Assembly (NCBI GenBank): GCA_037200925.1
Contig: JBBCGO010000001.1
Coordinates: 317,248 to 381,247, forward strand
DNA length: 64,000 nt
Direction of reading: 5' to 3'
Source of the DNA: Candidatus Doudnabacteria bacterium
Lineage (GTDB): Bacteria; Patescibacteriota; Doudnabacteria; UBA920; O2-02-FULL-48-8
Numbering within the stretch: position 1 is the stretch's first letter; every line of letters starts with the position of its first letter. Below the pieces are notes generated by a model. It had not been told where the DNA came from. It saw only the letters and a list, made by a program, of their open reading frames with translations, and searched no databases. The translations under genes were made by a program, and so were the position numbers. This document shows positions 1 to 64,000 of this stretch, piece by piece.

Positions 1-555
1 AGCGGCAACACGGACATTTTCAGACATTGAATCGAATCGCGGCATAAGCATGAATTCCTGAATATCTATATTGGTATCGCCGTGCTTGCCGCCATTGATG
101 ACATTGAACATCGGTTTGGGTATTTTCAATTGTTTTTTTTTATGCAAAAGGGCGACATATTTATAAACAGGAATTTTTTTAGCCAGTGATGCGGTTTTCG
201 CCGCAGCCCCCGATACTCCCAGAATCGCATTGGCGCCGAGTTTCTTTTTGCCGGACGTCCCATCAAGGCTGATCAAAGCCGCGTCCAGTAGAGACTGGTC
301 AAATACATTCATCCCGCGGATATTTTTGGCAATGATCGTATTCACATTCGCCACAGCTTTAGAAACCCCAAGACCGCCAAATTCCTTCCCGCCATCCCGC
401 AATTCCTGTGCTTCAGCCGTTCCGGTCGAAAGCCCCGACGGGACGCCAAACGTCCCTCTTGCAGTCCCTGCCTCAACTGTCACCTCAACTGTGGGATTGC
501 CGTTAGAATCAAGGATCTGCCGGGCAAGGATATTTTTTATCGGCGTATTAGGCAT
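1..555 (-). CDS. eno: enolase (phosphopyruvate hydratase); C-terminal part runs off the window edge
   Basis: Minus-strand translation from ATG 553-555 is open to position 1: MPNTPIKNILARQILDSNGNPTVEVTVEAGTARGTFGVPSGLSTGTAEAQELRDGGKEFGGLGVS...LGANAILGVS...FNVINGGKHGD. Classic enolase N-terminus. Missing from the ORF track because there is no stop in the window. Confidence 0.85.
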   Translation of the reverse strand, partial: MPNTPIKNILARQILDSNGNPTVEVTVEAGTARGTFGVPSGLSTGTAEAQELRDGGKEFGGLGVSKAVANVNTIIAKNIRGMNVFDQSLLDAALISLDGTSGKKKLGANAILGVSGAAAKTASLAKKIPVYKYVALLHKKKQLKIPKPMFNVINGGKHGDTNIDIQEFMLMPRFDSMSENVRVAA

Positions 556-1781
556 GATTTAGAGCCTTGATCGCCGGCAGTTGCTTGCCTGATAAAAATT
601 CCAGCATAGCCCCGCCGCCAGTGGAGACATGGTCCACGAATTGCGAAACTTTTGCCTGATCCACAACTTGGGCCGTCTCGCCGCCTCCGATCACTCCAAA
701 TGCGCGGCCTTTCGATCTTGAGGCAAAAATCAGGGCCAGGGCTTTGCTGCCATTGGCGTATCTTGGCTGTTCGATCAGGCCAAATGGCCCGTTCCAAACC
801 AAAGTTTTCGCCCCTTTGATAATACCGGCGAACTTGCGTATGCTTTTTGGCCCAATATCAAAAATGGATTCCTCAGGCCTGACCTTATCAATAGGTGTCA
901 CTCTGGCCCTTGCTTCCAAACTCGTGGCTACAACGATATCAACAGGCAAAACAATTTTATCTTTATAGTGCCTCAGCAGCTCGCGAGCAACTGCGATATC
1001 TGATGTTTTGGACTTACCCACTTCGTAGCCGTGAGCTTTCAGGAAAGTATTCGCCACTCCTCCGCCGACAATGATGTTGGATGCTTCTTTGGCCAGACTG
1101 TGGATCGTCCCGACCTTGTCTTCGATCTTGATCCCGCCGATCAGCATGACCAGCGGTTTCTGCGGATCCTTCATAACTTTTGAAAAAGACCGGATCTCTT
1201 TCATAAAAGAGAGCCCGGCGTAAGCCGGCAATTTTCTCGCCAAGCCGAAAGTCGAAGCTTCCCTCCGGTGAGCCATGGAAAAAGCTTCGTTGACAAAAAC
1301 ATCTCCAAAACCGGCCAGCAGGTCAATAAATCCTTCGCTATTGTCTTCTTCGCCTTTATAAAACCTCAGGTTTTCCAGAAATAAAATACTGCCTCCCGGC
1401 AGATCCCGGCTCATTTGGACGTAATCCGACTTCGTGATGTCTGCAGGCAGAAAATTGATATGCTGCACGGAATAATCAGGCAAGTGGTCTTTGATTTTTA
1501 CTACTTTTAAACCGAGTAATTCGCCAAGTTTTTCCGCGGCCGGCCAAAGACTTTTAGTATTTTTATGATGCCCGTCCGGCCGGTCGAGATGAGAGAGCAA
1601 AATAATTCTGGCTTTTTGCTTTATCAAATATTTCAAGGTCGGCAAAGCATCTTTGATCCGAGTATCATCCGCCACTTCCCATTGTTCGGTGTGGATATTT
1701 TTTTTTCAATGGCACATCAAATCCGGCGCGCAATATCACGCGCCGGTCTGTGACTTTGACGGATGAAATAGATTTTATCAT
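548..1781 (-). CDS. pgk: phosphoglycerate kinase, reading frame broken by +1 in a T9 homopolymer (1698-1706)
   Basis: Track ORF 548-1675 starts at ADDTRIKDALP..., which is mid-PGK. Upstream, in another frame, ATG at 1781 gives MIKSISSVKVTDRRVILRAGFDVPLKK, the PGK N-terminal motif. The two frames join if the A9/T9 run loses one base. The ATG overlaps the TGA of the upstream gene (ATGA). Confidence 0.8.
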
Positions 1782-2965
1782 TGAGTTTGCGATCCCGTCA
1801 CGATCACCCACCCGTTCGGCACGTCGCAGGGTGTGGGGAATTGTTTGACCTCTCCGGTCGCAGGATTCTTCGCAGTTGTAATTACTTGGATGCAGGCAAT
1901 CGGCTCATTGCTGATCGGCGATGTAAATCCAAAAGTGGAAAGGATCTGGCTTATTAGATCTTTTGTTCCTCCGGGTGCGCCAATCTCTAAATACTTATTT
2001 TGAACGGATATAGTGGCGGTTGGTATTCCCAAAACACTATCGTAGATCTTCGCACCGAGGCCATTGATCGCAGATTCAGCAACGTTGCTTTTCGACGCTA
2101 CCAATAATTGTTCTTCTGTGGTGAAAGCGGCTTGATTTGGAAAAATTTTCACATACAAAACATTGTTAGCAGTGGTTTGCGGAGGAGACTGCTGCTGTTT
2201 TATTGAGTTAAAGTTGATCCAGACAATCCCGGCTTTGTCGGTAGTTACGTCTCCTTCGCTCCAATCAACTGGGTATTTAAAGGCAATGCCGTATTTTGTA
2301 TTCGTATAAGTTTTCCAGGTGGAAGTATCTGCTGCCGCGCTTGGTTCAGTAAACTTGACATTAGAAACGATTTGGTCAAAATCTATATCAAACTTCGTAG
2401 GAGGTTTGGGGTAATTGATGTGAAATAGATCCGTTTTATTCAGCTGAACAATGACATGGAATTCGGATTGACCGGTTGAAGAATAATCCAATCGGATCGC
2501 CGGTTTTCCGCCGACAGTTATGTCTGTTTTTGGCAGTTGTTCAGGCGTAAGCTTAAAGGCAGCAAGCTGCTCTGTGTACCATTCATCCAACGGAAGGTTT
2601 TTTGGATTTCCGTTCGGCTCAACCTCAAACGTCACCAGCGAATTTGCCGCGGTTTGCGACGGTTCCAGGATGGAAATACTGTAAAACGTTCCTGTGCCCT
2701 CCAGCCCTACAAGCAATGTCGGCGGATATTTAAAACTAAACCCGTACTGAGAATTCGTATACGTTTTCCAGTCCGCTGTTGGGTCTTTGTGAACGACTGG
2801 TTGAGCCGGCGACGGGACGGAGATTGTTGATTGCCAATACCAGATGCCGGCTACAGCACATGCGCCTAAGACCAAAAGCGAAGCTATCACAGCAATGAAC
2901 TTTGGCGTGAAAGTTTTTTTAGGCGGCGAAATGTCCTGCTGTTGTTGTATTGGGGTTATTTCCAT
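1778..2965 (-). CDS. membrane-anchored secreted protein, YTN-motif family (two motif copies)
   Basis: N-terminal TM helix followed by YWQ, then DWKTYTNSQYGFSFKYP and a second TWKTYTNTKYGIAFKYPVDW. Paralog of 2985-4061, 6419-7402, 31110-31697 and 36021-36587. Confidence 0.6.
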   Translation of the reverse strand: MEITPIQQQQDISPPKKTFTPKFIAVIASLLVLGACAVAGIWYWQSTISVPSPAQPVVHKDPTADWKTYTNSQYGFSFKYPPTLLVGLEGTGTFYSISILEPSQTAANSLVTFEVEPNGNPKNLPLDEWYTEQLAAFKLTPEQLPKTDITVGGKPAIRLDYSSTGQSEFHVIVQLNKTDLFHINYPKPPTKFDIDFDQIVSNVKFTEPSAAADTSTWKTYTNTKYGIAFKYPVDWSEGDVTTDKAGIVWINFNSIKQQQSPPQTTANNVLYVKIFPNQAAFTTEEQLLVASKSNVAESAINGLGAKIYDSVLGIPTATISVQNKYLEIGAPGGTKDLISQILSTFGFTSPISNEPIACIQVITTAKNPATGEVKQFPTPCDVPNGWVIVTGSQTQ

Positions 2966-2984
2966 ATGGATGTGATGAATTTGA

Positions 2985-4061
2985 TCACTGCAGAAGTTTA
3001 AAATCCTTTATCCCTAAACCAAAAATATCTAAATAAACCGAGCATAAATAAGGCTCTTGGCTTTTAAAATTCGGGTCAATACAATCTGATCCGGGACTGG
3101 GAGGTTGTTGGATTTGTTTTTCAAATACATATTTACTATTCCTTCCCAACTCCTGGCCTTGATCGCAACCCGGTGTAGTTGCGCTTTGGCAAGCATCTTT
3201 CTTCCAACTGTTCAGAGGAGTAATAGCTATCCACCAAACAGCAAAATGGTCTGCTGTATCCTTTAACTTATGGTCGAGAGGTAATCCGAACATCAATATA
3301 GTTGTGTTAGGAAAAACTTGATCATCAGGACGAGGAGTTATTTCGTCGACCGTATATTTGGTCCAGCTATCAGGCATCGTCAGTTGAAATCCATATTTTG
3401 CGTTGGTATAAACTTTTGAGGTCAGAATAGTGCCAATGCTCGGAGTCGTAAACTTGAAAGTGGAAAGGATTTGGGTAAGAACCGGACTTAAATCCGTATC
3501 GCTTGGGTAAAGCTCTATTGTGTAGAATTTATTTTTGTACGGTGTATCCAAAAAAAGAGATTTGTGTTCAGCTCCTAGTCCTGTCGCGTCACGATGCGTA
3601 TTCCAATCGATTCCACCAATAGACATAGTGGGTCCGGCACCTTGAAAATTCTTAATCCCCGAATCTTCAGTCAAGCTTGAGGAAAATTCCGCATATGAAA
3701 AATCATTGTCGGATACTGTCTTAGTTACTTGTACTGTACTAAATTTTGTCAGTGGATTAGGATCGGCATTGCTTTCATCTGAAAGATTCCAGTCATTTGG
3801 ATACTTAAACTCAAACCCATACTGAGCATTCGTATAAGTTTGCCAGGTTGCCGTTGGATCGACCTTCACTTTATGCACCGGCAGATCGACTATGGCCGGG
3901 ATCTGCCTGACTGTCTGCCAATAATAAAGGCCCGCGACAATGGCAGCTAAAATCGCAAACAGAAAAACAAAACCCAAAATCATATGCCGGCTGAACCAAT
4001 TTTTCTTTACATCCGGATGGAAATTGAAATTAGGTTCATTTGATTGATTTTGCGGTTCCAT
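2985..4061 (-). CDS. membrane-anchored secreted protein, YTN-motif family
   Basis: TM helix then YYWQ, then TWQTYTNAQYGFEFKYPNDW; a second degenerate copy is KVYTNAKYGFQLTMPDSW. Confidence 0.6.
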   Translation of the reverse strand: MEPQNQSNEPNFNFHPDVKKNWFSRHMILGFVFLFAILAAIVAGLYYWQTVRQIPAIVDLPVHKVKVDPTATWQTYTNAQYGFEFKYPNDWNLSDESNADPNPLTKFSTVQVTKTVSDNDFSYAEFSSSLTEDSGIKNFQGAGPTMSIGGIDWNTHRDATGLGAEHKSLFLDTPYKNKFYTIELYPSDTDLSPVLTQILSTFKFTTPSIGTILTSKVYTNAKYGFQLTMPDSWTKYTVDEITPRPDDQVFPNTTILMFGLPLDHKLKDTADHFAVWWIAITPLNSWKKDACQSATTPGCDQGQELGRNSKYVFEKQIQQPPSPGSDCIDPNFKSQEPYLCSVYLDIFGLGIKDFKLLQ

Positions 4062-4065
4062 ATAT

Positions 4066-5128
<1,063 letters not shown>

Positions 5129-5263
5129 TTATTTCAATAATTGCAGCAGAAAAGCGACGATGAACAGCGCCCAAACGAGAAAAATGATAAATTCAATATT
5201 ATCTTCAAACAGAAAATAGCGATGAAGATGCTGGTCCAATGTTTTTCTTGTTTTTTTTGCCAT
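5129..5263 (-). CDS. hypothetical small membrane protein (44 aa)
   Basis: MAKKTRKTLDQHLHRYFLFEDNIEFIIFLVWALFIVAFLLQLLK, between gap and fba; not in the ORF track (below its size cutoff). Confidence 0.25.
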   Translation of the reverse strand: MAKKTRKTLDQHLHRYFLFEDNIEFIIFLVWALFIVAFLLQLLK

Positions 5264-5322
5264 ACGTTTTGATTAATTTTTTTAATTATTTTATTTAAGA
5301 TTTATTCCTCAAAGCAGTGATA

Positions 5323-6189
5323 TTACTGTATTCCGTTAAAAAGTTTCAACCTCCCTTCTACCACTTTTTCTATTGCATCTACGGCAGGTTGTAAAATTTT
5401 ATATGGAGCGATTTCGTCAGGATGTTCGGCTAAAGATTTTTTAAGCGCCTCGTCGTAGGCCACACGTATTTCAGTATTAATGTGGATAATTGAAATGCCC
5501 GCCTTGATCGCATTTGTAAAATCCACATCACGCAATCCTGAACCACCGTGCAATACGAGAGGCACGCCCGTTGCTTTTTTTATTTCTCCCACACGCTCTT
5601 CATTTATATGAGGTTTGCCGCTTTTTATGAGGCCATGGATGCTGCCGACAGATGGTGCGAGCATATCTGTGCCGGTCATTTCCACAAATTTCTTAGCATC
5701 TTCGGGTTTCGTCAGGATCCCGGCGCCTTCCGGTATGGTATCTTTTATATTTGACCCTGAACCGATAAACCCCAGCTCTGCTTCTACTAAAATATCTCTG
5801 CCGGTTTCCTGAATCACACTCTTGGCATATTCTACGGTTTGTTTTGTGATCTTTACATTTTCTTCGAAACTCAAATTTGCCAGATCTATGATCACGGCAT
5901 CGAAGCCCGCGTCAATCGCACTCTTTGCACGCTCAAAAGAATAATGATGATCAGCATTCAGGAAAATAGGGTAATTATCTTTCGCTCTAATCTGATTGAT
6001 CATCCCAACTGCTTCGTTCTTGCCGACAAAATCTTCCTCGCCTTCGGAGAGCCCGATAATGACGGGCACTGCCAGTTTTTTTGCAGCATTATAGATCCCG
6101 TGGAATCCTTCCAAATTTGAAATATTAAAATGTCCGATAGCAACGCCTTTTTCCTCGGCTTCTTTCACATATTCTCGCAATGTTTTCAT
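5323..6189 (-). CDS. fba: class II fructose-bisphosphate aldolase
   Basis: GHFNISNLEGF, PVIIGLSEGE, LNADHH and VLHGGSG motifs of class II FBA/tagatose-bisphosphate aldolases. Confidence 0.8.
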   Translation of the reverse strand: MKTLREYVKEAEEKGVAIGHFNISNLEGFHGIYNAAKKLAVPVIIGLSEGEEDFVGKNEAVGMINQIRAKDNYPIFLNADHHYSFERAKSAIDAGFDAVIIDLANLSFEENVKITKQTVEYAKSVIQETGRDILVEAELGFIGSGSNIKDTIPEGAGILTKPEDAKKFVEMTGTDMLAPSVGSIHGLIKSGKPHINEERVGEIKKATGVPLVLHGGSGLRDVDFTNAIKAGISIIHINTEIRVAYDEALKKSLAEHPDEIAPYKILQPAVDAIEKVVEGRLKLFNGIQ

Positions 6190-6196
6190 AAAAGAG

Positions 6197-6409
6197 TTAA
6201 AACCTTATACCTGCTTTAAGAATATCCCACAATCCCGGCAATGTGGCTTTATTATTTGTGGCCTGGCACAAAGCATAGACCACCTGATATTGGCAATTCC
6301 AGCCTTTGGATTCTATCAGCAGGCTTGTGACTCCGCGCCAATACAGGAACAGGACCACCACGATCGCCAGCAAAATAAGTTTTACTCTCATTTTTTTCTT
6401 CAGGTACAT
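6197..6409 (-). CDS. hypothetical small membrane protein
   Basis: 70-aa ORF with one TM helix; no recognisable domain. Confidence 0.3.
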   Translation of the reverse strand: MYLKKKMRVKLILLAIVVVLFLYWRGVTSLLIESKGWNCQYQVVYALCQATNNKATLPGLWDILKAGIRF

Positions 6410-6418
6410 ATTAATGAT

Positions 6419-7402
6419 TTATCGGATGCCGGTATCGATATTGAAATCCGAAGTTGTAGTCTGGCCGGATTTGATAGTGACTGTGCCGACTGTCATACTG
6501 AGCTGGTCAACTCGCATTCCGCTGGCCTTCAGGGTGTATGTGCCTGCGGGCAGGGAAAATTTGTAATTTCCGTTTCCATCAAGGTGCTGGCTTGCGACCA
6601 AGCCGTTATTGCCAAAAACACCGACTTGTCGCGCCATATTCATCTCTGGCGTAGCCTGGCACGGATGGCCCGCTTGCTCCACGGGACAGATCGGCCCGAT
6701 CGTCACATGTCCCAAAAGCGTTCCCATTGACGAGGTTGATGAATTTGGATCACTAAATTTAAAAGTCTTTAGCATTTCATCCAATCGTTTCCAAACAGCA
6801 TTCGCATCAACTTCCGCCACTGCCCCGGGGGTGTAGTTGCCGATGTTGGCAATTCCGATGGTCTGACTGACTTCCATACAATCTTGGCCATGAAAAACCC
6901 GGTAAATTCTGGTTTGATAGTTCGTCCCGGCCGCTCCTTGGTTTTCATCGGATTCATGGAATATCACACCGTTAACTTCATACGTCTTAGCCGCGGCAAT
7001 GCAGTTTGATTCTGAACTTTGCGGCTGGACTGCAACCGTCAGATTGGCCGAACCAAAATTAGTTTTCGGATAAAGGCTTTGCGGGAGCACCGCGCTGATC
7101 AAGCTTTTGGCCGCATGTTTGAAGAAATTTGCCTGGTTGCCGGACGTATCAAGATCATAATTTTTATCATAATTAAACTGGAAACCATATTCGGTGTTCG
7201 TGTAAGTTCCGGTTTTCGGCGCCAGATGCATTGGCTGCATAAAATCTCCCGGGATCGGCTGGTAAGCCATTTGCCAATAATAGATCAGGCTGACTGCGGC
7301 TGCGAAAGCCAGTAAAACAAATAGAATTCCTAAAAATCTGAATTTCATTTGTTCATCTTCTTTTTGTGAAGCTTTGTGAATTTTATTTTTGGGGTTTGCC
7401 AT
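6419..7402 (-). CDS. membrane-anchored secreted protein, YTN-motif family, with C-terminal beta-sandwich-like tail
   Basis: TM helix, then YYWQ, then GTYTNTEYGFQFNYDKNY. C-terminus GTYTLKASGMRVDQLSMTVGTVTIKSGQTTTSDFNI resembles a carboxypeptidase-regulatory/Ig-like fold. Confidence 0.55.
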   Translation of the reverse strand: MANPKNKIHKASQKEDEQMKFRFLGILFVLLAFAAAVSLIYYWQMAYQPIPGDFMQPMHLAPKTGTYTNTEYGFQFNYDKNYDLDTSGNQANFFKHAAKSLISAVLPQSLYPKTNFGSANLTVAVQPQSSESNCIAAAKTYEVNGVIFHESDENQGAAGTNYQTRIYRVFHGQDCMEVSQTIGIANIGNYTPGAVAEVDANAVWKRLDEMLKTFKFSDPNSSTSSMGTLLGHVTIGPICPVEQAGHPCQATPEMNMARQVGVFGNNGLVASQHLDGNGNYKFSLPAGTYTLKASGMRVDQLSMTVGTVTIKSGQTTTSDFNIDTGIR

Positions 7403-7419
7403 GTTATTTAATATTTATT

Positions 7420-8409
7420 CTACAATAAAACAAGTTCTCTGGCTCTGAATTTTGGATGTGTTTTAAGATATGCTTCGATCTGCGGCTTGGACTGGAGGCC
7501 TTTGTGGGGGCCCACGAACTGCACCACGTGTCCGCCGTTGACAGTGCCCCACGCGATCGCTTCCTCTATCGGCTTGCCGTAAAAGATGGCGGATGTGAAG
7601 GCAGTGCCGTAAGCATCTCCTGCTCCGGTGGCTTCGATGTGCGGACCGATAAATTCATCCATGAACCAGACCTTGGGCGAGCCGTCTGAGGCGTATGATC
7701 CGGCCCGGCCATCGGTGATGACGGCTATCTTGGCGCCCAATTTATGCATTCCTTTCAGCAACGTTTTGACATTTCTGGTCTGATGCTTTAAGACCAATTG
7801 AGCCTCTTCGCGGTTGAGGAACAAAATTTCGGTCCGTTTATATATCCCTTTCAACTTTTCCGTACCCATGCGCATCTGAAAAGTGCCCGGATTGAAAGAC
7901 AATTTGATCTTCGGATTTTTCACTAAAAATCTCTCCAATTCCTTGTTAAATTTCTCTGTGCCGGCGGCCATTGATGAAAAATAGATCCATTTGGTATCAA
8001 GTTTATGAGGCAATTTATAGAGAAATTTGTTGTGTTTGATCAGGATAGTGCGCTCGCCCTGGAACGAAAGCACAAAATGAAAATTGGTCTGTGCGCCCTT
8101 ATTGATGTGGATAAACCGGGTGTCGATGCCTTCTTCCGTCAGCTCTCTGATGATCTTTTGCCCGCTTTCATCATCGCCGACCGAGGTGACAAAGGCGTCT
8201 TTCATGCCCAATCTGGTCGAGCCAACTGCATTGTTTGTGGAGTTGCCGGCCGGCAGCAGGGTCAAAGTGTCATAAGGGATCTTGTCCGCAAAAGACATGC
8301 AAAGCTGGCAATTCGTATGGTCCACCGCGCAATGCACAGAAGCTTCATGCAATTGGATGAAGGCATCAATGGTCGCATCCCCGATTGAAACTATGTCGTA
8401 TTTGGCCAT
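7420..8409 (-). CDS. PfkB/ribokinase-family carbohydrate kinase
   Basis: N-terminal IVSIGDATIDAF and C-terminal ATGAGDAYGTAFTSAIFYG (PfkB signature 2). Sits in the glycolytic cluster. Confidence 0.7.
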   Translation of the reverse strand: MAKYDIVSIGDATIDAFIQLHEASVHCAVDHTNCQLCMSFADKIPYDTLTLLPAGNSTNNAVGSTRLGMKDAFVTSVGDDESGQKIIRELTEEGIDTRFIHINKGAQTNFHFVLSFQGERTILIKHNKFLYKLPHKLDTKWIYFSSMAAGTEKFNKELERFLVKNPKIKLSFNPGTFQMRMGTEKLKGIYKRTEILFLNREEAQLVLKHQTRNVKTLLKGMHKLGAKIAVITDGRAGSYASDGSPKVWFMDEFIGPHIEATGAGDAYGTAFTSAIFYGKPIEEAIAWGTVNGGHVVQFVGPHKGLQSKPQIEAYLKTHPKFRARELVLL

Positions 8410-8471
8410 TTTTTGTTTCCTAATGTTATTTTTACTTCTTTATTATAATGAATTGTTAATTTTTTGTAAAA

Positions 8472-8504
8472 TTAAAAGCCCCTCTTCAATATGAGGGCTT
8501 TTGG
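8472..8504. terminator. bidirectional intrinsic terminator hairpin
   Basis: AAGCCCCTC-ttcaatat-GAGGGCTT flanked by an A-run and a T-run, downstream of 8512-10287. Confidence 0.5.
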
Positions 8505-8511
8505 GACTAGG

Positions 8512-10287
8512 TTAATTTATTCCTGAAGGACTGGCGGTCTTAACTCCGGCCGTATATCCGGCGATGTCAGCGCTTAAACAAAATGTCAACTGATAGCTCT
8601 GTCCGGAATTAAGCTGTTGGTAAGTGTAAGTATTCTGGGCTTGGGTGCAGGTTCCACCGGCCGGAACCGGAGCCGTCGGCCATGTGGAAATATAAGTGCT
8701 CCATTTCGGATTTCCGTCATTGGGGTTGGCTGTGCCGTTTAAACTGGCCGGATAGCGATTGTTGTCATTGTAGAACAATTCCAAGCCGGTCATAAGCTGG
8801 TGTACATCTGCCATCCGCCTGGCATCATCCGCAACTCCCTGCGATTTTTTCAATATTTCAGCATAGTCGTAGGTGTGCACTCCTGCTGTCAGCAACGGGT
8901 TAGAAGAAAGATCGGTATGGTCTACCTCCAAGCAATATTTTAAGGTGAAGTTTGTCAGATCAGCGGATACCGTATAAACATAGTTATTGTCCGAGCCGGA
9001 GCAGGGGGAAGCTGACGAGGCAACAGGGGTTGGTACGGCGTCCATGTAATTGGGAACCAAAGATTGGAGAGTGACCGGGAATTTTTTTGAATTATTTTCA
9101 GAATATATTCCCAGTCCGCCAAATATCGTGCCTAGATCAATTAATCTTTGCGCATCCCGCAGCTCTGCCGGGGTCAATATTGTGATTGTAACCTGCTCAC
9201 TCACAGTACCGCTGGCACTGGTCGCAGCCAAAGTATAAGTCGTGGTCGCAGTCGGAGTAACGTCTTTCGAACCGGTTAAATCTACCGGACTGTTGTCCAA
9301 AGTTACGGTTGTAGCATCCGAAGTCGACCATTCCAAGGTGGTGGTATCACCGGGTTTGATCTTGGCAGAATAAGCATCGAAGTAAGAGATCGAGGGTTGG
9401 CTGTTGTTTACAAACTCCACTGTGGCAGATTGACTAACAGACTGTCCGTTAAAAGTCGCAGTCAAAGTATATGTGGTCGTTTTATCTATTACATCCGCGG
9501 CTCCACCACCACTACCGACAGGATTCGGCACGTCTTTAATCTCCGGGGTAATATTTACAACACTGCTTTGAGGAATCACTTGCCAGAGAAGAGTCGGGCC
9601 ATATTTTTCATTGGGATCTATGGCGGTTATACTCTGTGGCGTAACATCAAATTGTAAAATCTGCGGGGCAGTTAAAGGCGCCAGTGTAAATTTGATCGGC
9701 GATCTGGCCAGTTCAACGAAAGTGTTCCCTGTATCATCATTAATATCATTGGCATACATGTATGCGGTGTGTTCAAGTCCATCGCGGAGATTATCAGGAA
9801 TAATGACTTCAAAACCGTGATTGCCCGTTACGCCCAAAGCCGAATTAACATCAGGCCGGCTGATATATGCGCTGCCGGCGGCATTTGAATCTCCTCGTTT
9901 CGCGTCAAAAAAAGCCCAAACTAATAGTGAGCTATCAAGAGAATCCTTATCCAATGCCCAGCCATGAATTACACCATTTTCGTCTATAGTGTCCGTAAAG
10001 CCGACCGGAAGCTGATTTATTGAAACAGTCGGGCCTATTGGCAGTGCCAGATCTTCCGAATTGGCTTTATTGATGTCGCTTGCTTTGTGGCCCCAGGATT
10101 TGAATATGGCCATGGACGGGAACGGATAACGCTGATCCGTGCCCAAAAAAAATACAGTATGCTTGCTGTCTACGACAACGGAACCCTTGGTATGCCGTGT
10201 TGCGGCGGAGGCAAAAGGAACATTAATGAGCAGTCCTACGGCTAATATTAGCCCTAAACACCCGATCGCTTTCAAAAAATTTGTCAT
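8512..10287 (-). CDS. large secreted protein with a C-terminal pilin-like core
   Basis: Signal peptide MTNFLKAIGCLGLILAVGLLINVPFASAA. C-terminal region ARRMADVHQLMTGLELFYNDNNRYPASL resembles the pilin/pseudopilin core. Adjacent to a type IV pilin gene. Confidence 0.5.
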   Translation of the reverse strand: MTNFLKAIGCLGLILAVGLLINVPFASAATRHTKGSVVVDSKHTVFFLGTDQRYPFPSMAIFKSWGHKASDINKANSEDLALPIGPTVSINQLPVGFTDTIDENGVIHGWALDKDSLDSSLLVWAFFDAKRGDSNAAGSAYISRPDVNSALGVTGNHGFEVIIPDNLRDGLEHTAYMYANDINDDTGNTFVELARSPIKFTLAPLTAPQILQFDVTPQSITAIDPNEKYGPTLLWQVIPQSSVVNITPEIKDVPNPVGSGGGAADVIDKTTTYTLTATFNGQSVSQSATVEFVNNSQPSISYFDAYSAKIKPGDTTTLEWSTSDATTVTLDNSPVDLTGSKDVTPTATTTYTLAATSASGTVSEQVTITILTPAELRDAQRLIDLGTIFGGLGIYSENNSKKFPVTLQSLVPNYMDAVPTPVASSASPCSGSDNNYVYTVSADLTNFTLKYCLEVDHTDLSSNPLLTAGVHTYDYAEILKKSQGVADDARRMADVHQLMTGLELFYNDNNRYPASLNGTANPNDGNPKWSTYISTWPTAPVPAGGTCTQAQNTYTYQQLNSGQSYQLTFCLSADIAGYTAGVKTASPSGIN

Positions 10288-10378
10288 TAAAATTTGGGGT
10301 TAAATATACGAACTAACCAGTATACCCCTCTCTGATGCTATTGTCAATGCTGGAGGTGATACAAGTCTTTTTATTTAA

Positions 10379-10936
10379 TCACGGACCCAAATATTGCAGA
10401 CAATAATAATACTTGTCTAAGTGCTGGACCGGAGTAACTGACGGACAATTGGAATCGGGTATAACGCTTTCCTGCATCCATATCAGGTAAGCACCTGGGG
10501 GATCAGGGGGGCCTAGAAAGATCGACCCAACACCGTTCCAATGAGCATTGTACAGGAGCCGGTTATACGCATTCGTGCCCTGGTCAGCGTTATTGTCCGG
10601 AAATATTGGCAAAAAAGGCGTCATGTCAGTGACCAATGCATCCGAACCTTCATAAAAACCGTCCCAGCAGGTCTCGTTGGCGGGGCCGAAACAGCTAAAA
10701 CCGTTCGCAGCGCCGTTGCCGTGCGGCTCGTTCGGCGGCCAGGAGCTGTTATGTGTCTGATAATACAAATTCAGGGCGATGACGACTTGTTTTTTGTTTT
10801 GAAGCCTTTTGACATCGCGGGCTTTGAGCTGCGCTGAATCTAAGTAAACCAAAAATATCGCAGACAAAAGACCGATAATGGCAATGACGACAAGCAATTC
10901 TATTATTGTAAAACCAGAACCTCTTTTTGGTTTCAT
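10379..10936 (-). CDS. type IV pilin / pseudopilin with prepilin (class III) signal
   Basis: MKPKRGSGFTIIELLVVIAIIGLLSAI: G-F cleavage site, Glu at +5 and a hydrophobic helix. Confidence 0.8.
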   Translation of the reverse strand: MKPKRGSGFTIIELLVVIAIIGLLSAIFLVYLDSAQLKARDVKRLQNKKQVVIALNLYYQTHNSSWPPNEPHGNGAANGFSCFGPANETCWDGFYEGSDALVTDMTPFLPIFPDNNADQGTNAYNRLLYNAHWNGVGSIFLGPPDPPGAYLIWMQESVIPDSNCPSVTPVQHLDKYYYCLQYLGP

Positions 10937-10937
10937 A

Positions 10938-12452
10938 TTATTTACCGGTCAAACCCGTCTTTTCGCCCGGAATAGCATTCGCATCCGGTTTGGCAGTTGG
11001 CTGTTCGGCAATCAACTGGGCCGGCGATATAGGCGGAGGCGGGTTTATTTTTTGGTCGTTCAGCTGTTCAAATCGCTTCTCGTCCCGATTCAACCGCTTA
11101 TATAGAACGAAAATCACTATTGAAGCAAAAATAATGATTATAAAAACAATAATTGCCACAGCGGTGGTTTTGCCATGACCTTTGATGCTTGCGGCCAGCT
11201 GATCAAACTTGGTGTCAATCGATTTTTTAGCAGCGATCATTTGTTGGCAATCAGCAACATACGGATCAATATACTTTACCAAAGAAAAATCCGGATTGAT
11301 GTTATCTTTTGCCTGGTCAAATTCAGAAATCGCGCTCCTGCAATGGCTGGCCTGCATTAGTGCCAGCCCACGGACGATGTGATCAAAATAATCCGAATTC
11401 CCGTTCAATAAATTACTGGCCTGCAAAAAATCCTTGGGTATCTGGATCGGAATTGCAAAGGCAAAATTATCCCCTTGGCTATTGGTGCTGGTGTCGGATT
11501 CGTAAGTTACCACCCCGATCGCTTCCCCGGATGCGTTAAACAGCGGTCCGCCGCTCGATCCGGGCGAAATTTTGGCGTCGGTCTGGATAAGCTGGAAGTC
11601 CTTGTTAACGGAATCCTTAAATGCGCCTATTGAGCCTTGGGTGAATGTCGATTCGCTCAAATTCGTACCGTTAGCGTCAGCACTGGCCGGGAAGCCAAAA
11701 ATATAAATCTTATTGCCTGCATTCAGACCGGCAGAATTGCCGAGTTTGATCACCGGAAGCTTGCCTTTGGGATCGATCTTTATTTCGCCCACGTCCTTTC
11801 CGTCAAATTCAAAATTAGAGTTGGCGCTCACAAGAGTGGCGACAGAACCGTCCTTCACCGAATCGGAAAGAGTATTTTTTATTGACGAAGGATTGAGCAC
11901 GGTCAGTTCATTTTTCAGATTCGCAGTATTGTGAGCCAGAATATATTTTAGTAGATTCTGGTAAATTTCAAGACCCTTTGCCCCCGCATTATCCTGGGTA
12001 TAACCGAAGCTTTCCAATTGTGCATCTGAAAATTGGGAAAATTTTTCGGCCAAAACCAAATAAGCCAGGCTTTGGGCCTTGGTCACCAGATCGGCATTAT
12101 CCGAAACGACATGAGCATTGGAAAGGATATAACCGTCCGGACTGACCACAAAACCTGTCCCCAGCAGATCATCATCCACATTGACCTTCAGAGGCAGGCC
12201 GTGGTCATCAAAAATATCGCCGGTTTTGAGGTCAAAATCAAACGAATCAAAAGAAACATCTCCGGAAATATGGTGCACGATCCGGACAACTCCCGGCTTG
12301 ACCAGATTCACCAGATCTTCCTGGCTTAAATTCGCGGGCGGAATATCGGAACTGTAAATTATTTTCTGTGAATTTAAATAAACATAAACACCGGCGGCAG
12401 CCAGCATCAAAATCGCCGCGAAAACGCCCAAGCCCAAGAGGATTTTTTTCAT
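10938..12452 (-). CDS. trypsin-like serine protease (S1/HtrA-like) with N- and C-terminal TM segments
   Basis: GTGFVVSPDGYILSNAHVV (His) and GSSGGPLFNASGEAIGVV (Ser). C-terminal hydrophobic stretch VAIIVFIIIIFASIVIFVLY. Confidence 0.7.
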   Translation of the reverse strand: MKKILLGLGVFAAILMLAAAGVYVYLNSQKIIYSSDIPPANLSQEDLVNLVKPGVVRIVHHISGDVSFDSFDFDLKTGDIFDDHGLPLKVNVDDDLLGTGFVVSPDGYILSNAHVVSDNADLVTKAQSLAYLVLAEKFSQFSDAQLESFGYTQDNAGAKGLEIYQNLLKYILAHNTANLKNELTVLNPSSIKNTLSDSVKDGSVATLVSANSNFEFDGKDVGEIKIDPKGKLPVIKLGNSAGLNAGNKIYIFGFPASADANGTNLSESTFTQGSIGAFKDSVNKDFQLIQTDAKISPGSSGGPLFNASGEAIGVVTYESDTSTNSQGDNFAFAIPIQIPKDFLQASNLLNGNSDYFDHIVRGLALMQASHCRSAISEFDQAKDNINPDFSLVKYIDPYVADCQQMIAAKKSIDTKFDQLAASIKGHGKTTAVAIIVFIIIIFASIVIFVLYKRLNRDEKRFEQLNDQKINPPPPISPAQLIAEQPTAKPDANAIPGEKTGLTGK

Positions 12453-13423
12453 TTTTTTCTTTTTAGGACTTTTTTGACTGCATTAATGATCGCTTTGCTG
12501 TCCATTCCCCATTTAGCGATCAGTTCGTTCTGTTCCCCGCTTTCGCCGAAGTGGTCAGGCATGCCCACGAACTCCTGAGGCACGGGAAAATTGCGCCCCA
12601 AAACTTCGGCCACAGCTCCGCCCACTCCGCCTGTGATCTGGTGCTCTTCGGCAGAAACAGCGCAGCCGGTTTTTTTCACGGATGCTGTAATGGTTTGCTC
12701 GTCGATCGGTTTGACCGAAGCAACATTTATAACCTCGCACTCAATCCCTTCTTTTGCAAGCTCATTGGCCGCGGCAAGAGCGTAATAGACCTGCGGACCG
12801 GCCGCGGCGATCGTGCAGTCCTTGCCTTCGCGGAAAACCTGCGCTTTGCCAATTTCAAACGGCGTTTCTTCTACTGTAAATTGAGGGGTTTTTTCGCGGC
12901 CCAGCCGGATATAAACCGGGCCATTGATCTTAGCCGAGGCCAAAGTGGCTTTACGCGCTTCAATTGCATCGCATGGGACTAGAACTGTCATGCGCGGCAA
13001 TACCCGCGTGATGGCAATATCTTCCATTGCTTGGTGCGTCGCGCCATCAGGCCCAACCGATATCCCGGCGTGCGAGCCCACGATTTTCACATTGTTGCCG
13101 CCATAGCAGATAGAGACTCTGATCTGATCCCAATTCCTGCCCGGAGAAAAAGTCGCGTATGAAGTGATGAACGGGATCTTTCCTTCATGCGCAAACCCGG
13201 CCCCTAAGCCGGCTAAATTTTGTTCGGCCACGCCGACTTCCACAAATCTTTCGGGGAAAGCATCGGCAAATGCCTGCGACCGGGTTGATTCGGTCAGATC
13301 GCAGCAAAGCACAACCACATCCGGATTTTCCTTGCCTAAGATCATCAAGCCCTCGCCATATCCATTGCGGATCGGGACTTGCTTCATATCGGACGCATAT
13401 AAATTATCGACTAATTTGATCAT
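12449..13423 (-). CDS. transketolase, C-terminal (pyrimidine-binding) subunit
   Basis: CCDLTESTRSQAFADAFPERFVEVGVAEQNLAGLGAGFA and FITSYATFSPGRNWDQIR. Confidence 0.85.
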   Translation of the reverse strand: MIKLVDNLYASDMKQVPIRNGYGEGLMILGKENPDVVVLCCDLTESTRSQAFADAFPERFVEVGVAEQNLAGLGAGFAHEGKIPFITSYATFSPGRNWDQIRVSICYGGNNVKIVGSHAGISVGPDGATHQAMEDIAITRVLPRMTVLVPCDAIEARKATLASAKINGPVYIRLGREKTPQFTVEETPFEIGKAQVFREGKDCTIAAAGPQVYYALAAANELAKEGIECEVINVASVKPIDEQTITASVKKTGCAVSAEEHQITGGVGGAVAEVLGRNFPVPQEFVGMPDHFGESGEQNELIAKWGMDSKAIINAVKKVLKRKK

Positions 13424-13683
13424 GGGTTATATAATTTTCCGAGGTCTTTTATCACCTTGCCGATCCCGAATCTTTCGATCTCTTTTTTTACGCCGGCCTT
13501 ATCAAAAGGGGTCAGATCCGGATTAAGTTCAACTAATTCCAAGATCAGTCCTGCGGCTCTGTCTTCCAATTCTCCGGTTGGCAGCCCGGCATTATCAACT
13601 TTGACTAGATCCGAAGTCACGCTGGCCAAATCGGAACTTAACTTCTGGAGTGGATTCAAATTTTCACTTCCCGGATCATTCAT
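13420..13683 (-). CDS. hypothetical protein (87 aa), translationally coupled to the tkt C-subunit
   Basis: Stop overlaps the tkt C-subunit start (ATGA). No recognisable domain. Confidence 0.4.
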   Translation of the reverse strand: MNDPGSENLNPLQKLSSDLASVTSDLVKVDNAGLPTGELEDRAAGLILELVELNPDLTPFDKAGVKKEIERFGIGKVIKDLGKLYNP

Positions 13684-13698
13684 GTAAATAATCGGTAA

Positions 13699-14088
13699 TC
13701 AATCCAATTTTTTAGTATTCAACCGGCGATTCTCATCTTCAACTTTTTTATCAATATCTTCTTGAACGACACTTTTCAATTCACTTAGGGACATAGGCTC
13801 AGTCGTAAGGTTTTTTGGATGCAGTTTATATGTCAGAGCTTCGGCTTTGTCCGCAAGCATTTTATCCTCTTCACTAATCGGCCAACCGGGGTTTGCAAAA
13901 ATCATCTCAGTTTTAAGGGCTTTATATTCGGCCAAACGTTTTTCAGCCAAAGATTCATCTTGGCTTGCAGCCGCCTGCGCCAACGCATCTATCTTTTCGC
14001 TCAACATGCCTATCAGCTGACGATGTTTTTCTTGAAAAGTATCTGATTCTCTTGCTCCCAAATAATTGGGTTCTTTATTCATATTCAT
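13699..14088 (-). CDS. hypothetical coiled-coil protein (129 aa)
   Basis: Helical, charged sequence; no recognisable domain. Confidence 0.4.
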   Translation of the reverse strand: MNMNKEPNYLGARESDTFQEKHRQLIGMLSEKIDALAQAAASQDESLAEKRLAEYKALKTEMIFANPGWPISEEDKMLADKAEALTYKLHPKNLTTEPMSLSELKSVVQEDIDKKVEDENRRLNTKKLD

Positions 14089-14093
14089 GTGAT

Positions 14094-14252
14094 TTAATAA
14101 CAGATCATGCGTCCGCCCAGAGGTCTGCAGCCCCCGATCGGAGGGTTATAATTACTTTTTTTAGGTTCATATTTCCAAAGAAGAACACCAGAAAAAATTA
14201 GAGAAGCTAACAATAATAAAGCTAAAACGATGATAATAATATTTTTATTCAT
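14094..14252 (-). CDS. hypothetical small membrane protein (52 aa)
   Basis: MNKNIIIIVLALLLLASLIFSGVLLWKYEPKK...; its start lies inside the direct-repeat copy at 14245-14267. Confidence 0.25.
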   Translation of the reverse strand: MNKNIIIIVLALLLLASLIFSGVLLWKYEPKKSNYNPPIGGCRPLGGRMICY

Positions 14253-14274
14253 GCTCGCTCGCAAAATAGGTTCA

Positions 14275-14517
14275 TTAATTAAGTTTATTCTTGATCTCCT
14301 GCCCTGATTTTAGGTCAAAATCTTTCAAAAATTCAGGATCAGACTTTAGAATCTCTGCAGCAATTTCTTTGGCCAAACGTTCCATTTTTTCCGCATCAAC
14401 TCCATTCCTGTCTTCTCGAAGAGATGCTTCCTTTTTTTTGATATCTACATACTGTTCTTTGAGGTCTGCTAATCTGCTGTATGGCTCATATTCATACAGA
14501 TTCATTTCTCTGTCCAT
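14275..14517 (-). CDS. hypothetical acidic coiled-coil protein (80 aa)
   Basis: Flanked by approximately 23-bp direct repeats that copy the 3' end of the tkt N-subunit gene. Confidence 0.4.
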   Translation of the reverse strand: MDREMNLYEYEPYSRLADLKEQYVDIKKKEASLREDRNGVDAEKMERLAKEIAAEILKSDPEFLKDFDLKSGQEIKNKLN

Positions 14518-14540
14518 ATTATTGCCTCAGCGAGATTGAT

Positions 14541-15419
14541 TTACTCATGTTCGCTCGCAATCTTCCCTCCCAGAGTTCTTAATTCTTTCAATGCGATCGC
14601 GGCCTGCTGGTCCTTAGGAGGCGATCCGGACGGCTCAATCGTGCCCGGCGGATTGCCATGCCATTCAAAGCGGTATTCCATATAATCCACGCCTTTGCCC
14701 GGGATCGTATGGCAGATTATCACAGTCGGTTTTTCGGCAATTGCCTTGGCCTGATTGCAGGCATCGATTATTTCTTGCATATTGTGTCCGTCAATTTCCA
14801 GAACATGCCAGCCGAATGCTTTCCATTTATCAATGAAAGGTTCCAGCGGCATGATGTCTTCCGTGTAGCCGTCGATCTGAATGTTATTCCGGTCAATAAT
14901 TCCGGTCAGATTCCGCAGTTTATTTTTTCCCGCGAACATCGCCGCTTCCCAGATCTGGCCTTCTTCCTGCTCACCGTCGCTCATGACGCAATACACGCGC
15001 CAAGGTTCTTTTTTCATTTTCAAACCCGCATAGGCCATGCCCGCGGCTTGCGAAAGCCCTTGGCCTAAGGGGCCGGAAGTATTTTCAGCTCCTGGCAAAC
15101 CTTCGTGATGAGGGTGTCCCTGCAGTCTGGTTCCCAATTTGCGTAAGGTTGCCAGTTCAGCCATTGGGATAAATCCGGCTTCTGCCAAAGCTGCATACCA
15201 CACGGGGCAAATGTGTCCGCATGATAAAACAAATCTGTCGCGGGTGGGAAGTTCAGGATTTTTCGGATCAACGTTCAAGATCCCGCCAAAATATAGCGCT
15301 GTAAATACATCGGCCATGCCCAAAGGCCCGGCCGAGTGGCCCGATTTGGCAGCGACTAGCATTTTAATAATATCTTGTCGGATATCGTTTGCTTTTTGTT
15401 CGAGTTCTTTGATAGTCAT
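14541..15419 (-). CDS. transketolase, N-terminal (TPP-binding) subunit
   Basis: SGHSAGPLGMADVFTALYFGGILNVDPKNP, RFVLSCGHICPVWYAALAEAGF. Confidence 0.85.
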   Translation of the reverse strand: MTIKELEQKANDIRQDIIKMLVAAKSGHSAGPLGMADVFTALYFGGILNVDPKNPELPTRDRFVLSCGHICPVWYAALAEAGFIPMAELATLRKLGTRLQGHPHHEGLPGAENTSGPLGQGLSQAAGMAYAGLKMKKEPWRVYCVMSDGEQEEGQIWEAAMFAGKNKLRNLTGIIDRNNIQIDGYTEDIMPLEPFIDKWKAFGWHVLEIDGHNMQEIIDACNQAKAIAEKPTVIICHTIPGKGVDYMEYRFEWHGNPPGTIEPSGSPPKDQQAAIALKELRTLGGKIASEHE

Positions 15420-16075
15420 TAACTTTCAATATCTACTTTAAGCGCTTCAATTGCCAATTCTTCGTCTTCTGAGCGCAAGATCGCCGACCCGGCTACCAAG
15501 ATGTCAGCGCCTGCCTTGGCACACTGCCGGGCAATGCCGACTTTCACGCCTCCATCCACGCAAATTGTGACACTTTTGCTTAAGCTTCGCAATTCAACGA
15601 TCTTTGCGATTGTGGAAACCATAAACGGTCGGCCCTGAAAACCCGGCTGGATACCCATAAGCTGGATAATATCAACTTCCTTCAAAAATTTTCCGGCCAG
15701 ATGAAGCGGTGTTGCGGGGTTTATCACTAGTCCTGGCTTTAGTCCCAGACTTTTTGCCCTCTCGATCACCGGCTGGATCTCTGAATCATGGTTAAACGCT
15801 TCCAGATGGAATAAAACCCATTTGAATCCCGCATTTTTTGCATCCTCAAAATATATTTCCGGGGTCAGCGTCATAAAATGCGCCATCAGAAGAAACGGCG
15901 AGGATTTTAAAAAACCCAGATCAGCGGGCATCACGGTCTTATTGTGAATGAACTTGTCGTCAATGAAATCAATATGCAACTTAGTAAAATATTGGCTCAA
16001 CGCAAAAAGCCGCCCGTACCTTAAGCGGAAATCCGAGATATCATTGGTCAGAATTGCCGGAGAAATTTCGGTCAC
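15419..16075 (-). CDS. rpe: ribulose-phosphate 3-epimerase
   Basis: (beta/alpha)8 RPE with MGIQPGFQGRPF and GADILVAGSAI. Confidence 0.8.
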   Translation of the reverse strand: MTEISPAILTNDISDFRLRYGRLFALSQYFTKLHIDFIDDKFIHNKTVMPADLGFLKSSPFLLMAHFMTLTPEIYFEDAKNAGFKWVLFHLEAFNHDSEIQPVIERAKSLGLKPGLVINPATPLHLAGKFLKEVDIIQLMGIQPGFQGRPFMVSTIAKIVELRSLSKSVTICVDGGVKVGIARQCAKAGADILVAGSAILRSEDEELAIEALKVDIES

Positions 16076-16521
16076 AGATTTATATCTATTTTTTTTACTT
16101 TATTCACCCGCCTGTTAAATCGTTCTTCGTCGGCAAATGGAGTCGTCAAAAAAGTATGCACGATCTTTTTCGCCTCATCCAGGGTCGTGTAATCGGCTGC
16201 CAGACAAAGGATATTGGCGTCATCATCATTGCGCGCGGCGTGTGCGGTTTTTTCATTCCAAGCCAGAGCCGCTCTCGCCCCTTTGGCTTTGTTCGCCACA
16301 ATGCACTCGCCTTGCCCTGACCTGCAAACCAAGATCCCGAACGAATCCAGTTCCGAACCGACTCTGACCCCGACCGGCCAAGCAAAATCCGGATAATCAT
16401 CTTCTGAATCAAATTTTTTTGCTCCCAGATCCTCAAAATCAATACCCCACTCTTTGAGCCAGTTTTTTATCTCTTCCTTCAATTTATACCCGCCGTGATC
16501 AGCGCCTAAGTATACTTTCAT
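16072..16521 (-). CDS. rpiB: ribose-5-phosphate isomerase B
   Basis: MKVYLGADHGGYKLKEEI...ILVCRSGQGECIVANK. Confidence 0.85.
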   Translation of the reverse strand: MKVYLGADHGGYKLKEEIKNWLKEWGIDFEDLGAKKFDSEDDYPDFAWPVGVRVGSELDSFGILVCRSGQGECIVANKAKGARAALAWNEKTAHAARNDDDANILCLAADYTTLDEAKKIVHTFLTTPFADEERFNRRVNKVKKIDINL

Positions 16522-17295
16522 ATTCGATGTATTGCTTCCCTGTTAAATTCTTTAATTACCTGCCAAAAATTCTCCGTATCCAGGCTGGCTGCGCCGACCA
16601 GTGCGCCGTCAATGATCGGATATTTGGCATACTCCTGAACGTTATTCTTGTTCACCGTCCCGCCGTATAAAACCCTCAGATTTCTGGCGGCCTTGCCGAT
16701 CCGATGCTCCAAAAGCTGAAAAATATGTTCTATCAGCTCACTGGCATGCTCACCTGTTGCAGGTTCGGATCTTTTCATGGTCGAAATAGCCCAGATTGGT
16801 TCATAAACGTAAACGATCTTCTCCAATTGCTTCTTGTCCAGGTCCTTTGTAACTTCCGCAAACTGTCTGGTAACCAGATTTTTCATTTCCGTCTTGACCG
16901 CGCCCTCTTCCCCGCCCAAACAGACAATAGGCGTGATCTTATGTTTTAGAGCGGCGATGATCTTGGCATTCACAACTGAGTCAGTCTCGCCTAGAGATAA
17001 TCTTCTTTCTGAATGGCCCAAAATAACGTATTTAACATTCCATTGCAAAAGCTGGACAGGCGAAATCTCGCCGGTCAGCGCCCCCCCCGTCCGCCCAGCT
17101 CATATTTTGCGCGCCCAACTGCACGCCGTCCGTATAATGCATGAGCGCCGGCAAATAAACGAACGGCGGACAGACCACGACCTCGGTATGAGCCGCGATC
17201 GATCGGCTGTGATGTTCAATGGCGGCTGCCAAGCGCTTTGCTTCGTCCACAGCCTGAGGATTCATTTTCCAGTTTGCGACAATAAGTTTTTTCAT
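16518..17295 (-). CDS. tpiA: triosephosphate isomerase, frame broken by +1 in a C8 run (17081-17088)
   Basis: Track ORFs 17032-17295 (MKKLIVANWKMN...NMSWADGGGADRR) and 16518-17048 ([15 protein letters not shown]...) are two halves of TIM. Removing one G from the minus-strand G8 restores [33 protein letters not shown]. Confidence 0.85.
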
Positions 17296-18287
17296 TAGGG
17301 CTGTCTGTAAAGGTCGGCCGCCGCTTCCGGCATCACGGTATTCACATAAACGTCAGAACCCAATTCAAACCCACCCCAGACATTCAGGCGCGGCATGATC
17401 TCCAGGTGCCAATGGTAGCTGCGCACGTCATACTGCGTCCGCGGCGAATGCGATACGGGCAGGGTGTGGATGTAATAATTGTAAGCCGGATCAAAAAGTT
17501 TATAATAGATCTTTTGCAAAACGATTTTGAGCACGCGCGTCAAGGAGCTGCGCTGACTGTCGGTCATTTCAAAAAAATTCGCCTGGTGGGTTTTCGGAAG
17601 GATCCGCAGGGCATATGGAACTCTGGCCGCAAAAGGAGAAAGCACCAAAAAATCCTCGTCATCCAAAACCAATCTTGTCGGCTCGGATAATTCTTTAAGG
17701 ATCAACTCGCAAAAAATACAGGCGCCTGTTGCCATAAAAAAATGATGGCTGCTTAAGACCTCGTCATGCAGATGCTCCGGGACGAACGGCGTGGCAAAGA
17801 TCTGAGAATGGGGATGAATGACTGACGCACCGCCCTCATGTCCGTGATTTTGCAGGATATGGACATACTGGACCTCAGGATGATCAGACAGCGTAAGCAT
17901 CCGGCTCTGGTAGACTTCAAGGCATAAATTCAAAAGTTTGTCAGGCAAAAAACCCGTCAGGACATTGTGCGGCCTGGTGATGATGACCTCATGATCCCCG
18001 ATCCCTTCGCGTACGCGATAAAAATCGTGCCGTTCGCGGCCGCCAAAATGGCCTAATGCTTCAAACTTATTGGGTATTACGCGGACTTGCCAATTTTTTC
18101 CGACCGGCCGTGATAAAATTTCCTGATTCAAATTTTCCTGCCCGGGACAAAACGGGCAAGTTTTGTCGTGCTCAGGTAAAGTTGCCGGAAAAGCCGGAGG
18201 ATGCTTAAAATCCTCAGGGCGCGTGGACCTGTTCGGCGCAAAAAGCACCCAGTGTTTGGAGACTATGTCTTGTCGGAACTCACTCAA
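17295..18287 (-). CDS. GalT-family nucleotidyltransferase (galactose-1-phosphate uridylyltransferase-like)
   Basis: CPFCPGQE zinc motif and HPHSQIF (HxHxQ) active site. Confidence 0.65.
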   Translation of the reverse strand: MSEFRQDIVSKHWVLFAPNRSTRPEDFKHPPAFPATLPEHDKTCPFCPGQENLNQEILSRPVGKNWQVRVIPNKFEALGHFGGRERHDFYRVREGIGDHEVIITRPHNVLTGFLPDKLLNLCLEVYQSRMLTLSDHPEVQYVHILQNHGHEGGASVIHPHSQIFATPFVPEHLHDEVLSSHHFFMATGACIFCELILKELSEPTRLVLDDEDFLVLSPFAARVPYALRILPKTHQANFFEMTDSQRSSLTRVLKIVLQKIYYKLFDPAYNYYIHTLPVSHSPRTQYDVRSYHWHLEIMPRLNVWGGFELGSDVYVNTVMPEAAADLYRQP

Positions 18288-18801
18288 AATGGAATGTTAA
18301 TTGTAACTGCCGGACAAAGGCATCCGTGCCGCGGATAACGTACAATTTATTTCCGTGCAAAGCCAAAATTACCGTTTCTGAATGACCCATGCCTAGATCA
18401 TTGGCGATTTTCTGCGCCGGCATATCGTCAAGCTGAGTGCTGACCTCGCTCGAAATTTTCAGGGTTTTGCGGATGGCTTTTTCTGAATCAGGGCTGGTGA
18501 CCTCGACAGTAACCCCCTCATCCGAATTAGTGCTCGGCACAAAAGTGATCGCGGAATTACTATCAGCTTCAATGGACCAATCCGCAGGGTAACGCACGTC
18601 AAAGCCCAGACGGGAATCTTTGTAGTTGTGCCACGGATAAAATGTATTTTCCGCAACCTGGGCTTCAAAACTTACATCCGTAACTTTGATATATCCGACC
18701 AGTGCGACCGTGACGATCACGGCGTAGGCGATCGTCCATATCAGCCATCGATTAGGATGGATTACAATTTTATGTATTTTGCTTAATTTCGTTTTGGCCA
18801 T
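18280..18801 (-). CDS. membrane-anchored secreted protein, distant YTN-family member
   Basis: TM helix then YPWHNYKDSRLGFDVRYPADW. Confidence 0.5.
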   Translation of the reverse strand: MAKTKLSKIHKIVIHPNRWLIWTIAYAVIVTVALVGYIKVTDVSFEAQVAENTFYPWHNYKDSRLGFDVRYPADWSIEADSNSAITFVPSTNSDEGVTVEVTSPDSEKAIRKTLKISSEVSTQLDDMPAQKIANDLGMGHSETVILALHGNKLYVIRGTDAFVRQLQLTFHFE

Positions 18802-18835
18802 GCAATCTTATTTTGTCCTATGTTGATTGTTCGTA

Positions 18836-19012
18836 TTAGTGCTGTGCGGTACCGTCAAAAAAGAATTTGAGACCCCATCTGTGTCCAGCTCTAGCTTTGC
18901 GATTGAAATCTGCGCCAATAGTCCCCGCACCTACAATAATCGCAAACACGACTGCCCAAACAAAATACCGCTGCGCGACCAATTGATCAACCCACGTTTT
19001 TCTTTTTGCCAT
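18836..19012 (-). CDS. hypothetical small membrane protein (58 aa)
   Basis: MAKRKTWVDQLVAQRYFVWAVVFAIIVGAGTIG...; preferred over the protein-unlike plus ORF 18827-19108. Confidence 0.3.
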   Translation of the reverse strand: MAKRKTWVDQLVAQRYFVWAVVFAIIVGAGTIGADFNRKARAGHRWGLKFFFDGTAQH

Positions 19013-19073
19013 CTTTTTCCCTTGCCCGCCGTAGCTTTATGCGTAGGCGGATTAATTTTTTTATTAATTTTAA

Positions 19074-19478
19074 TTATTTTTTTGTGTCCAGGTATTGCTG
19101 CAGCATGATCTGTGCTGCGATATTGTCTTTTATGGCCCGTTGCTGGCGTACCCTCATCCCCTGATCCTTTAACAGCTTTCCCGCCTGAACTGAACTAAAC
19201 CGTTCGTCAACCAGTTTGATCGGAACTTTCACGGACCGGAATAAATTATCCGCAAATATTTTGAGTTTTTCAGCTGATTTGCCCTCCTTCCCGGAAAGAT
19301 CCGTTGGCAGGCCGAGTAAAATTAACCCGATTTCCTGCTCTTGGATTATTCTTTTTATTTCTAGAACGGCTTTTTTGCTTTCAAAAGGCTGTTTTAAGGG
19401 AAATGCGATTTTCGTGGCACTGTCGGCTATGGCAGCTCCTACCCGGACCGAGCCCCAATCCAGGGCCAGTATGCGCAT
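19074..19478 (-). CDS. ruvX: Holliday junction resolvase-like protein RuvX/YqgF
   Basis: MRILALDWGSVRVGAAIAD... RNase H-like fold. Confidence 0.8.
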   Translation of the reverse strand: MRILALDWGSVRVGAAIADSATKIAFPLKQPFESKKAVLEIKRIIQEQEIGLILLGLPTDLSGKEGKSAEKLKIFADNLFRSVKVPIKLVDERFSSVQAGKLLKDQGMRVRQQRAIKDNIAAQIMLQQYLDTKK

Positions 19479-20747
19479 TATTTGCTTTCACCCAAAGTTA
19501 CGGTAACATCTTTGGTCTTGCCCCCGCTTAGCACGGACATTTTGACGATATCGCCCGGATTAAAGTCTTTCAGATACGAGGCCAGGCTATGATCCTGATC
19601 GATGGTGTGCCCGTTGATCTGTAAAATAATGTCATTCTCTTTAAGTCCGGCCTTATCAGCCGCAGACCCGGCCACAACTGCCGGAGCTGATGAAGCATCG
19701 CCGGAAACGATCAAGGCCCCATGATCAACGCTTAAATTATTTTCCTGCTGGATGCTCTGATTGACCAAAACGTAGCGCACACCGAGGAAAGGCTTGACGA
19801 TTCGTCCGAATTTTTTGAAGCTGTCTATATCCTTCTTAATGTCATTGACCGGGATTGCAAATCCGATGAGCTGTCCTTGGGAATCAATGGCGGTATTGAT
19901 GCCGATGACAGAGCCGCCGATATCCAGAAGCGGACCGCCGGAGTTGCCGGGATTGATGGCAGCATCTGTCTGGATGACTCCTTCAAGCTGCTCAGAATCA
20001 GAGCTGCCGGTCGTATCTCCGGCCGTGATCGTCCGGCCGATGCCGGACACTATCCCTTTGGTCACTGTGTTGCTGTACTGGCCCAGAGAATTTCCGATCG
20101 CCACGACTGTCTGGCCGATCTGCAGATTCGAAGAATCTCCCAATGCCAAGGTCGGTAAGTTGGAGGCGGTGATCTTTACCAAAGCCAGGTCATTGACCGG
20201 GTCCCGGGACAAAACGGTGGCGTCATATTTTTTGCCGTCATTTGTCAAAACGGTGTACGTTGCGGTTGTATCGTCGACCACGTGCTTATTGGTCATGATC
20301 AGCCCGTCGGAAGAGATAATGAACCCGGACCCGCCGCCGACCTGCTGAATATTCGGCGTAGCGCTGTTATTTTGCTGATTCTGACTGCGGTTCTGGAAAA
20401 AAGGGTCAAACGAAAACGGCCCGAAATCATAGGGCGAAGTCGAGTATCCCGGGATCTTATTCAGGTCTTTGGAAATAATGATGGAAACCACTGCCGGACT
20501 GGAGTTTTTCACGACATCCACAATTCCCGACTGCTCGTTAACTGAAACTGTCTTAATGTCAGCGCCGGTGCTGCTAACACCCAAAGATATGCCGTGCGTG
20601 AGTAAGAAAGGTCGTACCAAACACGGCACCCGCTATGCCAAACAGGAAACTCAGCAAAACAACCAGAGAAACCAGCTTAAAATTGGACTTATCCGCGTTT
20701 TCCCGCAGATCCTCGGTGAGATTTTTTTCGTTATGTAAATTTGTCAT
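19478..20747 (-). CDS. HtrA/DegP-family serine protease with PDZ domain; N-terminal TM segment in a different frame (+1 at CCC 20580-20582)
   Basis: GGGSGFIISSDGLIMTNKHVV, GNSGGPL and a C-terminal PDZ domain. Upstream ATG 20747 encodes MTNLHNEK...FKLVSLVVLLSFLFGIAGAVFGTTFL (TM anchor). It joins the main frame if one G of GGG is removed. Confidence 0.75.
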
Positions 20748-20821
20748 ATTTCTATTAACGATTTTGGCTATCAGGTATTACAGGTTGGTATATTATAACA
20801 TATTCCACGTCAAGTTCAAAA

Positions 20822-21586
20822 TCATTGCAAGGTAAGGATCTCGCATCCGTTATCGGTTATCATAACCGTATGTTCAAAGTGGGATGATCGGCCATGATCA
20901 GAAGTTTTAATGGTCCAGTTGTCTTGTGCAAAGTAAACCTTCCAGCCAAATTCATTGACCATGGGTTCTACCGCGATCACCATGCCTTTGATAAGTTTAG
21001 TTCCTGTGCCGTGTTTGCCAAAACACGGAACTTCCGGCTCTTCATGCACGGCTTTTCCCACTCCGTGCCCCACCAGCTCCCTGACAACCTGGAATCCGTA
21101 GTCTTTTGCTATCGATTCAATCGCAAACCCGACATCACCTGTATAATTATCCGGTTTCACCTGCATAAGTCCGGCTTTCAAAGCTTCTTGAGCTGCTGCG
21201 ATCAATTTCAGGTACTTTCCAGAAACTTTACCCACAGGTACGGTGATTGCGGCGTCCGTGAACAACCCTTGATATTGCACTCCGAGATCCAGGCCGACGA
21301 TATCGCCGTCCTGCATAATTTTATCTTTGCCAGGAATGCCGTGCACGACCTCATCATTGACGGAAACGCAGAGGCTGGCAGGAAAAGGCGTATCGCCCGG
21401 CTGCGGGCGGTAATTTTTGAACGACGGAATCCCTCCGAGCTTCCTGATCTCCGATTCTGCCAGCTGGTCCAGGTCAAAAGCCGAGACTCCCGGTTTCACT
21501 TGCTTTGCGACCAGATCCAAAACAGCGGCCAAGATCTTGCCTCCTTGGCGCAGAATTTCAAGCTCTTTTGGATCTTGAGTAATCAT
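20822..21586 (-). CDS. map: methionine aminopeptidase type I
   Basis: VHGIPGKDKIMQDGDIVGLDLGVQYQGLFTDAA and HEEPEV metal ligands. Confidence 0.85.
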   Translation of the reverse strand: MITQDPKELEILRQGGKILAAVLDLVAKQVKPGVSAFDLDQLAESEIRKLGGIPSFKNYRPQPGDTPFPASLCVSVNDEVVHGIPGKDKIMQDGDIVGLDLGVQYQGLFTDAAITVPVGKVSGKYLKLIAAAQEALKAGLMQVKPDNYTGDVGFAIESIAKDYGFQVVRELVGHGVGKAVHEEPEVPCFGKHGTGTKLIKGMVIAVEPMVNEFGWKVYFAQDNWTIKTSDHGRSSHFEHTVMITDNGCEILTLQ

Positions 21587-22142
21587 CTATTGCCTTTTTA
21601 ACATCCAGGGCAACTTTCACGATAGTTTGGTTGCCATTGATGAATTTAACTTTATGGAATTTCTGGAAATATCGGATCGTTTCCATAACCTGTTTTTTAT
21701 GGTAACTGATCCGGGATCGGATGTACTGCATGTCTAAATCCTTTTTTTCTCTATCTCTGTGAAAAGAACGTTTTTTTACCAATGCATCAGGCAGGCGGAG
21801 GTAGATCGCAAAAAAATCGCGGTGCTTGCGGTCCAGAATTTTTTTTAACAACACAGCCTCGCTTTTCAGTCTTGGTGTGCCGACAAACAACAAGTTTTTA
21901 CTTCTCGGGGCTCGTTCGACTGATCTTTTGATATATTCGTCAATAATTTTTGAAGGCACGGGAAGACCCCTGTCATAAGTCTGCAAAAAAATTTTTTTAT
22001 ATCTCGGATTTTCCCTCAATTTTCGCAGATACTCGCCGGATTTTACAAGCTTGAACTCATAATAACTTGCCAATAAATCAGCTTGGGTGTCTTTACCGGA
22101 AACCGGGGAACCGAGAATTATAAGATCAAAGCCGAGTTTCAT
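21558..22142 (-). CDS. divergent adenylate-kinase-family (NMP kinase) paralog
   Basis: LIILGSPVSGKDTQ P-loop variant. Adjacent to canonical adk. Confidence 0.5.
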   Translation of the reverse strand: MKLGFDLIILGSPVSGKDTQADLLASYYEFKLVKSGEYLRKLRENPRYKKIFLQTYDRGLPVPSKIIDEYIKRSVERAPRSKNLLFVGTPRLKSEAVLLKKILDRKHRDFFAIYLRLPDALVKKRSFHRDREKKDLDMQYIRSRISYHKKQVMETIRYFQKFHKVKFINGNQTIVKVALDVKKAIDDYSRSKRA

Positions 22143-22714
22143 AAGATCCCCAGTTGGCTTAAAATTTCCTGCTGGACTCCTTCAATCGACTGATCTCCGT
22201 TTATATGGATCAGCATTTCTTTTGATTCATAGTAATCGCGGATCTGGGCGGTCTTTTTTTCATATTCTTCAAAGCGTTTTTCAACTCTGGCAATATCCGA
22301 GTCATCAACCCGGCCTTCCGTAGCGCTCCGTAAAGATAACCGGGTCAACAATTTTACCTTATCGACATCAAGCACAAAAATTCTCTGGTCACTTATATTA
22401 TGCTTAGCTAAGACCGAATTCAGCATCTCCACTTGTCCGGCCGTTCTGGGAAAGCCGTCCAAAATTAAGCCCGGTTTACCCATGACCTTCTCGATCTCCT
22501 GATCGAAAACTTGCTTTGTCAGTTCATCCGATACGATCATGCCCTGGTCAATTGTGGTTTTTATCAGGCGGCCCAGATCATTGTCTTGTTTTGCCGCTTC
22601 GCGGAAAGTATCGCCCATACTAAAATAGCCGTACCCGAGCTTTTCCATCAGAAGTCTGCTTTGAGTGCCCTTGCCGCTCCCAGGCGGACCCATGAGAATA
22701 ATGATTTGTTTCAT
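22139..22714 (-). CDS. adk: adenylate kinase
   Basis: MKQIIILMGPPGSGKGTQ. Start trimmed from track ORF 22139-22801 to the internal Met. Confidence 0.85.
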   Translation of the reverse strand: MKQIIILMGPPGSGKGTQSRLLMEKLGYGYFSMGDTFREAAKQDNDLGRLIKTTIDQGMIVSDELTKQVFDQEIEKVMGKPGLILDGFPRTAGQVEMLNSVLAKHNISDQRIFVLDVDKVKLLTRLSLRSATEGRVDDSDIARVEKRFEEYEKKTAQIRDYYESKEMLIHINGDQSIEGVQQEILSQLGIL

Positions 22715-22773
22715 ATCAATATTATAGCGTAAAATCGGGACAAAAAAAACGGCTTTTGAATCATTATTGATTC

Positions 22774-23022
22774 TTAAGCCTGGTCTAGATGCTGCATCCA
22801 CTTCAAGTATTTCGTCCTCTTGTCCTCGTTGGTCGTGTAGAGCTGATGGCTTTCGATGATCTCTCTGGCCAGCAAAGGATCACCTTCATCTAACGCGCCC
22901 GCGGCAAGGTCATAAGGCTCGGCATAACGCACGTTGTTCACATGACCGTTCCGCATTTGCTGAGCCAGGTCCCGCAACCATCGTGAAATTTTTGGCCGAA
23001 CTTGCTCTGATCCCATTGACAC
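22774..23022 (-). CDS. hypothetical protein (82 aa) inserted between secY and adk
   Basis: GTG start preceded by TAGGAGGA; no recognisable domain. Confidence 0.45.
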   Translation of the reverse strand: MSMGSEQVRPKISRWLRDLAQQMRNGHVNNVRYAEPYDLAAGALDEGDPLLAREIIESHQLYTTNEDKRTKYLKWMQHLDQA

Positions 23023-23035
23023 GCATCCTCCTAAT

Positions 23036-24337
23036 CTAGAAATCTTCGTAATCCCGCATGACCATTTGCGACTGGACTTGTTTCATAACTTCAATGACCA
23101 CGGACACCACGATCAAAAGCGAAGTGCCGCCCAAGGTCAGCGATTGGGTATGAGTGAAAGCCTGGATAATGTTCGGCAGCACAGCCACTAATCCTAAGAA
23201 AATCGCGCCGACCAGAGTAATGCGGTTCAAAACTTTATACAAAAATTCGGCGGTCTGCAATCCCGGCCGCAGGCCTGGGATAAACCCGCCTTGCTTCTGG
23301 ATATTTTCGGAAATTTCTTCGGGATTGAATACGATGGCAGTATAGAAGTAAGTGAAAGCCACGACCAAAATAAAGTAAACAATACCCTGATAAGTAGGAT
23401 TTTGGAAAAAATTATTGATGGCAGTCGCGGCGTGCGCGATAAATACGGTCTTGGCGTTGGCAAAAAAATTGGCGATCAGGCCCGGGAACAGCAGGATGGA
23501 AATGGCAAAAATGATCGGAATGACCCCTGCCTGGTTGACGCGCAGAGGCAAATGCGTGTTCACTCCGCCGTACATTTTATTGCCGCGGATCCTTTTCGCA
23601 TAAGACACGGGAATATTGCGCTGGGCCTCGGTGATCAAAACCACCGCGCCGATGACCACGACAGCGACCGCCAGATAAGAAAGCGCAGTTATCAAATTCT
23701 GAGGGCTTAGAACCGAAGACGAGTTGGTCAAACTCAGGTAAGCCTGCTGGGCGGCAGTTGGCAGCCTGGCCACAATGCCGGCAAAAATGATCAGGGATAT
23801 GCCATTGCCGATCTTGTATTCAGAAATGATCTCACCCAGCCAGAGCAGGATCATGGTGCCGGTGGTGATGGACAGCAAGGTCACAAACCACTGGAAAGGC
23901 GTGAACCCGGACGTGATGTCAATGTTGCTGGTGCGCGCCAGCAAAAGTATCGTGCCGTAGCCCTGGATCGGGGTTAAAAAAACCGTAAGGTAGCGCATAT
24001 ACTGGTTGATCTTCATCCTGCCGGCCTCTCCGCCCTCTTTGCTCAATTCACCAAGACTGGGAATAATAATTGTCAGAAGCTGGATAATGATGGACGCGGT
24101 AATGTATGGCCCGATGCCAAGCATGACGATAGAAAAATTACGCAGACCGCCGCCGGAAAAAATATCAAATAATCCCAGCAGCTGGTTGTTATTGAGTAGT
24201 GCCCGCAAACTGGTCACATCGATCCCAGGGATGGGAATATGTGCCAGAACCCTGGTGGCGACCAAAAGCAGCGCCACAATGATAATGCGGTTCCTGAGGT
24301 CTTTGACTTTCCAAATTTGTGAAATTCTATTAGCCAT
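23036..24337 (-). CDS. secY: preprotein translocase SecY
   Basis: 10-TM protein in the canonical position after rplO. Confidence 0.9.
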   Translation of the reverse strand: MANRISQIWKVKDLRNRIIIVALLLVATRVLAHIPIPGIDVTSLRALLNNNQLLGLFDIFSGGGLRNFSIVMLGIGPYITASIIIQLLTIIIPSLGELSKEGGEAGRMKINQYMRYLTVFLTPIQGYGTILLLARTSNIDITSGFTPFQWFVTLLSITTGTMILLWLGEIISEYKIGNGISLIIFAGIVARLPTAAQQAYLSLTNSSSVLSPQNLITALSYLAVAVVVIGAVVLITEAQRNIPVSYAKRIRGNKMYGGVNTHLPLRVNQAGVIPIIFAISILLFPGLIANFFANAKTVFIAHAATAINNFFQNPTYQGIVYFILVVAFTYFYTAIVFNPEEISENIQKQGGFIPGLRPGLQTAEFLYKVLNRITLVGAIFLGLVAVLPNIIQAFTHTQSLTLGGTSLLIVVSVVIEVMKQVQSQMVMRDYEDF

Positions 24338-24339
24338 AA

Positions 24340-24810
24340 CTATTGACCGGCCTTCTCGGTTTCAGTTTTAAGAATGACCTTCCCGCCCGCCTTTTCAATT
24401 TTTTCGCGGGCAGCGGCCGAAACCGCGATCTTTTCGAAATTAAGCGCTTTCTTGATCTCGCCGGAGGACAAAACTTTTACCCTGGAACTGCCTGATTTGA
24501 TGAGGCCCAGATTATATAAAATTTTGGGATTAACCGTATCCCCGGCTTTGAACTTATCACTCAGATCATCCAGGTTGAGTATTGTGGCTTTCGTGTTTCT
24601 GCTGGTAAAGCCGCGCCGCTTCGGCAGCTGGCGCTGCAGCGGCATTCGTCCGCCCTCAAATCCGATAGGAATTGAAGAGCCGGCGCGGGCTTTCTGGCCC
24701 TTGGCGCCGCGGCCGGAAAAAGTGCCATGGCCAGACCCAACGCCTCTCCCTACGACTTTACGGCGTTTAGTGGATCCTTTATGCGGTTTTAAGCTGTGTA
24801 AATTAAGCAT
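24340..24810 (-). CDS. rplO: 50S ribosomal protein L15
   Basis: GSGHGTFSGRGAKGQKAR. Follows rpsE directly, with no L30 gene between them. Confidence 0.9.
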   Translation of the reverse strand: MLNLHSLKPHKGSTKRRKVVGRGVGSGHGTFSGRGAKGQKARAGSSIPIGFEGGRMPLQRQLPKRRGFTSRNTKATILNLDDLSDKFKAGDTVNPKILYNLGLIKSGSSRVKVLSSGEIKKALNFEKIAVSAAAREKIEKAGGKVILKTETEKAGQ

Positions 24811-24811
24811 A

Positions 24812-25306
24812 TTACTTCCTTAGTTCCGCCATTTCTTCCTTGGAACGCAATTTGGACAAAGCCAAATAAGTGGCCATGGCGTTATTGACCTTGTTTGAAG
24901 ACCCGAGCATTTTCGACAGGACATTCTTAACACCAACAAGGTCCAACACCTGGCGGATAGCTCCGCCGGCGATGACTCCGGTGCCGGGCTGGGCCGGCTT
25001 TAGGAATACAACGGATGATTTATATTTAAACTTGATCTCATGCGGAATGGTATCGTTGACGATCTTGATCGGGATCATGGTTTTTTTGGCAGCCGCCACT
25101 GACTTGTTCACGGCTTCGGACACGTCAGCTCCTTTCCGCAGGCCCACACCCACGCGCCCTTTCTTATCTCCGATGACGACCAGCGCCCGAAAACGCATGC
25201 GCTTACCGCCTGCCACCACGCGCGTGACGCGCTTGATCTCCACGATCTTTTGTTCAAAATCGCGCTTGCCTGCATCCTGATTTCTGCCTCTTGATTGTCT
25301 GCGCAT
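24812..25306 (-). CDS. rpsE: 30S ribosomal protein S5
   Basis: RVTRVVAGGKRMRFRALVVIGD. Confidence 0.9.
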   Translation of the reverse strand: MRRQSRGRNQDAGKRDFEQKIVEIKRVTRVVAGGKRMRFRALVVIGDKKGRVGVGLRKGADVSEAVNKSVAAAKKTMIPIKIVNDTIPHEIKFKYKSSVVFLKPAQPGTGVIAGGAIRQVLDLVGVKNVLSKMLGSSNKVNNAMATYLALSKLRSKEEMAELRK

Positions 25307-25307
25307 A

Positions 25308-25652
25308 TTAAAACTCCAATCCGGAAGCTCTTGCCGCTTCTGCTAATTCTTTCACGCGGCCATGGTACTGATATCCGCCGCGGTCAAACACGACTTTTTT
25401 AATTCCCAATTTTTGCGCTTTTTCTGCCGCCAATTTTCCGACTGCCGCTGCAATTTCCGATTTCTTGCCTTTCATTTTTACTTCAGTGCTGCTTGCTGCG
25501 GCCAAGGTCTTACCTGTTTCATCATCGATCAGCTGTACATAAATGTGAGACAACGAGCGAAAAACATTCAGTCGCGGTTTGCTTCCGCTGCCTGAAACTT
25601 TTGCCCGAACTCGGCGCTGTCTTAGTTTTCTCTGGGTTCGTCTGGAGTTCAT
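25308..25652 (-). CDS. rplR: 50S ribosomal protein L18
   Basis: [24 protein letters not shown]. Start trimmed to MNSRRTQ at 25652, adjacent to the L6 stop. Confidence 0.85.
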
Positions 25653-25653
25653 A

Positions 25654-26208
25654 TTATTTGCCTCCGCCGACGGCTTTGACGACCTTGCCCGCTTTGCGCC
25701 TGATAACTTCATCGCTGTATTTAATTCCTTTGCCTTTGTACGGTTCCGGCTCCCGCTGCGAACGCACCACAGCCGCAAACTGGCCGACTGCCTGGCGATC
25801 GGAGCCGGTAATGGTAATGATATTTTTTTCCACTTTTGCTTCCAGTCCTGTTGGCACTTCCATTTCGATAGGATGAGAATAGCCCAAATTAAGCACTAAC
25901 TTTTTGCCTGAAATCGCGGCCTTGTATCCGACCCCGTTGATCTCCAAAATTTTGGTAAAACCGGTGGTGACGCCGGTGACCATGTTATTTATCAGTGAGC
26001 GGAACAGCCCCCACAAAGCGCGCTCGGATTTTTCATCCGGTTTTTTAACTGTGACAATTATCTCCGTGTCTTTGTGTTCAATCAAAACTTTCGGGTGAAT
26101 GGTCAGCATTAATTCGCCCTTTGGTCCTTTGACCCTGAGGGTTTCATCTTTGATGTCCACAGTGACGCCTGCGGGAATGACTACTGGTTTTTTGCCTATT
26201 CTGCTCAT
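25654..26208 (-). CDS. rplF: 50S ribosomal protein L6
   Basis: [17 protein letters not shown]... Confidence 0.9.
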
Positions 26209-26289
26209 AATTATTGCTTTAGCGAGGATGTTGAATAAAAAAGAATTCTGAGGCCGAAGTTGCTTTGTCGCAACGAGGCCGAGGACTTA

Positions 26290-26335
26290 GGTCTAAATTA
26301 CTGCGACTAGCATAATTTAGACCGTCTTTTTTTTG
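26290..26335 (+). terminator. strong hairpin plus T9 (plus-strand orientation) inside the 142-bp rpsH-rplF spacer
   Basis: GGTCTAAATTA-ctgcgactagca-TAATTTAGACC followed by TTTTTTTTT. A second weaker hairpin (GTTGC...GCAAC) lies at 26255-26285. Confidence 0.4.
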
Positions 26336-26350
26336 CAACATCCGAGCGCC

Positions 26351-26749
26351 TCACCAAATCTGGCAGACAATCTCGCCGCCGACTTTGTTCGCCCGCGCTT
26401 CCTTGTCTGTCATTAATCCTTTTGAAGTTGAAACGATAGTGGTCCCGATGCCACCCATGACTTTGGGGATCTCAGTCCGGGTGGAGTAGATCCGCTGGCC
26501 GGGCTTGCTCACGCGCTTGATACCGGAAATAACCGGGGTACCTGTCTTGTCATACTTTAGTTCCAGCGACAGACTCTTTATCCCTTCGGTTTCTTTCACT
26601 TCCACGTTTTTGATATATCCTTCCGACTGCAAAACTTTCGCCAGACTGTGCTTGAAATTGGAATACGGCAAAACCACGTCTGATTTCTTTGCCATCAGGC
26701 CGTTGCGGATGCGGGTCAGCATGTCGGAAATTGTATCGCTCATTGTCAT
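26351..26749 (-). CDS. rpsH: 30S ribosomal protein S8
   Basis: MTMSDTISDMLTRIRNG... Confidence 0.9.
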   Translation of the reverse strand: MTMSDTISDMLTRIRNGLMAKKSDVVLPYSNFKHSLAKVLQSEGYIKNVEVKETEGIKSLSLELKYDKTGTPVISGIKRVSKPGQRIYSTRTEIPKVMGGIGTTIVSTSKGLMTDKEARANKVGGEIVCQIW

Positions 26750-26755
26750 ATATTT

Positions 26756-26950
26756 TTACCAGGAAGCCTTAAATACGCCGGGGATCTCGCCGTTTGAAGC
26801 CAGCTCGCGGAAACAAATGCGGCAAATATCAAAATCGCGCATGTAGCCGTGCTTTCGGCCGCAGCGCCAGCAGCGCCGCACGATCCGCGACGAATACTTC
26901 GCATTGGTGCGGGAACGGAACGATCTGATTGTCTGTGCTTTTGTAGCCAT
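26756..26950 (-). CDS. rpsZ: 30S ribosomal protein S14 type Z (zinc-binding)
   Basis: [23 protein letters not shown]. Confidence 0.85.
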
Positions 26951-26954
26951 ATAT

Positions 26955-27494
26955 TTAGTCCTTTTGAAACGGGAATCCTAATGATTTTAACAATTCCAGT
27001 GCTTTCTTGTCATCATTGGTCGAAGTTTGGATGTTGACCTCAAGGCCAAAAACATATTCCAAATGCTCGCGCGTGGTTTCCGGAAAAACGATCTGTTCTT
27101 TGATCCCGACATTGTAATTCCCGTGGCCGTCGAATTTTTTCGGATTCAGGCCCCTAAAATCCCGCACACGGGGCAACGCCACATTTACGAACTTTTCCAA
27201 AAAATCATACATCCGGCGGCCCCGAAGCGTGACAGTCAGGCCGACGACCTGATTTTCGCGGATTTTAAATCCGGCTATGGATTTCTTAGCCAGCGTTTTG
27301 ACCGGAGCCAGACCCGCAATGCGCTTAACATCCTCAATGATCGCCTCAAGCATCTTCGGGTCTTTTAGGGTCTTGCCCACGCCCACGTTCAGCACGACTT
27401 TCTCAACTTTGGGTACAGCCATAGGATTGGTCAATCCGAAAGCTTGCTTCAACGTTGGCACCGATTTTTCTTTGTAAATAGTCTTAAGACTCAT
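26955..27494 (-). CDS. rplE: 50S ribosomal protein L5
   Basis: Canonical L5. Confidence 0.9.
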
Positions 27495-27498
27495 ATGA

Positions 27499-27813
27499 TT
27501 ATATTGCTTTTCCGCAATGCTTGCATTTGCGTAAATTTCCCTGCGCAGTTATTTCATGGCCGATCCTGGTCGGCTTGCCGCAATTCGGACATATCAGCAT
27601 GACTTTGGAAACATTCAAAGGGGCGGGCAATTCCAAACGCTGGCCTTTCTCGCCCTGATTCTTCGGCCGGGAAAACCGGACGTGGATATTCAAGCCTTCC
27701 ACAGACACTCTTTTGTCCTTTGGGAACACTTCCAAAACCTTGCCGGATTTGCCTCTTTCCTTGCCGGCCAGCACTTTTACCATATCGCCTTTTTTAATGC
27801 TCATCTTCTTCAT
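27499..27813 (-). CDS. rplX: 50S ribosomal protein L24 with C-terminal C4 zinc-ribbon extension
   Basis: KOW domain [26 protein letters not shown], followed by [30 protein letters not shown]. Confidence 0.85.
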
Positions 27814-28181
27814 ATTACTTCCTCTGCCAATGAAATGATCTTGGTAAATCCGAGATCCCGAAGCTCGCGCGGAATAGGCCCGAAAATGCGCGTGCCGCGT
27901 GGTTCCGGATTGTCTTTATTCACCAATACTGCGGCATTATCGTCAAACCGGATGTAAGAACCGTCAGCGCGCCGGACTTCCTTATGCGTGCGGACGATAA
28001 CAGCATAAACCTTGTCGCCTTTTTTCACCTGGCCTTTGGGGCTGGCGATCTTAACCGAAGCTGCGACCACGTCGCCTAGCCTTGCCCAGCGGCGGTGGTT
28101 TTTGCCGGACACGCCGAACACTGCGATCTCTCGAGCGCCTGTATTGTCCGCGACTTTTAATCTGGTTCTTAGCTGGATCAT
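27810..28181 (-). CDS. rplN: 50S ribosomal protein L14
   Basis: [18 protein letters not shown]... Confidence 0.9.
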
Positions 28182-28193
28182 GGATCTAAATAA

Positions 28194-28442
28194 TTAAACT
28201 TTGCTTAATACTTTCCAAAAGACCGTTTTGCTGTAAGGCTTTGACTCTTCAATTATAACCTTATCGCCTATGGCAAACTGCTCTTCCGCGTGCGCCGGGA
28301 ATTTCTTAAAGACCTTGTAGCGTTTATGGTATTTCGGGTGGACCTTCACGCTCTCAACTTTCACGATCACCGTTTTGTTCATCTTGTTTGAGGTCACGAT
28401 CCCCGTTAATTTTCGCTTGATGGCATCCATATTATTTGGCAT
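28194..28442 (-). CDS. rpsQ: 30S ribosomal protein S17
   Basis: Canonical S17. Confidence 0.85.
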   Translation of the reverse strand: MPNNMDAIKRKLTGIVTSNKMNKTVIVKVESVKVHPKYHKRYKVFKKFPAHAEEQFAIGDKVIIEESKPYSKTVFWKVLSKV

Positions 28443-28614
28443 TCATTAAGGTTAAAATTCGGGCAATGTCGCGCTTTACGGCTTTGAGCATATGGTTATT
28501 CTTCACTTCGCGCGAGTGCAGCTTGAAAGACAGGTCCCGCACCTGCTCCCGCAGGGTGGCTAGCGTTTTTACCAATTCAGCCTGGCCCATTACTTGTAAT
28601 TCCTTGATCTTCAT
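28432..28614 (-). CDS. rpmC: 50S ribosomal protein L29
   Basis: MKIKELQVMGQAELVKTLATLREQ... Confidence 0.85.
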   Translation of the reverse strand: MKIKELQVMGQAELVKTLATLREQVRDLSFKLHSREVKNNHMLKAVKRDIARILTLMNAK

Positions 28615-28618
28615 AAGA

Positions 28619-29032
28619 TTATGCCTGATTCCTTAATACAAATTTAGTCTTGATTGGCAATTTATGAGAGGCCAACCGCATGGCTTCAGCCGCCTGATCT
28701 GACGTAACCCCATCCATCTCGAACATCACGCGCCCTTTTTGCACTACCGCCACAAAGTGATCCACCGCGCCTTTGCCGCCGCCCATGGGCGATTCGTTGC
28801 CGTGAGAAGTAATGGGTTTATCCGGAAAGATCCGGATCCAGATCTTGCCGCCGCGCTGAATATATCTGGTCATGGCTCGCCTAGCCGCTTCTATCTGGCG
28901 GCTGGTGACCCAGCTGTTTTCCATGGCTTTCAATCCAAAACTTCCAAATGCCACAAAGTTGCCGGACATGGATTTGCCGGAGGAGCGCCCTCTGTGATGC
29001 TTTCTGTGCTTAACTTTTTTCGGGATCAGCAT
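28619..29032 (-). CDS. rplP: 50S ribosomal protein L16
   Basis: [16 protein letters not shown]... Confidence 0.9.
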
Positions 29033-29035
29033 AAA

Positions 29036-29698
29036 TTATTCGCCTTTCAGCTTAAGCTTCTTGCCGTCAAAAACTTCGCCTTTATTGATCCAAACCTTCA
29101 CGCCTATGGTGCCATAGGTGGTAAATGCCGTAACTCTGGCAAAATCAATATTGGCGCGCAAAGTATGCAGTGGCAATTTGCCTTTGAACAACCGTTCACT
29201 GCGGGCAATTTCCGCGCCGCCCAGTCTTCCCGCGCATTCTATCTTAACGCCCAAAGCCCCGGCTTCCATGACCTGCTCTATCGCGCCTTTCATGGCGCGG
29301 CGGAAGGCGATGCGCTTTTCGATCTGGTCCACGATATTCTGCGCCACAACCTGGGCCTGCAGATTCATGTCTTTGACTTCTTCAATATTGATCTTCATGT
29401 CCAATTTCTTCAGCTCCAGATTCTTCAGGATCTTTTTCTTCAGATCTTCAATGCCGGCCCCGCCTTTGCCGATGATCATGCCCGGCTTGGTGGTTTTCAC
29501 TGTGACGATCAGGTTCTGGCCGAATCGCTCAATATCAATCCTGACCAAACCGGCGCGGCGCAATTCTTGCATCAGAAAAGCGCGGATCCGGGTATCCTGC
29601 TGGAGTTTCGCGGCAAAACCGGTCTTGGCCAGCCATTTGGATTTCCAAGTTTCGGTAATGTTCAGTCTTAAACTGTTGGCATTAACTTTCTGTCCCAT
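29036..29698 (-). CDS. rpsC: 30S ribosomal protein S3
   Basis: MGQKVNANSLRLNITETW... KH domain. Confidence 0.9.
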   Translation of the reverse strand: MGQKVNANSLRLNITETWKSKWLAKTGFAAKLQQDTRIRAFLMQELRRAGLVRIDIERFGQNLIVTVKTTKPGMIIGKGGAGIEDLKKKILKNLELKKLDMKINIEEVKDMNLQAQVVAQNIVDQIEKRIAFRRAMKGAIEQVMEAGALGVKIECAGRLGGAEIARSERLFKGKLPLHTLRANIDFARVTAFTTYGTIGVKVWINKGEVFDGKKLKLKGE

Positions 29699-29699
29699 A

Positions 29700-30281
29700 T
29701 TATTCTCCGCTCTTTCTGTTAAATAACCGGCGCTTCAAAGACACTATATTCTGCTTGAGCTTTTCAGAAGGCCTCGGAGCCTGTTTGGCCTTGGTCTTTA
29801 TAGCCTGTACTTCACCGGCTTTAGGCTGTTCTATCTGGCCTGTGTGCGGCTCTTTTACTTCCGGCGCTGCGGCCCTTGGCCTCAAAGAGAAAATTGACCG
29901 GGTTTGCTTGGATTTGGCCCGCTCGCGGGATTCCAAAACAACATTGATATGGCTGGTGCGCTTGCGCTCCACAAATGCCCGGCCCTGGGCTCTGGGTGCA
30001 TAGCGTTTGAATACCGGGCCTTGGTCTATGGTCACGGCTTTTACGAATAAATTTTCTTTTTTCAGGTCAAAATTATGCACGGCATTGGCCACAGCTGAAT
30101 TGATGGCTTTGGTCAGGGGCAAAGCGGCATTCTTGGAAGAAAACCGGAGCTGTTCTAAGGCCACATCCACAGGAGTCCTTCGGATAAGGTCCGCCACAAG
30201 TCGAAGCTTGCGCGGAGACACATGGATGTATCTGGCGAATGCTTTGACCTCTTTAACTTTTGATAAATCTTGTTTAGCCAT
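29700..30281 (-). CDS. rplV: 50S ribosomal protein L22 with long basic C-terminal extension
   Basis: L22 core plus an approximately 80-aa lysine/alanine/proline-rich tail. Confidence 0.85.
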   Translation of the reverse strand: MAKQDLSKVKEVKAFARYIHVSPRKLRLVADLIRRTPVDVALEQLRFSSKNAALPLTKAINSAVANAVHNFDLKKENLFVKAVTIDQGPVFKRYAPRAQGRAFVERKRTSHINVVLESRERAKSKQTRSIFSLRPRAAAPEVKEPHTGQIEQPKAGEVQAIKTKAKQAPRPSEKLKQNIVSLKRRLFNRKSGE

Positions 30282-30308
30282 AATTATTTCTTAGGAGCAG
30301 CAGCTGGT

Positions 30309-30632
30309 TCAGCTTTTGCAGCTTCCAATGACCGTTTTTTCCGCTTCCTGGGCCGCAATCGCCTCTTCTTTGGCCATGCGTCCGCCGTGTCTGACGAATT
30401 TGCGGCTTGGTGAAAACTCGCCTAATTTGTGCCCGACCATGTTTTCCGAACAATGCACGGTTATAAAATTCTTGCCGTTGTGAACAAGGAAAGTCAGGCC
30501 TACCATTTCGGGAAAAATAGTGGAGTCGCGCGACCAGGTCTTGATCTCAACTTTCTGCCCAGGCCGAACCTTCTGGATCTTCTCCAGAAGTTTAGGATCT
30601 ATAAATGGTCCTTTTTTCAGTGATCGTGACAT
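30309..30632 (-). CDS. rpsS: 30S ribosomal protein S19
   Basis: [12 protein letters not shown]...[18 protein letters not shown]. Confidence 0.9.
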
Positions 30633-30635
30633 ATA

Positions 30636-31091
30636 TTAATTAGTAGATTTATTTGGATCAGGACCGCAAATGATATGTCCCGGGATACTCTGGGTTGTTC
30701 CGATCGGCACTTGTCCGGCAGGACATGGCCCGGGTGACGGGATCGGCGCTGGCGCTTCCGCACCAACTGGTGTTTGATCAGCAAGAGTAATTGTGGAAAC
30801 AGCAATGGTTCCTTCTCCTTGCTGACAAGTGCTCATTTCTTGCAAAGTACCTTTAATATCCACCGCATCACCTGTTTTGAATCCGGCAAGATTGCCTGTC
30901 AAAGTGTATTGTTTGCCGTCATCGGTTTGGAACAATTGGCATTCAGCGCCACCTGCTATTAACTTCCCGCTGAAAGAAGTTCCATTGCCTGGCTGATTTC
31001 CAGGCCCAACAGGTGCCTGTTTGTTGCAAGCTGCGGCTATTAAAATAATAGCCGGGATCAGGATAATTAATTTTTTCAGCGATCGTGACAT
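30636..31091 (-). CDS. lipoprotein inserted in the S10 operon; N-terminus MSRSLKK duplicated from rpsS
   Basis: MSRSLKKLIILIPAIILIAAAC (lipobox LIAAAC). Gene flanked by 24-bp direct repeats 30612-30635 and 31071-31094. Confidence 0.65.
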   Translation of the reverse strand: MSRSLKKLIILIPAIILIAAACNKQAPVGPGNQPGNGTSFSGKLIAGGAECQLFQTDDGKQYTLTGNLAGFKTGDAVDIKGTLQEMSTCQQGEGTIAVSTITLADQTPVGAEAPAPIPSPGPCPAGQVPIGTTQSIPGHIICGPDPNKSTN

Positions 31092-31109
31092 GTAATGCTT
31101 AATTTGGAT

Positions 31110-31697
31110 TTAATTGTTCTTGTCAGGAGGACATGGCTTGCCCATGTTCGGATCACAAGGATTTAGGCCATTAAGGTTGTTCTGATTTGCTTGAGATTGA
31201 GTAAATTTGAAAGTGGAAATTATCTGTTTGAATTCAGCGATCTTATCATTATTTTTCCCGTCAAAAGTTATAAACCTTACTTCTATGGCAGCGCCGGTGC
31301 TGGACTGGAAAGTAACCTCATATGAGATCCCTCCTGTTGGAGAGGCTGTCACTACCGGGGATTCATAAGCCGTAATTCCATTTACTTTGGTCTTATTTGG
31401 TATGTTTGCGAAATTCTTGTTCAAAAGGAAATCCATCGTGGAATAAGCTGAAGAAAAAGCCGGAGCCTGGGTACTGCCAAACATGCTGACCACATTCTTT
31501 GAAACGCTGTAATTGGAAGGGTACATTATCTGAAATCCATATTGAGCGTTCGTATACGTCTGCCAATCAGCCATTGAAACCGTTGAAGGAGCCGGTTGTT
31601 GTGTTTGCTGATTTTGGGCAGGTTGAACAGCCGCTTGTTGGTTGCAGGCCGCGGCCACTAATATTATTGAAGCTGTAACTGCCAGGATCTTTTTCAT
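31110..31697 (-). CDS. lipoprotein, YTN-motif family
   Basis: MKKILAVTASIILVAAAC lipobox, then DWQTYTNAQYGFQIMYPSNY. Confidence 0.65.
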   Translation of the reverse strand: MKKILAVTASIILVAAACNQQAAVQPAQNQQTQQPAPSTVSMADWQTYTNAQYGFQIMYPSNYSVSKNVVSMFGSTQAPAFSSAYSTMDFLLNKNFANIPNKTKVNGITAYESPVVTASPTGGISYEVTFQSSTGAAIEVRFITFDGKNNDKIAEFKQIISTFKFTQSQANQNNLNGLNPCDPNMGKPCPPDKNN

Positions 31698-31698
31698 A

Positions 31699-32340
31699 TT
31701 ATTTTTGTTTAATTTCTAATGTTTTAATTATATTGGTCATATCAATAAGCGCGGTGTTCAAACTTGCGCTGCCCTTCACGGGCAAACTGTTCACGTCCTT
31801 TGAATTATAAGCCATTGTCACTACCAAACCGGGAGGCTGATCATCTGTGTAATAATTGAAGTAGCCATTTCTGCTGTCCGTCAGATAAGAAAAATACCAA
31901 ACAGTAGAACCATTGGTCGGAACATTACAGTAATCTTTTTTGTCAGCAGCGGCAACATACAGATCCGCTCGGGAATAGTCATCAAATGCCGGATTTTTTT
32001 CTGAAGTCCCGCAGGGAGGGCTTGGCTGTTCGGTCACAACAGCATCAGCGCTTGGCGCCCCCATGGCAATTTCCGCAAAACGACCTCCCTCAACACCGCT
32101 GGCTTGTGAAGCCTGAGTGTTAACATAAAGAATATAGTTTCCCTTGGTAATATTGACCGCTGCGGAATTTGAACCGGCCTGAGCGGCTGTCCATCCGGCA
32201 GGGATCGTGATTTTCATGAATTGATTTTCGTAAACCTGGCTCTGTGGCGGCGGAGGTGGAGTAGGCTGAACAGCCGCTTGTTTGTTGCAAGCCGCGGCAA
32301 GTAGCAAAATTCCGATTGTAGCTACAAAAATCTTTTTCAT
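31699..32340 (-). CDS. lipoprotein, hypothetical
   Basis: MKKIFVATIGILLLAAACNKQAAVQP lipobox. The leader is near-identical to those of neighbours 31110-31697 and 36021-36587. Confidence 0.6.
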   Translation of the reverse strand: MKKIFVATIGILLLAAACNKQAAVQPTPPPPPQSQVYENQFMKITIPAGWTAAQAGSNSAAVNITKGNYILYVNTQASQASGVEGGRFAEIAMGAPSADAVVTEQPSPPCGTSEKNPAFDDYSRADLYVAAADKKDYCNVPTNGSTVWYFSYLTDSRNGYFNYYTDDQPPGLVVTMAYNSKDVNSLPVKGSASLNTALIDMTNIIKTLEIKQK

Positions 32341-32344
32341 AAAA

Positions 32345-33175
32345 TTATTTTTCCCGTCTCTTAACTATAAACTTATTAGATTTCTTTTTATCTCGTGTCT
32401 TTACGCCCAAAGCGTGTTTGCCCCACGGGGTTTTCGGGTATTTCAAACCGATAGGATTATGCCCTTCGCCCCCGCCGTGCGGGTGGTCTATCGGGTTCAT
32501 GGCCTTGCCGCGGACCGAAGGCCGGACTCCCATGTGGCGGACTCTCCCTGCCTTGCCGATCCGCACATACATCCAGTCAGTGTTGGAAACCTGTCCGATC
32601 GTGGCGTACGATTTGACCGGTACTTTGCGAAGCTCGCTGGAAGGCAGTTTCAGAGTCGTGTAATCCGGCTCCTGGGCAGCGACGATTGCATATGTTCCGG
32701 CAGATCTGGCGAGCAAGCCTCCCTGCCCGCCCAAAATTTCCACATTATGGACATTAGTGCCGAGGGGGATGTGTTTGAGCATCATGCGGTTTCCCGGCTT
32801 GATCTCCGCGCGTTCGGAAGTCACCAGAACTTCGCCCATCTTTACTCCGTCAGGTGCGAGAATGTACCGTCTTTCGCCGTCGCGGTAAGCCAAAAGGGAA
32901 ATGAACGCCGAACGGCCCGGATCGTATTCCAAAGTTTTGACGATTGCCGGAATATCCATCTTGTCGCGCTTAAAATCTATCAGGCGGTTTATCTGCTTAT
33001 GCCCGCCGCCCTGGTGGCGGATAGTGATCTTACCCTGGTTGTTGCGACCCGCGGTGCGGGCGGCTGATCGCATCAAAGATTTCACGGGTTTGGAATTTTT
33101 GGTCAAAACCGAATAATCCGTCACGGAATGGATGCGGCGGCCGGGTGAAGTTGGTTTGTAAATCTTGATAGCCAT
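32345..33175 (-). CDS. rplB: 50S ribosomal protein L2
   Basis: Canonical L2 (GRNNQGKITIRHQGGGHK...). Confidence 0.9.
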   Translation of the reverse strand: MAIKIYKPTSPGRRIHSVTDYSVLTKNSKPVKSLMRSAARTAGRNNQGKITIRHQGGGHKQINRLIDFKRDKMDIPAIVKTLEYDPGRSAFISLLAYRDGERRYILAPDGVKMGEVLVTSERAEIKPGNRMMLKHIPLGTNVHNVEILGGQGGLLARSAGTYAIVAAQEPDYTTLKLPSSELRKVPVKSYATIGQVSNTDWMYVRIGKAGRVRHMGVRPSVRGKAMNPIDHPHGGGEGHNPIGLKYPKTPWGKHALGVKTRDKKKSNKFIVKRREK

Positions 33176-33176
33176 A

Positions 33177-33599
33177 TTATACTCCTTCGGATAATCCTGC
33201 TATCCGTTCTCCGCTCTTTAAAGTAACTATTGCTTTCTTCCAATCCTGGGTTCTTCCCACTGACTTGCCTTGGCGGCGGTTCTTGCCGGAAACATTTATC
33301 ATATTGACCGCAGAGACATGCACGTCATATACAGCCTCAACCGCTTTTTTGACCTCTATCTTATTGGCGGTCTTGGCTACTTTGAAAACATATCGGCCGA
33401 TGGAGGAAAACTGGTTGGTTTTTTCCGACAAATGATAACGATGCAGAATATGATGCGCACGACCCGTGTTTTCTTTCAAAACAGTCGGCGTTGAATCGGT
33501 CTTTCCTGCAACAGGTTCTTTGACCAAATCCAAAACATTGTCCTCTTTCGGGGCTTTCTTGCTGCCTTGTTTGCTTTTAAATCTGTCTAAGAGCGCCAT
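33177..33599 (-). CDS. rplW: 50S ribosomal protein L23 (with N-terminal extension)
   Basis: L23 core in the canonical position. Confidence 0.8.
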   Translation of the reverse strand: MALLDRFKSKQGSKKAPKEDNVLDLVKEPVAGKTDSTPTVLKENTGRAHHILHRYHLSEKTNQFSSIGRYVFKVAKTANKIEVKKAVEAVYDVHVSAVNMINVSGKNRRQGKSVGRTQDWKKAIVTLKSGERIAGLSEGV

Positions 33600-33603
33600 A
33601 TCA

Positions 33604-34245
33604 TTAAACTTTTAAATACGTTTTCTCAATAATTGGCAACGCATCTTTCAAAACCAATACATCATGCTTCAAAAGATCCAAAACATTCAGCCGATCGGCG
33701 TATAGGACTTTCACATTTTCCAGATTTCGCGCAGCCCGTTCCAGGTCTTTATTATGCGTGGCCAGAACCAGCAAATATTTCTTGCCGAACTCGGCTTTGC
33801 CGGCAACAACCGCCAGTTTTGCCGCCAGTTCTTTCGATTTGGCGGTATTATCAAAACTTTCCACGATAACTAACTTATGCTCATTGACCTTGTCGGTCAA
33901 AACGCTGAACATTGCTTTTCTTTGGGCTGACTTGTTCATTTTCAAGGACCAATTGCGGGCGCTGGTCGGGCCAAAAGTGACTCCGCCGTGCCGCCAAATA
34001 GGCGAACGGACCGAGCCGGCTCTGGCGCGTCCGGTGCCTTTTTGCTTCCACGGCTTTTTGCCGGAACCGGCTACCTCGCCGCGGTTTTTCGTATGGGCGA
34101 TCGACCGGCGGGCGTTATTTCTCTGCGTTCGCACAGCCGAGTGGACCAGATTACCGTCAATTTTTTCAATGCCAAAGATCTTCGGATTCAGGTCCAGTTC
34201 CGTTACTTTTTCGCCTGTTTGGTTGTAGACTGATGTTTTTGCCAT
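33604..34245 (-). CDS. rplD: 50S ribosomal protein L4
   Basis: Canonical L4. Confidence 0.85.
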   Translation of the reverse strand: MAKTSVYNQTGEKVTELDLNPKIFGIEKIDGNLVHSAVRTQRNNARRSIAHTKNRGEVAGSGKKPWKQKGTGRARAGSVRSPIWRHGGVTFGPTSARNWSLKMNKSAQRKAMFSVLTDKVNEHKLVIVESFDNTAKSKELAAKLAVVAGKAEFGKKYLLVLATHNKDLERAARNLENVKVLYADRLNVLDLLKHDVLVLKDALPIIEKTYLKV

Positions 34246-34246
34246 A

Positions 34247-34840
34247 TTAGTTCCTAATCAAATTAGGGCAATCAGTAAACACACCGTCTATCTGAAATTC
34301 TTTAAGCTTTTCAAATCTTTCCCGGTCATTTACTGTCCAGATGAAGATCTTTTTATTCAGCTTTTTCAGATACTCGATCGTGATCCTGTTGCAAAAAAAC
34401 GATTTTGGATGAATGGAATAAAGCTGCAGAGTGCGGTCCAGCTTCGGAATGAGCGGAAGAAGAAAAAAATTCTCTCCCAGTATCAGCCCGAGTTTGATAT
34501 TTTCATCCAAACTTCTGATCTTCTTCAGTATCGACGGATACTTGGAGGAAACCAGAACTTCAGAGGAAAAATTCTTAAGCAATTCTACGAGCTGGGTTTC
34601 AAAACCCGTCTCTTTAACTTCCAGGTTCAGCGCAACCTTCGCGACCCGAAGCAGTTCTTCCAAGGTTGCCGGCTGGTTGTGTTTGTTCAAAAAATTATGG
34701 CACAGAACGATCTGGCCGTCGGAATTGAGGCGCAAGTCGGTTTCAAGCATGTCCACTCCCAGCTCCTGCGCTTTTTGAAAAGAACGGATAGTATTCTCAG
34801 GTTCCAGGCTTGGCGCTCCTCTGTGTCCTATTATTAGCAT
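34247..34840 (-). CDS. glycerophosphodiester phosphodiesterase (GDPD family), inserted between rplC and rplD
   Basis: MLIIGHRGAPSLEPENTIRSFQKAQELGVDMLETDLRLNSDGQIVLCHN - the GDPD catalytic motifs HRG...ENT...E.D. Confidence 0.75.
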   Translation of the reverse strand: MLIIGHRGAPSLEPENTIRSFQKAQELGVDMLETDLRLNSDGQIVLCHNFLNKHNQPATLEELLRVAKVALNLEVKETGFETQLVELLKNFSSEVLVSSKYPSILKKIRSLDENIKLGLILGENFFLLPLIPKLDRTLQLYSIHPKSFFCNRITIEYLKKLNKKIFIWTVNDRERFEKLKEFQIDGVFTDCPNLIRN

Positions 34841-34898
34841 AAATATTGAATTTTGATTTTAGTTTTTAACCTGTCGCGCATGATCGTCAACGTTGTTA

Positions 34899-35504
34899 CT
34901 AACTCTGCGTCTGGATCCTGACTATACCGCCGTTTGCGCCCGGAACCGCTCCTTTCACTGCTATCAGATTTCTCTTGAGGTCCACATCCACGACTTCCAG
35001 ATTGATGACTGTCCGCACGCCGCCCATGCGTCCGGCCATATGCAAACCTTTTCTGACATGCTGGGGAAACCTGCCGCCGATGGCGCCCACGGCTCTCGGA
35101 TGGTCATGGCCGTGGGAAGCCGGCGCGCCTTTGAACCTGTAACGCTTGATCGGTCCTGCAAATCCCCGGCCTTTCATTTCTGCCGTAACTTTCACCTTGT
35201 CGCCGACGGCAAACGCGTCAACTTTTATCTCCTGGCCTTTTTCAAAACTGTCTTTTTCGGAAATTCTGAATTCCGCCAAAGTTTTAAATGCGCCCGCCTC
35301 TTTGCCGTGCCCTAGTTCTGCTTTGTTTGCGTTCTTCTTCTTGCCAAACCCAACCTGCACGGCCTGGTATTTGTCTTTATCCAAGGTTTTGACCTGCACG
35401 ACTTTGACCGGTCCTGCCAAAAGAATGGTTACGGGCACGACCTTGCCGTCTTTCGTGAACATCTGCGACATATTCAGTTTTTCAGCGAGAATGAATTTGG
35501 ACAT
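34899..35504 (-). CDS. rplC: 50S ribosomal protein L3
   Basis: Canonical L3. Confidence 0.9.
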   Translation of the reverse strand: MSKFILAEKLNMSQMFTKDGKVVPVTILLAGPVKVVQVKTLDKDKYQAVQVGFGKKKNANKAELGHGKEAGAFKTLAEFRISEKDSFEKGQEIKVDAFAVGDKVKVTAEMKGRGFAGPIKRYRFKGAPASHGHDHPRAVGAIGGRFPQHVRKGLHMAGRMGGVRTVINLEVVDVDLKRNLIAVKGAVPGANGGIVRIQTQS

Positions 35505-35510
35505 AAATTT

Positions 35511-35563
35511 GGCTTAAAGAAAAACCATTCAGATCCCAGAAAGCTTCAGAAACCTGAATGGTT
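35511..35563 (-). terminator. terminator/attenuator-like hairpin plus U-run between rpsJ and rplC
   Basis: Minus strand: AACCATTCAG-(21 nt)-CTGAATGGTT followed by TTTTCTTT, immediately upstream of the rplC start. Confidence 0.4.
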
Positions 35564-35618
35564 CTTCTTCGTTGGCGATTTCCGGGAGGATCTATCCAAC
35601 ATACACTATTATAATTTT

Positions 35619-35945
35619 TTACATTTTGATCTCTATATCCACTCCTGCCGGCAAATTCAGATTACTTAATGCATCAATTGTTTTCGGCGTAGGAGAAGCA
35701 ATATCTATCAGGCGCTTATGAATGCGCATCTCAAACTGCTCGCGGGCATTCTTATGCACGAAGGTCGAGCGGTTCACGGTATACTTTGTCTTTTCAGTCG
35801 GAAGCGGAACAGGCCCGATGACCGCAGCGCCTGTTCGCTTGGCAGTTTCTACGATCTGCTTCGCGGACTGGTCTATCAGCTTATGGTCATAAGCCCGGAT
35901 CTTGATCCTTATTCTGCCTTTATTCTCGTCAGTATCTTGCGCCAT
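35619..35945 (-). CDS. rpsJ: 30S ribosomal protein S10
   Basis: Canonical S10. Confidence 0.9.
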
Positions 35946-36020
35946 CTGGTTTGTAAATATTACTTAACGCTCTTGTTAAAATACACATTTTCGAAGGGTT
36001 TGTCAACACCGGAAGGGATG

Positions 36021-36587
36021 TTATTTGGTAAATTTAACACTGGCCAGAATATAGTTTAATATTTGATCGTTCGTGGAATTTTTAAATCTGTTATCATAAG
36101 AAATCGCCAAGTAATTGTTAGCTGAAAAAGGAATCGAGATAAGTTGTTCCTTCGCGTCCGAAATACTGGTCGCTTGCTTGCCGCCGACGGTCAATTGCGT
36201 AGGGTTCCCTAATTTGCTTAAATTTCCCGTACCATTACCAACACTAAGCGAAAATATACAAACCGCCGAGGCCAAATTCTGCGGGTCAAAACAAGATTTT
36301 GATTCACTGACCAGCTTTAATCCCGAAACAAAAAGTGGGGATGGCTGCATAATTTCCATTTGTAAGCTTGTCGGATACTTGAACTCAAATCCATATTGCG
36401 CATTGGTATAAGTTTTCCAACCTGCTGTCGGGTCAGTTGTGGGGGCAGGGGCTGGTGCAGGAGTTTGAGTTACCGGCTGCGGGGCGGGAGCGGGCTGAAC
36501 AGCCGCCTGATTGTTGCAAGCCGCGGCGAGGAGCAAAACTGCTGATGTAATTACTAGAATCTTCTTCATAACTTCCAACCTAACCAA
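36021..36587 (-). CDS. lipoprotein, YTN-motif family, inserted between tuf and rpsJ
   Basis: Likely start MKKILVITSAVLLLAAAC at 36569, then GWKTYTNAQYGFEFKYPTSL. Confidence 0.65.
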   Translation of the reverse strand: MVRLEVMKKILVITSAVLLLAAACNNQAAVQPAPAPQPVTQTPAPAPAPTTDPTAGWKTYTNAQYGFEFKYPTSLQMEIMQPSPLFVSGLKLVSESKSCFDPQNLASAVCIFSLSVGNGTGNLSKLGNPTQLTVGGKQATSISDAKEQLISIPFSANNYLAISYDNRFKNSTNDQILNYILASVKFTK

Positions 36588-36627
36588 AGGACTACTTGGG
36601 GTTTCCTCAAGTAGTCCTTTATTTTTT
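36587..36627. terminator. 12-bp perfect hairpin downstream of tuf (bidirectional terminator-like)
   Basis: AAGGACTACTTG-gggtttcct-CAAGTAGTCCTT flanked by A/T runs. Confidence 0.45.
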
Positions 36628-37813
36628 ACTTTGTGATCTTGAGCACTACGCCGGCTCCTACGGTGTGTCCGCCTTCGCGGATGGCGAAACGCATCTTCTC
36701 TTCCATGGCCACGGGTGTGATCAATTTAATTTTTAAGGTAACGGTGTCGCCCGGCATGACCATTTCCTGCCCTGCTGGCAGTTCAACTTCTCCGGTCACG
36801 TCAGTGGTTCGGATATAAAATTGGGGTTTGTAGCCTTTGAAGAAAGGAGTATGACGGCCGCCTTCTTCCTTGGTCAGAATGTAGACTTCAGCGTCAAATT
36901 CAGTGTGAGGGGTCACAGAACCCGGCTTGGCCAAAACTTGTCCGCGTTCAACATCTTCTTTCTTGGTGCCGCGGAGCAAAACCCCGGCATTGTCGCCGGC
37001 CCGGCCTTCTTCCAATTGCTTGTTGAACATTTCAATACCGGTCACAACCGTCTTTGTGGTCGGGCGGATGCCGACGATCTCAATTTCTTCGCCGATCTTG
37101 ACTATGCCGCGTTCAATTCTTCCTGTGACCACAGTGCCGCGTCCTTCAATTGAAAAAATATCTTCTATCGGCATCAGATATGGCTTGTCGGTTTCTCGCA
37201 CCGGTTCAGGGATATAAGTGTCCAATGCTTCTACCAATTTCAGAATTGAAGGCTCGCCGATCTCTGACTGGTCGCCTTCCAACGCTTTGAGCGCGGAACC
37301 GCGGATGATAGGAGTATCTTTTCCCGGAAAGCCGTATTTGGTCAAAAGGTCGCGAATTTCTTCTTCCACCAGATCAAGCAATTCCTTGTCATCCACCATA
37401 TCCACTTTGTTCATATAAACCACGATGTAAGGAACGCCAACCTGCTTGGCAAGCAAAATATGTTCGCGGGTCTGAGGCATGGGACCGTCAGTTGCTGACA
37501 CGACCAAGATCGCGCCGTCCATCTGGGCTGCACCCGTGATCATATTCTTGATGTAATCTGCGTGTCCCGGACAGTCCACGTGCGCATAGTGGCGCTTGTC
37601 TGATTCGTATTCAACGTGCGTGGTGTTGATGGTTATACCGCGCGCCTTTTCTTCCGGTGATTTATCAATATCATCATACGCGCGGGCCTTAGCCTTGCCG
37701 GTTTTGGCCAGCACGTTGGTGATTGCCGCAGTCAATGTAGTCTTGCCATGGTCAACGTGGCCAATGGTGCCGATGTTGATATGCGGTTTGGAACGGTCAA
37801 ATTTCTCTGCCAT
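36626..37813 (-). CDS. tuf: elongation factor Tu
   Basis: [13 protein letters not shown]...DCPGHADY... Confidence 0.95.
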
Positions 37814-37987
37814 ACAAAATAGCCTTATTTTATTAAGGTTTAAGCGCTTATCATTCTGATCCTAAGCCAAGGATCTTTCGACCATGACACTTGGCCAAGT
37901 TCAGGATGAGGGCTCAAAACCTATATTTAATTATAGTCACTTGGAGATTATATAGGATTTGGAGGGCCTTAGCAAGTCCTCCAACCC

Positions 37988-38016
37988 TTGTGGATAAATA
38001 CCCTAAATGATATGCT
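37988..38016 (+). promoter_or_regulatory. candidate sigma70-like promoter for plus-strand islet 1
   Basis: TTGTGG-17 nt-TATGCT upstream of the SD AAGGAGGA and GTG 38040. Weak match. Confidence 0.25.
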
Positions 38017-38039
38017 AGGAAACCATAAGGAGGACGTTT

Positions 38040-38354
38040 GTGATTGATCCTACTGAGGAGACCATCCTGGCGATCACCGTATATTTGAAAAGACAACGCG
38101 CTATCTTTGAAACAATGAGCCAAGGCCTGGATGAAAATGCAAACCTATTCAAGGAAACCCTTGCCCAGATAGATGAGGCCATCGCCCATCTGCAGGCTGG
38201 CGCTTTTTCTCGGACAATCAGTCTATTAGAGGAACAACGTCACATTACCTCGAAGATAAATTTAAACACGATCGAAAAAGATGAGGTCAACAGAGTAGTG
38301 TTTAAACTGCTGGACGAATGGCTCAGAGTTCTTAAAAAACAGATCCAGTCATAA
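38040..38354 (+). CDS. hypothetical protein (104 aa), islet 1 gene 1
   Basis: GTG start 10 nt after AAGGAGGA; helical; no recognisable domain. Confidence 0.5.
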   Translation: MIDPTEETILAITVYLKRQRAIFETMSQGLDENANLFKETLAQIDEAIAHLQAGAFSRTISLLEEQRHITSKINLNTIEKDEVNRVVFKLLDEWLRVLKKQIQS

Positions 38355-38395
38355 GCTAAGTTTCTGGAATAATCGGGTCAAAAAGGAGGGCTTAA

Positions 38396-38788
38396 TTGCC
38401 CAAGAACATACGACCGCGGGTGAACCGGCTGGCCCGAAACAAGCAAGACGACAAACTTAGCTTTGTGATCAAAGAGGTCGAAGAATATGTGAGAGCCAGG
38501 ATCAAGTTGCATACAAAGGCAGCTCGGCGAAAAGGCGATAAGCTCTTGGCTCAAATTTTTCTGGTCCAAGACAAAAATGCCCTGAAATATTTGAACACGG
38601 GGCATCTGCCGAAAGTAGTTCAATTCCTGGCCGACGAACAGGAACTGTGCCGGGAGTTGGCCAAGAGCGCCCGCGAGGTAATGAAAGAGTTGCCGCGAGC
38701 CCAGCTCCTGGTACAAATCCGTGAGGCCCAGATCGAAGCTGAAATGGTCGGTCAGTGGATCAAGGTTCTTTCCAAACAACAGCGATGA
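38396..38788 (+). CDS. hypothetical protein (130 aa), islet 1 gene 2
   Basis: TTG start after AAAGGAGGG; basic helical protein. Confidence 0.5.
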   Translation: MPKNIRPRVNRLARNKQDDKLSFVIKEVEEYVRARIKLHTKAARRKGDKLLAQIFLVQDKNALKYLNTGHLPKVVQFLADEQELCRELAKSAREVMKELPRAQLLVQIREAQIEAEMVGQWIKVLSKQQR

Positions 38789-38890
38789 TCTGCCAAGATC
38801 AGCTGCCCCGCCCGCCCAAGCTAAATGCTGCTGCGGGTTCTTTTTTTATACAAAAAAATGATATACTGGAGGCCAAACAAGGAGGAGGAT

Positions 38891-39337
38891 GTGAAATACA
38901 TGATAGGACTCTTCCGAAGACTGCGTGCTTTGATGCCCGGCAGAAAAGACTGGTATCTAGGAACTTGGGGGCCTGATGTTTGCAAAGGTACGTGGAACTT
39001 TGACAACGGACGAGCCGTAATATTCGAACTTACTCCGCTCATATCCGTGGCTCGCTACCATACCCAAAGGGAAGCCGAGGATATAGCGTTGTATCTCAAT
39101 CAGGTAAATTTTTGCATTGTGCGGCCGGACAAAAGCATCTACGACGCGCCTGTGAGGATGCTGACCCTTTCGCCTGAAAACGACAGGTGGAACAAAATGG
39201 CTCTGGGCATCGCAGACAAGAAAACGCACGCTTGGCCGTTTGATTCCATCATAGGAGGACCGAATGAAGATCGAGCTCAACCTTTCGATAAGGGTGACGC
39301 AACAAATCCAAACGCTTCCTCTGATCAGGCGGTTTAG
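38891..39337 (+). CDS. hypothetical protein (about 148 aa), islet 1 gene 3
   Basis: Track ORF 38825-39337 trimmed to the GTG at 38891 (or ATG at 38900) preceded by AAGGAGGAGG. Overlaps the next gene by 74 nt. Confidence 0.45.
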   Translation: MKYMIGLFRRLRALMPGRKDWYLGTWGPDVCKGTWNFDNGRAVIFELTPLISVARYHTQREAEDIALYLNQVNFCIVRPDKSIYDAPVRMLTLSPENDRWNKMALGIADKKTHAWPFDSIIGGPNEDRAQPFDKGDATNPNASSDQAV

Positions 39338-39554
39338 GAAAAAGATCGAGATCGACCTGCCCGAGGGAGCCACGGTCGCGGATGTGAAGCTCGGACCAAA
39401 CAACGAGATCCGCGTCTCAATAAATGCCGATGGGATTGTCAACGAAGCCAGTTTCTGGAAGCTGGATCTTGATTGGCAACCGAACGGTCTGGCTTACACC
39501 AAGCAGATGGCACGGCCTATTGATCCGGAAGCCTGGCGCGCGGCCGTGGACTAA
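39264..39554 (+). CDS. hypothetical protein (96 aa), islet 1 gene 4
   Basis: ATG preceded by TAGGAGGA. Confidence 0.5.
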   Translation: MKIELNLSIRVTQQIQTLPLIRRFRKKIEIDLPEGATVADVKLGPNNEIRVSINADGIVNEASFWKLDLDWQPNGLAYTKQMARPIDPEAWRAAVD

Positions 39555-39572
39555 TGATTATCCGGAGGAGAC

Positions 39573-39791
39573 ATGAACAGACTGACCCGCTCAGAACGCT
39601 CAATCGGTCTGCGGCAGGCTCAACAGTCGAACCCGGAGCATTTCGCCGCCAAGTTCGAACTCGAACAGAACTATCGCAAAAAAGTCAGGAACGGTAAGCT
39701 GGTTCTGCTTGCGATCGTTGTTGTGGTTGTCTGGTGGCCTGATATCTTCAGATCAATAAGCCGGATCATGCACATGGTCGCTCGCAACTGA
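39573..39791 (+). CDS. hypothetical small membrane protein (72 aa), islet 1 gene 5
   Basis: SD GGAGGAG; one TM helix LVLLAIVVVVVWW. Confidence 0.45.
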   Translation: MNRLTRSERSIGLRQAQQSNPEHFAAKFELEQNYRKKVRNGKLVLLAIVVVVVWWPDIFRSISRIMHMVARN

Positions 39792-39817
39792 CGACCTGCC
39801 GCGAGGAGGAAAACTCC

Positions 39818-39955
39818 GTGTACTACCCGTCCCGATTCGACCGCTTCATCGTGCGCTTGGCCTACTGGGCCGGATGGCTCACTGATGTGGACAAAGAACT
39901 GGTGCAAGCCTTTCTGAACTCGCCCAGACACCCGCCCAAACTCACGCCAAAGTGA
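39818..39955 (+). CDS. hypothetical small protein (45 aa), islet 1 gene 6
   Basis: GTG 39818 preceded by GAGGAGGA at 8 nt; VYYPSRFDRFIVRLAYWAGWLTDVDKELVQAF... Confidence 0.3.
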   Translation: MYYPSRFDRFIVRLAYWAGWLTDVDKELVQAFLNSPRHPPKLTPK

Positions 39956-40002
39956 ATTTGGGTCTTTTTTTTGCTCATGACTTTGCTGCTGAGCATTATC
40001 TG

Positions 40003-40036
40003 GAACAAAAAACCGCCTTTCGGCGGTTTTAAAATT
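40003..40036. terminator. bidirectional intrinsic terminator shared by islet 1 (+) and fusA (-)
   Basis: AAAAAACCGCC-tttc-GGCGGTTTTAAAATTTT. Confidence 0.65.
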
Positions 40037-40042
40037 TTAAGT

Positions 40043-42175
40043 TTACTTACCTACCTGCCCGACTCTTATCTTTCCTGCTTCGCCGATGATCTTTTCTGAC
40101 ACGTGCTTCGGCACTTCTTCGTATTTGAGAAATTCCATGGTATAAGAAGCCTGGCCCTGCGACATGGACCTGATCTGCGTGGCGTAGCCGAACATTTCGG
40201 CCAATGGCACTTCCGCATCCACGACTTTGATGTTGCCGCGCTCGGTCATTTCCAGGATCTTGCCCCGCTTGGCGTTGAGGTCTCCGATGACATCGCCCAA
40301 AGATGATTCCGGGGTCAGCACTTCCACTTTCATAATAGGTTCCAAAAGAATTGGCTGGGCTTTTTTCACGGCATCCTGGAAAGCCATGGAGCCGGCGATC
40401 TTGAAAGCTATTTCGGATGAGTCAACTTCATGGTAGCTTCCATCGTAGAGAGTGGTTTTTACATTCAGCACCGGGAAACCCGCGATGACGCCGCGGTCTT
40501 CCGCTTCTTCTATTCCTTTTTCCACCGGCTTGATGTATTCCTTGGGGATCGTTCCGCCTACGACCTCGTTAACAAACTCGTTGCCTTTTGTCGGGTCATC
40601 CTGAGGCTCAATGCGGATGTAAACATGCCCGTATTGGCCGCGGCCGCCGGTCTGTCGGATGTATTTGCCTTCCGCTTCGGATTTTCCTTTGATAGTTTCT
40701 TTGTATGCGACCTGGGGACGGCCGACATTGGCTTCAACTTTAAATTCCCGCTTCATGCGGTCCACAATGATTTCCAGATGCAGTTCGCCCATGCCGGAGA
40801 TCAGGGTCTGATTGGTTTCTTCATCTGAGCGGATCCTGAAGGTCGGGTCTTCCTCGGCCAGTTTCTGCATGGCCAGGCCCATTTTCTCCTGGTCCTGCTT
40901 GGTCTTAGGTTCAATAGCCACCGAAATGACCGGTTCAGGGAATTTGATGCGCTCCAGTAAAATCGGATGATCGGCATCGCAAAGTGTATCGCCTGTGAAT
41001 GTGTCTTTCGGCCCCACTAAGGCTGCGATGTCGCCGGAAAAAACTTCTTTCACTTCTTCGCGCGAATCGGCATGCAGGCGGACCAGTCGGCCCACGCGTT
41101 CTTTGTTGCCTGACCGGGCATTGAGAATATACGAGCCGGTCTGCAGGGTCCCGGTGTAAACGCGGAAGAATGCCAATTTTCCCACGAACGGGTCAGTGGC
41201 TATTTTAAATGCCAAAGCTACGAACTTGTCCGAATCTTTCGGGGTCAATAAAATCTCTTCTTTGGTCTTCAGATTCGTGGCTTTGATCGGCGGCTTGTCC
41301 AGAGGAGACGGCAGATAATTCACCACGGCATCCAAAATACTGGTTACTATCAACCCGCGGCCATCACCGCCCAGAACCGGATAGAATTTTCCGGTCAAAG
41401 TGCTAAGCCTTATCGCTCTTACTAATTCTTCATCGCTGATCTCGGTTCCCGCCAGATACTTTTCCATCAAGGCATCGTCCGCCTCCACAACTTTTTCCAT
41501 AAGTTTCAAACGATATTCTTTGCACTTGGCCAGCATGTCAGCAGGCACTTCGCCTTCCACAAAACCTTTGTCTTTAAAATCTGTATAAGTATAAGACTTC
41601 ATTTTTACCAGATCCACGATACCGACGATGTCTTTTTCAAAACCGATCGGCAGCTGGATAGGATATGCGTTCGGGGACAGCCGCTTATGGATCGCATCCA
41701 AGGATTTATAAAAATCTCCGCCGGTTTGGTTGATCTTGTTTATAAAACACATGCGGGGCACCGAATATTTATCTGCCTGGCGCCACACAGTTTCGGATTG
41801 CGGTTCCACTCCCATTTTCCCGTCAAACACCACGACCGCGCCGTCCAGCACACGCAAAGAACGCTCCACTTCCACCGTAAAGTCTACGTGGCCCGGAGTA
41901 TCAATGATATTTATGCGGTGCGTATCTTCGGCCTTGCCGCCACTATGCAAACTTGGAGACCAAAAAGCCGTAGTGGCTGCAGCCGTGATCGTAATGCCGC
42001 GCTCGCGCTCCTGTTCCATCCAGTCCATGGCTGTGTTGCCTTCGTGCACTTCGCCTATCTTGTGGATCTTTCCCGTGTAAAACAAAATCGCCTCGGTAGT
42101 GGTGGTCTTACCGGCGTCAATGTGGGCAATTATCCCGATATTGCGTGTCTGTTCTAATGAATACTCACGTGGCAT
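40043..42175 (-). CDS. fusA: elongation factor G
   Basis: [12 protein letters not shown]..., 710 aa. Confidence 0.95.
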
Positions 42176-42179
42176 TTAT

Positions 42180-42665
42180 TTACCTTCGTTGGAATCTTGC
42201 AAAATGAGCGAAGGCTTTGTTCGCTTCCGCCATCTTATGCACGTCTTCGCGCTTTTTGATGGCTGCGCCCTGCTTGTTGTAGGCTTCCATCAATTCCGTG
42301 GCCAGTTTTTCGGCCATGGGCTTTCCTTTTTTGGCGCGGGCCGCATCAATCACCCATTTCATGCCGAGCGTGGTTTTGCGCGGCTCCTGCACTTCCATCG
42401 GCACCTGATAATTGGCTCCGCCGATGCGGCGGCCCTTGACTTCAACCATCGGCGACACGTTGCGGATAGCCTGCTCAAAAACAGTTTTCGGATCCGCCTT
42501 CATATCAGTTTCAATTTTATCCATCGCGCCGTAAACCACTTTTGAAGCCACGGTCTTTTTGCCGCGGGTCATGACATAGTTAATGAACTTCGCGATCTTC
42601 ACGCTATTGTATTTGTTATCCGCCGTGACCGGATGTTTTTTATAGCTTCTTGCTTTCCTAGGCAT
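42180..42665 (-). CDS. rpsG: 30S ribosomal protein S7
   Basis: Start trimmed to MPRKARSYKKHP. Confidence 0.9.
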   Translation of the reverse strand: MPRKARSYKKHPVTADNKYNSVKIAKFINYVMTRGKKTVASKVVYGAMDKIETDMKADPKTVFEQAIRNVSPMVEVKGRRIGGANYQVPMEVQEPRKTTLGMKWVIDAARAKKGKPMAEKLATELMEAYNKQGAAIKKREDVHKMAEANKAFAHFARFQRR

Positions 42666-42666
42666 A

Positions 42667-43083
42667 CTATTCGGTCCTCTTCGCTCCGTACTTTGACCGG
42701 CCTTGCTTGCGGCCTTCCACTCCGGAGGCATCCAGTTTTCCGCGGACAATGTGATATCGAACGCCTGGTAAATCCTTCACGCGGCCGCCGCGGATCATGA
42801 CCACTGAGTGCTCCTGCAAATTATGGCCGATACCCGGGATATAGGCCGTGACTTCCATGCCGTTTGATAATCTAACGCGCGCGATCTTCCGCAAAGCCGA
42901 GTTTGGCTTTTTCGGCGTGGTGGTGGTGACTTTGATGCAAACTCCGCGCTTAAAAGGCGAACCCTTTGGCAAAGAATAAGGACTCCCTTGGAGCAGGTTA
43001 AAGCCGCGGTCCAGGGCCGGGGTTTTGGATTTATAAACTGATTTGGTTCGTCCTTTCCGGACAAGTTGATTTACTGTAGGCAT
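42667..43083 (-). CDS. rpsL: 30S ribosomal protein S12 (with approximately 13-aa insertion after ...SKTPAL)
   Basis: [12 protein letters not shown]...[16 protein letters not shown]...; the extra segment is [17 protein letters not shown]. Confidence 0.9.
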
Positions 43084-43340
43084 GTCGTCGCAATTGGTCG
43101 AACCTTCGCAATTTTGCTTTGCAAAATATGCTACGGTCGACGTATTGCTCCTCTCGAAAAAATTGTTCTCGACGCTTCGCGTCTGCGACTCAATTTTTTC
43201 GTAATATTAATTTAGTTAAATTCGGCAAATTAAAACGGCTCATTAGCCGTTGTTGCAACTCAAAACAACGAATTTAATTACTGGCAAATCCTAACAAGTT
43301 TTTGAAGGTGTGTCAACAAATAAAGCAAAAAATCTGGCAA

Positions 43341-43369
43341 TTGACAAACTAAACATTTTATGCTAAAAT
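43341..43369 (+). promoter_or_regulatory. sigma70-type promoter for islet 2
   Basis: TTGACA-17 nt-TAAAAT. Confidence 0.55.
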
Positions 43370-43432
43370 AATAAGTTGGCAATACTGTCAACCTGTGATG
43401 TGCACAGCGATGTGTGCTTAGAGGAGAACAGT

Positions 43433-43603
43433 GTGGCGAAACCAAGTAAGAAAAAGGTCTGGACGAATCGAGAGATCTTTGAAGCCGCTCAATTCAAGGC
43501 TCTCAAAGTTCTAGATAAATCGCGCCGGCAAAAACTGAGGCCCGATCCGATCGACGATGAGCCTCAACTGAGTCTCGGCCTCGGTATCCATCTCAAGCGT
43601 TAG
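43433..43603 (+). CDS. hypothetical small basic protein (56 aa), islet 2
   Basis: GTG start 6 nt after GAGGAG; VAKPSKKKVWTNREIFEAAQFKALKVL...; stop lies 4 nt before the next gene. Confidence 0.4.
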   Translation: MAKPSKKKVWTNREIFEAAQFKALKVLDKSRRQKLRPDPIDDEPQLSLGLGIHLKR

Positions 43604-43607
43604 GAGA

Positions 43608-43925
43608 ATGATGGCTGCCAAACGGATCGAGAACTACAAACTTGGGAACATAGCGAACTTCGACAGATTGAAAAACACAGGCATTATCACACCCGAGATT
43701 GACGGTTGCAAACTGCAGTTCAGTTTCGAGAGTATCGCCCAACCGAGATTTGAAAACGGCATCATCGTCTGCCGTGGTCTAGTGCAGCCGATAAATCACA
43801 GGCGACCCAGGATCGGAGAGCAGATTCTCTATCTGACATCAGGCAATCGGCGCCCGGAGGTCATATCCTGGATAACCCTCACCGACGTCGGCAAGCTTGT
43901 CTGGCAAGAGGGGGCAACATCATAG
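43608..43925 (+). CDS. hypothetical protein (105 aa), islet 2
   Basis: SD AGGAGA; no recognisable domain. Confidence 0.45.
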   Translation: MMAAKRIENYKLGNIANFDRLKNTGIITPEIDGCKLQFSFESIAQPRFENGIIVCRGLVQPINHRRPRIGEQILYLTSGNRRPEVISWITLTDVGKLVWQEGATS

Positions 43926-44036
43926 TATAACGTTCGCAGAAATTGGCAAGATCGCCTGGGAGAAGTCTTGCGGACAATACAACATGGCAACTCGCAATAA
44001 CGAGTAGCTGACAGGAGGATGAACGAAAACTACAAA

Positions 44037-44076
44037 GGCGAGTTTGCATTAATGCAAACTCGCCTATTCTTTTTGT
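44037..44076 (+). terminator. intrinsic terminator
   Basis: GGCGAGTTTGCA-ttaa-TGCAAACTCGCC followed by TATTCTTTTTGT. Confidence 0.7.
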
Positions 44077-44092
44077 TCGAAAATTTGCGGCA

Positions 44093-44121
44093 TTGACGGG
44101 AACGAAAAAAAATGATAGAAA
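44093..44121 (+). promoter_or_regulatory. candidate promoter
   Basis: TTGACG-17 nt-TAGAAA. Confidence 0.35.
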
Positions 44122-44169
44122 AAATGCATTGTTCTCATCTAGCCATTTTCAACTGACCAAGGGGGGAAA

Positions 44170-44655
44170 ATGTCAGGGCAACCGAAACTTGCGGACGGCA
44201 TTGAGCATGGCAAAGTGAAATTCTTCACCAGCACCGGAGGCAGGAACTTCGGGTTCATCACACGCATCGGCAAACCTGATCTCCACTTCCATCACGACTT
44301 AGGTACTGCTTGGACATGCGTTAACGGCGAATTCTGTTTCGCAGGCAGGCACTGCAATCTGCCGAGCAGATTTGCCAAGCAGCATGACGATATCTATTTT
44401 ATCGAAGGCCGGACCAAGAAAGGCCCGACCGCCGCTCCCTGGGCCCTTGGCGAGGACCTCGATCGGTTGATCAAAGCGCGAAGCAGAAACACGGTCACCA
44501 ACACCGGCACAGAGGCCATCCGTCGGCCGCGCGAGCCCGTGACCTCAGAAGACCGTTTCGAAACCGGCGACGACTTTGTCGATCGGATCGATCGAATAGA
44601 AGGTCGCAGAGCCACGGACAGGATGTTGTCGCGAATGCTTCACGATGATGACTGA
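44170..44655 (+). CDS. cold-shock-domain-like protein with charged C-terminal extension (161 aa)
   Basis: GKVKFFTSTGGRNFGFI...DLHFHHD...IYFIEGRTKKGPTAAPWAL resembles the CSD pattern (GxVKWFNxxKGFGFI...VHF...GP.A.NV). Confidence 0.45.
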   Translation: MSGQPKLADGIEHGKVKFFTSTGGRNFGFITRIGKPDLHFHHDLGTAWTCVNGEFCFAGRHCNLPSRFAKQHDDIYFIEGRTKKGPTAAPWALGEDLDRLIKARSRNTVTNTGTEAIRRPREPVTSEDRFETGDDFVDRIDRIEGRRATDRMLSRMLHDDD

Positions 44656-44685
44656 ATCGGCAACGATTTGGAAGATAAAAAACAA

Positions 44686-44726
44686 AGGCGCCCGGTCATA
44701 AAAGACCCGGACGCCTCTTCTTTTTG
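44686..44726 (+). terminator. intrinsic terminator
   Basis: AGGCGCCCGG-tcataaaaga-CCCGGACGCCT followed by CTTCTTTTT. Confidence 0.55.
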
Positions 44727-44729
44727 CCA

Positions 44730-44758
44730 TTGACTTATAGCTCCAATAAGTCTAGAAT
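44730..44758 (+). promoter_or_regulatory. sigma70-type promoter
   Basis: TTGACT-17 nt-TAGAAT. Confidence 0.5.
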
Positions 44759-44783
44759 TATCTCCTCACAACAGGAGGATGAA

Positions 44784-45335
44784 ATGTACAAGGCTGGTAC
44801 GATCACGCTTGTCGCGCCAAGCCTTGGAACGGCTTTGGCAGTCAATGGCGGAGAAAAATGGCTTGTTCAGCAGAACCGCAGAGGTCAGTTTATACAAGGA
44901 CTGGAACAACCCGAACTGACTGAATCTTCGGCGGAAACTAGGCAACGTCTGCCGATACGGTCTGAGGTCATTTATTTCATTGAGGATGAGAATGACCCTG
45001 CTGCGGTAAAGCTGTGGGCCACAAAACAGGACTACCTGGACATAGAAGAAATCATTCGGCAGCGAAAAGAATCAGACCAGCAGAAAGAAGAAATGGCGTC
45101 TCGGCCCAAGATCCGTGTCATGGAGCAACTCATCGAGCGAGGTATCCTGATCGGTGAGGCGAAACCGGTCATAAACGAAATATTCCTTGATGACTTTCTC
45201 AGGCAATATTCGATCATCAGACGCCACGATACGTTCGCTACATCAGGCGATTTTTATCAAACCCGCAAACGCTGGTTTGAACAACTAACGCCGGAAGGCT
45301 GGGTTCAAACTCCGGACCCGCGCCGGAAGTTATAA
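44784..45335 (+). CDS. hypothetical protein (183 aa), islet 2
   Basis: ATG preceded by AGGAGG; MYKAGTITLVAPSLGTALAVNGGEKW...; no recognisable domain. Confidence 0.45.
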   Translation: MYKAGTITLVAPSLGTALAVNGGEKWLVQQNRRGQFIQGLEQPELTESSAETRQRLPIRSEVIYFIEDENDPAAVKLWATKQDYLDIEEIIRQRKESDQQKEEMASRPKIRVMEQLIERGILIGEAKPVINEIFLDDFLRQYSIIRRHDTFATSGDFYQTRKRWFEQLTPEGWVQTPDPRRKL

Positions 45336-45337
45336 CA

Positions 45338-45376
45338 CGGCGAGTTTGCGCAGCGCGCTAGCTCGCCTCTTTTTTA
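45338..45376. terminator. GC-rich hairpin plus T8; its 5' arm matches the terminator at 44037
   Basis: GGCGAGTTTGCgcagcgcgctagCTCGCC followed by TCTTTTTT. Confidence 0.55.
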
Positions 45377-46030
45377 TTAAAAACCCAGCGGCGCGTTGGG
45401 ACCCAGCAAAAATTTCAGGAAAAAAACCAGCGGCGGCAGAACTATGCTTTGCAAAACACCTGTATACAGCAATATGGCCAAAACCGCGAACAGCCAAATG
45501 CCAAACCGCTCCAAGGATAAAATAGCGTACATCCATGCTTCATTAAAATAACCTAAAATGCTCGCTAAAACTTTGGAACCGTCCAGAGGCGGAACCGGGA
45601 TGAGATTAAAAAAACAAAGCACTAAATTCAAGCTCACGGTTTCTATCAGCAGATCTTGCCCCATTGCGGAAATATTCGGCACCAGCCTGAAAACTGCGGC
45701 CGCCAAAATTGCCAGCAAAAAATTCGTAGCTACGCCCGCAATTGCGACCAAAAACATATCACGCTTAAGATTTTTGAAATTCCTGTAATCCACCGGCACC
45801 GGCTTGGCCGCACCGAACACGAACATACCGTGAGTGGCCCAAAACAAAAATAGAGGCAGTAAAATTGAGCCGAACGGATCTATGTGCGGTATGGGATTAA
45901 GGGTCAGCCGTCCTGCTTCACGCGCAGTCGGGTCCCCCAGTTTTTCCGCCACCAAACCATGCGCGACTTCATGAAAGATCACGGAGAACAGCAAGATCAA
46001 AATAAATATGATGATCGAGATCGGGTCCAT
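45377..46030 (-). CDS. M50-family (site-2 protease-like) membrane metalloprotease
   Basis: HEVAHGLVAEKLGDPTAREAGRLTLNPIPHIDPFG. Confidence 0.8.
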   Translation of the reverse strand: MDPISIIIFILILLFSVIFHEVAHGLVAEKLGDPTAREAGRLTLNPIPHIDPFGSILLPLFLFWATHGMFVFGAAKPVPVDYRNFKNLKRDMFLVAIAGVATNFLLAILAAAVFRLVPNISAMGQDLLIETVSLNLVLCFFNLIPVPPLDGSKVLASILGYFNEAWMYAILSLERFGIWLFAVLAILLYTGVLQSIVLPPLVFFLKFLLGPNAPLGF

Positions 46031-46121
46031 ATGACTTGATAAATTCCTTTTATTATGCTAACCTTAACCAGTGCTTATTCATCATAAGCATTATTTATTT
46101 CTTTAACAAGTGGAGCATTTT

Positions 46122-46313
46122 ATGGCAAGAGTTTGCGAAATTTGCGGCAAAGGCTATCTCGCCACGTTTACGCGGTCCCATTCCATGCGCAAGACCAAGG
46201 TCCGGCTCTATCCCAATCTCCAACGGTTGACCTTGGATCACGGCAAGAGGGTCAAGGCTTGTACCAAATGTATCAAGACGCACAACCGTAAAATGGTGGC
46301 AGTCGCCGTATAA
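46122..46313 (+). CDS. rpmB: 50S ribosomal protein L28
   Basis: MARVCEICGKGYLATFTRSHSMRKTKVRLYPNLQ; SD GTGGAG. Confidence 0.8.
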   Translation: MARVCEICGKGYLATFTRSHSMRKTKVRLYPNLQRLTLDHGKRVKACTKCIKTHNRKMVAVAV

Positions 46314-46346
46314 AAAATCCCCGTCAAATGACCGGGGATTTTTTGT
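46314..46346. terminator. bidirectional terminator between rpmB (+) and mscL (-)
   Basis: AAAAAATCCCCG-tcaaatgac-CGGGGATTTTTTG. Confidence 0.65.
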
Positions 46347-46733
46347 TTAGCTTAATTGCGAGGTGCAGTTCGGGCAGCGTGTGGCTTTCAGTGCTATCGG
46401 CGTGATACAGAACGGACATTCTTTCGTATTCGGGACGTCTTTAGGTACACGGCTCAAACGGTTGAACTGCTTGATCACCAAAAATACGGCAAATGCCACA
46501 ATGAAAAAATTTATAAGCGCATTCAGGAAAGATCCGAAAGCCAATGAATGGTGAAAAAATACCAATTTTAAATTGGCAAAATAAATATGCCCGGTGAATA
46601 TACTTATGATCGGATTGATGATATCGGTAACCAAAGAGTTGACCACTTGGCCAAAAGCCGCCCCGATCACTACGCCGACCGCCAGTTCTAAGGCGCTGCC
46701 TCTGATTGCGAATTCCTTAAATTCTTTCCACAT
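46347..46733 (-). CDS. mscL: large-conductance mechanosensitive channel MscL with C-terminal zinc ribbon
   Basis: MWKEFKEFAIRGSALELAVGVVIGAAFGQVVNSLV...; tail CPFCITPIALKATRCPNCTSQLS. Confidence 0.8.
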   Translation of the reverse strand: MWKEFKEFAIRGSALELAVGVVIGAAFGQVVNSLVTDIINPIISIFTGHIYFANLKLVFFHHSLAFGSFLNALINFFIVAFAVFLVIKQFNRLSRVPKDVPNTKECPFCITPIALKATRCPNCTSQLS

Positions 46734-46743
46734 ATACCCTATC

Positions 46744-47679
46744 TTACACTGTTCGGGCTTCGGCTTCAACCGCTTTTTTATCCGGCAGATTTTCGTTCAC
46801 AATTGTCAGTTTCGTGATCGCAAACAGCAAAATTGCCCCGCCATAAATTTGCATCCCAGATAAAGTAGCACCAAGGAATTTCCAGTTCACGATCACGGCC
46901 GCGAACGGAAAAGCCAGCTCGCAAAGCGTCGCTACTGAGGCTTTGGTTGAGCGCAGGCCGTAATAATAGATCATAAGCGAAATAAACCCTGCGACAATGG
47001 CGGTGATAAACACGAATCCCCAATCTTTTTTTGTGGTCAAGGCCAGCTCCGGCAAAGCATGATAATAAATTTCAAGAAAGAAAAGAAAAACCAAGGCTGA
47101 GAGAAACCGAAGCCCGGTCATAACTTGAAAACTGACTTTATTCAGCACAAACCTCCCGAACACGGTTGACCCGCCCCAGAAAAACGCGGCTCCCAAAGCC
47201 AGCAGCACTCCTAAGGTATTGGAGTTCCAGGTAAAACCCGTCGGCCGCAGGTCAGGAAATGAAATAATGTAGGCGCCAAAAATCGCCACAACGGCCCAAA
47301 GCCAAAAATTCTTGGACAAATTTTCTTTCAAGATCCAGGCGGCCAGACCGATCGCGATCAAGGGCTGGAGTTTTTGCAATAAAATCGCGACAGTAGGGTT
47401 CAAATAGTGGAAGCTTTGCGTAAACAAAACTGTGGCCAGGGCGGAACCGCCAAAACCGATGAAAATAACTGACAGCCATTCGCGCCATGTCAGATTTTTT
47501 AATTCATGCAAGCGAGGCAATAAGATCGCTATTGCCAGAACTGCGATCATGATGTGTTCCATCAAAACGATCGTGGTCGATGACAGCTGAGTCGTTAAAT
47601 ATTTGCGGAACGGCGCGTCCACTGCCCACAAAATCGCCGCAAAGGTCACGAACCAAGGCCCAAATTTGTCGTTTTTCAT
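46744..47679 (-). CDS. EamA/DMT-family transporter, putative riboflavin transporter (ImpX-like) under FMN riboswitch control
   Basis: 10-TM EamA-like protein. Start set to the ATG at 47679, immediately after the riboswitch terminator. Confidence 0.7.
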   Translation of the reverse strand: MKNDKFGPWFVTFAAILWAVDAPFRKYLTTQLSSTTIVLMEHIMIAVLAIAILLPRLHELKNLTWREWLSVIFIGFGGSALATVLFTQSFHYLNPTVAILLQKLQPLIAIGLAAWILKENLSKNFWLWAVVAIFGAYIISFPDLRPTGFTWNSNTLGVLLALGAAFFWGGSTVFGRFVLNKVSFQVMTGLRFLSALVFLFFLEIYYHALPELALTTKKDWGFVFITAIVAGFISLMIYYYGLRSTKASVATLCELAFPFAAVIVNWKFLGATLSGMQIYGGAILLFAITKLTIVNENLPDKKAVEAEARTV

Positions 47680-47705
47680 AAAAATAAAACCCTGTTCTTT
47701 CAGGG
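47680..47705 (-). terminator. riboswitch expression-platform terminator
   Basis: Minus strand: CCCUGAAAGAACAGGG followed by UUUUAUUUUUAUG (start codon). Confidence 0.6.
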
Positions 47706-47719
47706 CAAACGCAAAAAAC

Positions 47720-47850
47720 CTGCCTTCTTTCATCCGGACTTTACCGTCGCCTCTGGAATTGCACCAGATCAGCCCAGTTCCAGTTCTTCAAACTGGGGCT
47801 GGGGTCGCGGGGTTTACCGCCGGTGGGGACTTACACCCCGCCCTGAAGGA
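47720..47850 (-). promoter_or_regulatory. FMN riboswitch (RFN element)
   Basis: Minus strand: UCCUUCAGGGCGGGGUGUAAGUCCCCACCGGCGGUAAACCCCGCGACCC...GCAAUUCCAGAGGCGACGGUAAAGUCCGGAUGAAAGAAGG. Matches the RFN consensus GGGCAGGGUGAAAUUCCCGACCGGCGGUA...CCGACAGUGAAAGUCUGGAUGGGAGAAGG. Confidence 0.85.
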
Positions 47851-47852
47851 TA

Positions 47853-48212
47853 TTAATTGCTTGAATTATAACTTTTGAAAAACTCTCTTGCAAGCTGCTC
47901 ATCCTGCTTCATTTGTTCGATCAGCGCTTGTTCGGATTCAAATTTTTGATTCTCACGCAGTTTTTTTATTGTCTCTACCTCAATTTTTTGGTTATAAAGG
48001 TCATCTGAAAAATCTAAAATATAAATTTCCGCTTTTCGGTCAGTCTCGCCAAAGGTTTGAGCCGCACCAATAAAAACCAAAGCCGGTTTGCTGTTTGCCA
48101 GCCCGATATAAAGTCCGTCTGGCAGATCTTTCGGAACGTCAAGATTTGCCGTTGCAAATCCCAGATCTTTTCCGCGCCCTGCTCCTTTTTTTACAATTCC
48201 CGAAAACTTCAT
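47853..48212 (-). CDS. monofunctional riboflavin kinase
   Basis: GIVKKGAGRGKDLGFATANL, the riboflavin-kinase domain motif. Confidence 0.75.
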   Translation of the reverse strand: MKFSGIVKKGAGRGKDLGFATANLDVPKDLPDGLYIGLANSKPALVFIGAAQTFGETDRKAEIYILDFSDDLYNQKIEVETIKKLRENQKFESEQALIEQMKQDEQLAREFFKSYNSSN

Positions 48213-48625
48213 CTGCTCTTTTTTCTGATTATTGAGCTCTTAAATACCTCGGGTCGAAAGGGTTTGAGTCTTATTACTTTGGTCTTCAACCCTCGCTTCT
48301 GCAATTCTTTGGGCAGATTTCCAACAAAAGACCCTTGGTCATAACCAAGCGCAATTAAGTCAGGTTTTTCTTTTTTGATGTGCGGCCACGGGTCTTTGGT
48401 GCCGCCCAAAACGACTCTGTTTGCAAGCTTCAGTTGTTTGACATGCTGAGCGCGTTTTTTTTCGTCAAAAACAGGGGACTTCTCTTTGATTCTTTTCACA
48501 TTCAAATCTCTGGCAACGGAAACTATCAAAAACGTCCCCAATTTTTTTGCCTGCTTAATAAAACTAATATGCCCCGGATGCAGCAGATCAAAAACTCCGA
48601 ATACCATGACTTTCTTCATGACCAA
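48209..48625 (-). CDS. cytidylyltransferase-like FMN adenylyltransferase (RibL/TagD-like)
   Basis: VFGVFDLLHPGHISFIKQAKKLG (HxGH nucleotidyltransferase motif), DLIALGYDQ. Likely ATG at 48619. Overlaps the riboflavin kinase by 4 nt. Confidence 0.6.
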   Translation of the reverse strand: MVMKKVMVFGVFDLLHPGHISFIKQAKKLGTFLIVSVARDLNVKRIKEKSPVFDEKKRAQHVKQLKLANRVVLGGTKDPWPHIKKEKPDLIALGYDQGSFVGNLPKELQKRGLKTKVIRLKPFRPEVFKSSIIRKKSR

Positions 48626-48658
48626 ATCATAGCGAATTTTGGGAAAAAAAAGAAGACT

Positions 48659-48687
48659 TTGATTATATCTAACATAAAGACTATAAT
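48659..48687 (+). promoter_or_regulatory. promoter for tRNA-Pro
   Basis: TTGATT-17 nt-TATAAT, 20 nt upstream of the tRNA. Confidence 0.5.
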
Positions 48688-48706
48688 AGACTAGCTAAAA
48701 AATTAT

Positions 48707-48780
48707 CGGGGTGTAGTATACCGGTAGTACGCGCCCATGGGGTGGGTGTAGACCGGGTCCAATTCCCGGCACCCCGACCA
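48707..48780 (+). tRNA. tRNA-Pro (anticodon GGG)
   Basis: 7-bp acceptor stem CGGGGTG/CACCCCG plus A-CCA, U8, A14, anticodon loop AUGGGGU, T-arm CCGGG/CCCGG. Confidence 0.8.
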
Positions 48781-48787
48781 AGAAAAA

Positions 48788-48812
48788 ATCTCAACGTCTG
48801 TTGGGATTTTTT
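48788..48812 (+). terminator. terminator after tRNA-Pro
   Basis: ATCTCAAC-gtct-GTTGGGAT followed by TTTTT. Confidence 0.5.
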
Positions 48813-48992
48813 CTATAATAGACAAATATAAAAAAGAAGCCCGAAGATTGCTCTTCAGGCTATATGGTGGCACGAATTTCCGCGATTGTGCGGATAGGCG
48901 GACAAACTTTCTCCTGCTCATCGGCGCGGCGCTGCTGGGGTACTGGACGATCATCTGTTCGGCGAGTTTGCTCAGACATGGCTCTCTGTCCT

Positions 48993-49250
48993 TTATGTTG
49001 CGGAGCGGGCTGTGATCCGGAAGATTTTGACTAGTTCGTTGCGGCGTCCGTACCGGAAGCTTTGTTCCGTGTAGATACAAAGTTCCGGCGGAAAGCAAGT
49101 CGCATACACGCTTCTCTCCTCTGCCCGGATCAATGCCTCGTTCTCTGATACGGCAAGTTTGTACCCTGTATAGTCCCTTCCGAGACCGATTAGTTCGCGC
49201 ATGTCCTTCTCCGCGCTAGACGCCATGACCATAGCCCTTCGGGTGCTCAT
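48993..49250 (-). CDS. hypothetical protein (85 aa) in GC-rich segment next to tRNA-Pro
   Basis: GC-rich codon usage; overlaps 49216-49476 in another frame. Confidence 0.3.
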   Translation of the reverse strand: MSTRRAMVMASSAEKDMRELIGLGRDYTGYKLAVSENEALIRAEERSVYATCFPPELCIYTEQSFRYGRRNELVKIFRITARSAT

Positions 49251-49476
49251 CCGGTTTTCTGGTCAGCTGAGCCGAAAGAAAGACCTGTCCGGGTGCTCCC
49301 TGCAGCACTGCGGCTATCCTGTTCGCGGCGGCGCGCTGCGCTGCGAGAGTGCGAGTCAACGCCTGTTTACGGAACTCCGGCACTCTCGGATTGTTCAGGC
49401 GGGCCTGGATTCCGATGATATTGGCCTCGATCCGGGTATACCTGGCCATGACCGGACAATGCGGCATATCGTGCAT
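49216..49476 (-). CDS. hypothetical protein (86 aa) in GC-rich segment
   Basis: MHDMPHCPVMARYTRIEANIIGIQARLNNPRVPEFRKQ...; no recognisable domain. Confidence 0.3.
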   Translation of the reverse strand: MHDMPHCPVMARYTRIEANIIGIQARLNNPRVPEFRKQALTRTLAAQRAAANRIAAVLQGAPGQVFLSAQLTRKPDEHPKGYGHGV

Positions 49477-49733
49477 CTTATTCCCCCTTCACTTTCTGAA
49501 ATTTACGCCTCAATAAAAATCCGACCACTTGGTCGGTTCATTCTAGAATTAAGTTTTGCCTACAACTTACATTCTATGAACCGACATCAACCAAGACAAT
49601 ATTAAGAGCGGCCAAAAGGTTTTGGCTAACGGGCTTAATAAGGTTGCTGAACAAATGTCCGTTCATAGATTTATGCATAGAATATAGTAAATAAAATAAC
49701 TTGTCAAAAAAAGACCGAGAAAATTTCTCGATC

Positions 49734-49922
49734 TTAGGAACCCCACAAGGGTTCGATGCTTTCAGGCCAATTGATGGTGGAAGCATTCGCCTTGGGTTTA
49801 TTGCCGGCAGGGCAATTCGCTTTTTGCCAGTCTTCTTTGTTGGGGTACTTCGTCTTGCAATTCGGACACCTCATGCCGCCGCCCTTTAGGTTGATGCCGC
49901 CGAAACTCATGCACTTTGCCAT
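49734..49922 (-). CDS. small zinc-ribbon protein
   Basis: ATG preceded by GGAGGAA; MAKCMSFGGINLKGGGMRCPNCKTKYPNKEDWQKANCPAG. Confidence 0.45.
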   Translation of the reverse strand: MAKCMSFGGINLKGGGMRCPNCKTKYPNKEDWQKANCPAGNKPKANASTINWPESIEPLWGS

Positions 49923-50097
49923 CGTTTCCTCCAATTTTGTGCAACAAAAACACCGACTTTCCGTCGGGTTTGTTTGCTGTTATCTGACAAGCAAAAACGC
50001 CCGACTAGCCGGTGAAATAAAACCAAAATGAATTGGTGTTTACATGCGCTTTGCTCATATTAAAAACATTATAATCTTCAAACTAAAAATCGTCAAA

Positions 50098-50949
50098 TTA
50101 TTGTTCCAATTTATTGATCTTATCCAAAAAACTGTTCAACTCTTCATTTGAAAAAAATTCAATGGTGATCTTACCCGACTCTCCTGACTTCTGTACTCTA
50201 ACTTTAGTACCCAGCTTTCCTCGAAGCTCAGATTCAAGCGCCGCCACATCGGGATCGGAAGTTCCTCTCGTAGCTCTGATCGCTTTTGGCCGCTCCAGGA
50301 GTTCTCGGACTTTTTCTTCCACCTGGCGGACCGTCATCTCTTCTTTGATGATCAGCTCGAGCAGGGCTATTTGTTTTTCCATGCCCGGCAATGCCAAAAT
50401 TGACCGTGCATGACCTTCGGAAATGCTTCCTTCAGCCAATGAGTTCTGAATTTTTAAAGGCAAATGCAGGAGCCTGAGCATGTTCGTGACCGTCGTTCGT
50501 CCTTTGCCGACTCTTTTCGCCACTTCTTCCTGGGTGATCTTATATTCATCGATCAGCTGCTGATAGGCCAGCGCTTCTTCGATCGGATCCAGATTATGCC
50601 GCTGGATGTTCTCGATCAATGCCAACTCCAGCTTTTTCTGCTCCTCCATAAAATCACGGATCATGACCGGGACTTTGGTCAGGCCCGCGATCTTTGATGC
50701 GCGCAATCTTCGCTCACCGACGATCAGCTGGTACGTACCGTCGGGCAAAGGAACTACGACCAATGGCTGCAAAATACCGTGCTCGCGGATAGAATCGGCC
50801 AACTCCTGCAGAGCCTGCTCATTGAACGTCCGCCTCGGCTGCCAGGGATTGGGTTTGATCAGGTCAATCGAAATTTCCGCCAAATTCAAAACCGGCAGAT
50901 TCTCTGGGGGCGGGACGTATAATACTTCACCTGAATCGATATCATCCAT
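50098..50949 (-). CDS. parB: ParB/Spo0J-family partition protein
   Basis: LELALIENIQRHNLDPIEEALAYQQL... plus an HTH. Confidence 0.8.
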   Translation of the reverse strand: MDDIDSGEVLYVPPPENLPVLNLAEISIDLIKPNPWQPRRTFNEQALQELADSIREHGILQPLVVVPLPDGTYQLIVGERRLRASKIAGLTKVPVMIRDFMEEQKKLELALIENIQRHNLDPIEEALAYQQLIDEYKITQEEVAKRVGKGRTTVTNMLRLLHLPLKIQNSLAEGSISEGHARSILALPGMEKQIALLELIIKEEMTVRQVEEKVRELLERPKAIRATRGTSDPDVAALESELRGKLGTKVRVQKSGESGKITIEFFSNEELNSFLDKINKLEQ

Positions 50950-50963
50950 AAAAATATTTTAAT

Positions 50964-51701
50964 TCACGGCCGGATCAGCTGATACAGATGGTCTTCCAAA
51001 TGGAAGAAGTCAGTCGAACGCAAGGACCTTGGCCTGGGCAGATTATTTTTTACCACCCGCTCAAGCTTTGCGGGTCTTTGCGTAAGTACTGCCACGCGAT
51101 CCGCCAGCTCCAAGGCCTCAGCAATGATGTGCGTGACCAGCACGATCGTGGTCTTCCGATCGGTCCAGATCTTCAAAAGTTCGTGACGCAGTTCTTCGGC
51201 GGTAAAAGAATCCAGTTCAGAAAACGGTTCATCCATAAAAATAATTTTCGGATTTGTGGCCCAGGCCCTGGCGATCCCGACTCTTTGCTTCATCCCGCCG
51301 GACAAATCTTTAGGATAAACATGAGCAAATTTCTCAAGGCCGAATTGTTTAAGTTCCTTGGCGACCACGCTGTTACGCAAATTTTCATCCAATTTTTTTG
51401 AAAACAAGCCTAGTTCGATATTCTGACGGACAGTCAGCCACGGCAGAAGAGCAAACTGCTGGAAAACAAAACTCATATCCAAATCCGTAATATCCTTGCC
51501 CAAAATCACCTCACCTTTGTAATCTTTTTCCAAACCCGAGGCAATGCGCAGAATGGTCGATTTGCCGCTCCCTGACGGCCCTACCAACACGAAAAATTCA
51601 CCCGCCTCGATCTCCAAACTGATATTATCCAAGATCAAAAGCTGCTTTTTATCTTCTTCAAAATATTTAGTGATATTTTTCAGGGTAATTACTGCTGACA
51701 T
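50964..51701 (-). CDS. ABC transporter ATP-binding protein (NitT/TauT-like)
   Basis: Walker A GPSGSGKST and signature LSGGMKQRVGIARA. Confidence 0.8.
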   Translation of the reverse strand: MSAVITLKNITKYFEEDKKQLLILDNISLEIEAGEFFVLVGPSGSGKSTILRIASGLEKDYKGEVILGKDITDLDMSFVFQQFALLPWLTVRQNIELGLFSKKLDENLRNSVVAKELKQFGLEKFAHVYPKDLSGGMKQRVGIARAWATNPKIIFMDEPFSELDSFTAEELRHELLKIWTDRKTTIVLVTHIIAEALELADRVAVLTQRPAKLERVVKNNLPRPRSLRSTDFFHLEDHLYQLIRP

Positions 51702-51722
51702 TTGTTAAATTAATCCTATTTT

Positions 51723-52451
51723 TTATTCTTCCATGAGTCTGTGGCTGGCATCCAGAAGAGGTATCCAGACCAGCTTATTGATGCTGAAAACAATAATCAA
51801 TAATGCTAAAATTCCCAACAAAGTAATGGTCGTGTCGAGAGAATGGATCTGAAAAAACTCTCCCACTCCGCCGGGCAGTTTGACTATAATTTCTGTTGCC
51901 ACAAGCGCGCCCCAGCCTTCACCCAAACCGATGATCGAACCGGTGACCAGGCCCGGAATACTAAGCGGCAAAATAAATTTACGGAAATAATTCCAGCCGG
52001 ACAGATGATAGATCTCAACCGCTTCCTCCACTTCGTGCTTGACCAACCGAAGCGAGCTTAAAACTGAAAACACAACCGGCCAAATAATCGTCAATACCAG
52101 AAAAAAAATGACTGTAAAATTAGATTGACCAAAATAGTGGACGGCAAACGGCAAGATCGCAAACTCGGGAAAACTTTGCAGAATGTCAAAAAGCGGCAAA
52201 ACCACATGCGACAAAATCCCGCGATAAAAAAGTGTGGCTAAAGACCAGCCTAATAAAACGGCGATCACGTAGGCCGCAAACAGGCGTCCGATAGACATAA
52301 ACATGTCACTAAATAGGCTCAATACATCGAGCTGTTCGACTTTTGCGAAAAAAAGCAGAAATAGGAAAGGTGCGACTATGATCAAAAAAGTTGCAGCCAA
52401 ATGAATTCCTGAACGATAAATTTTGATTCTATGTTTTGGATTTCGGTTCAT
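51723..52451 (-). CDS. ABC transporter permease
   Basis: 6-TM BPD-type permease partner. Confidence 0.7.
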   Translation of the reverse strand: MNRNPKHRIKIYRSGIHLAATFLIIVAPFLFLLFFAKVEQLDVLSLFSDMFMSIGRLFAAYVIAVLLGWSLATLFYRGILSHVVLPLFDILQSFPEFAILPFAVHYFGQSNFTVIFFLVLTIIWPVVFSVLSSLRLVKHEVEEAVEIYHLSGWNYFRKFILPLSIPGLVTGSIIGLGEGWGALVATEIIVKLPGGVGEFFQIHSLDTTITLLGILALLIIVFSINKLVWIPLLDASHRLMEE

Positions 52452-52484
52452 ACAAAGTGTTGCTTCGCGCTTTGATTATACCAT

Positions 52485-52511
52485 AAAAAACAAAAAAGCG
52501 CTTATGCGCTT
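52485..52511 (-). terminator. terminator downstream of tRNA-Leu
   Basis: Minus strand: AAGCGC-auaa-GCGCUU followed by a U-rich run. Confidence 0.5.
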
Positions 52512-52520
52512 AATATAATC

Positions 52521-52606
52521 TGGTGCCGAAGGAGAGAGTCGAACTCTCATGGGATTACTCCCGCGCGATTTTGAGTCGCGTGCGTCTGCCATTCCGCCAC
52601 TCCGGC
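52521..52606 (-). tRNA. tRNA-Leu (anticodon CAA)
   Basis: GCCGGAG acceptor, anticodon loop CUCAAAA, long variable arm, T-arm GAGAG-UUCGACU-CUCUC, CCA end. Confidence 0.85.
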
Positions 52607-52618
52607 ATGCATTATATT

Positions 52619-53131
52619 TTAGCTTAAAAACCTTTTTTTGAGAAGACGGCGGAAAAACAGCACGGTCGCCAAGGCGATGACCATGCTGGCCAGAACATCT
52701 GACGGATAATGCACTCCGATAAAAATTCGTGCCACCGAAGCCACTGTGGCCAAAACCAGTAACGGATAAAACAGCTTAGTGCCATAAAAACTGAAGGCAA
52801 TACAAAACAAGATCACGGCATGGCCGGAAGAAAATGACAGCCCTTTTTCGGTATCCGATACTATTTGATGGACCGGAAAAATTTCATAAGGCCTCGGCCG
52901 GTTGACCAGCCTTTTTATGACCTCAACGATCAGAAGTCTGGCTACCAAAGAACTAATGATCGCGAGAATCGAATTCCAAAAGTACCGTTTGTAGAAAAGC
53001 AAGATCAATACCCACCCTGCAAGAAAATAGATCAGCCAAACACCGAGAAAAATCCCGACAATATCCAAGACCTGGTTTTTACCGGCCAAACCGTTGATAG
53101 AAAAGAAAATTTTGTAGTCTAGATTATACAA
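52619..53131 (-). CDS. PAP2-family lipid phosphatase
   Basis: KRLVNRPRPY, SFSSGH and GVHYPSDV motifs. Confidence 0.75.
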   Translation of the reverse strand: MYNLDYKIFFSINGLAGKNQVLDIVGIFLGVWLIYFLAGWVLILLFYKRYFWNSILAIISSLVARLLIVEVIKRLVNRPRPYEIFPVHQIVSDTEKGLSFSSGHAVILFCIAFSFYGTKLFYPLLVLATVASVARIFIGVHYPSDVLASMVIALATVLFFRRLLKKRFLS

Positions 53132-53894
53132 ATAGCCAAAAAATAATTGCGACTAAGATCCGATACGTGCCAAACGGGGTAAACGTGTGTTTTTGCACAT
53201 ATTTTATAAAATACTTGACTGCGGCCATTGCCACGAGGAAAGCTACCACAAACCCGGTCAGCAGAATCGAAAGGCTTCCCGATTCCAAGGTCTTATAACT
53301 GTGCAGCAGATCCAAACCGGAAGCGGCGATCATGGTCGGTACAGCCAGCAAAAAAGAAAACTCAACGATCGTTCTTCGCTTAATACCCAAAAGCAAACCG
53401 CCAACTATCGTCGCGGCCGAACGGGACACGCCGGGAATTATCGCGATCGACTGGAACAAGCCGATTATGAAAGCCTGCTGATAGGTAATTTCAACCAGAG
53501 ACTGTTCCAATTTTTCTTTTTGCGATTTTTCATACCAACGCTCGAACAGGATCAGGGTGATCCCGCCCAAAAACATGCTCCACAAAACTATGGAATTATT
53601 GCCCAGAAGATAGTTCTTTACGATCTTGTACAGCACAAGCCCTATCACTCCGGTTGGCACAAATGCCACTGCCAAACGCTTGATAATTTCCCATTTCCAA
53701 AGATCTGTCGAATACAGAACGACGACAGCCAAAATTGCGCCGACCTGAATAATAATTTCAAAACTCTTCACAAAGTCGGTTTGACCGATGTGCAAAAGAC
53801 TGGAAACCAAGATCTGATGCCCTGTGGACGAGATCGGCAGGAATTCTGTCAGTCCTTCAACAATGCCTAAAATTATGGCGTGGATAAAACTCAT
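53124..53894 (-). CDS. uppP: undecaprenyl-diphosphate phosphatase (BacA/UppP)
   Basis: ILGIVEGLTEFLPISSTGH...GVSRSAATIVGGLLLG. Start trimmed to MSFIHAI (ATGA overlap with the glyA stop). Confidence 0.8.
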   Translation of the reverse strand: MSFIHAIILGIVEGLTEFLPISSTGHQILVSSLLHIGQTDFVKSFEIIIQVGAILAVVVLYSTDLWKWEIIKRLAVAFVPTGVIGLVLYKIVKNYLLGNNSIVLWSMFLGGITLILFERWYEKSQKEKLEQSLVEITYQQAFIIGLFQSIAIIPGVSRSAATIVGGLLLGIKRRTIVEFSFLLAVPTMIAASGLDLLHSYKTLESGSLSILLTGFVVAFLVAMAAVKYFIKYVQKHTFTPFGTYRILVAIIFWLFV

Positions 53895-55126
53895 AAGCCA
53901 GGGGCTGGGAAGTTTTTGGTGAACCGCTTGATTTCCATGCGGACTTTTTCCGTGACTGAATGTTCGGTGATGACAGCCGTGATCCACGACGCGATCTTGC
54001 TCATTTCTTTTTCCTTCATGCCGCGGCTGGTCACGGCCGCAGTGCCGAGCCTGATGCCGGACGGGTCAAACGGCGAACGAGGGTCATTCGGCACCATATT
54101 CATATTCAGGATAATTCCGGCTGACTCCAGGAGTTTTTGCGCATCTTTGCCTCCGATATTCTTATTGGTCAGATCGATCAGCATCAGATGATTATCCGTG
54201 CCGTCGGACACCAGTTTGAACCCGAAATCCGAAAGTGCGTGGGCCAGGGCTTTGCAATTTTTCACTATCTGTTCAGCGTATTTTTTGAAAGACGCGGTTT
54301 TGACCTCTTTCATGGCCACTGCAATTGCGGCAATCGCATTCTCGTGAGGACCGCCCTGCATGCCCGGAAACACGGCTTTATCAATGGCCGTGGCAAATTT
54401 ATCTTTGCACATGATGATCGCGCCTCTGGGACCCCGCAAGGTTTTGTGAGTGGTGGTCGTGACCACGTCAAAAAACGGGATTGGAGATGGATGCACGCCT
54501 GCGGCTACCAGGCCGCCGATGTGGGAGATGTCAGCCATGGTGATCGCCTTCACCTTGTCGCCGATCTCTTTGAGTTTCCGGAAATCAATTTCGCGCGGGT
54601 ACGCCGTAAACCCGGACACTATCAGTTTGGGATTGACGCGATCGGCCATTTTCAGGATCTCCATGTAATCCAGCAATCCGGTTTTGGCTGATACGCCGTA
54701 ATGGACGAATTTGTATGTTTTACCCGAGGCATTGACTTTGGACCCGTGGGTCAGATGCCCGCCGTGCGCCAGATCCATGGCCATGACCGTATCTGCTGGC
54801 TCCAAAAGAGCGGCATAAACTTCCAAGTTCGCGGGACTTCCGGAATACGGCTGGACATTCACGTGCCAATCCAGCGGCAGATCAAAACCCTCGCGCACGC
54901 GCTCTATTGCCAGTTCTTCCACCTGGTCGATTATTTCATTGCCAGCATAGTATCGCTTGCGCGGGTAGCCCTCGGCATATTTATTAGTCAGCACCGAACC
55001 TAAGGCTTCCAAAACTTCATCGGACACATAATTTTCAGACGCGATCAATTCTAAAACTTCAGCCTGCCTGCGGCGCTCTTTTTGGATCAGATCGTAAATT
55101 TGCTGATCTTTTTGCTTTAGTGACAT
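53891..55126 (-). CDS. glyA: serine hydroxymethyltransferase
   Basis: Canonical SHMT (411 aa). Confidence 0.9.
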   Translation of the reverse strand: MSLKQKDQQIYDLIQKERRRQAEVLELIASENYVSDEVLEALGSVLTNKYAEGYPRKRYYAGNEIIDQVEELAIERVREGFDLPLDWHVNVQPYSGSPANLEVYAALLEPADTVMAMDLAHGGHLTHGSKVNASGKTYKFVHYGVSAKTGLLDYMEILKMADRVNPKLIVSGFTAYPREIDFRKLKEIGDKVKAITMADISHIGGLVAAGVHPSPIPFFDVVTTTTHKTLRGPRGAIIMCKDKFATAIDKAVFPGMQGGPHENAIAAIAVAMKEVKTASFKKYAEQIVKNCKALAHALSDFGFKLVSDGTDNHLMLIDLTNKNIGGKDAQKLLESAGIILNMNMVPNDPRSPFDPSGIRLGTAAVTSRGMKEKEMSKIASWITAVITEHSVTEKVRMEIKRFTKNFPAPGL

Positions 55127-55219
55127 AAGTTTAAATTAATTCTGATTACACCTTCAAAAAGATGAGGGTCAAACGAAGTAATTTGTGTAATTAGAGTTGA
55201 TCAGAATTAACATAAATTA

Positions 55220-56386
55220 TTATTTTCTTGCAGCCCCAGGCTTTAAAAATCCGTAAAATAAGGTTAAGACTCCCACGAACGCGAACACATAAAAGATATT
55301 CTTAGTATAGTATAAAATCGCTATCGCACCCAGGGCCGTGATTATTTTCCCGACTGCCAGGCTGAGCTCATAGAACACACTATATGCAGTGGCATAATCA
55401 GTACCTTTCGATCCTGCTATCTCATAAGTCAGAGCGATCATGGGGATGTTAAGGAGCCCTTTGGCCGCTTTGGTCAGCGTATCAAAGATCAAAACGGCCG
55501 GAGTATTTACCGCCAGGAACCGGCCGAACCAGGTCAAAGAATAAATCAGGGAACTATTTTTGATAAGCTGCACTTTTTTGTCTATATCAGCGCGGCTGCC
55601 GATGTACAGCATCAACCCGGTGGCGAGCAGCATAGAGGTCGTGCTGATCAAGCCTACCGAGGCCACTTGCGGCACCACGATGAAAATATACACGGGCCAA
55701 AGGCTCATCAGCATCAGATCCTCGGCATAGCCCCAGTATCCGAAAAAATTTGAAGGGTACTCGCGAAAAATTTTCCATAGATCCCGGAATCGGAAATTCT
55801 GCCGGGTATAAAGATCGCGCGACAAGAACAACGGCGCGGAGGAAACAGCCATCAATACTGAGGCTAAGGCAAACAGCAAAAAGAAACCAAAAAAATAAGA
55901 GATCAATCCGCCTATCAACGGGCTGATGATGAGGGTGACCTGAATGATAGAAAATAATAAGCCGATCTCACGACCCTGCTGGTCTTTTTTGTCTGAAAGC
56001 GACACATCCGCGTCAAATGCAGGCCAAAAAAATGATTTCTGCAGGGCAAAAAATACGGGAGCCAGAAAGAACAGCTTCGGATGGAACCGGATGGAATAAA
56101 GCGCAGCCCAGTAAGCCACGTAAATGATATTGGAAATAAAAATTGAATGCTTATAGCCTATTTTACCCGCGATCTTCGCCCCCCAGCCTATCAAAACCAC
56201 ATACCAGCCGTATACATTCACATAAAACCACATGATGCTTATCAAAGAAAAGCCCAATTTATACAGATAGATCGGCTCGAATATGAAAACCAGGGAGATC
56301 GCGAGATTGGCAATGAAAGTCTGCCAATATACCTCTTTCACTTCCCTGTTCACTTTATGAGAAAAATAATGAAAATAATTTTGCAT
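55220..56386 (-). CDS. polytopic membrane transporter (MFS-like)
   Basis: Approximately 12 predicted TM helices. Confidence 0.5.
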   Translation of the reverse strand: MQNYFHYFSHKVNREVKEVYWQTFIANLAISLVFIFEPIYLYKLGFSLISIMWFYVNVYGWYVVLIGWGAKIAGKIGYKHSIFISNIIYVAYWAALYSIRFHPKLFFLAPVFFALQKSFFWPAFDADVSLSDKKDQQGREIGLLFSIIQVTLIISPLIGGLISYFFGFFLLFALASVLMAVSSAPLFLSRDLYTRQNFRFRDLWKIFREYPSNFFGYWGYAEDLMLMSLWPVYIFIVVPQVASVGLISTTSMLLATGLMLYIGSRADIDKKVQLIKNSSLIYSLTWFGRFLAVNTPAVLIFDTLTKAAKGLLNIPMIALTYEIAGSKGTDYATAYSVFYELSLAVGKIITALGAIAILYYTKNIFYVFAFVGVLTLFYGFLKPGAARK

Positions 56387-56393
56387 TTTGTTA

Positions 56394-56455
56394 TTGTCAT
56401 TCCCGCGAAAGCGGGAATCCAGAGACTGGGTCCCGGATCAAGTCCGGGATGACAA
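56394..56455. repeat. 62-bp palindromic element (two tandem 7-bp-stem hairpins inside a 7-bp terminal inverted repeat) overlapping the tsaC 3' end
   Basis: TTGTCAT-TCCCGCgaaaGCGGGAA-tccagagactggg-TCCCGGAtcaagTCCGGGA-TGACAA. The last 5 tsaC codons lie inside it. Confidence 0.4.
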
Positions 56456-57076
56456 ACTATTTTTTTTTCTTAATACTTTGTCAATTTGTTTTTCTGTGAT
56501 CGGCCCTTCTCTTAGTATTTTAACATGTCTGCCTGACAATATGACCACAGTTGAAGGTTTTGTGCGCTTTAGCTCGCCTCCGTCCAGATAAAAATCAGGC
56601 TTTAATTTGGATCCTGTAAATTGTTTTTTGACCTCAGCAACCGAGTAGCAATTGGGTTTTCCCGAAACATTAGCCGAAGTTGTGGTGATCGGTTTGCCCA
56701 AACAACCCGACAGATCAAGCGCAAGCTTATTTTTCGGCCTACGAATTCCTAAAGTTCTAGTTCCTGCTGAAAGCATGTCCCAGGACCTGCCTTGGGCCCG
56801 CAGCGGCAAAACTAAAGTCAGAGGGCCCGGCATTAGTGATTCGATCAGTTTTTTTGCTTCCGGCCTAAGTTTGACCAATTTTTCTATCCAACCCTTGGTC
56901 GGCGGGATGACATGGATCGGTTTGTTATAATCCCGGCCTTTTAGGCGATAAAGTCTTTTTACAGCTGCAAGATCGGCCGCATCCACTGCCAAACCATAAG
57001 CGGTGTCGGTTGGATAAACCACGACACCGCCTTGCTTCAAGATCTGAACTGCTTTATTTATATTGTTCGAGCGCAT
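56438..57076 (-). CDS. tsaC: L-threonylcarbamoyladenylate synthase (TsaC/YrdC/Sua5 family)
   Basis: VVVYPTDTAYGLAVDA... Confidence 0.8.
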   Translation of the reverse strand: MRSNNINKAVQILKQGGVVVYPTDTAYGLAVDAADLAAVKRLYRLKGRDYNKPIHVIPPTKGWIEKLVKLRPEAKKLIESLMPGPLTLVLPLRAQGRSWDMLSAGTRTLGIRRPKNKLALDLSGCLGKPITTTSANVSGKPNCYSVAEVKKQFTGSKLKPDFYLDGGELKRTKPSTVVILSGRHVKILREGPITEKQIDKVLRKKNSLSSRT

Positions 57077-57083
57077 GCGAGAA

Positions 57084-59357
57084 CTATTCCACTACAAAAT
57101 TAATCAATTTGTCCTGGACAAAAATCTCTTTCACAATTTCCTTGCCTTCCAAATGTCTTTTGACATTTGCATCTGCCAAAGCCTTTTCTTTCACTTCAGA
57201 CTGTGAAGCACCGGAAGAAAATGCCAAAGACGCGCGGACCCGGCCCAAAACCTGAACTACCACCGTAACTGTTTCTTCCTTGGTTAATTTTTCATTATAT
57301 TTCGGCCAGGATTGGGTATGAATTGATTCCTTATGCTTCAACTGATGCCATAGATCTTCTGTCATGTGCGGGGCAAAGGGCGCTAGCAGGATCAAAAAAG
57401 TTTCCCAATTCTCTTTTGACAGTTGCTTGTTCTCGTTCAAAAATTCCATAAATGAGGCGACAGCGGTATTGAATTTGAAATTCTCAATGTCAGAAGTGAT
57501 TTTTTTGGTCAATTTATTGATTTGCTTGTTGTCCGTGCCTGCCTCAAAAACCTGCTGATACCGCCAAACTTTGTCCAAAAATCTTTTTACGCCGACAATT
57601 CCATTGGTTTGCCAAGGCTTGGCGTCTTCCAAGGGCCCCAAGAACATTTCATACATCCGGAAGGCATCAGCGCCGAATTGTTCGATGACTTCGTCCGGAT
57701 TGATGACATTGCCTCGCGATTTGCTCATTTTCTCGCCATCAGGTCCCAGGATCAATCCTTGATTGCGAAGTTTGATGAATGGTTCTTCAAAATTAACATA
57801 ACCCAGATCAAATAAAGCTTTGGTAAAAAATCTTGCATACATCAAATGCAACACTGCGTGTTCCGCGCCGCCCACATACGTGTCCACAGGCAGCCATTCT
57901 TTCATTTTTTTCTTGTCGGCAAAAGATTTGTCATTATGAGGATCGGCAAACCGGAAAAAATACCAGGATGAATCCACAAACGTATCCATAGTGTCGTGAT
58001 CGCGCCGGGCCGGGCCTTCGCACTTTGGACATTTCACGTCATTGAATTTTTTTGATCTGGCCAAAGGGGATTCGCCTGTGGGTATGAAATCAACATCATC
58101 CGGCAATTTCACGGGAAGATCTTCATCCGGCACAGGACTCATGCCGCATTTGTCGCAATAAATGATCGGGATGGGCGCGCCCCAATATCGCTGCCTGGAG
58201 ATCAGCCAATCGCGTAGTTTATATTGAATTTTTTTAGTTCCGAATTTTTTAATTGCTTCCGGAATTGGCATGAGTGGTTTGTCGGCAATAGGGATATCAT
58301 ACTTTTCCGCAAATTGTCGGTCCCGCTCGTCGTGCGCAGGAACTGCCATGATCGCGCCGGTGCCATAAGTCGCGAGTACATAATCTGCGATCCAGACCGG
58401 AATTTTTTCTTTAGTGGCAGGATTAATCGCAAAGGCCCCGGTGAATTCACCTGTTTTTACTTTCTCCAATGCTGTCCGTTCCAGTTCTGATTTAGCTTTG
58501 GTTTTTTCTATATATTCGTTAACTGCTTTTTTGCGGTCTGCAGTCGTGATTTGAGGTAACAAAGAGTGTTCCGGCGACAAAACCATATATGTTGCGCCGA
58601 ACAATGTATCTGGCCTGGTGGTGAAGACTTTGATTTTTTCTTTTCCATTTTCCAATTCAAACTCGATCTCTGCTCCTTCGCTTCGGCCGATCCAGTTTTT
58701 CTGCATGAGTTTGATCGGCTCCGGCCAGTTCAGTTTAGTAAGTTCATTCAACAGCCTGTCTGCGTAATCCGTGATCTTGAAAAACCATTGGGATAACAGT
58801 TTTTGCACAACGACAGTGCCGCATCGCTCGCAGCAGCCGTCGATCACCTGCTCATTGGCCAGAACCGTCTGGTCTTTCGGACACCAGTTCACATATGCCT
58901 CTTTTTTGTATGCCAGGCCTTTTTTGTATAACTGCAAAAACAGCCATTGGGTCCATTTGTAGTACTCAGGATCAGAAGTGTTTAATTCACGTGACCAATC
59001 ATAAGAAAGCCCGATGGACTTTATCTGCTCCCGAAAACGGTTTATATTTTTGGCAATCGATTCAGCTGGAGCGATCCCTTCTTTGATCGCATAATTCTCC
59101 GCCGGCAGGCCAAAAGCGTCCCAACCCATGGGATGCAGAACATCGAAGCCCTGCATGCGCATGAAGCGGGATAAAATATCAGTCGCTGTATACCCTTCCG
59201 GATGGCCGACGTGAAGGCCAACACCAGACGGATACGGGAACATATCCAAAATATACTGCTTCTTCTTTGGATGCTCAGGCGTTTTATAGAGTTGCATCTT
59301 CTCCCAAGCTTCCTGCCACTTCTTTTCAATTGTCTTATGGTCGTAAATTTCTGGCAT
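57084..59357 (-). CDS. leuS: leucine--tRNA ligase
   Basis: PYPSGVGLHVGHPEGY (HIGH) and KMSKS; 757 aa. Confidence 0.85.
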   Translation of the reverse strand: MPEIYDHKTIEKKWQEAWEKMQLYKTPEHPKKKQYILDMFPYPSGVGLHVGHPEGYTATDILSRFMRMQGFDVLHPMGWDAFGLPAENYAIKEGIAPAESIAKNINRFREQIKSIGLSYDWSRELNTSDPEYYKWTQWLFLQLYKKGLAYKKEAYVNWCPKDQTVLANEQVIDGCCERCGTVVVQKLLSQWFFKITDYADRLLNELTKLNWPEPIKLMQKNWIGRSEGAEIEFELENGKEKIKVFTTRPDTLFGATYMVLSPEHSLLPQITTADRKKAVNEYIEKTKAKSELERTALEKVKTGEFTGAFAINPATKEKIPVWIADYVLATYGTGAIMAVPAHDERDRQFAEKYDIPIADKPLMPIPEAIKKFGTKKIQYKLRDWLISRQRYWGAPIPIIYCDKCGMSPVPDEDLPVKLPDDVDFIPTGESPLARSKKFNDVKCPKCEGPARRDHDTMDTFVDSSWYFFRFADPHNDKSFADKKKMKEWLPVDTYVGGAEHAVLHLMYARFFTKALFDLGYVNFEEPFIKLRNQGLILGPDGEKMSKSRGNVINPDEVIEQFGADAFRMYEMFLGPLEDAKPWQTNGIVGVKRFLDKVWRYQQVFEAGTDNKQINKLTKKITSDIENFKFNTAVASFMEFLNENKQLSKENWETFLILLAPFAPHMTEDLWHQLKHKESIHTQSWPKYNEKLTKEETVTVVVQVLGRVRASLAFSSGASQSEVKEKALADANVKRHLEGKEIVKEIFVQDKLINFVVE

Positions 59358-59443
59358 ATACTCAACTTATTCTAGCATTTCGGGCATTTTTTGATAAATG
59401 ATTTCAAATAGTTTAAAATAGTGTTAACTTCACGGAGGGTCTC

Positions 59444-59908
59444 ATGCCTCTGAACCAGGAAGAACTCGACCGGAAGATCCACCAGCTTACGTTTTGCTAC
59501 CGGATCGTCGCCAAAAAGCTTCTGGGCAATTCGGAGTTGGGCAAACTCTGGGCACAAGAACAGAACAGACGACAGGACCAAGTCTTTGGGCTAGAAATAC
59601 TCTGGTCCAAAACGCAACAAAAGTTTCGCGAAGAAAGGCAGAGAATGGACCAGGGTTTTGCGGAGTTTGTCATGCTGCTTGAGTCGTCGATCGAAGAATC
59701 ATCAGCCGCAAGCACTCTTCGCAACATCAAGGAAGAGATCCAAGGGGCCTACCCGGAATTCTGTATCGGCATTCTGATATCGTCACAGCCGAAACAGACA
59801 GCTCTGGTGTGCCTCCCAAAATCATCTCGCTTCGAAATTAATGCCAATGACCGCAGGTTCCTGCGATCTTTGCGAATTGTGGCAGACCAATCAGATCAAC
59901 AGGATTAA
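59444..59908 (+). CDS. hypothetical protein (154 aa), isolated plus-strand gene
   Basis: SD GGAGGG; helical; T8 run after the stop. Confidence 0.45.
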   Translation: MPLNQEELDRKIHQLTFCYRIVAKKLLGNSELGKLWAQEQNRRQDQVFGLEILWSKTQQKFREERQRMDQGFAEFVMLLESSIEESSAASTLRNIKEEIQGAYPEFCIGILISSQPKQTALVCLPKSSRFEINANDRRFLRSLRIVADQSDQQD

Positions 59909-60774
59909 CCTGCTGATCTTTTTTTTATGCCAAACAGTTCACAAGCATTCTCAAAAGTTTTTTGCCCGACCTCTTCCACATTCAATTTTCTGATCTCAGC
60001 CATCCTTGCCGCCACATGCCGGACATAGGACGGTTCGTTTCTTTTTCCGCGATAAGGCGGGGGGGTTAAGTAAGGCGCATCGGTTTCCGTCAGCAATCGG
60101 TCAAACGGGGATTTTTCCACGACTTCCGCCAGCTTACCGGTTTTGTCAAAAGTTAAAATACCGTTGAGTGCAATATAAAATCCCAAGTCAAGAAATTTTT
60201 TCGCAGTTTCCCAGTTGTCCGTAAATGAATGCGCCACGCCCGGAAGCCCTTCGTATTCGCTTTTCAAAATTTCTATCAAGTCAGAATAGGCATCGCGGCA
60301 ATGGATTATGACGGGCAGGCCGTGTTTTTTTGCAAATTCCAATTGTTTGATGAATTCTTGTTTTTGCCGCCGCTTGATGGGTTCCGGATCTTGCCCTAGG
60401 GGCAATCGGAAATAATCCAGTCCGCACTCCCCGATCGCCACAACTTTATCCGAAAGCATTGGCTCATAATCCGTTTCCTCAAAATTTTCCGCACGGGATT
60501 GGAAATGGCTTTCTTCCTCATCGAGCATTTGCTGATAAGTATGCACCGGATGAAGCCCGATGGCCGCATAAACTCCTTCCGGATGATCTTTCGCCAGATC
60601 CACCGCGGATTGGGATGTGTCGGTTTGTGTCCCGACATTGATCATCCAGGTTTCCGCATCCAAAGCACGCTTCACAATTTGGTCACGGTCTTCTTTGAAT
60701 GCCGAAAAATTAACGTGAGTGTGAGTGTCGAAATACATAGATAAGATTGCTTCGTCGACTTCGCCTCCTCGCAA
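59905..60774 (-). CDS. tatD: TatD-family metal-dependent hydrolase/deoxyribonuclease
   Basis: YFDTHTHVNF... Confidence 0.8.
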   Translation of the reverse strand: MRGGEVDEAILSMYFDTHTHVNFSAFKEDRDQIVKRALDAETWMINVGTQTDTSQSAVDLAKDHPEGVYAAIGLHPVHTYQQMLDEEESHFQSRAENFEETDYEPMLSDKVVAIGECGLDYFRLPLGQDPEPIKRRQKQEFIKQLEFAKKHGLPVIIHCRDAYSDLIEILKSEYEGLPGVAHSFTDNWETAKKFLDLGFYIALNGILTFDKTGKLAEVVEKSPFDRLLTETDAPYLTPPPYRGKRNEPSYVRHVAARMAEIRKLNVEEVGQKTFENACELFGIKKRSAG

Positions 60775-60813
60775 ATTCGAATCTGCGAGCGAAGCGAAGC
60801 AGTCTATTCCAAG

Positions 60814-62250
60814 TTAATCAATCTTCTGGAAAAGCGGCTCAGGTTTTTTTATTTCTCCTGACTCCAGCACCGATTTGATCTTCTGGGCTGTTTCGGGCAT
60901 GATGGGCGATAATTTTGCCGCGATCTCAAGCAATAGCGCGGCCAAACTTAACAGCAGGGTTTTTACTTTGTCAGGATCGGTCTTGACCAGTTCCCAGGGC
61001 TTGGATTTGTCTATCAGCTGGTTGGCCCAGGCGATCTCTTTCCAGATCAATACCAATCCTTCGGAAAAATCAAAATTATAGAACGATTCCCAGGCGCCTG
61101 ACAGGTCTTTTGGCGAGTCCGCGAAATCCTCGATCTGGCCGTCAAGATATTTTTCTATCATATCGGTCACGCGGGAAAACAAATTGCCCAGGCCATTCGC
61201 CAGATCGCCGTTAAAGCGCGCTTTCAATTTTTCCTCGCTGACGTCCCCGTCCTGTCCGAACGGCACCTCACGCAACAGAAAATAGCGCACGGCGTCCGGT
61301 CCGTACTTCGCCACCCAGTCATTCGGATCGATAACGTTACCCACGGTTTTGCTCATTTTCTGCCCGTCAACGGTAAAAAACCCGTGCGCAAATACTTTCT
61401 TGGGAATTTCCTCGCCGATAGCAAGCAAAAGCGCCGGCCAGATAACGCAATGAAATTTTATGATATCTTTGGCCATGAGATGTGCATCCGCCGGCCAAAA
61501 TTTCCTGAAATTCTCCTCATCTTCGCCATAACCAATAGCGGAACAGTAATTGAACAAGGCTTCCACCCAGACATATACGGTCTGGTTTTCGTCCCAGGGC
61601 AAAGGGATCCCCCACTTAACGTTAGGTCTTGAGATCGCGATATCCTCCAGGCCCTGCCTGACGAAAGACAGAACCTCGTTGCGCCTGGCTTCCGGCCTGA
61701 TCACGAAATCATTATCGGAAATTTTTTCTTCCAGGATCTTTTGGTATTCGGATAATTTAAAAAACCAATTTTTTTCCTTCAAATGCAGAGGCTTGGTCTT
61801 ATGCTCCGGACACAGGCCGTTGACCAGTTCCGACTCTTTGATAAAAGCCTCATGACCCACGCAATACAAACCTTCGTATTCTCCTTCATAAAGCTTGCCG
61901 GAATCTTTCAGTTTATTTAAAAACTTACCCACTGCTACTATATGTTCCTTATCAGTGGTACGTATAAATTTATCCGGCGCGATGCCTAAGCTATCCCAGG
62001 CAAACGAAAACTTGGCGGAGATCTCGTCTACGAATTCTTTCGGCGACTTGCCGCTCTTTTCTGCAGCTTGCGCGATCTTGGCTCCGTGCTCATCAGTGCC
62101 CGTGAGAAAAAACACGTCCTCGCCCAAAAGCCTGTGAAGACGGGCCACGACGTCGGCCGCGATAGTGGTATAGGCGTGGCCAATGTGCGGTTTATCATTC
62201 ACATAATATATCGGCGTGGTGATATAGAATTTTTTCTGCTCTTCTACCAT
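60814..62250 (-). CDS. metG: methionine--tRNA ligase
   Basis: YYVNDKPHIGHAYT (HIGH), KMSKT. Confidence 0.85.
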   Translation of the reverse strand: MVEEQKKFYITTPIYYVNDKPHIGHAYTTIAADVVARLHRLLGEDVFFLTGTDEHGAKIAQAAEKSGKSPKEFVDEISAKFSFAWDSLGIAPDKFIRTTDKEHIVAVGKFLNKLKDSGKLYEGEYEGLYCVGHEAFIKESELVNGLCPEHKTKPLHLKEKNWFFKLSEYQKILEEKISDNDFVIRPEARRNEVLSFVRQGLEDIAISRPNVKWGIPLPWDENQTVYVWVEALFNYCSAIGYGEDEENFRKFWPADAHLMAKDIIKFHCVIWPALLLAIGEEIPKKVFAHGFFTVDGQKMSKTVGNVIDPNDWVAKYGPDAVRYFLLREVPFGQDGDVSEEKLKARFNGDLANGLGNLFSRVTDMIEKYLDGQIEDFADSPKDLSGAWESFYNFDFSEGLVLIWKEIAWANQLIDKSKPWELVKTDPDKVKTLLLSLAALLLEIAAKLSPIMPETAQKIKSVLESGEIKKPEPLFQKID

Positions 62251-62313
62251 ATTTGTAAATTAAAAAAGCCTGACTTAAGGCCTGATAATTATAGCATAAA
62301 TCCCGCTAAAAAA

Positions 62314-63339
62314 TCAGGCCGGAGGTTCTCCGATCTGCCCGTCCATGATGTCGTTGATAAATACCGAAATTCCGCTGGCCACCGGGATGGCGATCAATGC
62401 TCCGACTACTCCTCCCAGCGTTGCTCCGACCAAAACGGCCAAAATGACCATGATCGGGTTTATGCCCACGCTTTTGCTCATAAGGATGGGCACGATCACG
62501 TGGGCTTCCAGTTGCAGAATGATGAACCAAAGGATCAATACGGCCAAAGCCAGGGCCGGACTCTGCAAAAATGCGAAGAATACGCCGATGGCCAGTCCGA
62601 TGAACGGCCCGATGATCGGGACGATCTCGAGCAAACCCGCAACCAAGGCCAGAACGAGGGCGAATTGCACATTCAGAACCGTCAGGCCGATAAAGACCAG
62701 ACCGAAGATGACAGCAGATAAAATTATCTGTCCCAAAAGCCAGGAGCCCATTTTGCGCTGGATCTTCGTGACCAGCTTCATGACATAAGCCTGATGTTTG
62801 TAAGGCGACAGATGTTTAATGAAATTCTTCATGCCGTTTTCCTCTACCGTCAGGTAGAATGAGATCACGAGCACCAAGATCAGGGAAGCGATCCCTGTTA
62901 AGACCCCTCTGGTGGTGGCAAACAGCGTACCGCCGAAATTGTTGGCCAGATCATTAAAGCTGTTGTTAATGGCCTGGCCGAGCGCCGAATGGCTCAAATT
63001 TTCGCTATAGACGCCGATTTTGGAAATAAACGCCTGGTAAACGTCCGCGCTTTTGATGGCTTCGAATTGTGATGTTACCGGCGGCACGATCAAAAAACCT
63101 ATCAGTACCACGAGCCCCAGAAAGACTATATATACAAATGTCACGCTCAAGATTCTGGGAATTCTGTACTGGAGAAAAAAATCCGCCACCGGATCGATGG
63201 CCGATGAGATGATGATAGCGATCAAAAATATCAACAGCACGTCCCGCACCACCCATAAAAAGCAAAATAAAAGGACGATGAAAACGATCTTCAATAAAGT
63301 TACTGTGGAAATATTGATTGTGTCGTGGCGTTCGCTCAT
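62314..63339 (-). CDS. AI-2E family (PerM/YhhT) transporter
   Basis: 8-TM protein with the conserved UPF0118 architecture. Confidence 0.7.
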   Translation of the reverse strand: MSERHDTINISTVTLLKIVFIVLLFCFLWVVRDVLLIFLIAIIISSAIDPVADFFLQYRIPRILSVTFVYIVFLGLVVLIGFLIVPPVTSQFEAIKSADVYQAFISKIGVYSENLSHSALGQAINNSFNDLANNFGGTLFATTRGVLTGIASLILVLVISFYLTVEENGMKNFIKHLSPYKHQAYVMKLVTKIQRKMGSWLLGQIILSAVIFGLVFIGLTVLNVQFALVLALVAGLLEIVPIIGPFIGLAIGVFFAFLQSPALALAVLILWFIILQLEAHVIVPILMSKSVGINPIMVILAVLVGATLGGVVGALIAIPVASGISVFINDIMDGQIGEPPA

Positions 63340-63411
63340 GCAATTATTATATGTTTATTGCTTAAGTTTGTCGATAGTGATATATAATAAACCTAACTTG
63401 AGGAGGAGCCT

Positions 63412-63666
63412 ATGCAATCCGATTCGGTCTGTCTGACGTCCGAGGAACTGGAGCATTGGCCGCGGCTGCCGAAAGAACGTTCTATCCATCACAGGACTTG
63501 TGCGCAATGTGCCGAGAAAGTGCGGAAGCTGGTCCGACCCCGGTTCATTGAAGCCGCCGAGTCGTTCGGAGTGCGCCGGGGTTTGTCTGCCCAAGAAGTG
63601 CTGGACGGTGATCGGGCAGCTCTTACCCGCGGGGAGATTGATGAGGAACTTGACGACATGGCCTGA
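63412..63666 (+). CDS. hypothetical protein (84 aa), isolated plus-strand gene
   Basis: SD GAGGAGGA; extended -10 TGATATATAAT upstream; the stop codon lies inside a perfect terminator hairpin. Confidence 0.45.
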   Translation: MQSDSVCLTSEELEHWPRLPKERSIHHRTCAQCAEKVRKLVRPRFIEAAESFGVRRGLSAQEVLDGDRAALTRGEIDEELDDMA

Positions 63667-63692
63667 TCGTTGGAAGATCAGGCTTTTATTTT
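63661..63692 (+). terminator. intrinsic terminator
   Basis: GCCTGATC-gttggaa-GATCAGGC followed by TTTTATTTT. Confidence 0.7.
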
Positions 63693-64000
63693 CTGAATTT
63701 TTCCAAAATTGCAATATTCTTCGGATCGTCCTTCGGATCATCTTTCGGCGTTTCCAGGATCCAATCCCGTTTTCCCAAAACTTTATGATCAACCAGGGCT
63801 TTAAATCCCGCAAGCCCGATATGTCCCTGTCCTATATTTTCGTGCCGGTCCAGATGCATGCCCAATTCCGCTTTGGAATCATTAGCATGGACCATGATCA
63901 ATTTTTCAAACCCGATGACTTTTTCGAATTGTTTCAGGCTTTCCTCTACGACTTTTTTGTCCCTTAGATCATAACCCGAAGCAAAAGCATGGCAAGTATC
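63686..64000 (-). CDS. nfo: endonuclease IV (Nfo) family, C-terminal part; N-terminus lies beyond the window
   Basis: HLDRHENIGQGHIGLAGFKALVDH...ILETPK. Confidence 0.6.
   Translation of the reverse strand, partial: DTCHAFASGYDLRDKKVVEESLKQFEKVIGFEKLIMVHANDSKAELGMHLDRHENIGQGHIGLAGFKALVDHKVLGKRDWILETPKDDPKDDPKNIAILEKFRK

What the first reader, a model, noticed from the sequence alone, without database searches (positions are those of the whole stretch)
548..20747. Four housekeeping genes (pgk, gap, tpiA, htrA-like) each carry a +1 insertion in a homopolymer
pgk has T9 at 1698-1706 where T8 is needed. gap has CCC at 4998-5000 where CC is needed. tpiA has C8 at 17081-17088 where C7 is needed. 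The htrA-like gene has CCC at 20580-20582 where CC is needed. In each case the corrected reading restores textbook conserved motifs: the PGK N-terminal fold, [36 protein letters not shown], and the protease TM anchor. All four are one-base insertions at homopolymers, and three are glycolytic enzymes. The simplest explanation is systematic homopolymer error in the assembly, and more such errors are likely elsewhere. The alternative is genuine inactivation of lower glycolysis and a protease in a symbiont.
Basis: seen in the sequence. Interest (0 to 1): 0.5.

Follow-up and report, generated by a model that had tools for sequence, protein, structure and literature searches.

The report
Sequencing-error frameshifts in housekeeping genes
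The four broken housekeeping genes are real in the deposited sequence, but they are almost certainly one-base consensus errors of a low-coverage (about 8x), unpolished PacBio HiFi metagenome assembly, not a loss of glycolysis in this tiny bacterium.

Summary
All four frameshifts exist. Pfam shows pgk, gap and tpiA split into consecutive pieces of one profile.

The window is the reverse complement of JBBCBH010000057.1. This is a 964,444-bp Candidatus Doudnabacteria contig from a hifiasm-meta co-assembly of PacBio HiFi deadwood metagenomes, with 8.35x coverage and no polishing step described.

A second assembly of one of the same HiFi runs (Logan, SRR28211699) overlaps about 46 kb of the window. 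It shows 0 substitutions and 5 one-base indels.
- gap and htrA are intact in Logan, so the window is wrong there.
- ruvX and the uppP C-terminus are broken only in Logan, so Logan is wrong there.
- One further indel (43910) is undecided.

The pgk T9 and tpiA C8 runs are shared by both HiFi assemblies. A third, short-contig assembly (GCA_015689235.1) encodes exactly the predicted repaired TIM (258 aa). No third source exists for pgk.

Verdict: an ordinary assembly artefact. A residual chance of roughly 10-15% remains that the pgk and/or tpiA tract lengths are real. Interest is low.

The parts
548..1781 (-). pgk (phosphoglycerate kinase). The frame is broken by a T9 run at 1698-1706 (A9 in the sense strand) where A8 keeps the frame.
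   Evidence: The repaired protein (410 aa) aligns over its full length with Doudnabacteria PGKs. The T9 run is shared by the Logan contig. No third source was found.
4066..5125 (-). gap (type I GAPDH). The frame is broken by CCC at 4998-5000 where CC is needed.
   Evidence: The Logan contig of SRR28211699 lacks one base here and encodes an intact 352-aa GAPDH, identical to the predicted repair (P0121).
16518..17295 (-). tpiA (triosephosphate isomerase). The frame is broken by a C8 run at 17081-17088 (G8 in the sense strand) where G7 is needed.
   Evidence: The C8 run is shared by the Logan contig. GCA_015689235.1 carries a 258-aa TIM identical to the predicted repair (P0122).
19478..20747 (-). 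htrA-like membrane-anchored serine protease (Trypsin_2 plus PDZ). The frame is broken by an extra base, located at 20595 by comparison (window CGCACGG against CGCCGG), not at a homopolymer.
Evidence: The Logan contig encodes an intact 422-aa protein (P0127).
43906..43910 (+). Additional candidate indel: G5 in the window against G4 in the Logan contig. It lies in a small hypothetical plus-strand ORF that is 131 aa in Logan and ends early at 43922 in the window.
   Evidence: There is no homology evidence to decide which version is right.
19074..19478 (-). ruvX control. The gene is intact in the window (134 aa, full RuvX profile). It is broken in the Logan contig by a missing C opposite window 19293.
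   Evidence: The same 134-aa RuvX is also in GCA_015689235.1. This shows the sister assembly carries indel errors of its own.
53124..53894 (-). uppP/bacA control. The window has the canonical C-terminus and a full BacA profile. The Logan contig has one extra base (C5 against C4) opposite window 53175, which scrambles the last 17 residues.

Best explanation
The frameshifts are one-base consensus errors in the deposited assembly.

The contig comes from PacBio HiFi reads of a deadwood metagenome. The organism, a Candidatus Doudnabacteria MAG, had only about 8x coverage. The reads were assembled with hifiasm-meta, and no polishing step is described.

HiFi reads err mainly by miscounting bases in runs. 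At low depth such errors survive read correction and enter the contig. Gene callers then split pgk, gap, tpiA and the htrA-like protease into fragments.

Shown: two of the four breaks (gap, htrA) are absent from another assembly of the same reads, and the repaired tpiA product exists verbatim in a third assembly.

Inferred: the pgk A9 run, and the shared tpiA G8 run, are recurrent read errors at the two frame-breaking long runs of the region.

Biologically, the organism most likely has an intact lower glycolysis and an intact protease.
For: **Source**
- Window = JBBCBH010000057.1 (964,444 bp) of GCA_037975565.1, reverse complement; record coordinate = 165171 minus window coordinate.
- PMC11613949: JBBCBH is the hifiasm-meta r058 co-assembly of HiFi reads SRR28211698-701, with mean read length 18.3 kb.
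- Its Table S8 lists this single-contig MAG (3_UBA920) at coverage 8.35, present only in Sample57.

**Second assembly of one of those runs (Logan SRR28211699)**
- Logan uses k=31 and discards k-mers seen only once (PMC12424806).
- About 46 kb of overlap with the window shows 0 substitutions and 5 one-base indels.
- At 4998 and 20595 the Logan version restores full-length GAPDH (352 aa) and HtrA (422 aa).
- At 19293 and 53175 the Logan version breaks ruvX and the uppP C-terminus, which are intact in the window.
- Both assemblies therefore carry indel errors at similar rates. The Logan errors were each seen in at least 2 reads, so recurrent indel errors do occur in this read set.

**tpiA**
- The exact repaired 258-aa protein is on a 2,679-bp contig of GCA_015689235.1, next to an identical RpiB.

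**No sign of decay**
- After removing one base, each gene reads through with no other stop or indel.
- Family motifs and full Pfam profile coverage are restored.
- More than 100 relatives have single full-length ORFs.

**Known error mode**
- Homopolymer-length misestimation is the primary HiFi error mode (PMC7545148).
Against: - **Shared runs.** The pgk A9 and tpiA G8 runs are the same in both HiFi-based assemblies. Logan keeps only k-mers seen at least twice, so each run has at least two reads behind it, and probably the better-covered path. Purely random errors would rarely do that.
- **No independent pgk.** No independent sequence of pgk from this organism was found.
- **Unverified third assembly.** I could not confirm that GCA_015689235.1 is an Illumina assembly or comes from the same sample. 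Its tpiA could belong to a sister population.
- **Clustering.** The four breaks cluster in the first 21 kb of the window.
- **No reads.** No reads could be inspected.
Confidence: 0.85

Rival explanations
1. pgk and/or tpiA really carry a +1 frameshift in the Sample57 population. These would be young pseudogenes, meaning loss of lower glycolysis in a host-dependent CPR bacterium. gap and htrA would still be assembly errors.
For: Both HiFi-based assemblies agree on A9 and G8, so each is supported by at least 2 reads. CPR bacteria have reduced metabolism (general knowledge).
Against: - The repaired TIM exists verbatim in another assembly.
- gap, eno, fba, the split transketolase genes (N- and C-terminal subunits), rpe and rpiB are intact around them.
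- There is no second disabling mutation or other sign of decay in either gene.
- The same read set demonstrably yields recurrent indel errors that break ruvX and uppP.
- The two sites are exactly the frame-breaking long runs, which is what a sequencing artefact predicts.
Confidence: 0.08
2. The A8/A9 and G7/G8 tracts are truly length-variable in the population. This could be slipped-strand mutation, as in contingency loci. Alternatively the frameshifted alleles are partly rescued by transcriptional slippage on the long A or G run, as described for poly(A) tracts in insect endosymbionts.
For: The A9 run lies in the sense strand. An intact tpiA allele and a G8 allele are both on record for organisms with identical TIM, RpiB and RuvX proteins. 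The endosymbiont precedent is recalled from my own knowledge and was not tested here.
Against: - No read-level or transcript data are available.
- Relatives do not conserve the tract. L001 reads AAG CAG AAT at the pgk site.
- Indel disagreement between assemblies also occurs at short runs and at a non-run site, which points to technical noise.
Confidence: 0.05
3. Programmed ribosomal frameshifting is used to express these genes.
For: None beyond the presence of runs of identical bases at three of the sites.
Against: - All close and distant orthologues retrieved are single ORFs.
- gap and htrA are unbroken in the sister assembly.
- A +1 insertion would need a -1 shift at four unrelated sequences.
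- No stimulatory element was looked for or is expected.
Confidence: 0.01

Closest known systems
Homopolymer and indel consensus errors of long-read (PacBio HiFi) assemblies at low coverage
   Same: - Only one-base indels, and no substitutions, separate two assemblies of the same reads.
- Most indels fall in runs of identical bases.
- Each indel breaks an otherwise perfect conserved ORF in one assembly only.
- Coverage is about 8x and no polishing step is described.
   Different: - One of the four (htrA, 20595) is not in a run.
- The two long-run cases are reproduced by both assemblers, so they are recurrent rather than single-read errors.
Pseudogenes of reduced symbiont genomes (for example Mycobacterium leprae, Sodalis, young endosymbionts)
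   Same: Frameshifted housekeeping genes in a small-genome, probably host-dependent bacterium.
   Different: - There is no accumulation of further lesions.
- Neighbouring pathway genes are intact.
- Two of the four lesions vanish in another assembly, and one repaired product is found verbatim elsewhere.
Poly(A)-tract frameshifts rescued by transcriptional slippage in Buchnera and Blochmannia (recalled from my own knowledge, not tested)
   Same: An A9 run in the sense strand of an essential gene, with the frame off by one.
   Different: There is no evidence that the A9 is real. The tract is not conserved in relatives. No RNA data exist for a sample containing this organism.

Membership tests
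Sequencing or assembly indel artefact | The lesion is not reproduced in an independent assembly or data set of the same organism. | tested here: met
   - gap and htrA are intact in Logan SRR28211699_494.
- tpiA is intact as an exact 258-aa product in GCA_015689235.1.
- pgk has no third source, so this feature is not met for pgk.
Sequencing or assembly indel artefact | The source technology and depth make such errors expected. | tested here: met
   PacBio HiFi reads, hifiasm-meta, no polishing step described, coverage 8.35x. Homopolymer-length misestimation is the main HiFi error mode.
Sequencing or assembly indel artefact | Differences between assemblies are indels only, and both assemblies are affected. 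| tested here: met
   0 substitutions and 5 one-base indels in about 46 kb. Two or three are wrong in the window and two are wrong in Logan.
Sequencing or assembly indel artefact | Read pile-ups show the correct run length in accurate reads. | not testable with these tools
   No read access. The relevant runs are SRR28211699 (HiFi) and SRR10968259 (Illumina, sample 57).
Genuine pseudogene | The lesion is reproducible in independent data, and there are further signs of decay (extra stops or indels, relaxed constraint). | tested here: not met
The lesions are absent elsewhere for three of the four genes.
Programmed frameshift or slippage site | The frameshift and slippery site are conserved in orthologues. 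| tested here: not met
   Orthologues are single ORFs. L001 has no A-run at the pgk site.
Phase-variable homopolymer (contingency) locus | Tract-length polymorphism within the population in accurate reads. | not testable with these tools
   Assemblies alone cannot separate read error from true heterogeneity.

The most novel reading that the evidence does not exclude
The pgk A9 and tpiA G8 runs are the true genomic state of the Sample57 Doudnabacteria population, since each is supported by at least two HiFi reads in two assemblers. Under this reading these central glycolytic genes are either freshly inactivated, or are kept partly functional by transcriptional slippage or tract-length switching. 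That would be the first such case in a CPR bacterium.
Probability: 0.07. Interest if true: 0.55.

Novelty: not a real feature. Interest (0 to 1): 0.08.

Why it matters
**Practical consequence.** This public, 'nearly finished', single-contig CPR genome carries roughly one frame-breaking indel per 10-15 kb.
- NCBI lists truncated proteins from it: PGK 375 aa, GAPDH 307 aa, TIM 87 aa plus a C-terminal fragment, and HtrA 368 aa.
- Metabolic reconstructions from the record would wrongly suggest a broken lower glycolysis.
- Low-coverage HiFi MAGs need short-read polishing, or frameshift-aware annotation, before pathway loss is inferred.

**Biological consequence.** There is no new biology unless read-level data show that the pgk or tpiA runs are real.

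Tried and rejected
- **Census of further frameshifts in the window.**
  - Methods: Pfam on 40 ORFs, a six-frame reading of the ribosomal-protein operon and a codon-usage frame-switch scan.
  - The scan recovers the known sites and finds no other convincing break. The ribosomal proteins, EF-Tu, EF-G, SecY, LeuRS, MetRS, SHMT and others all read as complete.
- **JGI metagenome contigs.** A protein-based search and a DNA pattern across the pgk run allowing A8 or A9 both found nothing.
- **GTDB representative genomes.** The closest pgk is only 73% identical (L001), so this collection holds no same-species sequence. It did confirm the repaired N-terminus.
- **Protein database searches for pgk.** Searches with the repaired PGK, both full length and the first 150 aa, and an exact look-up found no full-length or partial PGK from an independent assembly of this organism.
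- **Failed look-ups.**
  - The two PsbP-like neighbours of pgk and gap returned 'not on record' although the genes exist.
  - The truncated GAPDH P0006 also returned 'not on record'.
- **Identity of GCA_015689235.1.**
  - I tried to show that it is the Illumina MEGAHIT co-assembly of 25 deadwood samples from the same forest (PMC8333335). The accession appears in neither the paper nor its supplements.
  - The link therefore remains an inference from the short contigs and the very large file.
- **'Three of four hits are glycolytic, so it is biology' — rejected.**
  - About 40% of the first 21 kb is a glycolysis and pentose-phosphate gene cluster.
  - gap is demonstrably an assembly error.
Full report
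**Observation.** All four genes lie on the minus strand, and each is interrupted by a one-base frame change.
- pgk has T9 at 1698-1706 (A9 in the sense strand).
  - Removing one base joins 26 N-terminal codons to the 375-aa ORF.
  - The joined protein reads MIKSISSVKVTDRRVILRAGFDVPLKKNIHTEQWEVADD.
  - This aligns residue for residue with Doudnabacteria PGKs.
  - The long ORF alone begins at position 24 of the 379-position Pfam PGK profile.
- gap has CCC at 4998-5000. Its two pieces cover Gp_dh_N profile positions 1-39 and 40-100.
- tpiA has C8 at 17081-17088. Its two pieces cover TIM profile positions 1-68 and 67-244.
- The htrA-like protease (Trypsin_2 plus PDZ) is separated from a 57-aa ORF that carries its membrane anchor.

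The breaks are real features of the deposited sequence.

**Census of the rest of the window.** I used Pfam scans of 30 further ORFs, a six-frame reading of the ribosomal-protein operon and a codon-usage frame-switch scan.
- The frame-switch scan recovers the known sites and shows no other convincing break in a recognisable gene.
- About 18 runs of A/T of 8 or more, or G/C of 7 or more, occur in the window.
- Most of those that lie inside genes are in frame. An example is the T9 run (A9 in the sense strand) at 133-141 in enolase.

**Where the sequence comes from.**
- Exact-protein look-ups place the window on JBBCBH010000057.1 of GCA_037975565.1, a 964,444-bp contig. The window is its reverse complement, and record coordinate = 165171 minus window coordinate.
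- NCBI labels its proteins Candidatus Doudnabacteria and lists the fragments as separate proteins.
[quoted passage not shown] Mean read length was 18.3 kb.
- No polishing step is described in the parts of the paper I read.
- Its Table S8 lists this contig as the single-contig MAG '3_UBA920' (Doudnabacteria; UBA920). Coverage is 8.35, and it was detected only in Sample57.
[quoted passage not shown] 2019).

**A second assembly of the same reads.** The Logan project assembled run SRR28211699 on its own. It uses k=31, discards k-mers seen only once, and simplifies the graph with Minia3 (PMC12424806).
- Six loci from five Logan contigs (L015/L018, L020, L022, L024, L025) overlap about 46 kb of the window.
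- They show no substitution at all and five one-base indels.

| Window position | Difference | Consequence | Which assembly is wrong |
|---|---|---|---|
| 4998 | window has an extra G/C | Logan encodes an intact 352-aa GAPDH, identical to the predicted repair (P0121) | window |
| 20595 | window has an extra A (CGCACGG against CGCCGG) | Logan encodes an intact 422-aa protease (P0127) | window |
| 19293 | Logan lacks a C | ruvX is cut to 82 aa in Logan; the window's 134-aa RuvX matches the whole Pfam profile and recurs in a third assembly | Logan |
| 53175 | Logan has C5 against C4 | the canonical UppP/BacA C-terminus kept by the window is scrambled in Logan | Logan |
| 43910 | window has G5 against G4 | a small hypothetical plus-strand ORF differs in length | undecided |

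- Two assemblies of one read set disagree only by indels, and each breaks good genes that the other keeps whole. That is the signature of technical noise.
- Every Logan k-mer was seen at least twice. The Logan-specific errors therefore show that the same indel error can recur in several HiFi reads of this data set.

**The two shared breaks.** The pgk A9 and tpiA G8 runs are identical in both HiFi-based assemblies.
- For tpiA there is a third source.
  - A 2,679-bp contig of GCA_015689235.1 carries a 258-aa TIM next to an identical RpiB.
  - An exact-sequence look-up shows that this TIM (P0122) is letter for letter my G7 repair.
  - That assembly has short contigs and a very large file. This fits the Illumina MEGAHIT co-assembly of 25 deadwood samples from the same forest (PMC8333335).
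  - I could not verify the link.
- For pgk no independent sequence was found.
  - Neither the full repaired protein nor its first 150 residues retrieves anything from the same organism except the truncated 375-aa form.
  - The GTDB representatives and the JGI metagenomes hold no same-species DNA.
- The nearest relative, L001 (73% identity), reads CTG AAG CAG AAT at the site. It has an uninterrupted ORF and no A-run.

**Interpretation.** The best explanation is residual one-base consensus error in a low-coverage HiFi assembly, with confidence about 0.85.
- This is shown for gap and htrA.
- It is strongly indicated for tpiA.
- It is inferred for pgk.

The main counter-argument is that A9 and G8 each have at least two supporting reads and were chosen by both assemblers. 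A real allele or a strongly recurrent read error is therefore needed. The recurrent Logan errors at ruvX and uppP show that the latter happens in these data.

The apparent targeting of glycolysis is not meaningful, for three reasons.
- About 40% of the first 21 kb is a glycolysis and pentose-phosphate cluster: eno, pgk, gap, fba, a pfkB-family kinase, the two transketolase subunit genes, rpe, rpiB and tpiA.
- gap is demonstrably intact.

The four sites span 18.9 kb, close to the mean read length. That would fit a stretch of locally thin coverage or a poorly corrected read in the tiling path, but this is speculation.

**Rivals.**
- Real, young pseudogenes of pgk and/or tpiA: about 0.08.
- True tract-length heterogeneity, or rescue by slippage: about 0.05.
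- Programmed frameshifting: about 0.01, and effectively excluded by the intact orthologues and sister assemblies.

None of the genes shows a second lesion or any loss of conservation after repair.

**Comparison with what is known, and verdict.** This is a textbook case of long-read indel artefacts splitting genes.
- It is not a member of the pseudogene or recoding classes. Their defining features are reproducibility, further decay, or conservation of the shift in orthologues. These were tested and not met for three of the four genes.
- Novelty: not a real biological feature.
- Interest is low. The value is practical: the public record and its protein entries understate this organism's metabolism, and the contig should be polished with the matching Illumina reads.

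The decisive test is a read pile-up at five record positions: 163465-163473, 160171-160173, 148083-148090, 144576 and 121261-121265.

Noticed in passing
window 30636-32340 and 34247-34840 (minus strand): The S10 ribosomal-protein operon is interrupted by non-ribosomal genes. A GDPD (glycerophosphodiester phosphodiesterase) gene sits between rplC and rplD. Three predicted lipoprotein genes (213 aa, 195 aa and a 151-aa DUF5818 protein, all with an AAACN lipobox-like signal) sit between rplB and rpsS.
   Followed up: no
window 43906-43910 (plus-strand ORF about 43610-44005): A further one-base disagreement with the Logan contig (G5 against G4) changes the end of a small hypothetical protein: 131 aa in Logan, truncated in the window. 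No gene is listed here in the gene table returned for the NCBI record. Which version is right is unknown.
   Followed up: partly
window 56460-56468 and 59919-59926: A T9 run and a T8 run lie within the last 10 or so codons of the Sua5/YrdC-like and TatD-like genes. A length error there would only change the C-terminal tail and could not be detected by homology.
   Followed up: no
window 21558-22801 (minus strand): Two adenylate-kinase paralogues lie in tandem after secY, each covering the full ADK profile. An 80-aa ORF of unknown function sits between secY and the first one.
   Followed up: no
window 12449-15419 (minus strand): Transketolase is encoded as separate N-terminal (14541-15419) and C-terminal (12449-13423) subunit genes. 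They are separated by about 1.1 kb holding four small ORFs without Pfam matches. Two of these (13420-13683 and 13699-14088) lie in the same frame, with one stop between them.
   Followed up: no
window 1778-4061, 6419-7402, 18280-18801, 31699-32340, 36021-36587 (minus strand): There are many paralogous secreted or lipoprotein genes. Most give Pfam PsbP_2 or PsbP matches, several of them weak. In the copies read they share a motif such as W(K/Q)TYTN.(Q/K)YGF.F.YP. They are scattered through housekeeping operons.
   Followed up: no
L015 and L018 (Logan SRR28211699_494), L025: The Logan k-mer assembly of the same HiFi run carries its own frame-breaking indels, in ruvX opposite window 19293 and in the uppP C-terminus opposite window 53175. 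Proteins taken from Logan contigs of HiFi runs can therefore also be truncated.
   Followed up: yes

Follow-up and report, generated by a model that had tools for sequence, protein, structure and literature searches.

Six minus-strand ORFs (A-F) in the window, that is, the whole 64,000-nucleotide stretch of Candidatus Doudnabacteria DNA that was analysed, were shown to be members of Pfam family PF18933, PsbP_2 ("PsbP-like protein"), in the Mog1/PsbP superfamily. Together they carry seven full modules and one degenerate module. All six were found where the original prediction had placed them, and its description of a paralogous family of anchored or lipidated secreted proteins is borne out by HMMs, TM anchors and lipoboxes. 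As the domain is already held in Pfam, the family is real but of a known, functionally uncharacterised kind. Membership of the PsbP_2 family and fold, in combination with a membrane-tethered docking role, is the best explanation overall, and one that we consider reasonably probable.

The family had been recognized from a block reading W-x-TYTN-x-x-YGF-x-F-x-YP-x-x-W. A six-frame regular-expression search recovered this block in the ORFs at 1778-2965 (A, two copies), 2985-4061 (B), 31110-31697 (E) and 36021-36587 (F), whereas only a looser form was found at 18280-18801 (D), the ORF that had indeed been set apart as more distant. The motif of the ORF at 6419-7402 (C), GTYTNTEYGFQFNYDKNY, lacks the W and the P and is consequently less near-identical than claimed. 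A degenerate second copy is also present in B (KVYTNAKYGFQLTMPDSW), which the earlier description did not contain. At the DNA level, a degenerate pattern for TYTN-xx-YG[FI] occurred 6 times, compared to 0.00 expected from 100 shuffles. The motif copies in the six ORFs differ at synonymous sites, and conservation therefore acts at the protein level. The idea that the motif identity arose by recent duplication or gene conversion was rejected on the basis of these synonymous differences and of the fact that the paralogs are barely alignable outside the motif; A-F are old and very divergent.

The modules comprise about 140 residues of alpha/beta character, with one or two per window protein, and are separated from the anchor by linkers of 15-35 residues rich in P, Q, T and A. 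Leave-one-out HMMs recovered every module (E 5e-16 to 7e-6), and an HMM of all seven modules identified no further member among the 609 ORFs of the window. When the motif was trimmed from the modules almost no detectable similarity remained in the HMM test, showing that most of it resides in the N-terminal hairpin and a C-terminal ILSTFKFT strand. Likewise, a comparison of 558 modules revealed conservation of the hairpin, one Gly and the C-terminal strand only, with everything else hypervariable; no catalytic-looking conservation was evident across this set, nor any conserved surface patch on the modules. In the PsbP_2 fold, the W-x-TYTN block makes up the first beta-hairpin, which is the N-terminal hairpin of PF18933, and ILSTFKFT makes up the end of the last helix and the last strand. 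These two elements form the structural framework, and variation is tolerated elsewhere in the module.

ORFs A, B and C are located in a glycolysis cluster and share, as originally described, a TM helix followed by (W/Y)YWQ. ORF A (1778-2965, minus strand, 395 aa) consists of an N-terminal TM anchor (2834-2902) ending in GIWYWQ, two PsbP-like modules (A1, 2345-2785; A2, 1916-2329) and a C-terminal two-Cys mini-domain (1799-1897). It scored 49.7 bits against Pfam PsbP_2, in two stretches, relative to a gathering cut-off of 27 bits (whole-protein score). ORF B (2985-4061, minus strand, 358 aa) has a TM anchor (3918-3986, GLYYWQ), module B1 (3438-3860) and a divergent module B2 (2988-3437) that retains the hairpin motif only, its hhalign match to the family profile spanning just 22 residues; the PsbP_2 score of this ORF was 31.2 bits. 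In ORF C (6419-7402, minus strand, 327 aa), the TM anchor (7274-7342, LIYYWQ) is followed by module C1 (6719-7228) and a C-terminal CarboxypepD_reg-like beta-sandwich domain (6440-6610; PF13620, 25.1 bits, below the cut-off of 32.3). The Pfam PsbP_2 search gave no match for C, and its module was recovered by the leave-one-out HMM at E 7e-7.

ORF D (18280-18801, minus strand, 173 aa) carries a TM anchor (18688-18750) and a divergent module D1 (18283-18651) running from WHNYKDSRLGFDVRYPADW to LQLTFHFE. Its matches to Pfam PsbP (20.6 bits) and PsbP_2 (18.3 bits) were both sub-threshold; an identical protein is named "PsbP-related protein [Candidatus Doudnabacteria bacterium]" at NCBI. The remaining two members are predicted lipoproteins with the same lipobox leader, in agreement with the original prediction. 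ORF E (31110-31697, minus strand, 195 aa), between rplB and rpsS, has a signal and lipobox (MKKILAVTASIILVAAAC, 31644-31697), a Q/P-rich linker and module E1 (31164-31583), and reached 20.3 bits (E 6e-4, sub-threshold) against PsbP_2. ORF F, between tuf and rpsJ, likely starts at the ATG at 36569 rather than at the TTG at 36587 given in the ORF list, which results in a protein of 182 aa (36021-36569, minus strand) with a signal (MKKILVITSAVLLLAAAC, 36516-36569), a P/A-rich linker and module F1 (36024-36437); it scored 19.8 bits, again sub-threshold, and displayed a weak Pfam LPAM_1 lipobox match.

The E/F-type leader is also found on two adjoining lipoproteins outside the family. One of these, ORF G (31699-32340, minus strand, 213 aa), is a predicted lipoprotein that adjoins E and is missing from the original description. 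The lipobox [LVI][ASTVI][GAS]C is present with its Cys at position 18 in all three, E ending in VAAAC and F and G in LAAAC, and at the DNA level the leader of F can be aligned to the leaders of E and G. Neither hhalign nor HMM comparison matched G to the family; it has a Mog1/PsbP-superfamily fold, and its link to the family is by structure only, not sequence. ORF G is approximately 60% identical to acidobacterial proteins, and rooting of a neighbour-joining tree of its homologs gave no direction of transfer.

Only two of the six ORFs, A and B, pass the PsbP_2 cut-off. The assignment of the others was made with an external HMM that contained no window sequences; its 72 source modules came from 53 outside proteins for which a PF18933 annotation had been precomputed. 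This model matched all six ORFs over the full module, with E-values from 1e-44 to 6e-11 (A, 1.1e-44, in two full-length domains; B, 4.1e-32; F, 3.4e-20; E, 4.2e-19; D, 5.7e-13; C, 6.3e-11, over HMM positions 8-152 of 153), and the best non-family window ORF gave E>1. The PF18933-annotated external proteins and the six ORFs form one continuous family, in which the hairpin motif and the C-terminal strand of the ORFs correspond to the two ends of the Pfam model. The Pfam PsbP_2 model under-detects the W-x-TYTN clade: its cut-off is not reached by C, D, E or F, and more than half of the retrieved homologs lacked a precomputed Pfam annotation. One homolog, P0212, scored 214 bits with PsbP_2, 119 with PsbP and 57 with DcrB.

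A search of PDB sequences with the seven-module profile returned no match at E<=10, and structure prediction was consequently needed for the link to a fold. The AF2 model of ORF B (mean pLDDT 71.7) shows the order hairpin, strands, helix, strands, helix, strand in both halves. The best 16 PDB matches of this model in Foldseek were all PsbP, CyanoP or PnsL, with probabilities of 0.99-1.00, although the E-values were marginal (1e-3 to 3e-2), the TM values were 0.4-0.5 and the model itself was only moderately confident; PA0094/EagT6, BT_1490, LpqN, Apa, Tsi3 and DcrB came next. The model thus predicts for ORF B a PsbP-type alpha/beta fold with an N-terminal hairpin, a central antiparallel sheet and flanking helices, and the same fold is predicted for A and C-F by homology to the family. 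The suggestion that a PsbP-like fold be looked for was in this sense right. It had also been stated that mapping of the motif to a well-characterised domain of known function would refute the original reading. This applies only halfway: the domain is a named one, but no function has been characterised for it outside photosynthesis.

The closest structural relatives of the ORF B model are CyanoP and PsbP (PF01789; 2lnj, 1v2b, 2xb3), with which the first hairpin is shared; this link at the sequence level gives the weak PF01789 matches at model positions 2-28. CyanoP is, as predicted for E and F, a lipoprotein on the extracytoplasmic (lumenal) side, and CyanoP/PsbP serve as extrinsic lumenal subunits or assembly factors of photosystem II. 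However, sequence identity to the window proteins is about 16%, the best PF01789 score in the window was 22.7 bits (B; cut-off 23.5), and the PSII_PsbP equivalog NF040946 gave 12-24 bits for the window ORFs (best 24.3, B) against a cut-off of 60. As non-photosynthetic members of the CPR, Doudnabacteria would have no photosystem II to serve as partner; no photosynthesis genes were seen within the 64-kb window of the roughly 964-kb genome. A different likeness is offered by DcrB (PF08786) of Enterobacteria and LpqN of Mycobacterium, both tied to envelope biogenesis, which are single-module, lipid-anchored, extracytoplasmic and non-catalytic proteins of the same fold (6e8a, 6e5d) with the architecture of E, F and G. 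This group of Mog1/PsbP-fold lipoproteins has been linked to membrane-anchored complexes (PMC7716261). Conversely, A-D carry a TM anchor, tandem modules occur in the window, and none of the six ORFs matched PF08786 at E<=1, the distant homolog P0212 alone doing so (at 57 bits). The Eag chaperones (DUF1795) differ in being cytoplasmic, whereas the window proteins are predicted to be exported.

From the anchors and lipoboxes, which were read directly from the sequence, each protein is predicted to expose one or two PsbP_2 modules at the outer side of the cytoplasmic membrane. The tether would be a signal-anchor helix at the N terminus (A-D) or a Cys that carries a lipid (E, F), and a flexible linker comes next. 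By likeness to the lipoproteins CyanoP, DcrB and LpqN of other bacteria, we propose that the modules act as non-catalytic binding or docking units. They would probably bind envelope machinery that is embedded in the membrane or associated with the wall, at its extracytoplasmic faces, with separate partners for separate paralogs, and the genes would be constitutively co-expressed with the housekeeping operons in which they reside.

The neighbours of the six ORFs are pgk, gap, fba, pfkB, a galT-like gene, ruvX, tuf and ribosomal protein genes, at intergenic gaps of 0-20 nt; around E the order is rplB-G-E-DUF5818-rpsS. The orders gap-B-A-pgk and pfkB-C-fba are kept in four other Doudnabacteria loci, and a PsbP-like lipoprotein between rplB and rpsS in the S10 operon recurs in loci L045 and L032, so that family gene positions are conserved across Doudnabacteria in both the glycolysis cluster and the S10 operon. 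A scan of GTDB genomes with the degenerate DNA pattern, which provides the taxon spread among the matches listed and no census, placed the clade (about 13,800 clusters at 50% identity, 1-6 modules per protein) mostly in CPR phyla; the exact motif was also found in lipoproteins of Nostoc, Tolypothrix and Scytonema and in Chloroflexota. The genome is small, as had been supposed (a 964-kb contig of a Doudnabacteria MAG), but to call the family "expanded" is misleading, since the paralogs are old and divergent, their positions are conserved across Doudnabacteria, and the clade occurs in free-living Nostocales and Chloroflexota. BLAST of all ORFs from 120 other motif-bearing loci against the window genes revealed no recurrent functional neighbour outside Doudnabacteria. 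As recurrence is confined to that group, we rejected the idea that the family at large is linked to glycolysis or to ribosomal operons. In a genome this compact, sitting next to housekeeping genes may be without functional meaning. Fusions to Ig-like, CARDB, CarboxypepD_reg or Germane domains are seen in some homologs, and in Yanofskybacteria family genes come after a sortase gene and a gene for an 800-aa surface protein; these contexts would suit surface display or adhesion no less than docking.

An adhesive role bears on the earlier suggestion of host attachment or substrate binding, for which no specific support was obtained: transporter neighbours are missing, and the loci are housekeeping operons, not variable surface-protein loci. 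Host attachment by the family proteins is possible. If the modules were adhesins or ligand receptors of an episymbiotic lifestyle, their variable faces would bind host-surface molecules or external substrates; extracytoplasmic, tethered, multi-module proteins that are hypervariable everywhere outside the framework would suit such a function, as would the Ig-like, CARDB and CarboxypepD_reg fusions, the Yanofskybacteria context, the overwhelming concentration of the clade in CPR genomes among the matches listed, and the description of a fold relative, Apa of M. tuberculosis, as a fibronectin-binding protein. We nevertheless consider this unlikely. The short linkers imply that the modules lie near the membrane and not past a wall or S-layer, no sortase signal or wall-anchor was found in the six window proteins, the syntenic loci are neither variable nor phase-variable, and free-living cyanobacteria and Chloroflexota carry the same motif clade. 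An improbable variant is that the W-x-TYTN clade constitutes a diversified, CPR-wide, membrane-tethered recognition repertoire, serving partner or host recognition or the neutralisation of envelope-attacking enzymes; in that case the fold relative ORF G, which soil Acidobacteria have as well as Doudnabacteria, would be a trace of gene exchange with a host lineage.

A protective function, in which the modules block envelope-targeting toxins or lytic enzymes of competitors or hosts in the manner of the periplasmic T6SS immunity lipoproteins Tsi3, TplEi and PA3488 (Tli4_C), is quite improbable: the likeness is at the level of the fold only, with no sequence similarity, the neighbours are ribosomal and glycolytic genes with no toxin, effector, T6SS or other secretion-system genes adjoining the six ORFs, and the positions are stably orthologous, unlike those of typical polyimmunity islands. 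Solute-binding proteins that feed transporters and are functionally tied to the adjoining glycolysis genes would fit the location of A, B and C inside a conserved pfkB-fba-gap-pgk cluster, and LpqN, a fold relative, is annotated as a lipid-binding protein. Still, the fold differs from that of periplasmic binding proteins, no ABC or other transporter genes adjoin any of the six ORFs, and the glycolysis linkage is confined to Doudnabacteria, with D, E and F in unrelated contexts, which makes nutrient capture highly improbable.

Searches of the literature on PsbP-like proteins in CPR, Patescibacteria or Saccharibacteria, and on PF18933/PsbP_2, retrieved nothing on the W-x-TYTN clade. The present assignment gives the motif a domain name, PsbP_2, and changes little otherwise, yet it reveals that Pfam under-calls a very large, mostly CPR clade. 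Judged from sequence, uncultivated ultra-small bacteria would have in this family a clearly delimited class of envelope proteins that is abundant and probably expressed at high levels. Its conserved placement in the S10 ribosomal operon and the glycolysis cluster offers a starting point for work on expression and for metaproteomics. If the partners of these proteins are found, they could inform on the organization of the CPR cell envelope.

All six minus-strand ORFs of the original prediction, which had described a family of anchored or lipidated proteins sharing the block W-x-TYTN-x-x-YGF-x-F-x-YP, were present as described, on the strand carrying most genes of the window (GC ~46–49%). A six-frame regular-expression search recovered the block in ORF A (1778–2965, two copies), B (2985–4061), E (31110–31697) and the F interval 36021–36587, together with a looser version, WHNYKDSRLGFDVRYPADW, in D (18280–18801). 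The block reported for C (6419–7402) proved to be a related copy, GTYTNTEYGFQFNYDKNY, in which both the W and the P are missing, and B, to which a single copy had been ascribed, also holds a degenerate second one, KVYTNAKYGFQLTMPDSW. A degenerate DNA pattern encoding TYTN-xx-YG(F/I) was observed six times, with 0.00 expected from 100 shuffles. These six copies differ at synonymous positions, which indicates that the motif is maintained by protein-level selection; recent duplication as the source of the identity was rejected on the same ground. Every module was recovered by leave-one-out HMMs (E 5e-16 to 7e-6), and an HMM of the seven modules found no further family members among 609 window ORFs. 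The leave-one-out scores collapsed once the motif was trimmed off, showing that the detectable similarity resides mostly in the first ~25 and last ~10 residues (ILSTFKFT) of the ~140-residue module.

The six ORFs are members of PsbP_2 (Pfam PF18933, "PsbP-like protein", Mog1/PsbP superfamily). A and B score 49.7 and 31.2 bits, above the cut-off of 27 bits; D, E and F gave PsbP_2 or PsbP matches below the Pfam threshold, C matched neither, and matches to the NCBIfam PSII PsbP equivalog were weak (≤24 bits vs a cut-off of 60). An external HMM, built independently of the window from 72 full modules cut from 53 homologs with precomputed PF18933 annotation, matched all six over the full module (E-values 1.1e-44, 4.1e-32, 3.4e-20, 4.2e-19, 5.7e-13 and 6.3e-11), and the next-best window ORF gave E>1. 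D is identical to the NCBI entry "PsbP-related protein [Candidatus Doudnabacteria bacterium]", encoded on a contig of 964,444 bp; NCBI taxonomy places this organism in candidate phylum Doudnaibacteriota. The scores of a six-module homolog, P0212, against PsbP_2 (214 bits), PsbP (119) and DcrB (57) tie the clade firmly to the superfamily. The family is real and was correctly observed; of the possibility that its motif belongs to a well-characterised domain, the part that holds is membership of a known Pfam family, but that family is functionally uncharacterised.

The module profile matched no PDB sequence. An AlphaFold2 model of B (92 sequences, mean pLDDT 71.7) predicts for each half a β-hairpin, strands plus a helix, four more strands, a helix and a last strand. 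The 16 best Foldseek PDB matches of this model were PsbP, CyanoP or the NDH lumenal PsbP-like subunit (probability 0.99–1.00, E 1e-3 to 3e-2, TM 0.4–0.5 on the target), followed by PA0094/EagT6, BT_1490, LpqN, Apa, Tsi3 and DcrB, the same superfamily throughout. The E-values are marginal for B; the ranking is uniform and consistent with the sequence assignment. The predicted structure of B shows a PsbP-type fold, bearing out the earlier suggestion to look for one.

In a search of 1.84 billion proteins, the profile matched 13,773 50%-identity cluster representatives at E ≤ 1e-3 and 1,651 at E ≤ 1e-10. Many members fall below the Pfam cut-off, so that the clade is under-annotated. Named homolog sources are almost all CPR (Doudna-, Yanofsky-, Staskawicz-, Berkel- and Nomurabacteria, Paceibacterota, Microgenomates), and the 343 fetched homologs carry one to six modules each. 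The exact motif occurs in at least 120 loci of the GTDB species genomes; among the matches listed, most such loci are CPR, Chloroflexota and a few MAGs labelled proteobacteria also carry it, the carriers in Nostoc, Tolypothrix, Scytonema and Aulosira are lipoproteins of ~175 aa, and 109 of 124 motif-bearing ORFs have an N-terminal hydrophobic anchor.

As read from the sequence, A, B and C have a basic N-terminus that leads into a single TM helix closing with (W/Y)YWQ, and a short linker connects this helix to the module(s). D has a TM helix followed by the module, and the lipoproteins E and F carry the leader MKKIL...AAAC and a linker rich in Q, P and A. All six are tethered extracytoplasmically. 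The most likely start codon of F is the ATG at 36569, which gives a canonical leader matching those of E and of the lipoprotein G next to E; in the public annotation (P0001, 171 aa, MLLAAAC...) the gene begins at an internal TTG, which truncates the signal peptide. C ends in a CarboxypepD_reg-like β-sandwich (sub-threshold Pfam match), and A in a two-Cys mini-domain of ~33 residues (1799–1897, minus strand) without a Pfam match. The mini-domain, C-IQVIT-x-A-K-N-x-x-TGE-x-K-x-FPTPCDVP-x-GW, is nearly unchanged in 14 sequences (10 fetched homologs, three locus ORFs and A), and its copies elsewhere are C-terminal or internal. Some homologs from other CPR genomes (L012, L021) have a segment rich in Cys, C-x-x-D-[VA]-K-x-CPDG-[ST]-x-V-x-R-x-P-P-x-C-x-F-x-x-CP, after the TM anchor and ahead of the first PsbP-like module.

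The genes are placed in housekeeping operons, and this placement is conserved within Doudnabacteria. A and B lie between gap (4066–4989) and pgk (548–1675), with gaps of 5 and 19 nt; C between fba (5323–6189) and a PfkB kinase gene (7420–8409); D between ruvX and a galT-like gene; and F between tuf and rpsJ. E sits in the S10 operon, where rplB and rpsS are separated by three lipoprotein genes, those of G (31699–32340), E and a DUF5818 protein (30636–31091), all on the minus strand with gaps of 1–19 nt. The interrupted stretch of the operon (30636–34840, minus strand) also contains a GDPD-family gene (34247–34840, minus strand) between rplC and rplD. Among Doudnabacteria, locus L001 keeps the order pfkB-C-small ORF-fba-gap-B-like-A-like-pgk, and L040, L101 and L104 keep parts of it; L045 has rplC-GDPD-rplD-rplW-rplB-[PsbP-like lipoprotein]-rpsS, and L032 matches this gene order as far as the lipoprotein. 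Both the GDPD insertion and the post-rplB lipoprotein are kept in these last two, Doudnabacteria-related genomes. Between fba and C, a 70-aa ORF predicted to encode one hydrophobic helix (6197–6409, minus strand) is likewise kept in place in L040 and L101 (48–72% identity), with a 69-aa gene there in L001. A possible terminator or attenuator lies between tuf and the downstream F: a perfect hairpin (36586–36620; 16-bp stem, 3-nt loop) accompanied by a run of T on the plus strand and a run of A on the opposite one. It may set tuf apart from both F and the S10 operon. A promoter-like site, TTGACA-17-TATTTT (36006–35978, minus strand), lies at the 3′ end of F, upstream of rpsJ. Across Doudnabacteria loci the PsbP-like orthologs are 25–54% identical, whereas the neighbouring gap, rplB and tuf are 75–98% identical, and the PsbP-like genes are thus fast-evolving. 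Yanofskybacteria homologs follow secY-adk-map-sortase-large surface protein, and no recurrent neighbour outside Doudnabacteria was found among the 120 loci listed.

Conservation across 558 aligned modules is limited to the hairpin, one glycine and the C-terminal ILSTFKFT, with no candidate catalytic constellation, and the domains fused in homologs (Ig-like, CARDB, CarboxypepD_reg, Germane, fervidolysin-prodomain-like) include no enzymatic one. The modules would act as non-catalytic docking units kept near the outer face of the membrane, probably with a separate partner for each paralog. The closest architectural analogues are the CyanoP, DcrB and LpqN lipoproteins, and in polymorphic-toxin systems the PsbP-type fold acts as an adaptor or immunity protein (PMC3482391), as also reflected in the PDB matches. 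Host attachment, as originally proposed, would accord with the multi-module proteins, their variable module surfaces and the adhesin-type fusion partners; arguments against it are the shortness of the linkers, the stability of the housekeeping loci and the occurrence of the clade in free-living bacteria. The other proposed role, solute binding, is unlikely, since the fold does not suit such a role and transporter neighbours are absent.

G was absent from the original prediction and is not similar to the family in sequence; its AlphaFold2 model, of Mog1/PsbP-superfamily fold, is confident (pLDDT 87.0, pTM 0.80). The leader LLAAACN(K/Q/N)QA(A/P)V is common to F (36516–36569), E (31644–31697), G (32287–32340) and the DUF5818 protein (31020–31091), all on the minus strand; over ~35 nt around the lipobox the genes of E, F and G are almost the same in DNA sequence, although no sequence relationship links the mature parts. 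The 241 homologs of G, 55–67% identical over the full length, include Candidatus Angelobacter and Terriglobales (Acidobacteriota) proteins in ordinary acidobacterial contexts. The leader is kept in Doudnabacteria orthologs, whereas the acidobacterial ones are without it, and diversity is greater among homologs bearing the CPR-type AAACN leader (mean identity 62% vs 76% for the others). The presence of lipoprotein genes within the S10 operon and the sharing of G with Acidobacteria are of no less interest than the PsbP-like family itself.

Follow-up and report, generated by a model that had tools for sequence, protein, structure and literature searches.

Lineage-specific passenger genes in the S10 ribosomal protein operon of Candidatus Doudnabacteria

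Candidatus Doudnabacteria are tiny uncultured soil bacteria belonging to the CPR/Patescibacteria. In the S10 operon of one such genome we found three lipoprotein genes (LP1, LP2, LP3) between rplB and rpsS and a GDPD-family phosphodiesterase gene between rplC and rplD, while a further lipoprotein gene (LPA) lies between tuf and rpsJ. As an overall explanation we consider it reasonably probable that the Doudnabacteria S10 operon has gained lineage-specific passenger genes at two of its internal junctions (GDPD and the lipoprotein slot), with LPA being a separate case. Gene identities, positions, conservation and recombination footprints are direct observations within this account; what is said below on co-transcription, translational coupling, expression level and biochemical function is inference. 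A conserved GDPD gene and a changing lipoprotein slot are both found inside the S10 operon; therefore even this normally invariant operon can host non-ribosomal genes.

Positions refer to the window, i.e. the whole 64-kb stretch of DNA that was analyzed. On its minus strand the genes, with families assigned by Pfam, follow the order tuf, LPA, rpsJ, rplC, GDPD, rplD, rplW, rplB, LP1, LP2, LP3, rpsS (Table 1). As stated in the original prediction, the 1712 nt between rplB and rpsS hold the three lipoprotein genes, and the 652 nt separating rplC from rplD hold the gene matching PF03009. Gaps of this size are rare elsewhere: in 52 out-of-clade loci retrieved through rplB the rplB–rpsS gap is at most 246 nt and the rplC–rplD gap at most 117 nt. 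By rplB, the closest relatives are metagenome-assembled genomes (MAGs) of Doudnabacteria. In the window the C-terminal tail of rpsS is shortened by a 1-nt homopolymer difference. In the spc block, the extra hypothetical gene noticed earlier between secY and adk turned out to be an orphan ORF of 82 codons whose Shine-Dalgarno (SD) sequence is AGGAGG, and the second adk paralog is indeed present as a diverged adk-like gene (order secY-adk-adk2-map). The proposed comparison with the S10 operons of relatives revealed separate histories for GDPD, the rplB|rpsS slot and LPA. Treating the inserts as a single phenomenon was rejected, since GDPD is ancient and clade-wide whereas the lipoprotein slot was gained, expanded or lost between close relatives.

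Table 1. Features of the S10 region in the window, listed in the direction of transcription.
Feature	Position	Strand	Basis
tuf	36626-37813	minus	
tuf terminator-like hairpin, directly upstream of LPA	36586-36620	minus	15/16 positions pair, tail UUUGGUU
LPA, lipoprotein, 182 aa, PsbP_2-like motif, in tuf|rpsJ inter-operon spacer	36021-36569	minus	
Putative S10 promoter TTGACA-17-TATTTT, upstream GTG	35978-36006	minus	
rpsJ (S10)	35619-35945	minus	Pfam annotation
Conserved two-hairpin RNA, second hairpin terminator-like, candidate attenuator	35514-35604	minus	folding, covariation
rplC (L3)	34899-35504	minus	
GDPD, compact cytoplasmic GDPD-family phosphodiesterase, 197 aa	34247-34840	minus	PF03009, E=1e-23
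rplD (L4)	33604-34245	minus	
rplW (L23)	33177-33599	minus	
rplB (L2), left flank of lipoprotein slot	32345-33175	minus	
LP1, lipoprotein, 213 aa, PsbP-like predicted fold	31699-32340	minus	
LP2, lipoprotein, 195 aa	31110-31697	minus	
LP3, DUF5818 lipoprotein, 151 aa	30636-31091	minus	Pfam E=1e-8
rpsS (S19), right flank of lipoprotein slot	30309-30632	minus	

The GDPD insertion is old, that is, ancient, clade-wide and under purifying selection. The protein scored 85 bits against PF03009 (cut-off 23.6) and matched 25 solved GDPD chains, with 2pz0 as the best match (E=2e-21). Compared with 2pz0, the insertion lobe between residues 50 and 77 is shorter by about 40 residues. At the catalytic and metal-binding positions (HR...EN, ExD, second His, ExK; H6, R7, E15, N16, E33, D35, H48 and K76) conservation among 69 clade members is 95% or higher. 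An identification as UgpQ/GlpQ equivalog was rejected (61 bits against NCBIfam PRK09454, cut-off 264), and because the protein stays far under the NCBIfam equivalog cut-offs we assigned it at the family level only, with an uncertain substrate. At rplC|rplD, GDPD was found in 13 species representatives of Doudnabacteria and in 0 of 67 other loci. In a neighbour-joining tree of seven ribosomal proteins, calculated without support values, all bearers fall into one crown clade, within which the gene is absent from L007+L008 and L016. The 72 GDPD protein clusters with at least 38% identity form a distinct group; its most distant member tested (P0070) is still located at rplC|rplD, overlapping both neighbours. 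The next-best GDPD matches (30–34% identity) are found in unrelated gene contexts. GC3 of the gene (0.525) equals the genome mean. GDPD starts 58 nt past the rplC stop codon and ends 1 nt ahead of the rplD ATG, with a partial SD of rplD (AGGA) lying within its 3’ end. We propose a single insertion of the gene close to the base of the Doudnabacteria crown clade, followed by vertical inheritance under purifying selection. Neither a promoter nor a terminator seems to belong to the gene itself; its transcription would most likely start at the S10 promoter, and rplD translation is probably coupled to that of GDPD. Its location in the S10 operon would link glycerophosphodiester recycling, an activity predicted from the family, to ribosome synthesis.

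At rplB|rpsS lies a dynamic slot that holds 0–3 lipoprotein genes. Slot leaders follow the pattern MKK, hydrophobic stretch, AAAC-N-K/Q-Q-A-A-V-Q-P, and the mature domains are unrelated or fast-evolving. In the window the four leaders (LP1–3, LPA) read ...LLLAAACNKQAAVQP, ...ILVAAACNQQAAVQP, ...ILIAAACNKQAPVGP and ...LLLAAACNNQAAVQP. Their near-identity, noted originally, is borne out by a 35-nt leader core that occurs three times at up to 3 mismatches, with 0 copies expected from shuffles; the suggested search for the leaders elsewhere, carried out across the 64 kb, returned only these four ORFs. All four proteins start with MKK or MSRSLKK followed by 11–12 hydrophobic residues and A-A-A-C, which makes them predicted lipoproteins (lipobox Cys), with Ala and not Leu/Val/Ile at lipobox position -3; the Pfam LPAM_1 match to LPA is weak (E=0.0097). 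A single lipoprotein gene with the same leader and a different mature domain was found in the slot of seven further species representatives, and further occupied slots are those of L084, L091, L092 and L094. When 241 million metagenome records were scanned for the leader pattern, three matches were obtained, all in the rplB|rpsS slot. Over 10 species, synonymous-codon identity is 0.72 for leader codons 15–26 compared to 0.49 for rplB and 0.60 for rpsS, the leader value covering 12 codons and the species pairs being non-independent.

The mature domain of LP1 shares 55–67% identity with over 200 protein clusters, Acidobacteria proteins among them, and an alignment of 45 sequences of those clusters contains 29 invariant columns, which argues for purifying selection on this domain. 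LP1 orthologues occupy the same slot in L009 and L091. For the AlphaFold model of LP1 (pLDDT 83.5) the top Foldseek matches are CyanoP and PsbP, with TM-scores of only 0.36–0.42 and E=9e-4. LP2 belongs to the large ‘WxTYTNxxYGFxFxYP...STFKFT’ family and evolves fast; against PsbP_2 (PF18933, Mog1-PsbP superfamily) LP2 and LPA score about 20 bits each, below the cut-off of 27. LP3 scores 35.1 bits against DUF5818 (PF19135; cut-off 27). Its codons 1–7 (MSRSLKK) duplicate the start of rpsS: the LP3 start ATGTCACGATCGCTGAAAAAA equals the rpsS start with one mismatch. In L092 the LP3 orthologue begins normally with MKK and joins rpsS through the same TAA-TAT-ATG sequence.

Neither of the two closest relatives (L002, L003) has a gene in the slot, so the slot content is dispensable. 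In L002, the closest one, a 64-nt deletion scar (MKKIFVATIGILLVDKNLN*) consists of the LP1 leader and the LP2 tail, and P0117 is an LP1-LP2 fusion protein. Slot content would change via duplication, fusion, deletion and insertion, with recombination probably anchored by the invariant flanks (rplB, rpsS) and by the conserved leader. The ancestor of this genome’s lineage may have carried LP1 and LP2. LP3 would have been added later, a junction at the AAAAAA microhomology copying rpsS codons 1–7 onto it.

LPA is located outside the S10 transcription unit. The fourth lipoprotein gene that had been placed inside the operon does exist at tuf|rpsJ, but its position is downstream of the tuf terminator hairpin and upstream of a conserved promoter. 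An equivalent hairpin with a T-run is found downstream of tuf in relatives, and 13 of 17 relatives have a TTGAC-type -35 and a TAnnnT-type -10 element upstream of rpsJ (missing in L001, L007, L014 and L017). None of the related loci with a recovered tuf-rpsJ spacer carries LPA; in L002 this spacer comprises 142 nt. LPA may represent a separate recent insertion, presumably expressed via read-through from tuf.

GDPD and LP1–3 are co-directional with the operon, as predicted, and tightly spaced (rplB-LP1 4, LP1-LP2 1, LP2-LP3 18, LP3-rpsS 3, rplC-GDPD 58 and GDPD-rplD 1 nt). Between the S10 promoter and these inserts we detected neither a convincing internal terminator nor a strong promoter, and the inserts themselves contain no strong minus-strand terminator. 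Given such short spacers and the absence of convincing internal signals, we infer co-transcription with the S10 genes as the most economical reading. The 114-nt rpsJ-rplC spacer has a minimum free energy of -39 kcal/mol. Its RNA contains a stable hairpin with a U-tract that is conserved with covariation (compensatory changes in 13 of 32 pairs), and the covariance model yields one sense-strand match per crown-clade locus; a match in Rfam was not found. Judging from sequence and predicted structure, this terminator-like RNA probably attenuates all downstream genes. Regarding expression strength, we found no evidence for the suggested ribosomal-protein levels and no support for very high surface-protein expression. 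The lipoprotein genes lack SD sequences, and both their GC3 (0.37–0.43 vs 0.53–0.64) and their CAI (0.57–0.63 vs 0.66–0.77) are lower than those of the ribosomal genes, which argues against selection for very high lipoprotein expression.

Alternatively, the inserts might split the operon by means of their own weak promoters and terminators, such that the genes from rpsS and from rplD onward form separate units and the passengers are independent of ribosomal-protein levels. Weak promoter-like matches (9/12 positions) are located on the coding strand directly upstream of LP1 (32371–32344) and LP2 (31727–31698), so that internal initiation is possible there. Promoter-like sites in the region number 26 vs 16.2 ± 3.9 in shuffles, the AT content of the lipoprotein genes exceeds that of their flanks, and the 58-nt spacer ahead of GDPD is AT-rich as well. 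However, unlike the S10 promoter, the LP1 and LP2 matches have no conserved counterpart. The minus strand lacks a hairpin with U-tract within or after the inserts, only 1 and 3 nt remain to the downstream ribosomal genes, and GDPD overlaps both neighbours in relatives. We therefore regard a split operon as unlikely.

Equally doubtful is the idea that the lipoprotein genes are decaying neutral hitchhikers at a harmless junction, their leader reflecting common ancestry and signal-peptide constraint. Every slot ORF seen is intact with a complete leader, the slot is occupied in at least 11 distinct genomes and by lipoprotein genes only, and conservation of the LP1 domain as well as of the leader synonymous sites, the latter exceeding rplB and rpsS, speaks against it as well. 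On the other hand, most crown-clade species have an empty slot, a deletion scar is present in the closest relative, the mature domains diverge fast (LP2 matches no representative but itself at E ≤ 1e-30), and the lipoprotein genes are poorly codon-adapted. An assembly chimera, by which lipoprotein and GDPD genes of other origin would have become joined into the ribosomal operon, has been considered solely on account of the a priori rarity of such insertions and the metagenome-assembled source. It is practically excluded: the same junctions, with LP2-LP3-rpsS or the full arrangement, recur in four independent assemblies that derive from different runs (GCA_037975565.1 with a 964-kb contig, Logan SRR28211699, GCA_015689235.1 and Logan SRR10968259). 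In addition, homologous arrangements exist in more than 15 other species, and in-frame junction footprints are present.

Acquisition of passenger genes within the S10 operon can be compared to several known systems. In secY-adk-map-infA (spc) and rpoA (alpha), non-ribosomal genes are stably embedded and co-transcribed in ribosomal-protein operons. GDPD and LP1–3 resemble them as co-directional, tightly packed non-ribosomal genes. The spc and alpha passengers are, however, ancient, near-universal and located in distal blocks, whereas the inserts described here are confined to one CPR clade, lie within S10 (rplC|rplD, rplB|rpsS) and encode a predicted lipid-headgroup phosphodiesterase and predicted envelope lipoproteins.

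The variable surface lipoproteins of Mycoplasma (vlp, vsp, vsa, vpma) have a leader-encoding 5’ end that is conserved even in DNA and divergent mature parts. The slot genes likewise combine a conserved leader with divergent mature parts in one expression context. Unlike the Mycoplasma sites, the slot is situated inside a ribosomal operon, and its variation is between species and not within a genome. Inverted leader copies as in vsa/vpma sites were not found in the 29–38 kb region (all copies are direct), nor were extra leader-core copies in the 64-kb window or tandem repeats in 30000–37000. With direct leaders only in the window, and neither a recombinase nor silent cassettes identified, we rejected a phase-variable site of the vsa/vpma type.

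During natural transformation, homology-facilitated illegitimate recombination places one junction in anchor homology and the other at a short microhomology. LP3 shows a similar arrangement, with junctions in rpsS and at AAAAAA and an in-frame chimeric start MSRSLKK-LP3. This start is a footprint alone; a 12-nt templated insertion, or gene conversion, from rpsS at an already existing LP3 start would look identical.

Comparable to the E. coli S10 leader and its L4-mediated attenuation, the rpsJ-rplC RNA is structured, includes a terminator-like hairpin and lies close to the 5’ end of the S10 operon, where it could throttle downstream genes. It differs in being located after and not before rpsJ, and neither its sequence nor Rfam relates it to the E. 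coli leader, which is described as restricted to Gammaproteobacteria (PMC3616713). Finally, the str|S10 junction is a known insertion site (PMC8046335), and LPA is located at exactly this inter-operon junction. The rearrangements analyzed in detail in PMC8046335 are inter-operon insertions, except for nrdHEF inside the rpoBC operon, whereas GDPD and LP1–3 are intra-operon.

The ribosomal super-operon lies on the minus strand in the order rpsL-rpsG-fusA, a 2.2-kb gap, tuf-LPA-rpsJ-rplC-GDPD-rplD-rplW-rplB-LP1-LP2-LP3-rpsS-rplV-rpsC and, further downstream, rplO-secY-(orphan ORF)-adk-adk2-map. LPA and LP1 to LP3 are lipoprotein genes and GDPD is a glycerophosphodiester phosphodiesterase-family gene. 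Pfam matches (L2, L23, S19, L22, GDPD with PF03009 at 85 bits, and DUF5818 for LP3), the gene map, a distance of 1712 nt between rplB and rpsS and near-identical lipoprotein leaders confirmed this order with its inserts as originally predicted. The closest relatives by rplB are Candidatus Doudnabacteria (CPR/Patescibacteria) genomes. A mis-assembly, named beforehand as evidence that would refute the observation, is excluded: LP1 and LP3 were found with the same sequence and the same neighbors in four other assemblies, namely GCA_037975565.1 (964-kb NCBI contig), SRR28211699 (13.8-kb Logan contig), GCA_015689235.1 and SRR10968259, which rules out a chimeric origin of the inserts.

Some smaller features of the locus were noticed during mapping. 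The genes rpsE and rplO are directly adjacent (24810-24812) with no rpmD (L30) between them, consistent with the loss of L30 that is typical of CPR bacteria, and L23 has an N-terminal extension of ~50 residues. In the 3' part of rpsS the window contains a run of six A (30335-30340, minus strand) where Logan contig L082, identical elsewhere, has five; the resulting frameshift leaves S19 with a shorter tail (107 aa versus 115 aa). An assembly error in the homopolymer or a polymorphism between strains is the probable cause. Doudnabacteria-like S10 contigs also sit in MAGs labelled Methylomirabilota, Verrucomicrobiia, Acidobacteriaceae or Saccharibacteria (L008, L013, L016 and several Saccharibacteria-labelled loci), probably as a result of mis-binning or mislabelling.

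For comparison we annotated 80 rplB-centred loci by BLAST against the window's proteins. Insertions inside S10 are rare in this set, since outside the Doudnabacteria clade the gap between rplB and rpsS never exceeds 246 nt and that between rplC and rplD never exceeds 117 nt. Thirteen of these loci, all from Doudnabacteria species representatives, carry an insert of 550-760 nt between rplC and rplD; the remaining loci lack it. The GDPD bearers form one crown clade in a neighbor-joining tree of seven ribosomal proteins, calculated without support values, and the absence of the gene in L007 and L008 as well as in L016 is read as losses. A protein search returned 72 GDPD clusters at ≥38% identity, followed by a sharp drop in similarity; all clusters bearing a name are labelled Doudnabacteria or Patescibacteria, most of the 72 carrying no source name. 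P0070, at 38% identity the most distant GDPD that we tested, is still located between rplC and rplD with an overlap on either side, as is the GDPD of L091, and out-group matches with 30-34% identity lie in unrelated gene neighborhoods. Catalytic and metal-binding residues are ≥95% conserved among 69 members. The protein aligns with solved GDPD structures apart from ~40 missing residues of the insertion lobe, and has no signal peptide. Its scores stay below the NCBIfam equivalog thresholds, so that it was assigned at family level only. In the window 58 nt separate the start of the gene from rplC and 1 nt separates its end from the ATG of rplD, whose partial SD falls within GDPD; the GC3 of GDPD equals the genome mean. 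Distribution, tree, context, conserved residues, tight spacing and GC3 together indicate a single old insertion that has been fully domesticated into the S10 operon.

The position between rplB and rpsS, here called the slot, is occupied by exactly one gene in seven other species representatives, and other searches yielded further examples (L084/L095, L091, and with two genes each L092/L093 and L094). All slot genes open with MKK, a hydrophobic stretch and AAAC-N-K/Q-Q. The four leaders of the window are nearly identical, as originally claimed for the slot genes: the 35-nt leader core occurs in three copies at ≤3 mismatches where none is expected. Beyond the four lipoprotein genes no ORF with such a leader was detected in the 64 kb, nor did the extended flanks around 28 related loci contain another gene with it, and scanning a metagenome collection with the pattern AAACN[KQ]QAAVQP gave three matches, every one in the slot. 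Within the 64 kb, these flanks and the metagenome collection, the proposed search for the same leaders elsewhere came back empty, and on this scope we rejected the leader as a genome-wide lipoprotein signal. The mature parts comprise 106-338 residues; a short WxTYTNxxYGF motif is all that most of them have in common, and some lack even that. Across ten species synonymous-codon identity amounts to 72% at leader positions 15-26, in comparison to 49% in an invariant rplB stretch and 60% in rpsS; this excess, calculated from few codons, suggests DNA-level constraint or recombination. We found no inverted repeats linking the leaders as marks of invertible elements and no tandem repeats in the inserts (TRF).

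Orthologues of LP1 occupy the same slot in L009 and L091 (66-67% identity). That LP1 was recently replaced by horizontal transfer between the window and L009 is not supported, because the LP1 identity of 66% is lower than the rplB identity of 75%, which fits vertical descent. LP2 belongs to a family that is very large and evolves fast (at E ≤ 1e-3 it has 1376 representatives, at E ≤ 1e-30 only LP2 itself), and an orthologue of LP3 with 69% identity adjoins rpsS in L092. In L002, which is the closest relative with 85% identity in rplB, the slot is "empty" and only 64 nt long, reading ATGAAAAAGATTTTTGTCGCTACAATTGGAATTTTGTTGGTTGATAAGAATCTTAACTAA. This scar consists of the first 13 codons of LP1 and an LP2-like tail (DKNLN*), followed by rpsS. 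Therefore the common ancestor had LP1 and LP2, and L002 lost ~1.2 kb by deletion. In L002 no LP3 remnant is found between the LP2-like tail and rpsS, so that the lineage of the window most likely gained LP3 afterwards. Here LP3 starts with ATGTCACGATCGCTGAAAAAA, which matches codons 1-7 of rpsS with a single mismatch, versus the usual ATGAAAAAG in the L092 orthologue; this places the junction at the AAAAAA common to both starts. An rpsS-anchored insertion with a microhomology join would fit this arrangement, as would a 12-nt conversion from rpsS. A natural LP1-LP2 fusion of 303 aa without second leader (P0117, an ENA metagenome protein) comes from another relative; the pair therefore undergoes gene fusion or fission. 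The alignment with related S10 loci proposed for dating the insertions shows GDPD to be old within the crown clade and the slot content to vary, with LP3 most likely the later arrival and LPA absent from L002.

The AlphaFold model of LP1 (pLDDT 83.5) has CyanoP and PsbP as closest folds with TM-scores of only 0.36-0.42, and two type VI secretion immunity proteins with CyanoP/PsbP fold are among its matches. LP2 and LPA give PsbP_2 matches below threshold, and NCBIfam provides no name for LP1, LP3, LPA or the orphan ORF between secY and adk. From these models and matches LP1, LP2 and LPA look like putative envelope-anchored binding modules. More than 200 clusters match the mature domain of LP1 at 55-67% identity, and many of these are 216-aa proteins with their own signal peptide, labelled Terriglobales or Angelobacter (Acidobacteria; ~57-60% identity), and one relative of this type (L089, 5001-5651) lies in a non-CPR context of 54% GC. 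This points to gene exchange between CPR and Acidobacteria. The Acidobacteria-type sequences group closely in a single clade (mean identity 81%) nested in more diverse CPR-type forms (~61%), which only weakly favours a CPR origin.

Whether the inserts belong to the S10 transcription unit differs between the genes. Relatives show a strong hairpin with a T-run directly 3' of tuf, and a TTGAC-N17-(GTG)TAnnnT promoter in the spacer between tuf and rpsJ, whose -35 and -10 pair is not seen in L001, L007, L014 and L017. LPA is placed between the tuf hairpin and the S10 promoter and therefore represents an insertion at the boundary of str and S10; the claim of inserts inside S10 stands for GDPD and LP1 to LP3 and was dropped for LPA. 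There is no room for an own promoter of LPA, and its transcript likely stems from read-through from tuf. In other Doudnabacteria clades this spacer contains a GT2-like glycosyltransferase gene (L023, L025) or a conserved 111-114-aa protein (L018-L022), which makes the junction a general hot spot for insertions across this phylum. No tRNA genes were found near tuf, the only two of the window being located elsewhere.

Features of the ribosomal region.
Feature	Position	Strand	Description
two-hairpin RNA, rpsJ-rplC spacer	35514-35604	minus	folds; second hairpin terminator-like
S10 promoter (putative)	36006-35978	minus	-35 and -10 pair seen in 13/17 relatives listed
tuf hairpin	36586-36620	minus	equivalent hairpin and T-run in relatives
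fusA-tuf island, 2.2 kb	37814-40042		five small ORFs on plus strand, opposite to operon, ~72-170 aa
orphan ORF, secY-adk	22774-23022	minus	82 codons, strong AGGAGG SD
adk2	21558-22142	minus	diverged nucleoside-monophosphate kinase, P-loop GSPVSGKDT

For the inserts within S10, co-transcription with the operon and translational coupling is the best reading of the sequence, because spacers are short (4 nt between rplB and LP1, 1 nt between LP1 and LP2, 18 nt between LP2 and LP3, 3 nt between LP3 and rpsS), no GGAGG precedes LP1, LP2, LP3, rpsS or GDPD, no credible minus-strand terminator lies within the inserts and promoter-like matches before LP1 and LP2 are weak (9/12 positions). The original prediction went further and proposed very high expression of surface proteins. 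The GC3 of the lipoprotein genes (0.37-0.43) is below that of the ribosomal genes (0.53-0.64; genome mean 0.53 +/- 0.07), as is their CAI (0.57-0.63 versus 0.66-0.77); these values thus bear no sign of selection for expression at a very high level, and the proposal is not supported.

The RNA in the spacer between rpsJ and rplC shows compensatory changes in 13 of 32 pairs across ten species. Its covariance model found exactly one sense-strand match per crown-clade locus, non-seed loci included, and none in the deeper Doudnabacteria or other phyla among the loci examined. An Rfam scan of the region 20-45 kb (E ≤ 1) returned one chance miRNA match and no known ribosomal leader. The element is a candidate attenuator or ribosomal-protein leader for all genes after rpsJ, passengers included.

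A more far-reaching interpretation, which we consider rather unlikely, is that the junction of rplB and rpsS serves as a dedicated expression site for surface lipoproteins. Homology anchors would be provided by the leader, constrained at the DNA level, together with the invariant genes rplB and rpsS, so that whole mature-domain cassettes could be swapped, duplicated or deleted; one such domain family is shared at ~60% identity with Acidobacteria, a possible host. In this way the surface repertoire of the episymbiont would diversify while transcription remains tied to a ribosomal operon that would itself be throttled by a previously undescribed attenuator RNA after rpsJ.

The regions flanking S10 carry further genes. 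The fusA-tuf island is present in all related Doudnabacteria but variable (0.7-4.2 kb), and none of its five ORFs in the window has a Pfam match. The orphan ORF has no Pfam or NCBIfam match and no homologue in any related locus; among relatives the secY-adk spacer ranges from 65 to 1408 nt. The best NCBIfam match of adk2 is the UMP-CMP kinase family, below threshold, and the order adk1-adk2-map is kept across Doudnabacteria.

Textbooks cite the S10 operon for its frozen gene order, and the block is in wide use as a marker for phylogeny and binning. If our reading holds, its internal junctions are open to colonisation, a whole CPR clade tolerates passengers and conserves GDPD, and an inserted gene can integrate until it overlaps both ribosomal neighbors. 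Lipid scavenging is presumed for CPR bacteria, and the passengers would point to functions that minimal episymbionts may couple to growth, phospholipid head-group recycling and envelope lipoproteins. The slot could furthermore provide a compact, easily amplified marker for surface-protein turnover in uncultured Doudnabacteria populations. To our knowledge autoregulation of the S10 operon outside Gammaproteobacteria is still unknown, and the covarying RNA after rpsJ would be a testable candidate.

The finding is real and has more structure than originally predicted. One part is an enzyme gene that is ancient at its site and domesticated, the second a dynamic slot for lipoprotein genes that share a conserved leader, and the third a separate insertion between operons. 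Literature searches gave no earlier description of insertions within S10, whether for CPR or for any other group, and nothing on the Candidate Phyla Radiation in combination with lipoprotein and GDPD. Passengers in ribosomal operons are a known phenomenon, of which the Doudnabacteria case is a variant without prior description in the searchable literature; the closest published case (Brandis 2021, PMC8046335) comprises mostly insertions between operons.
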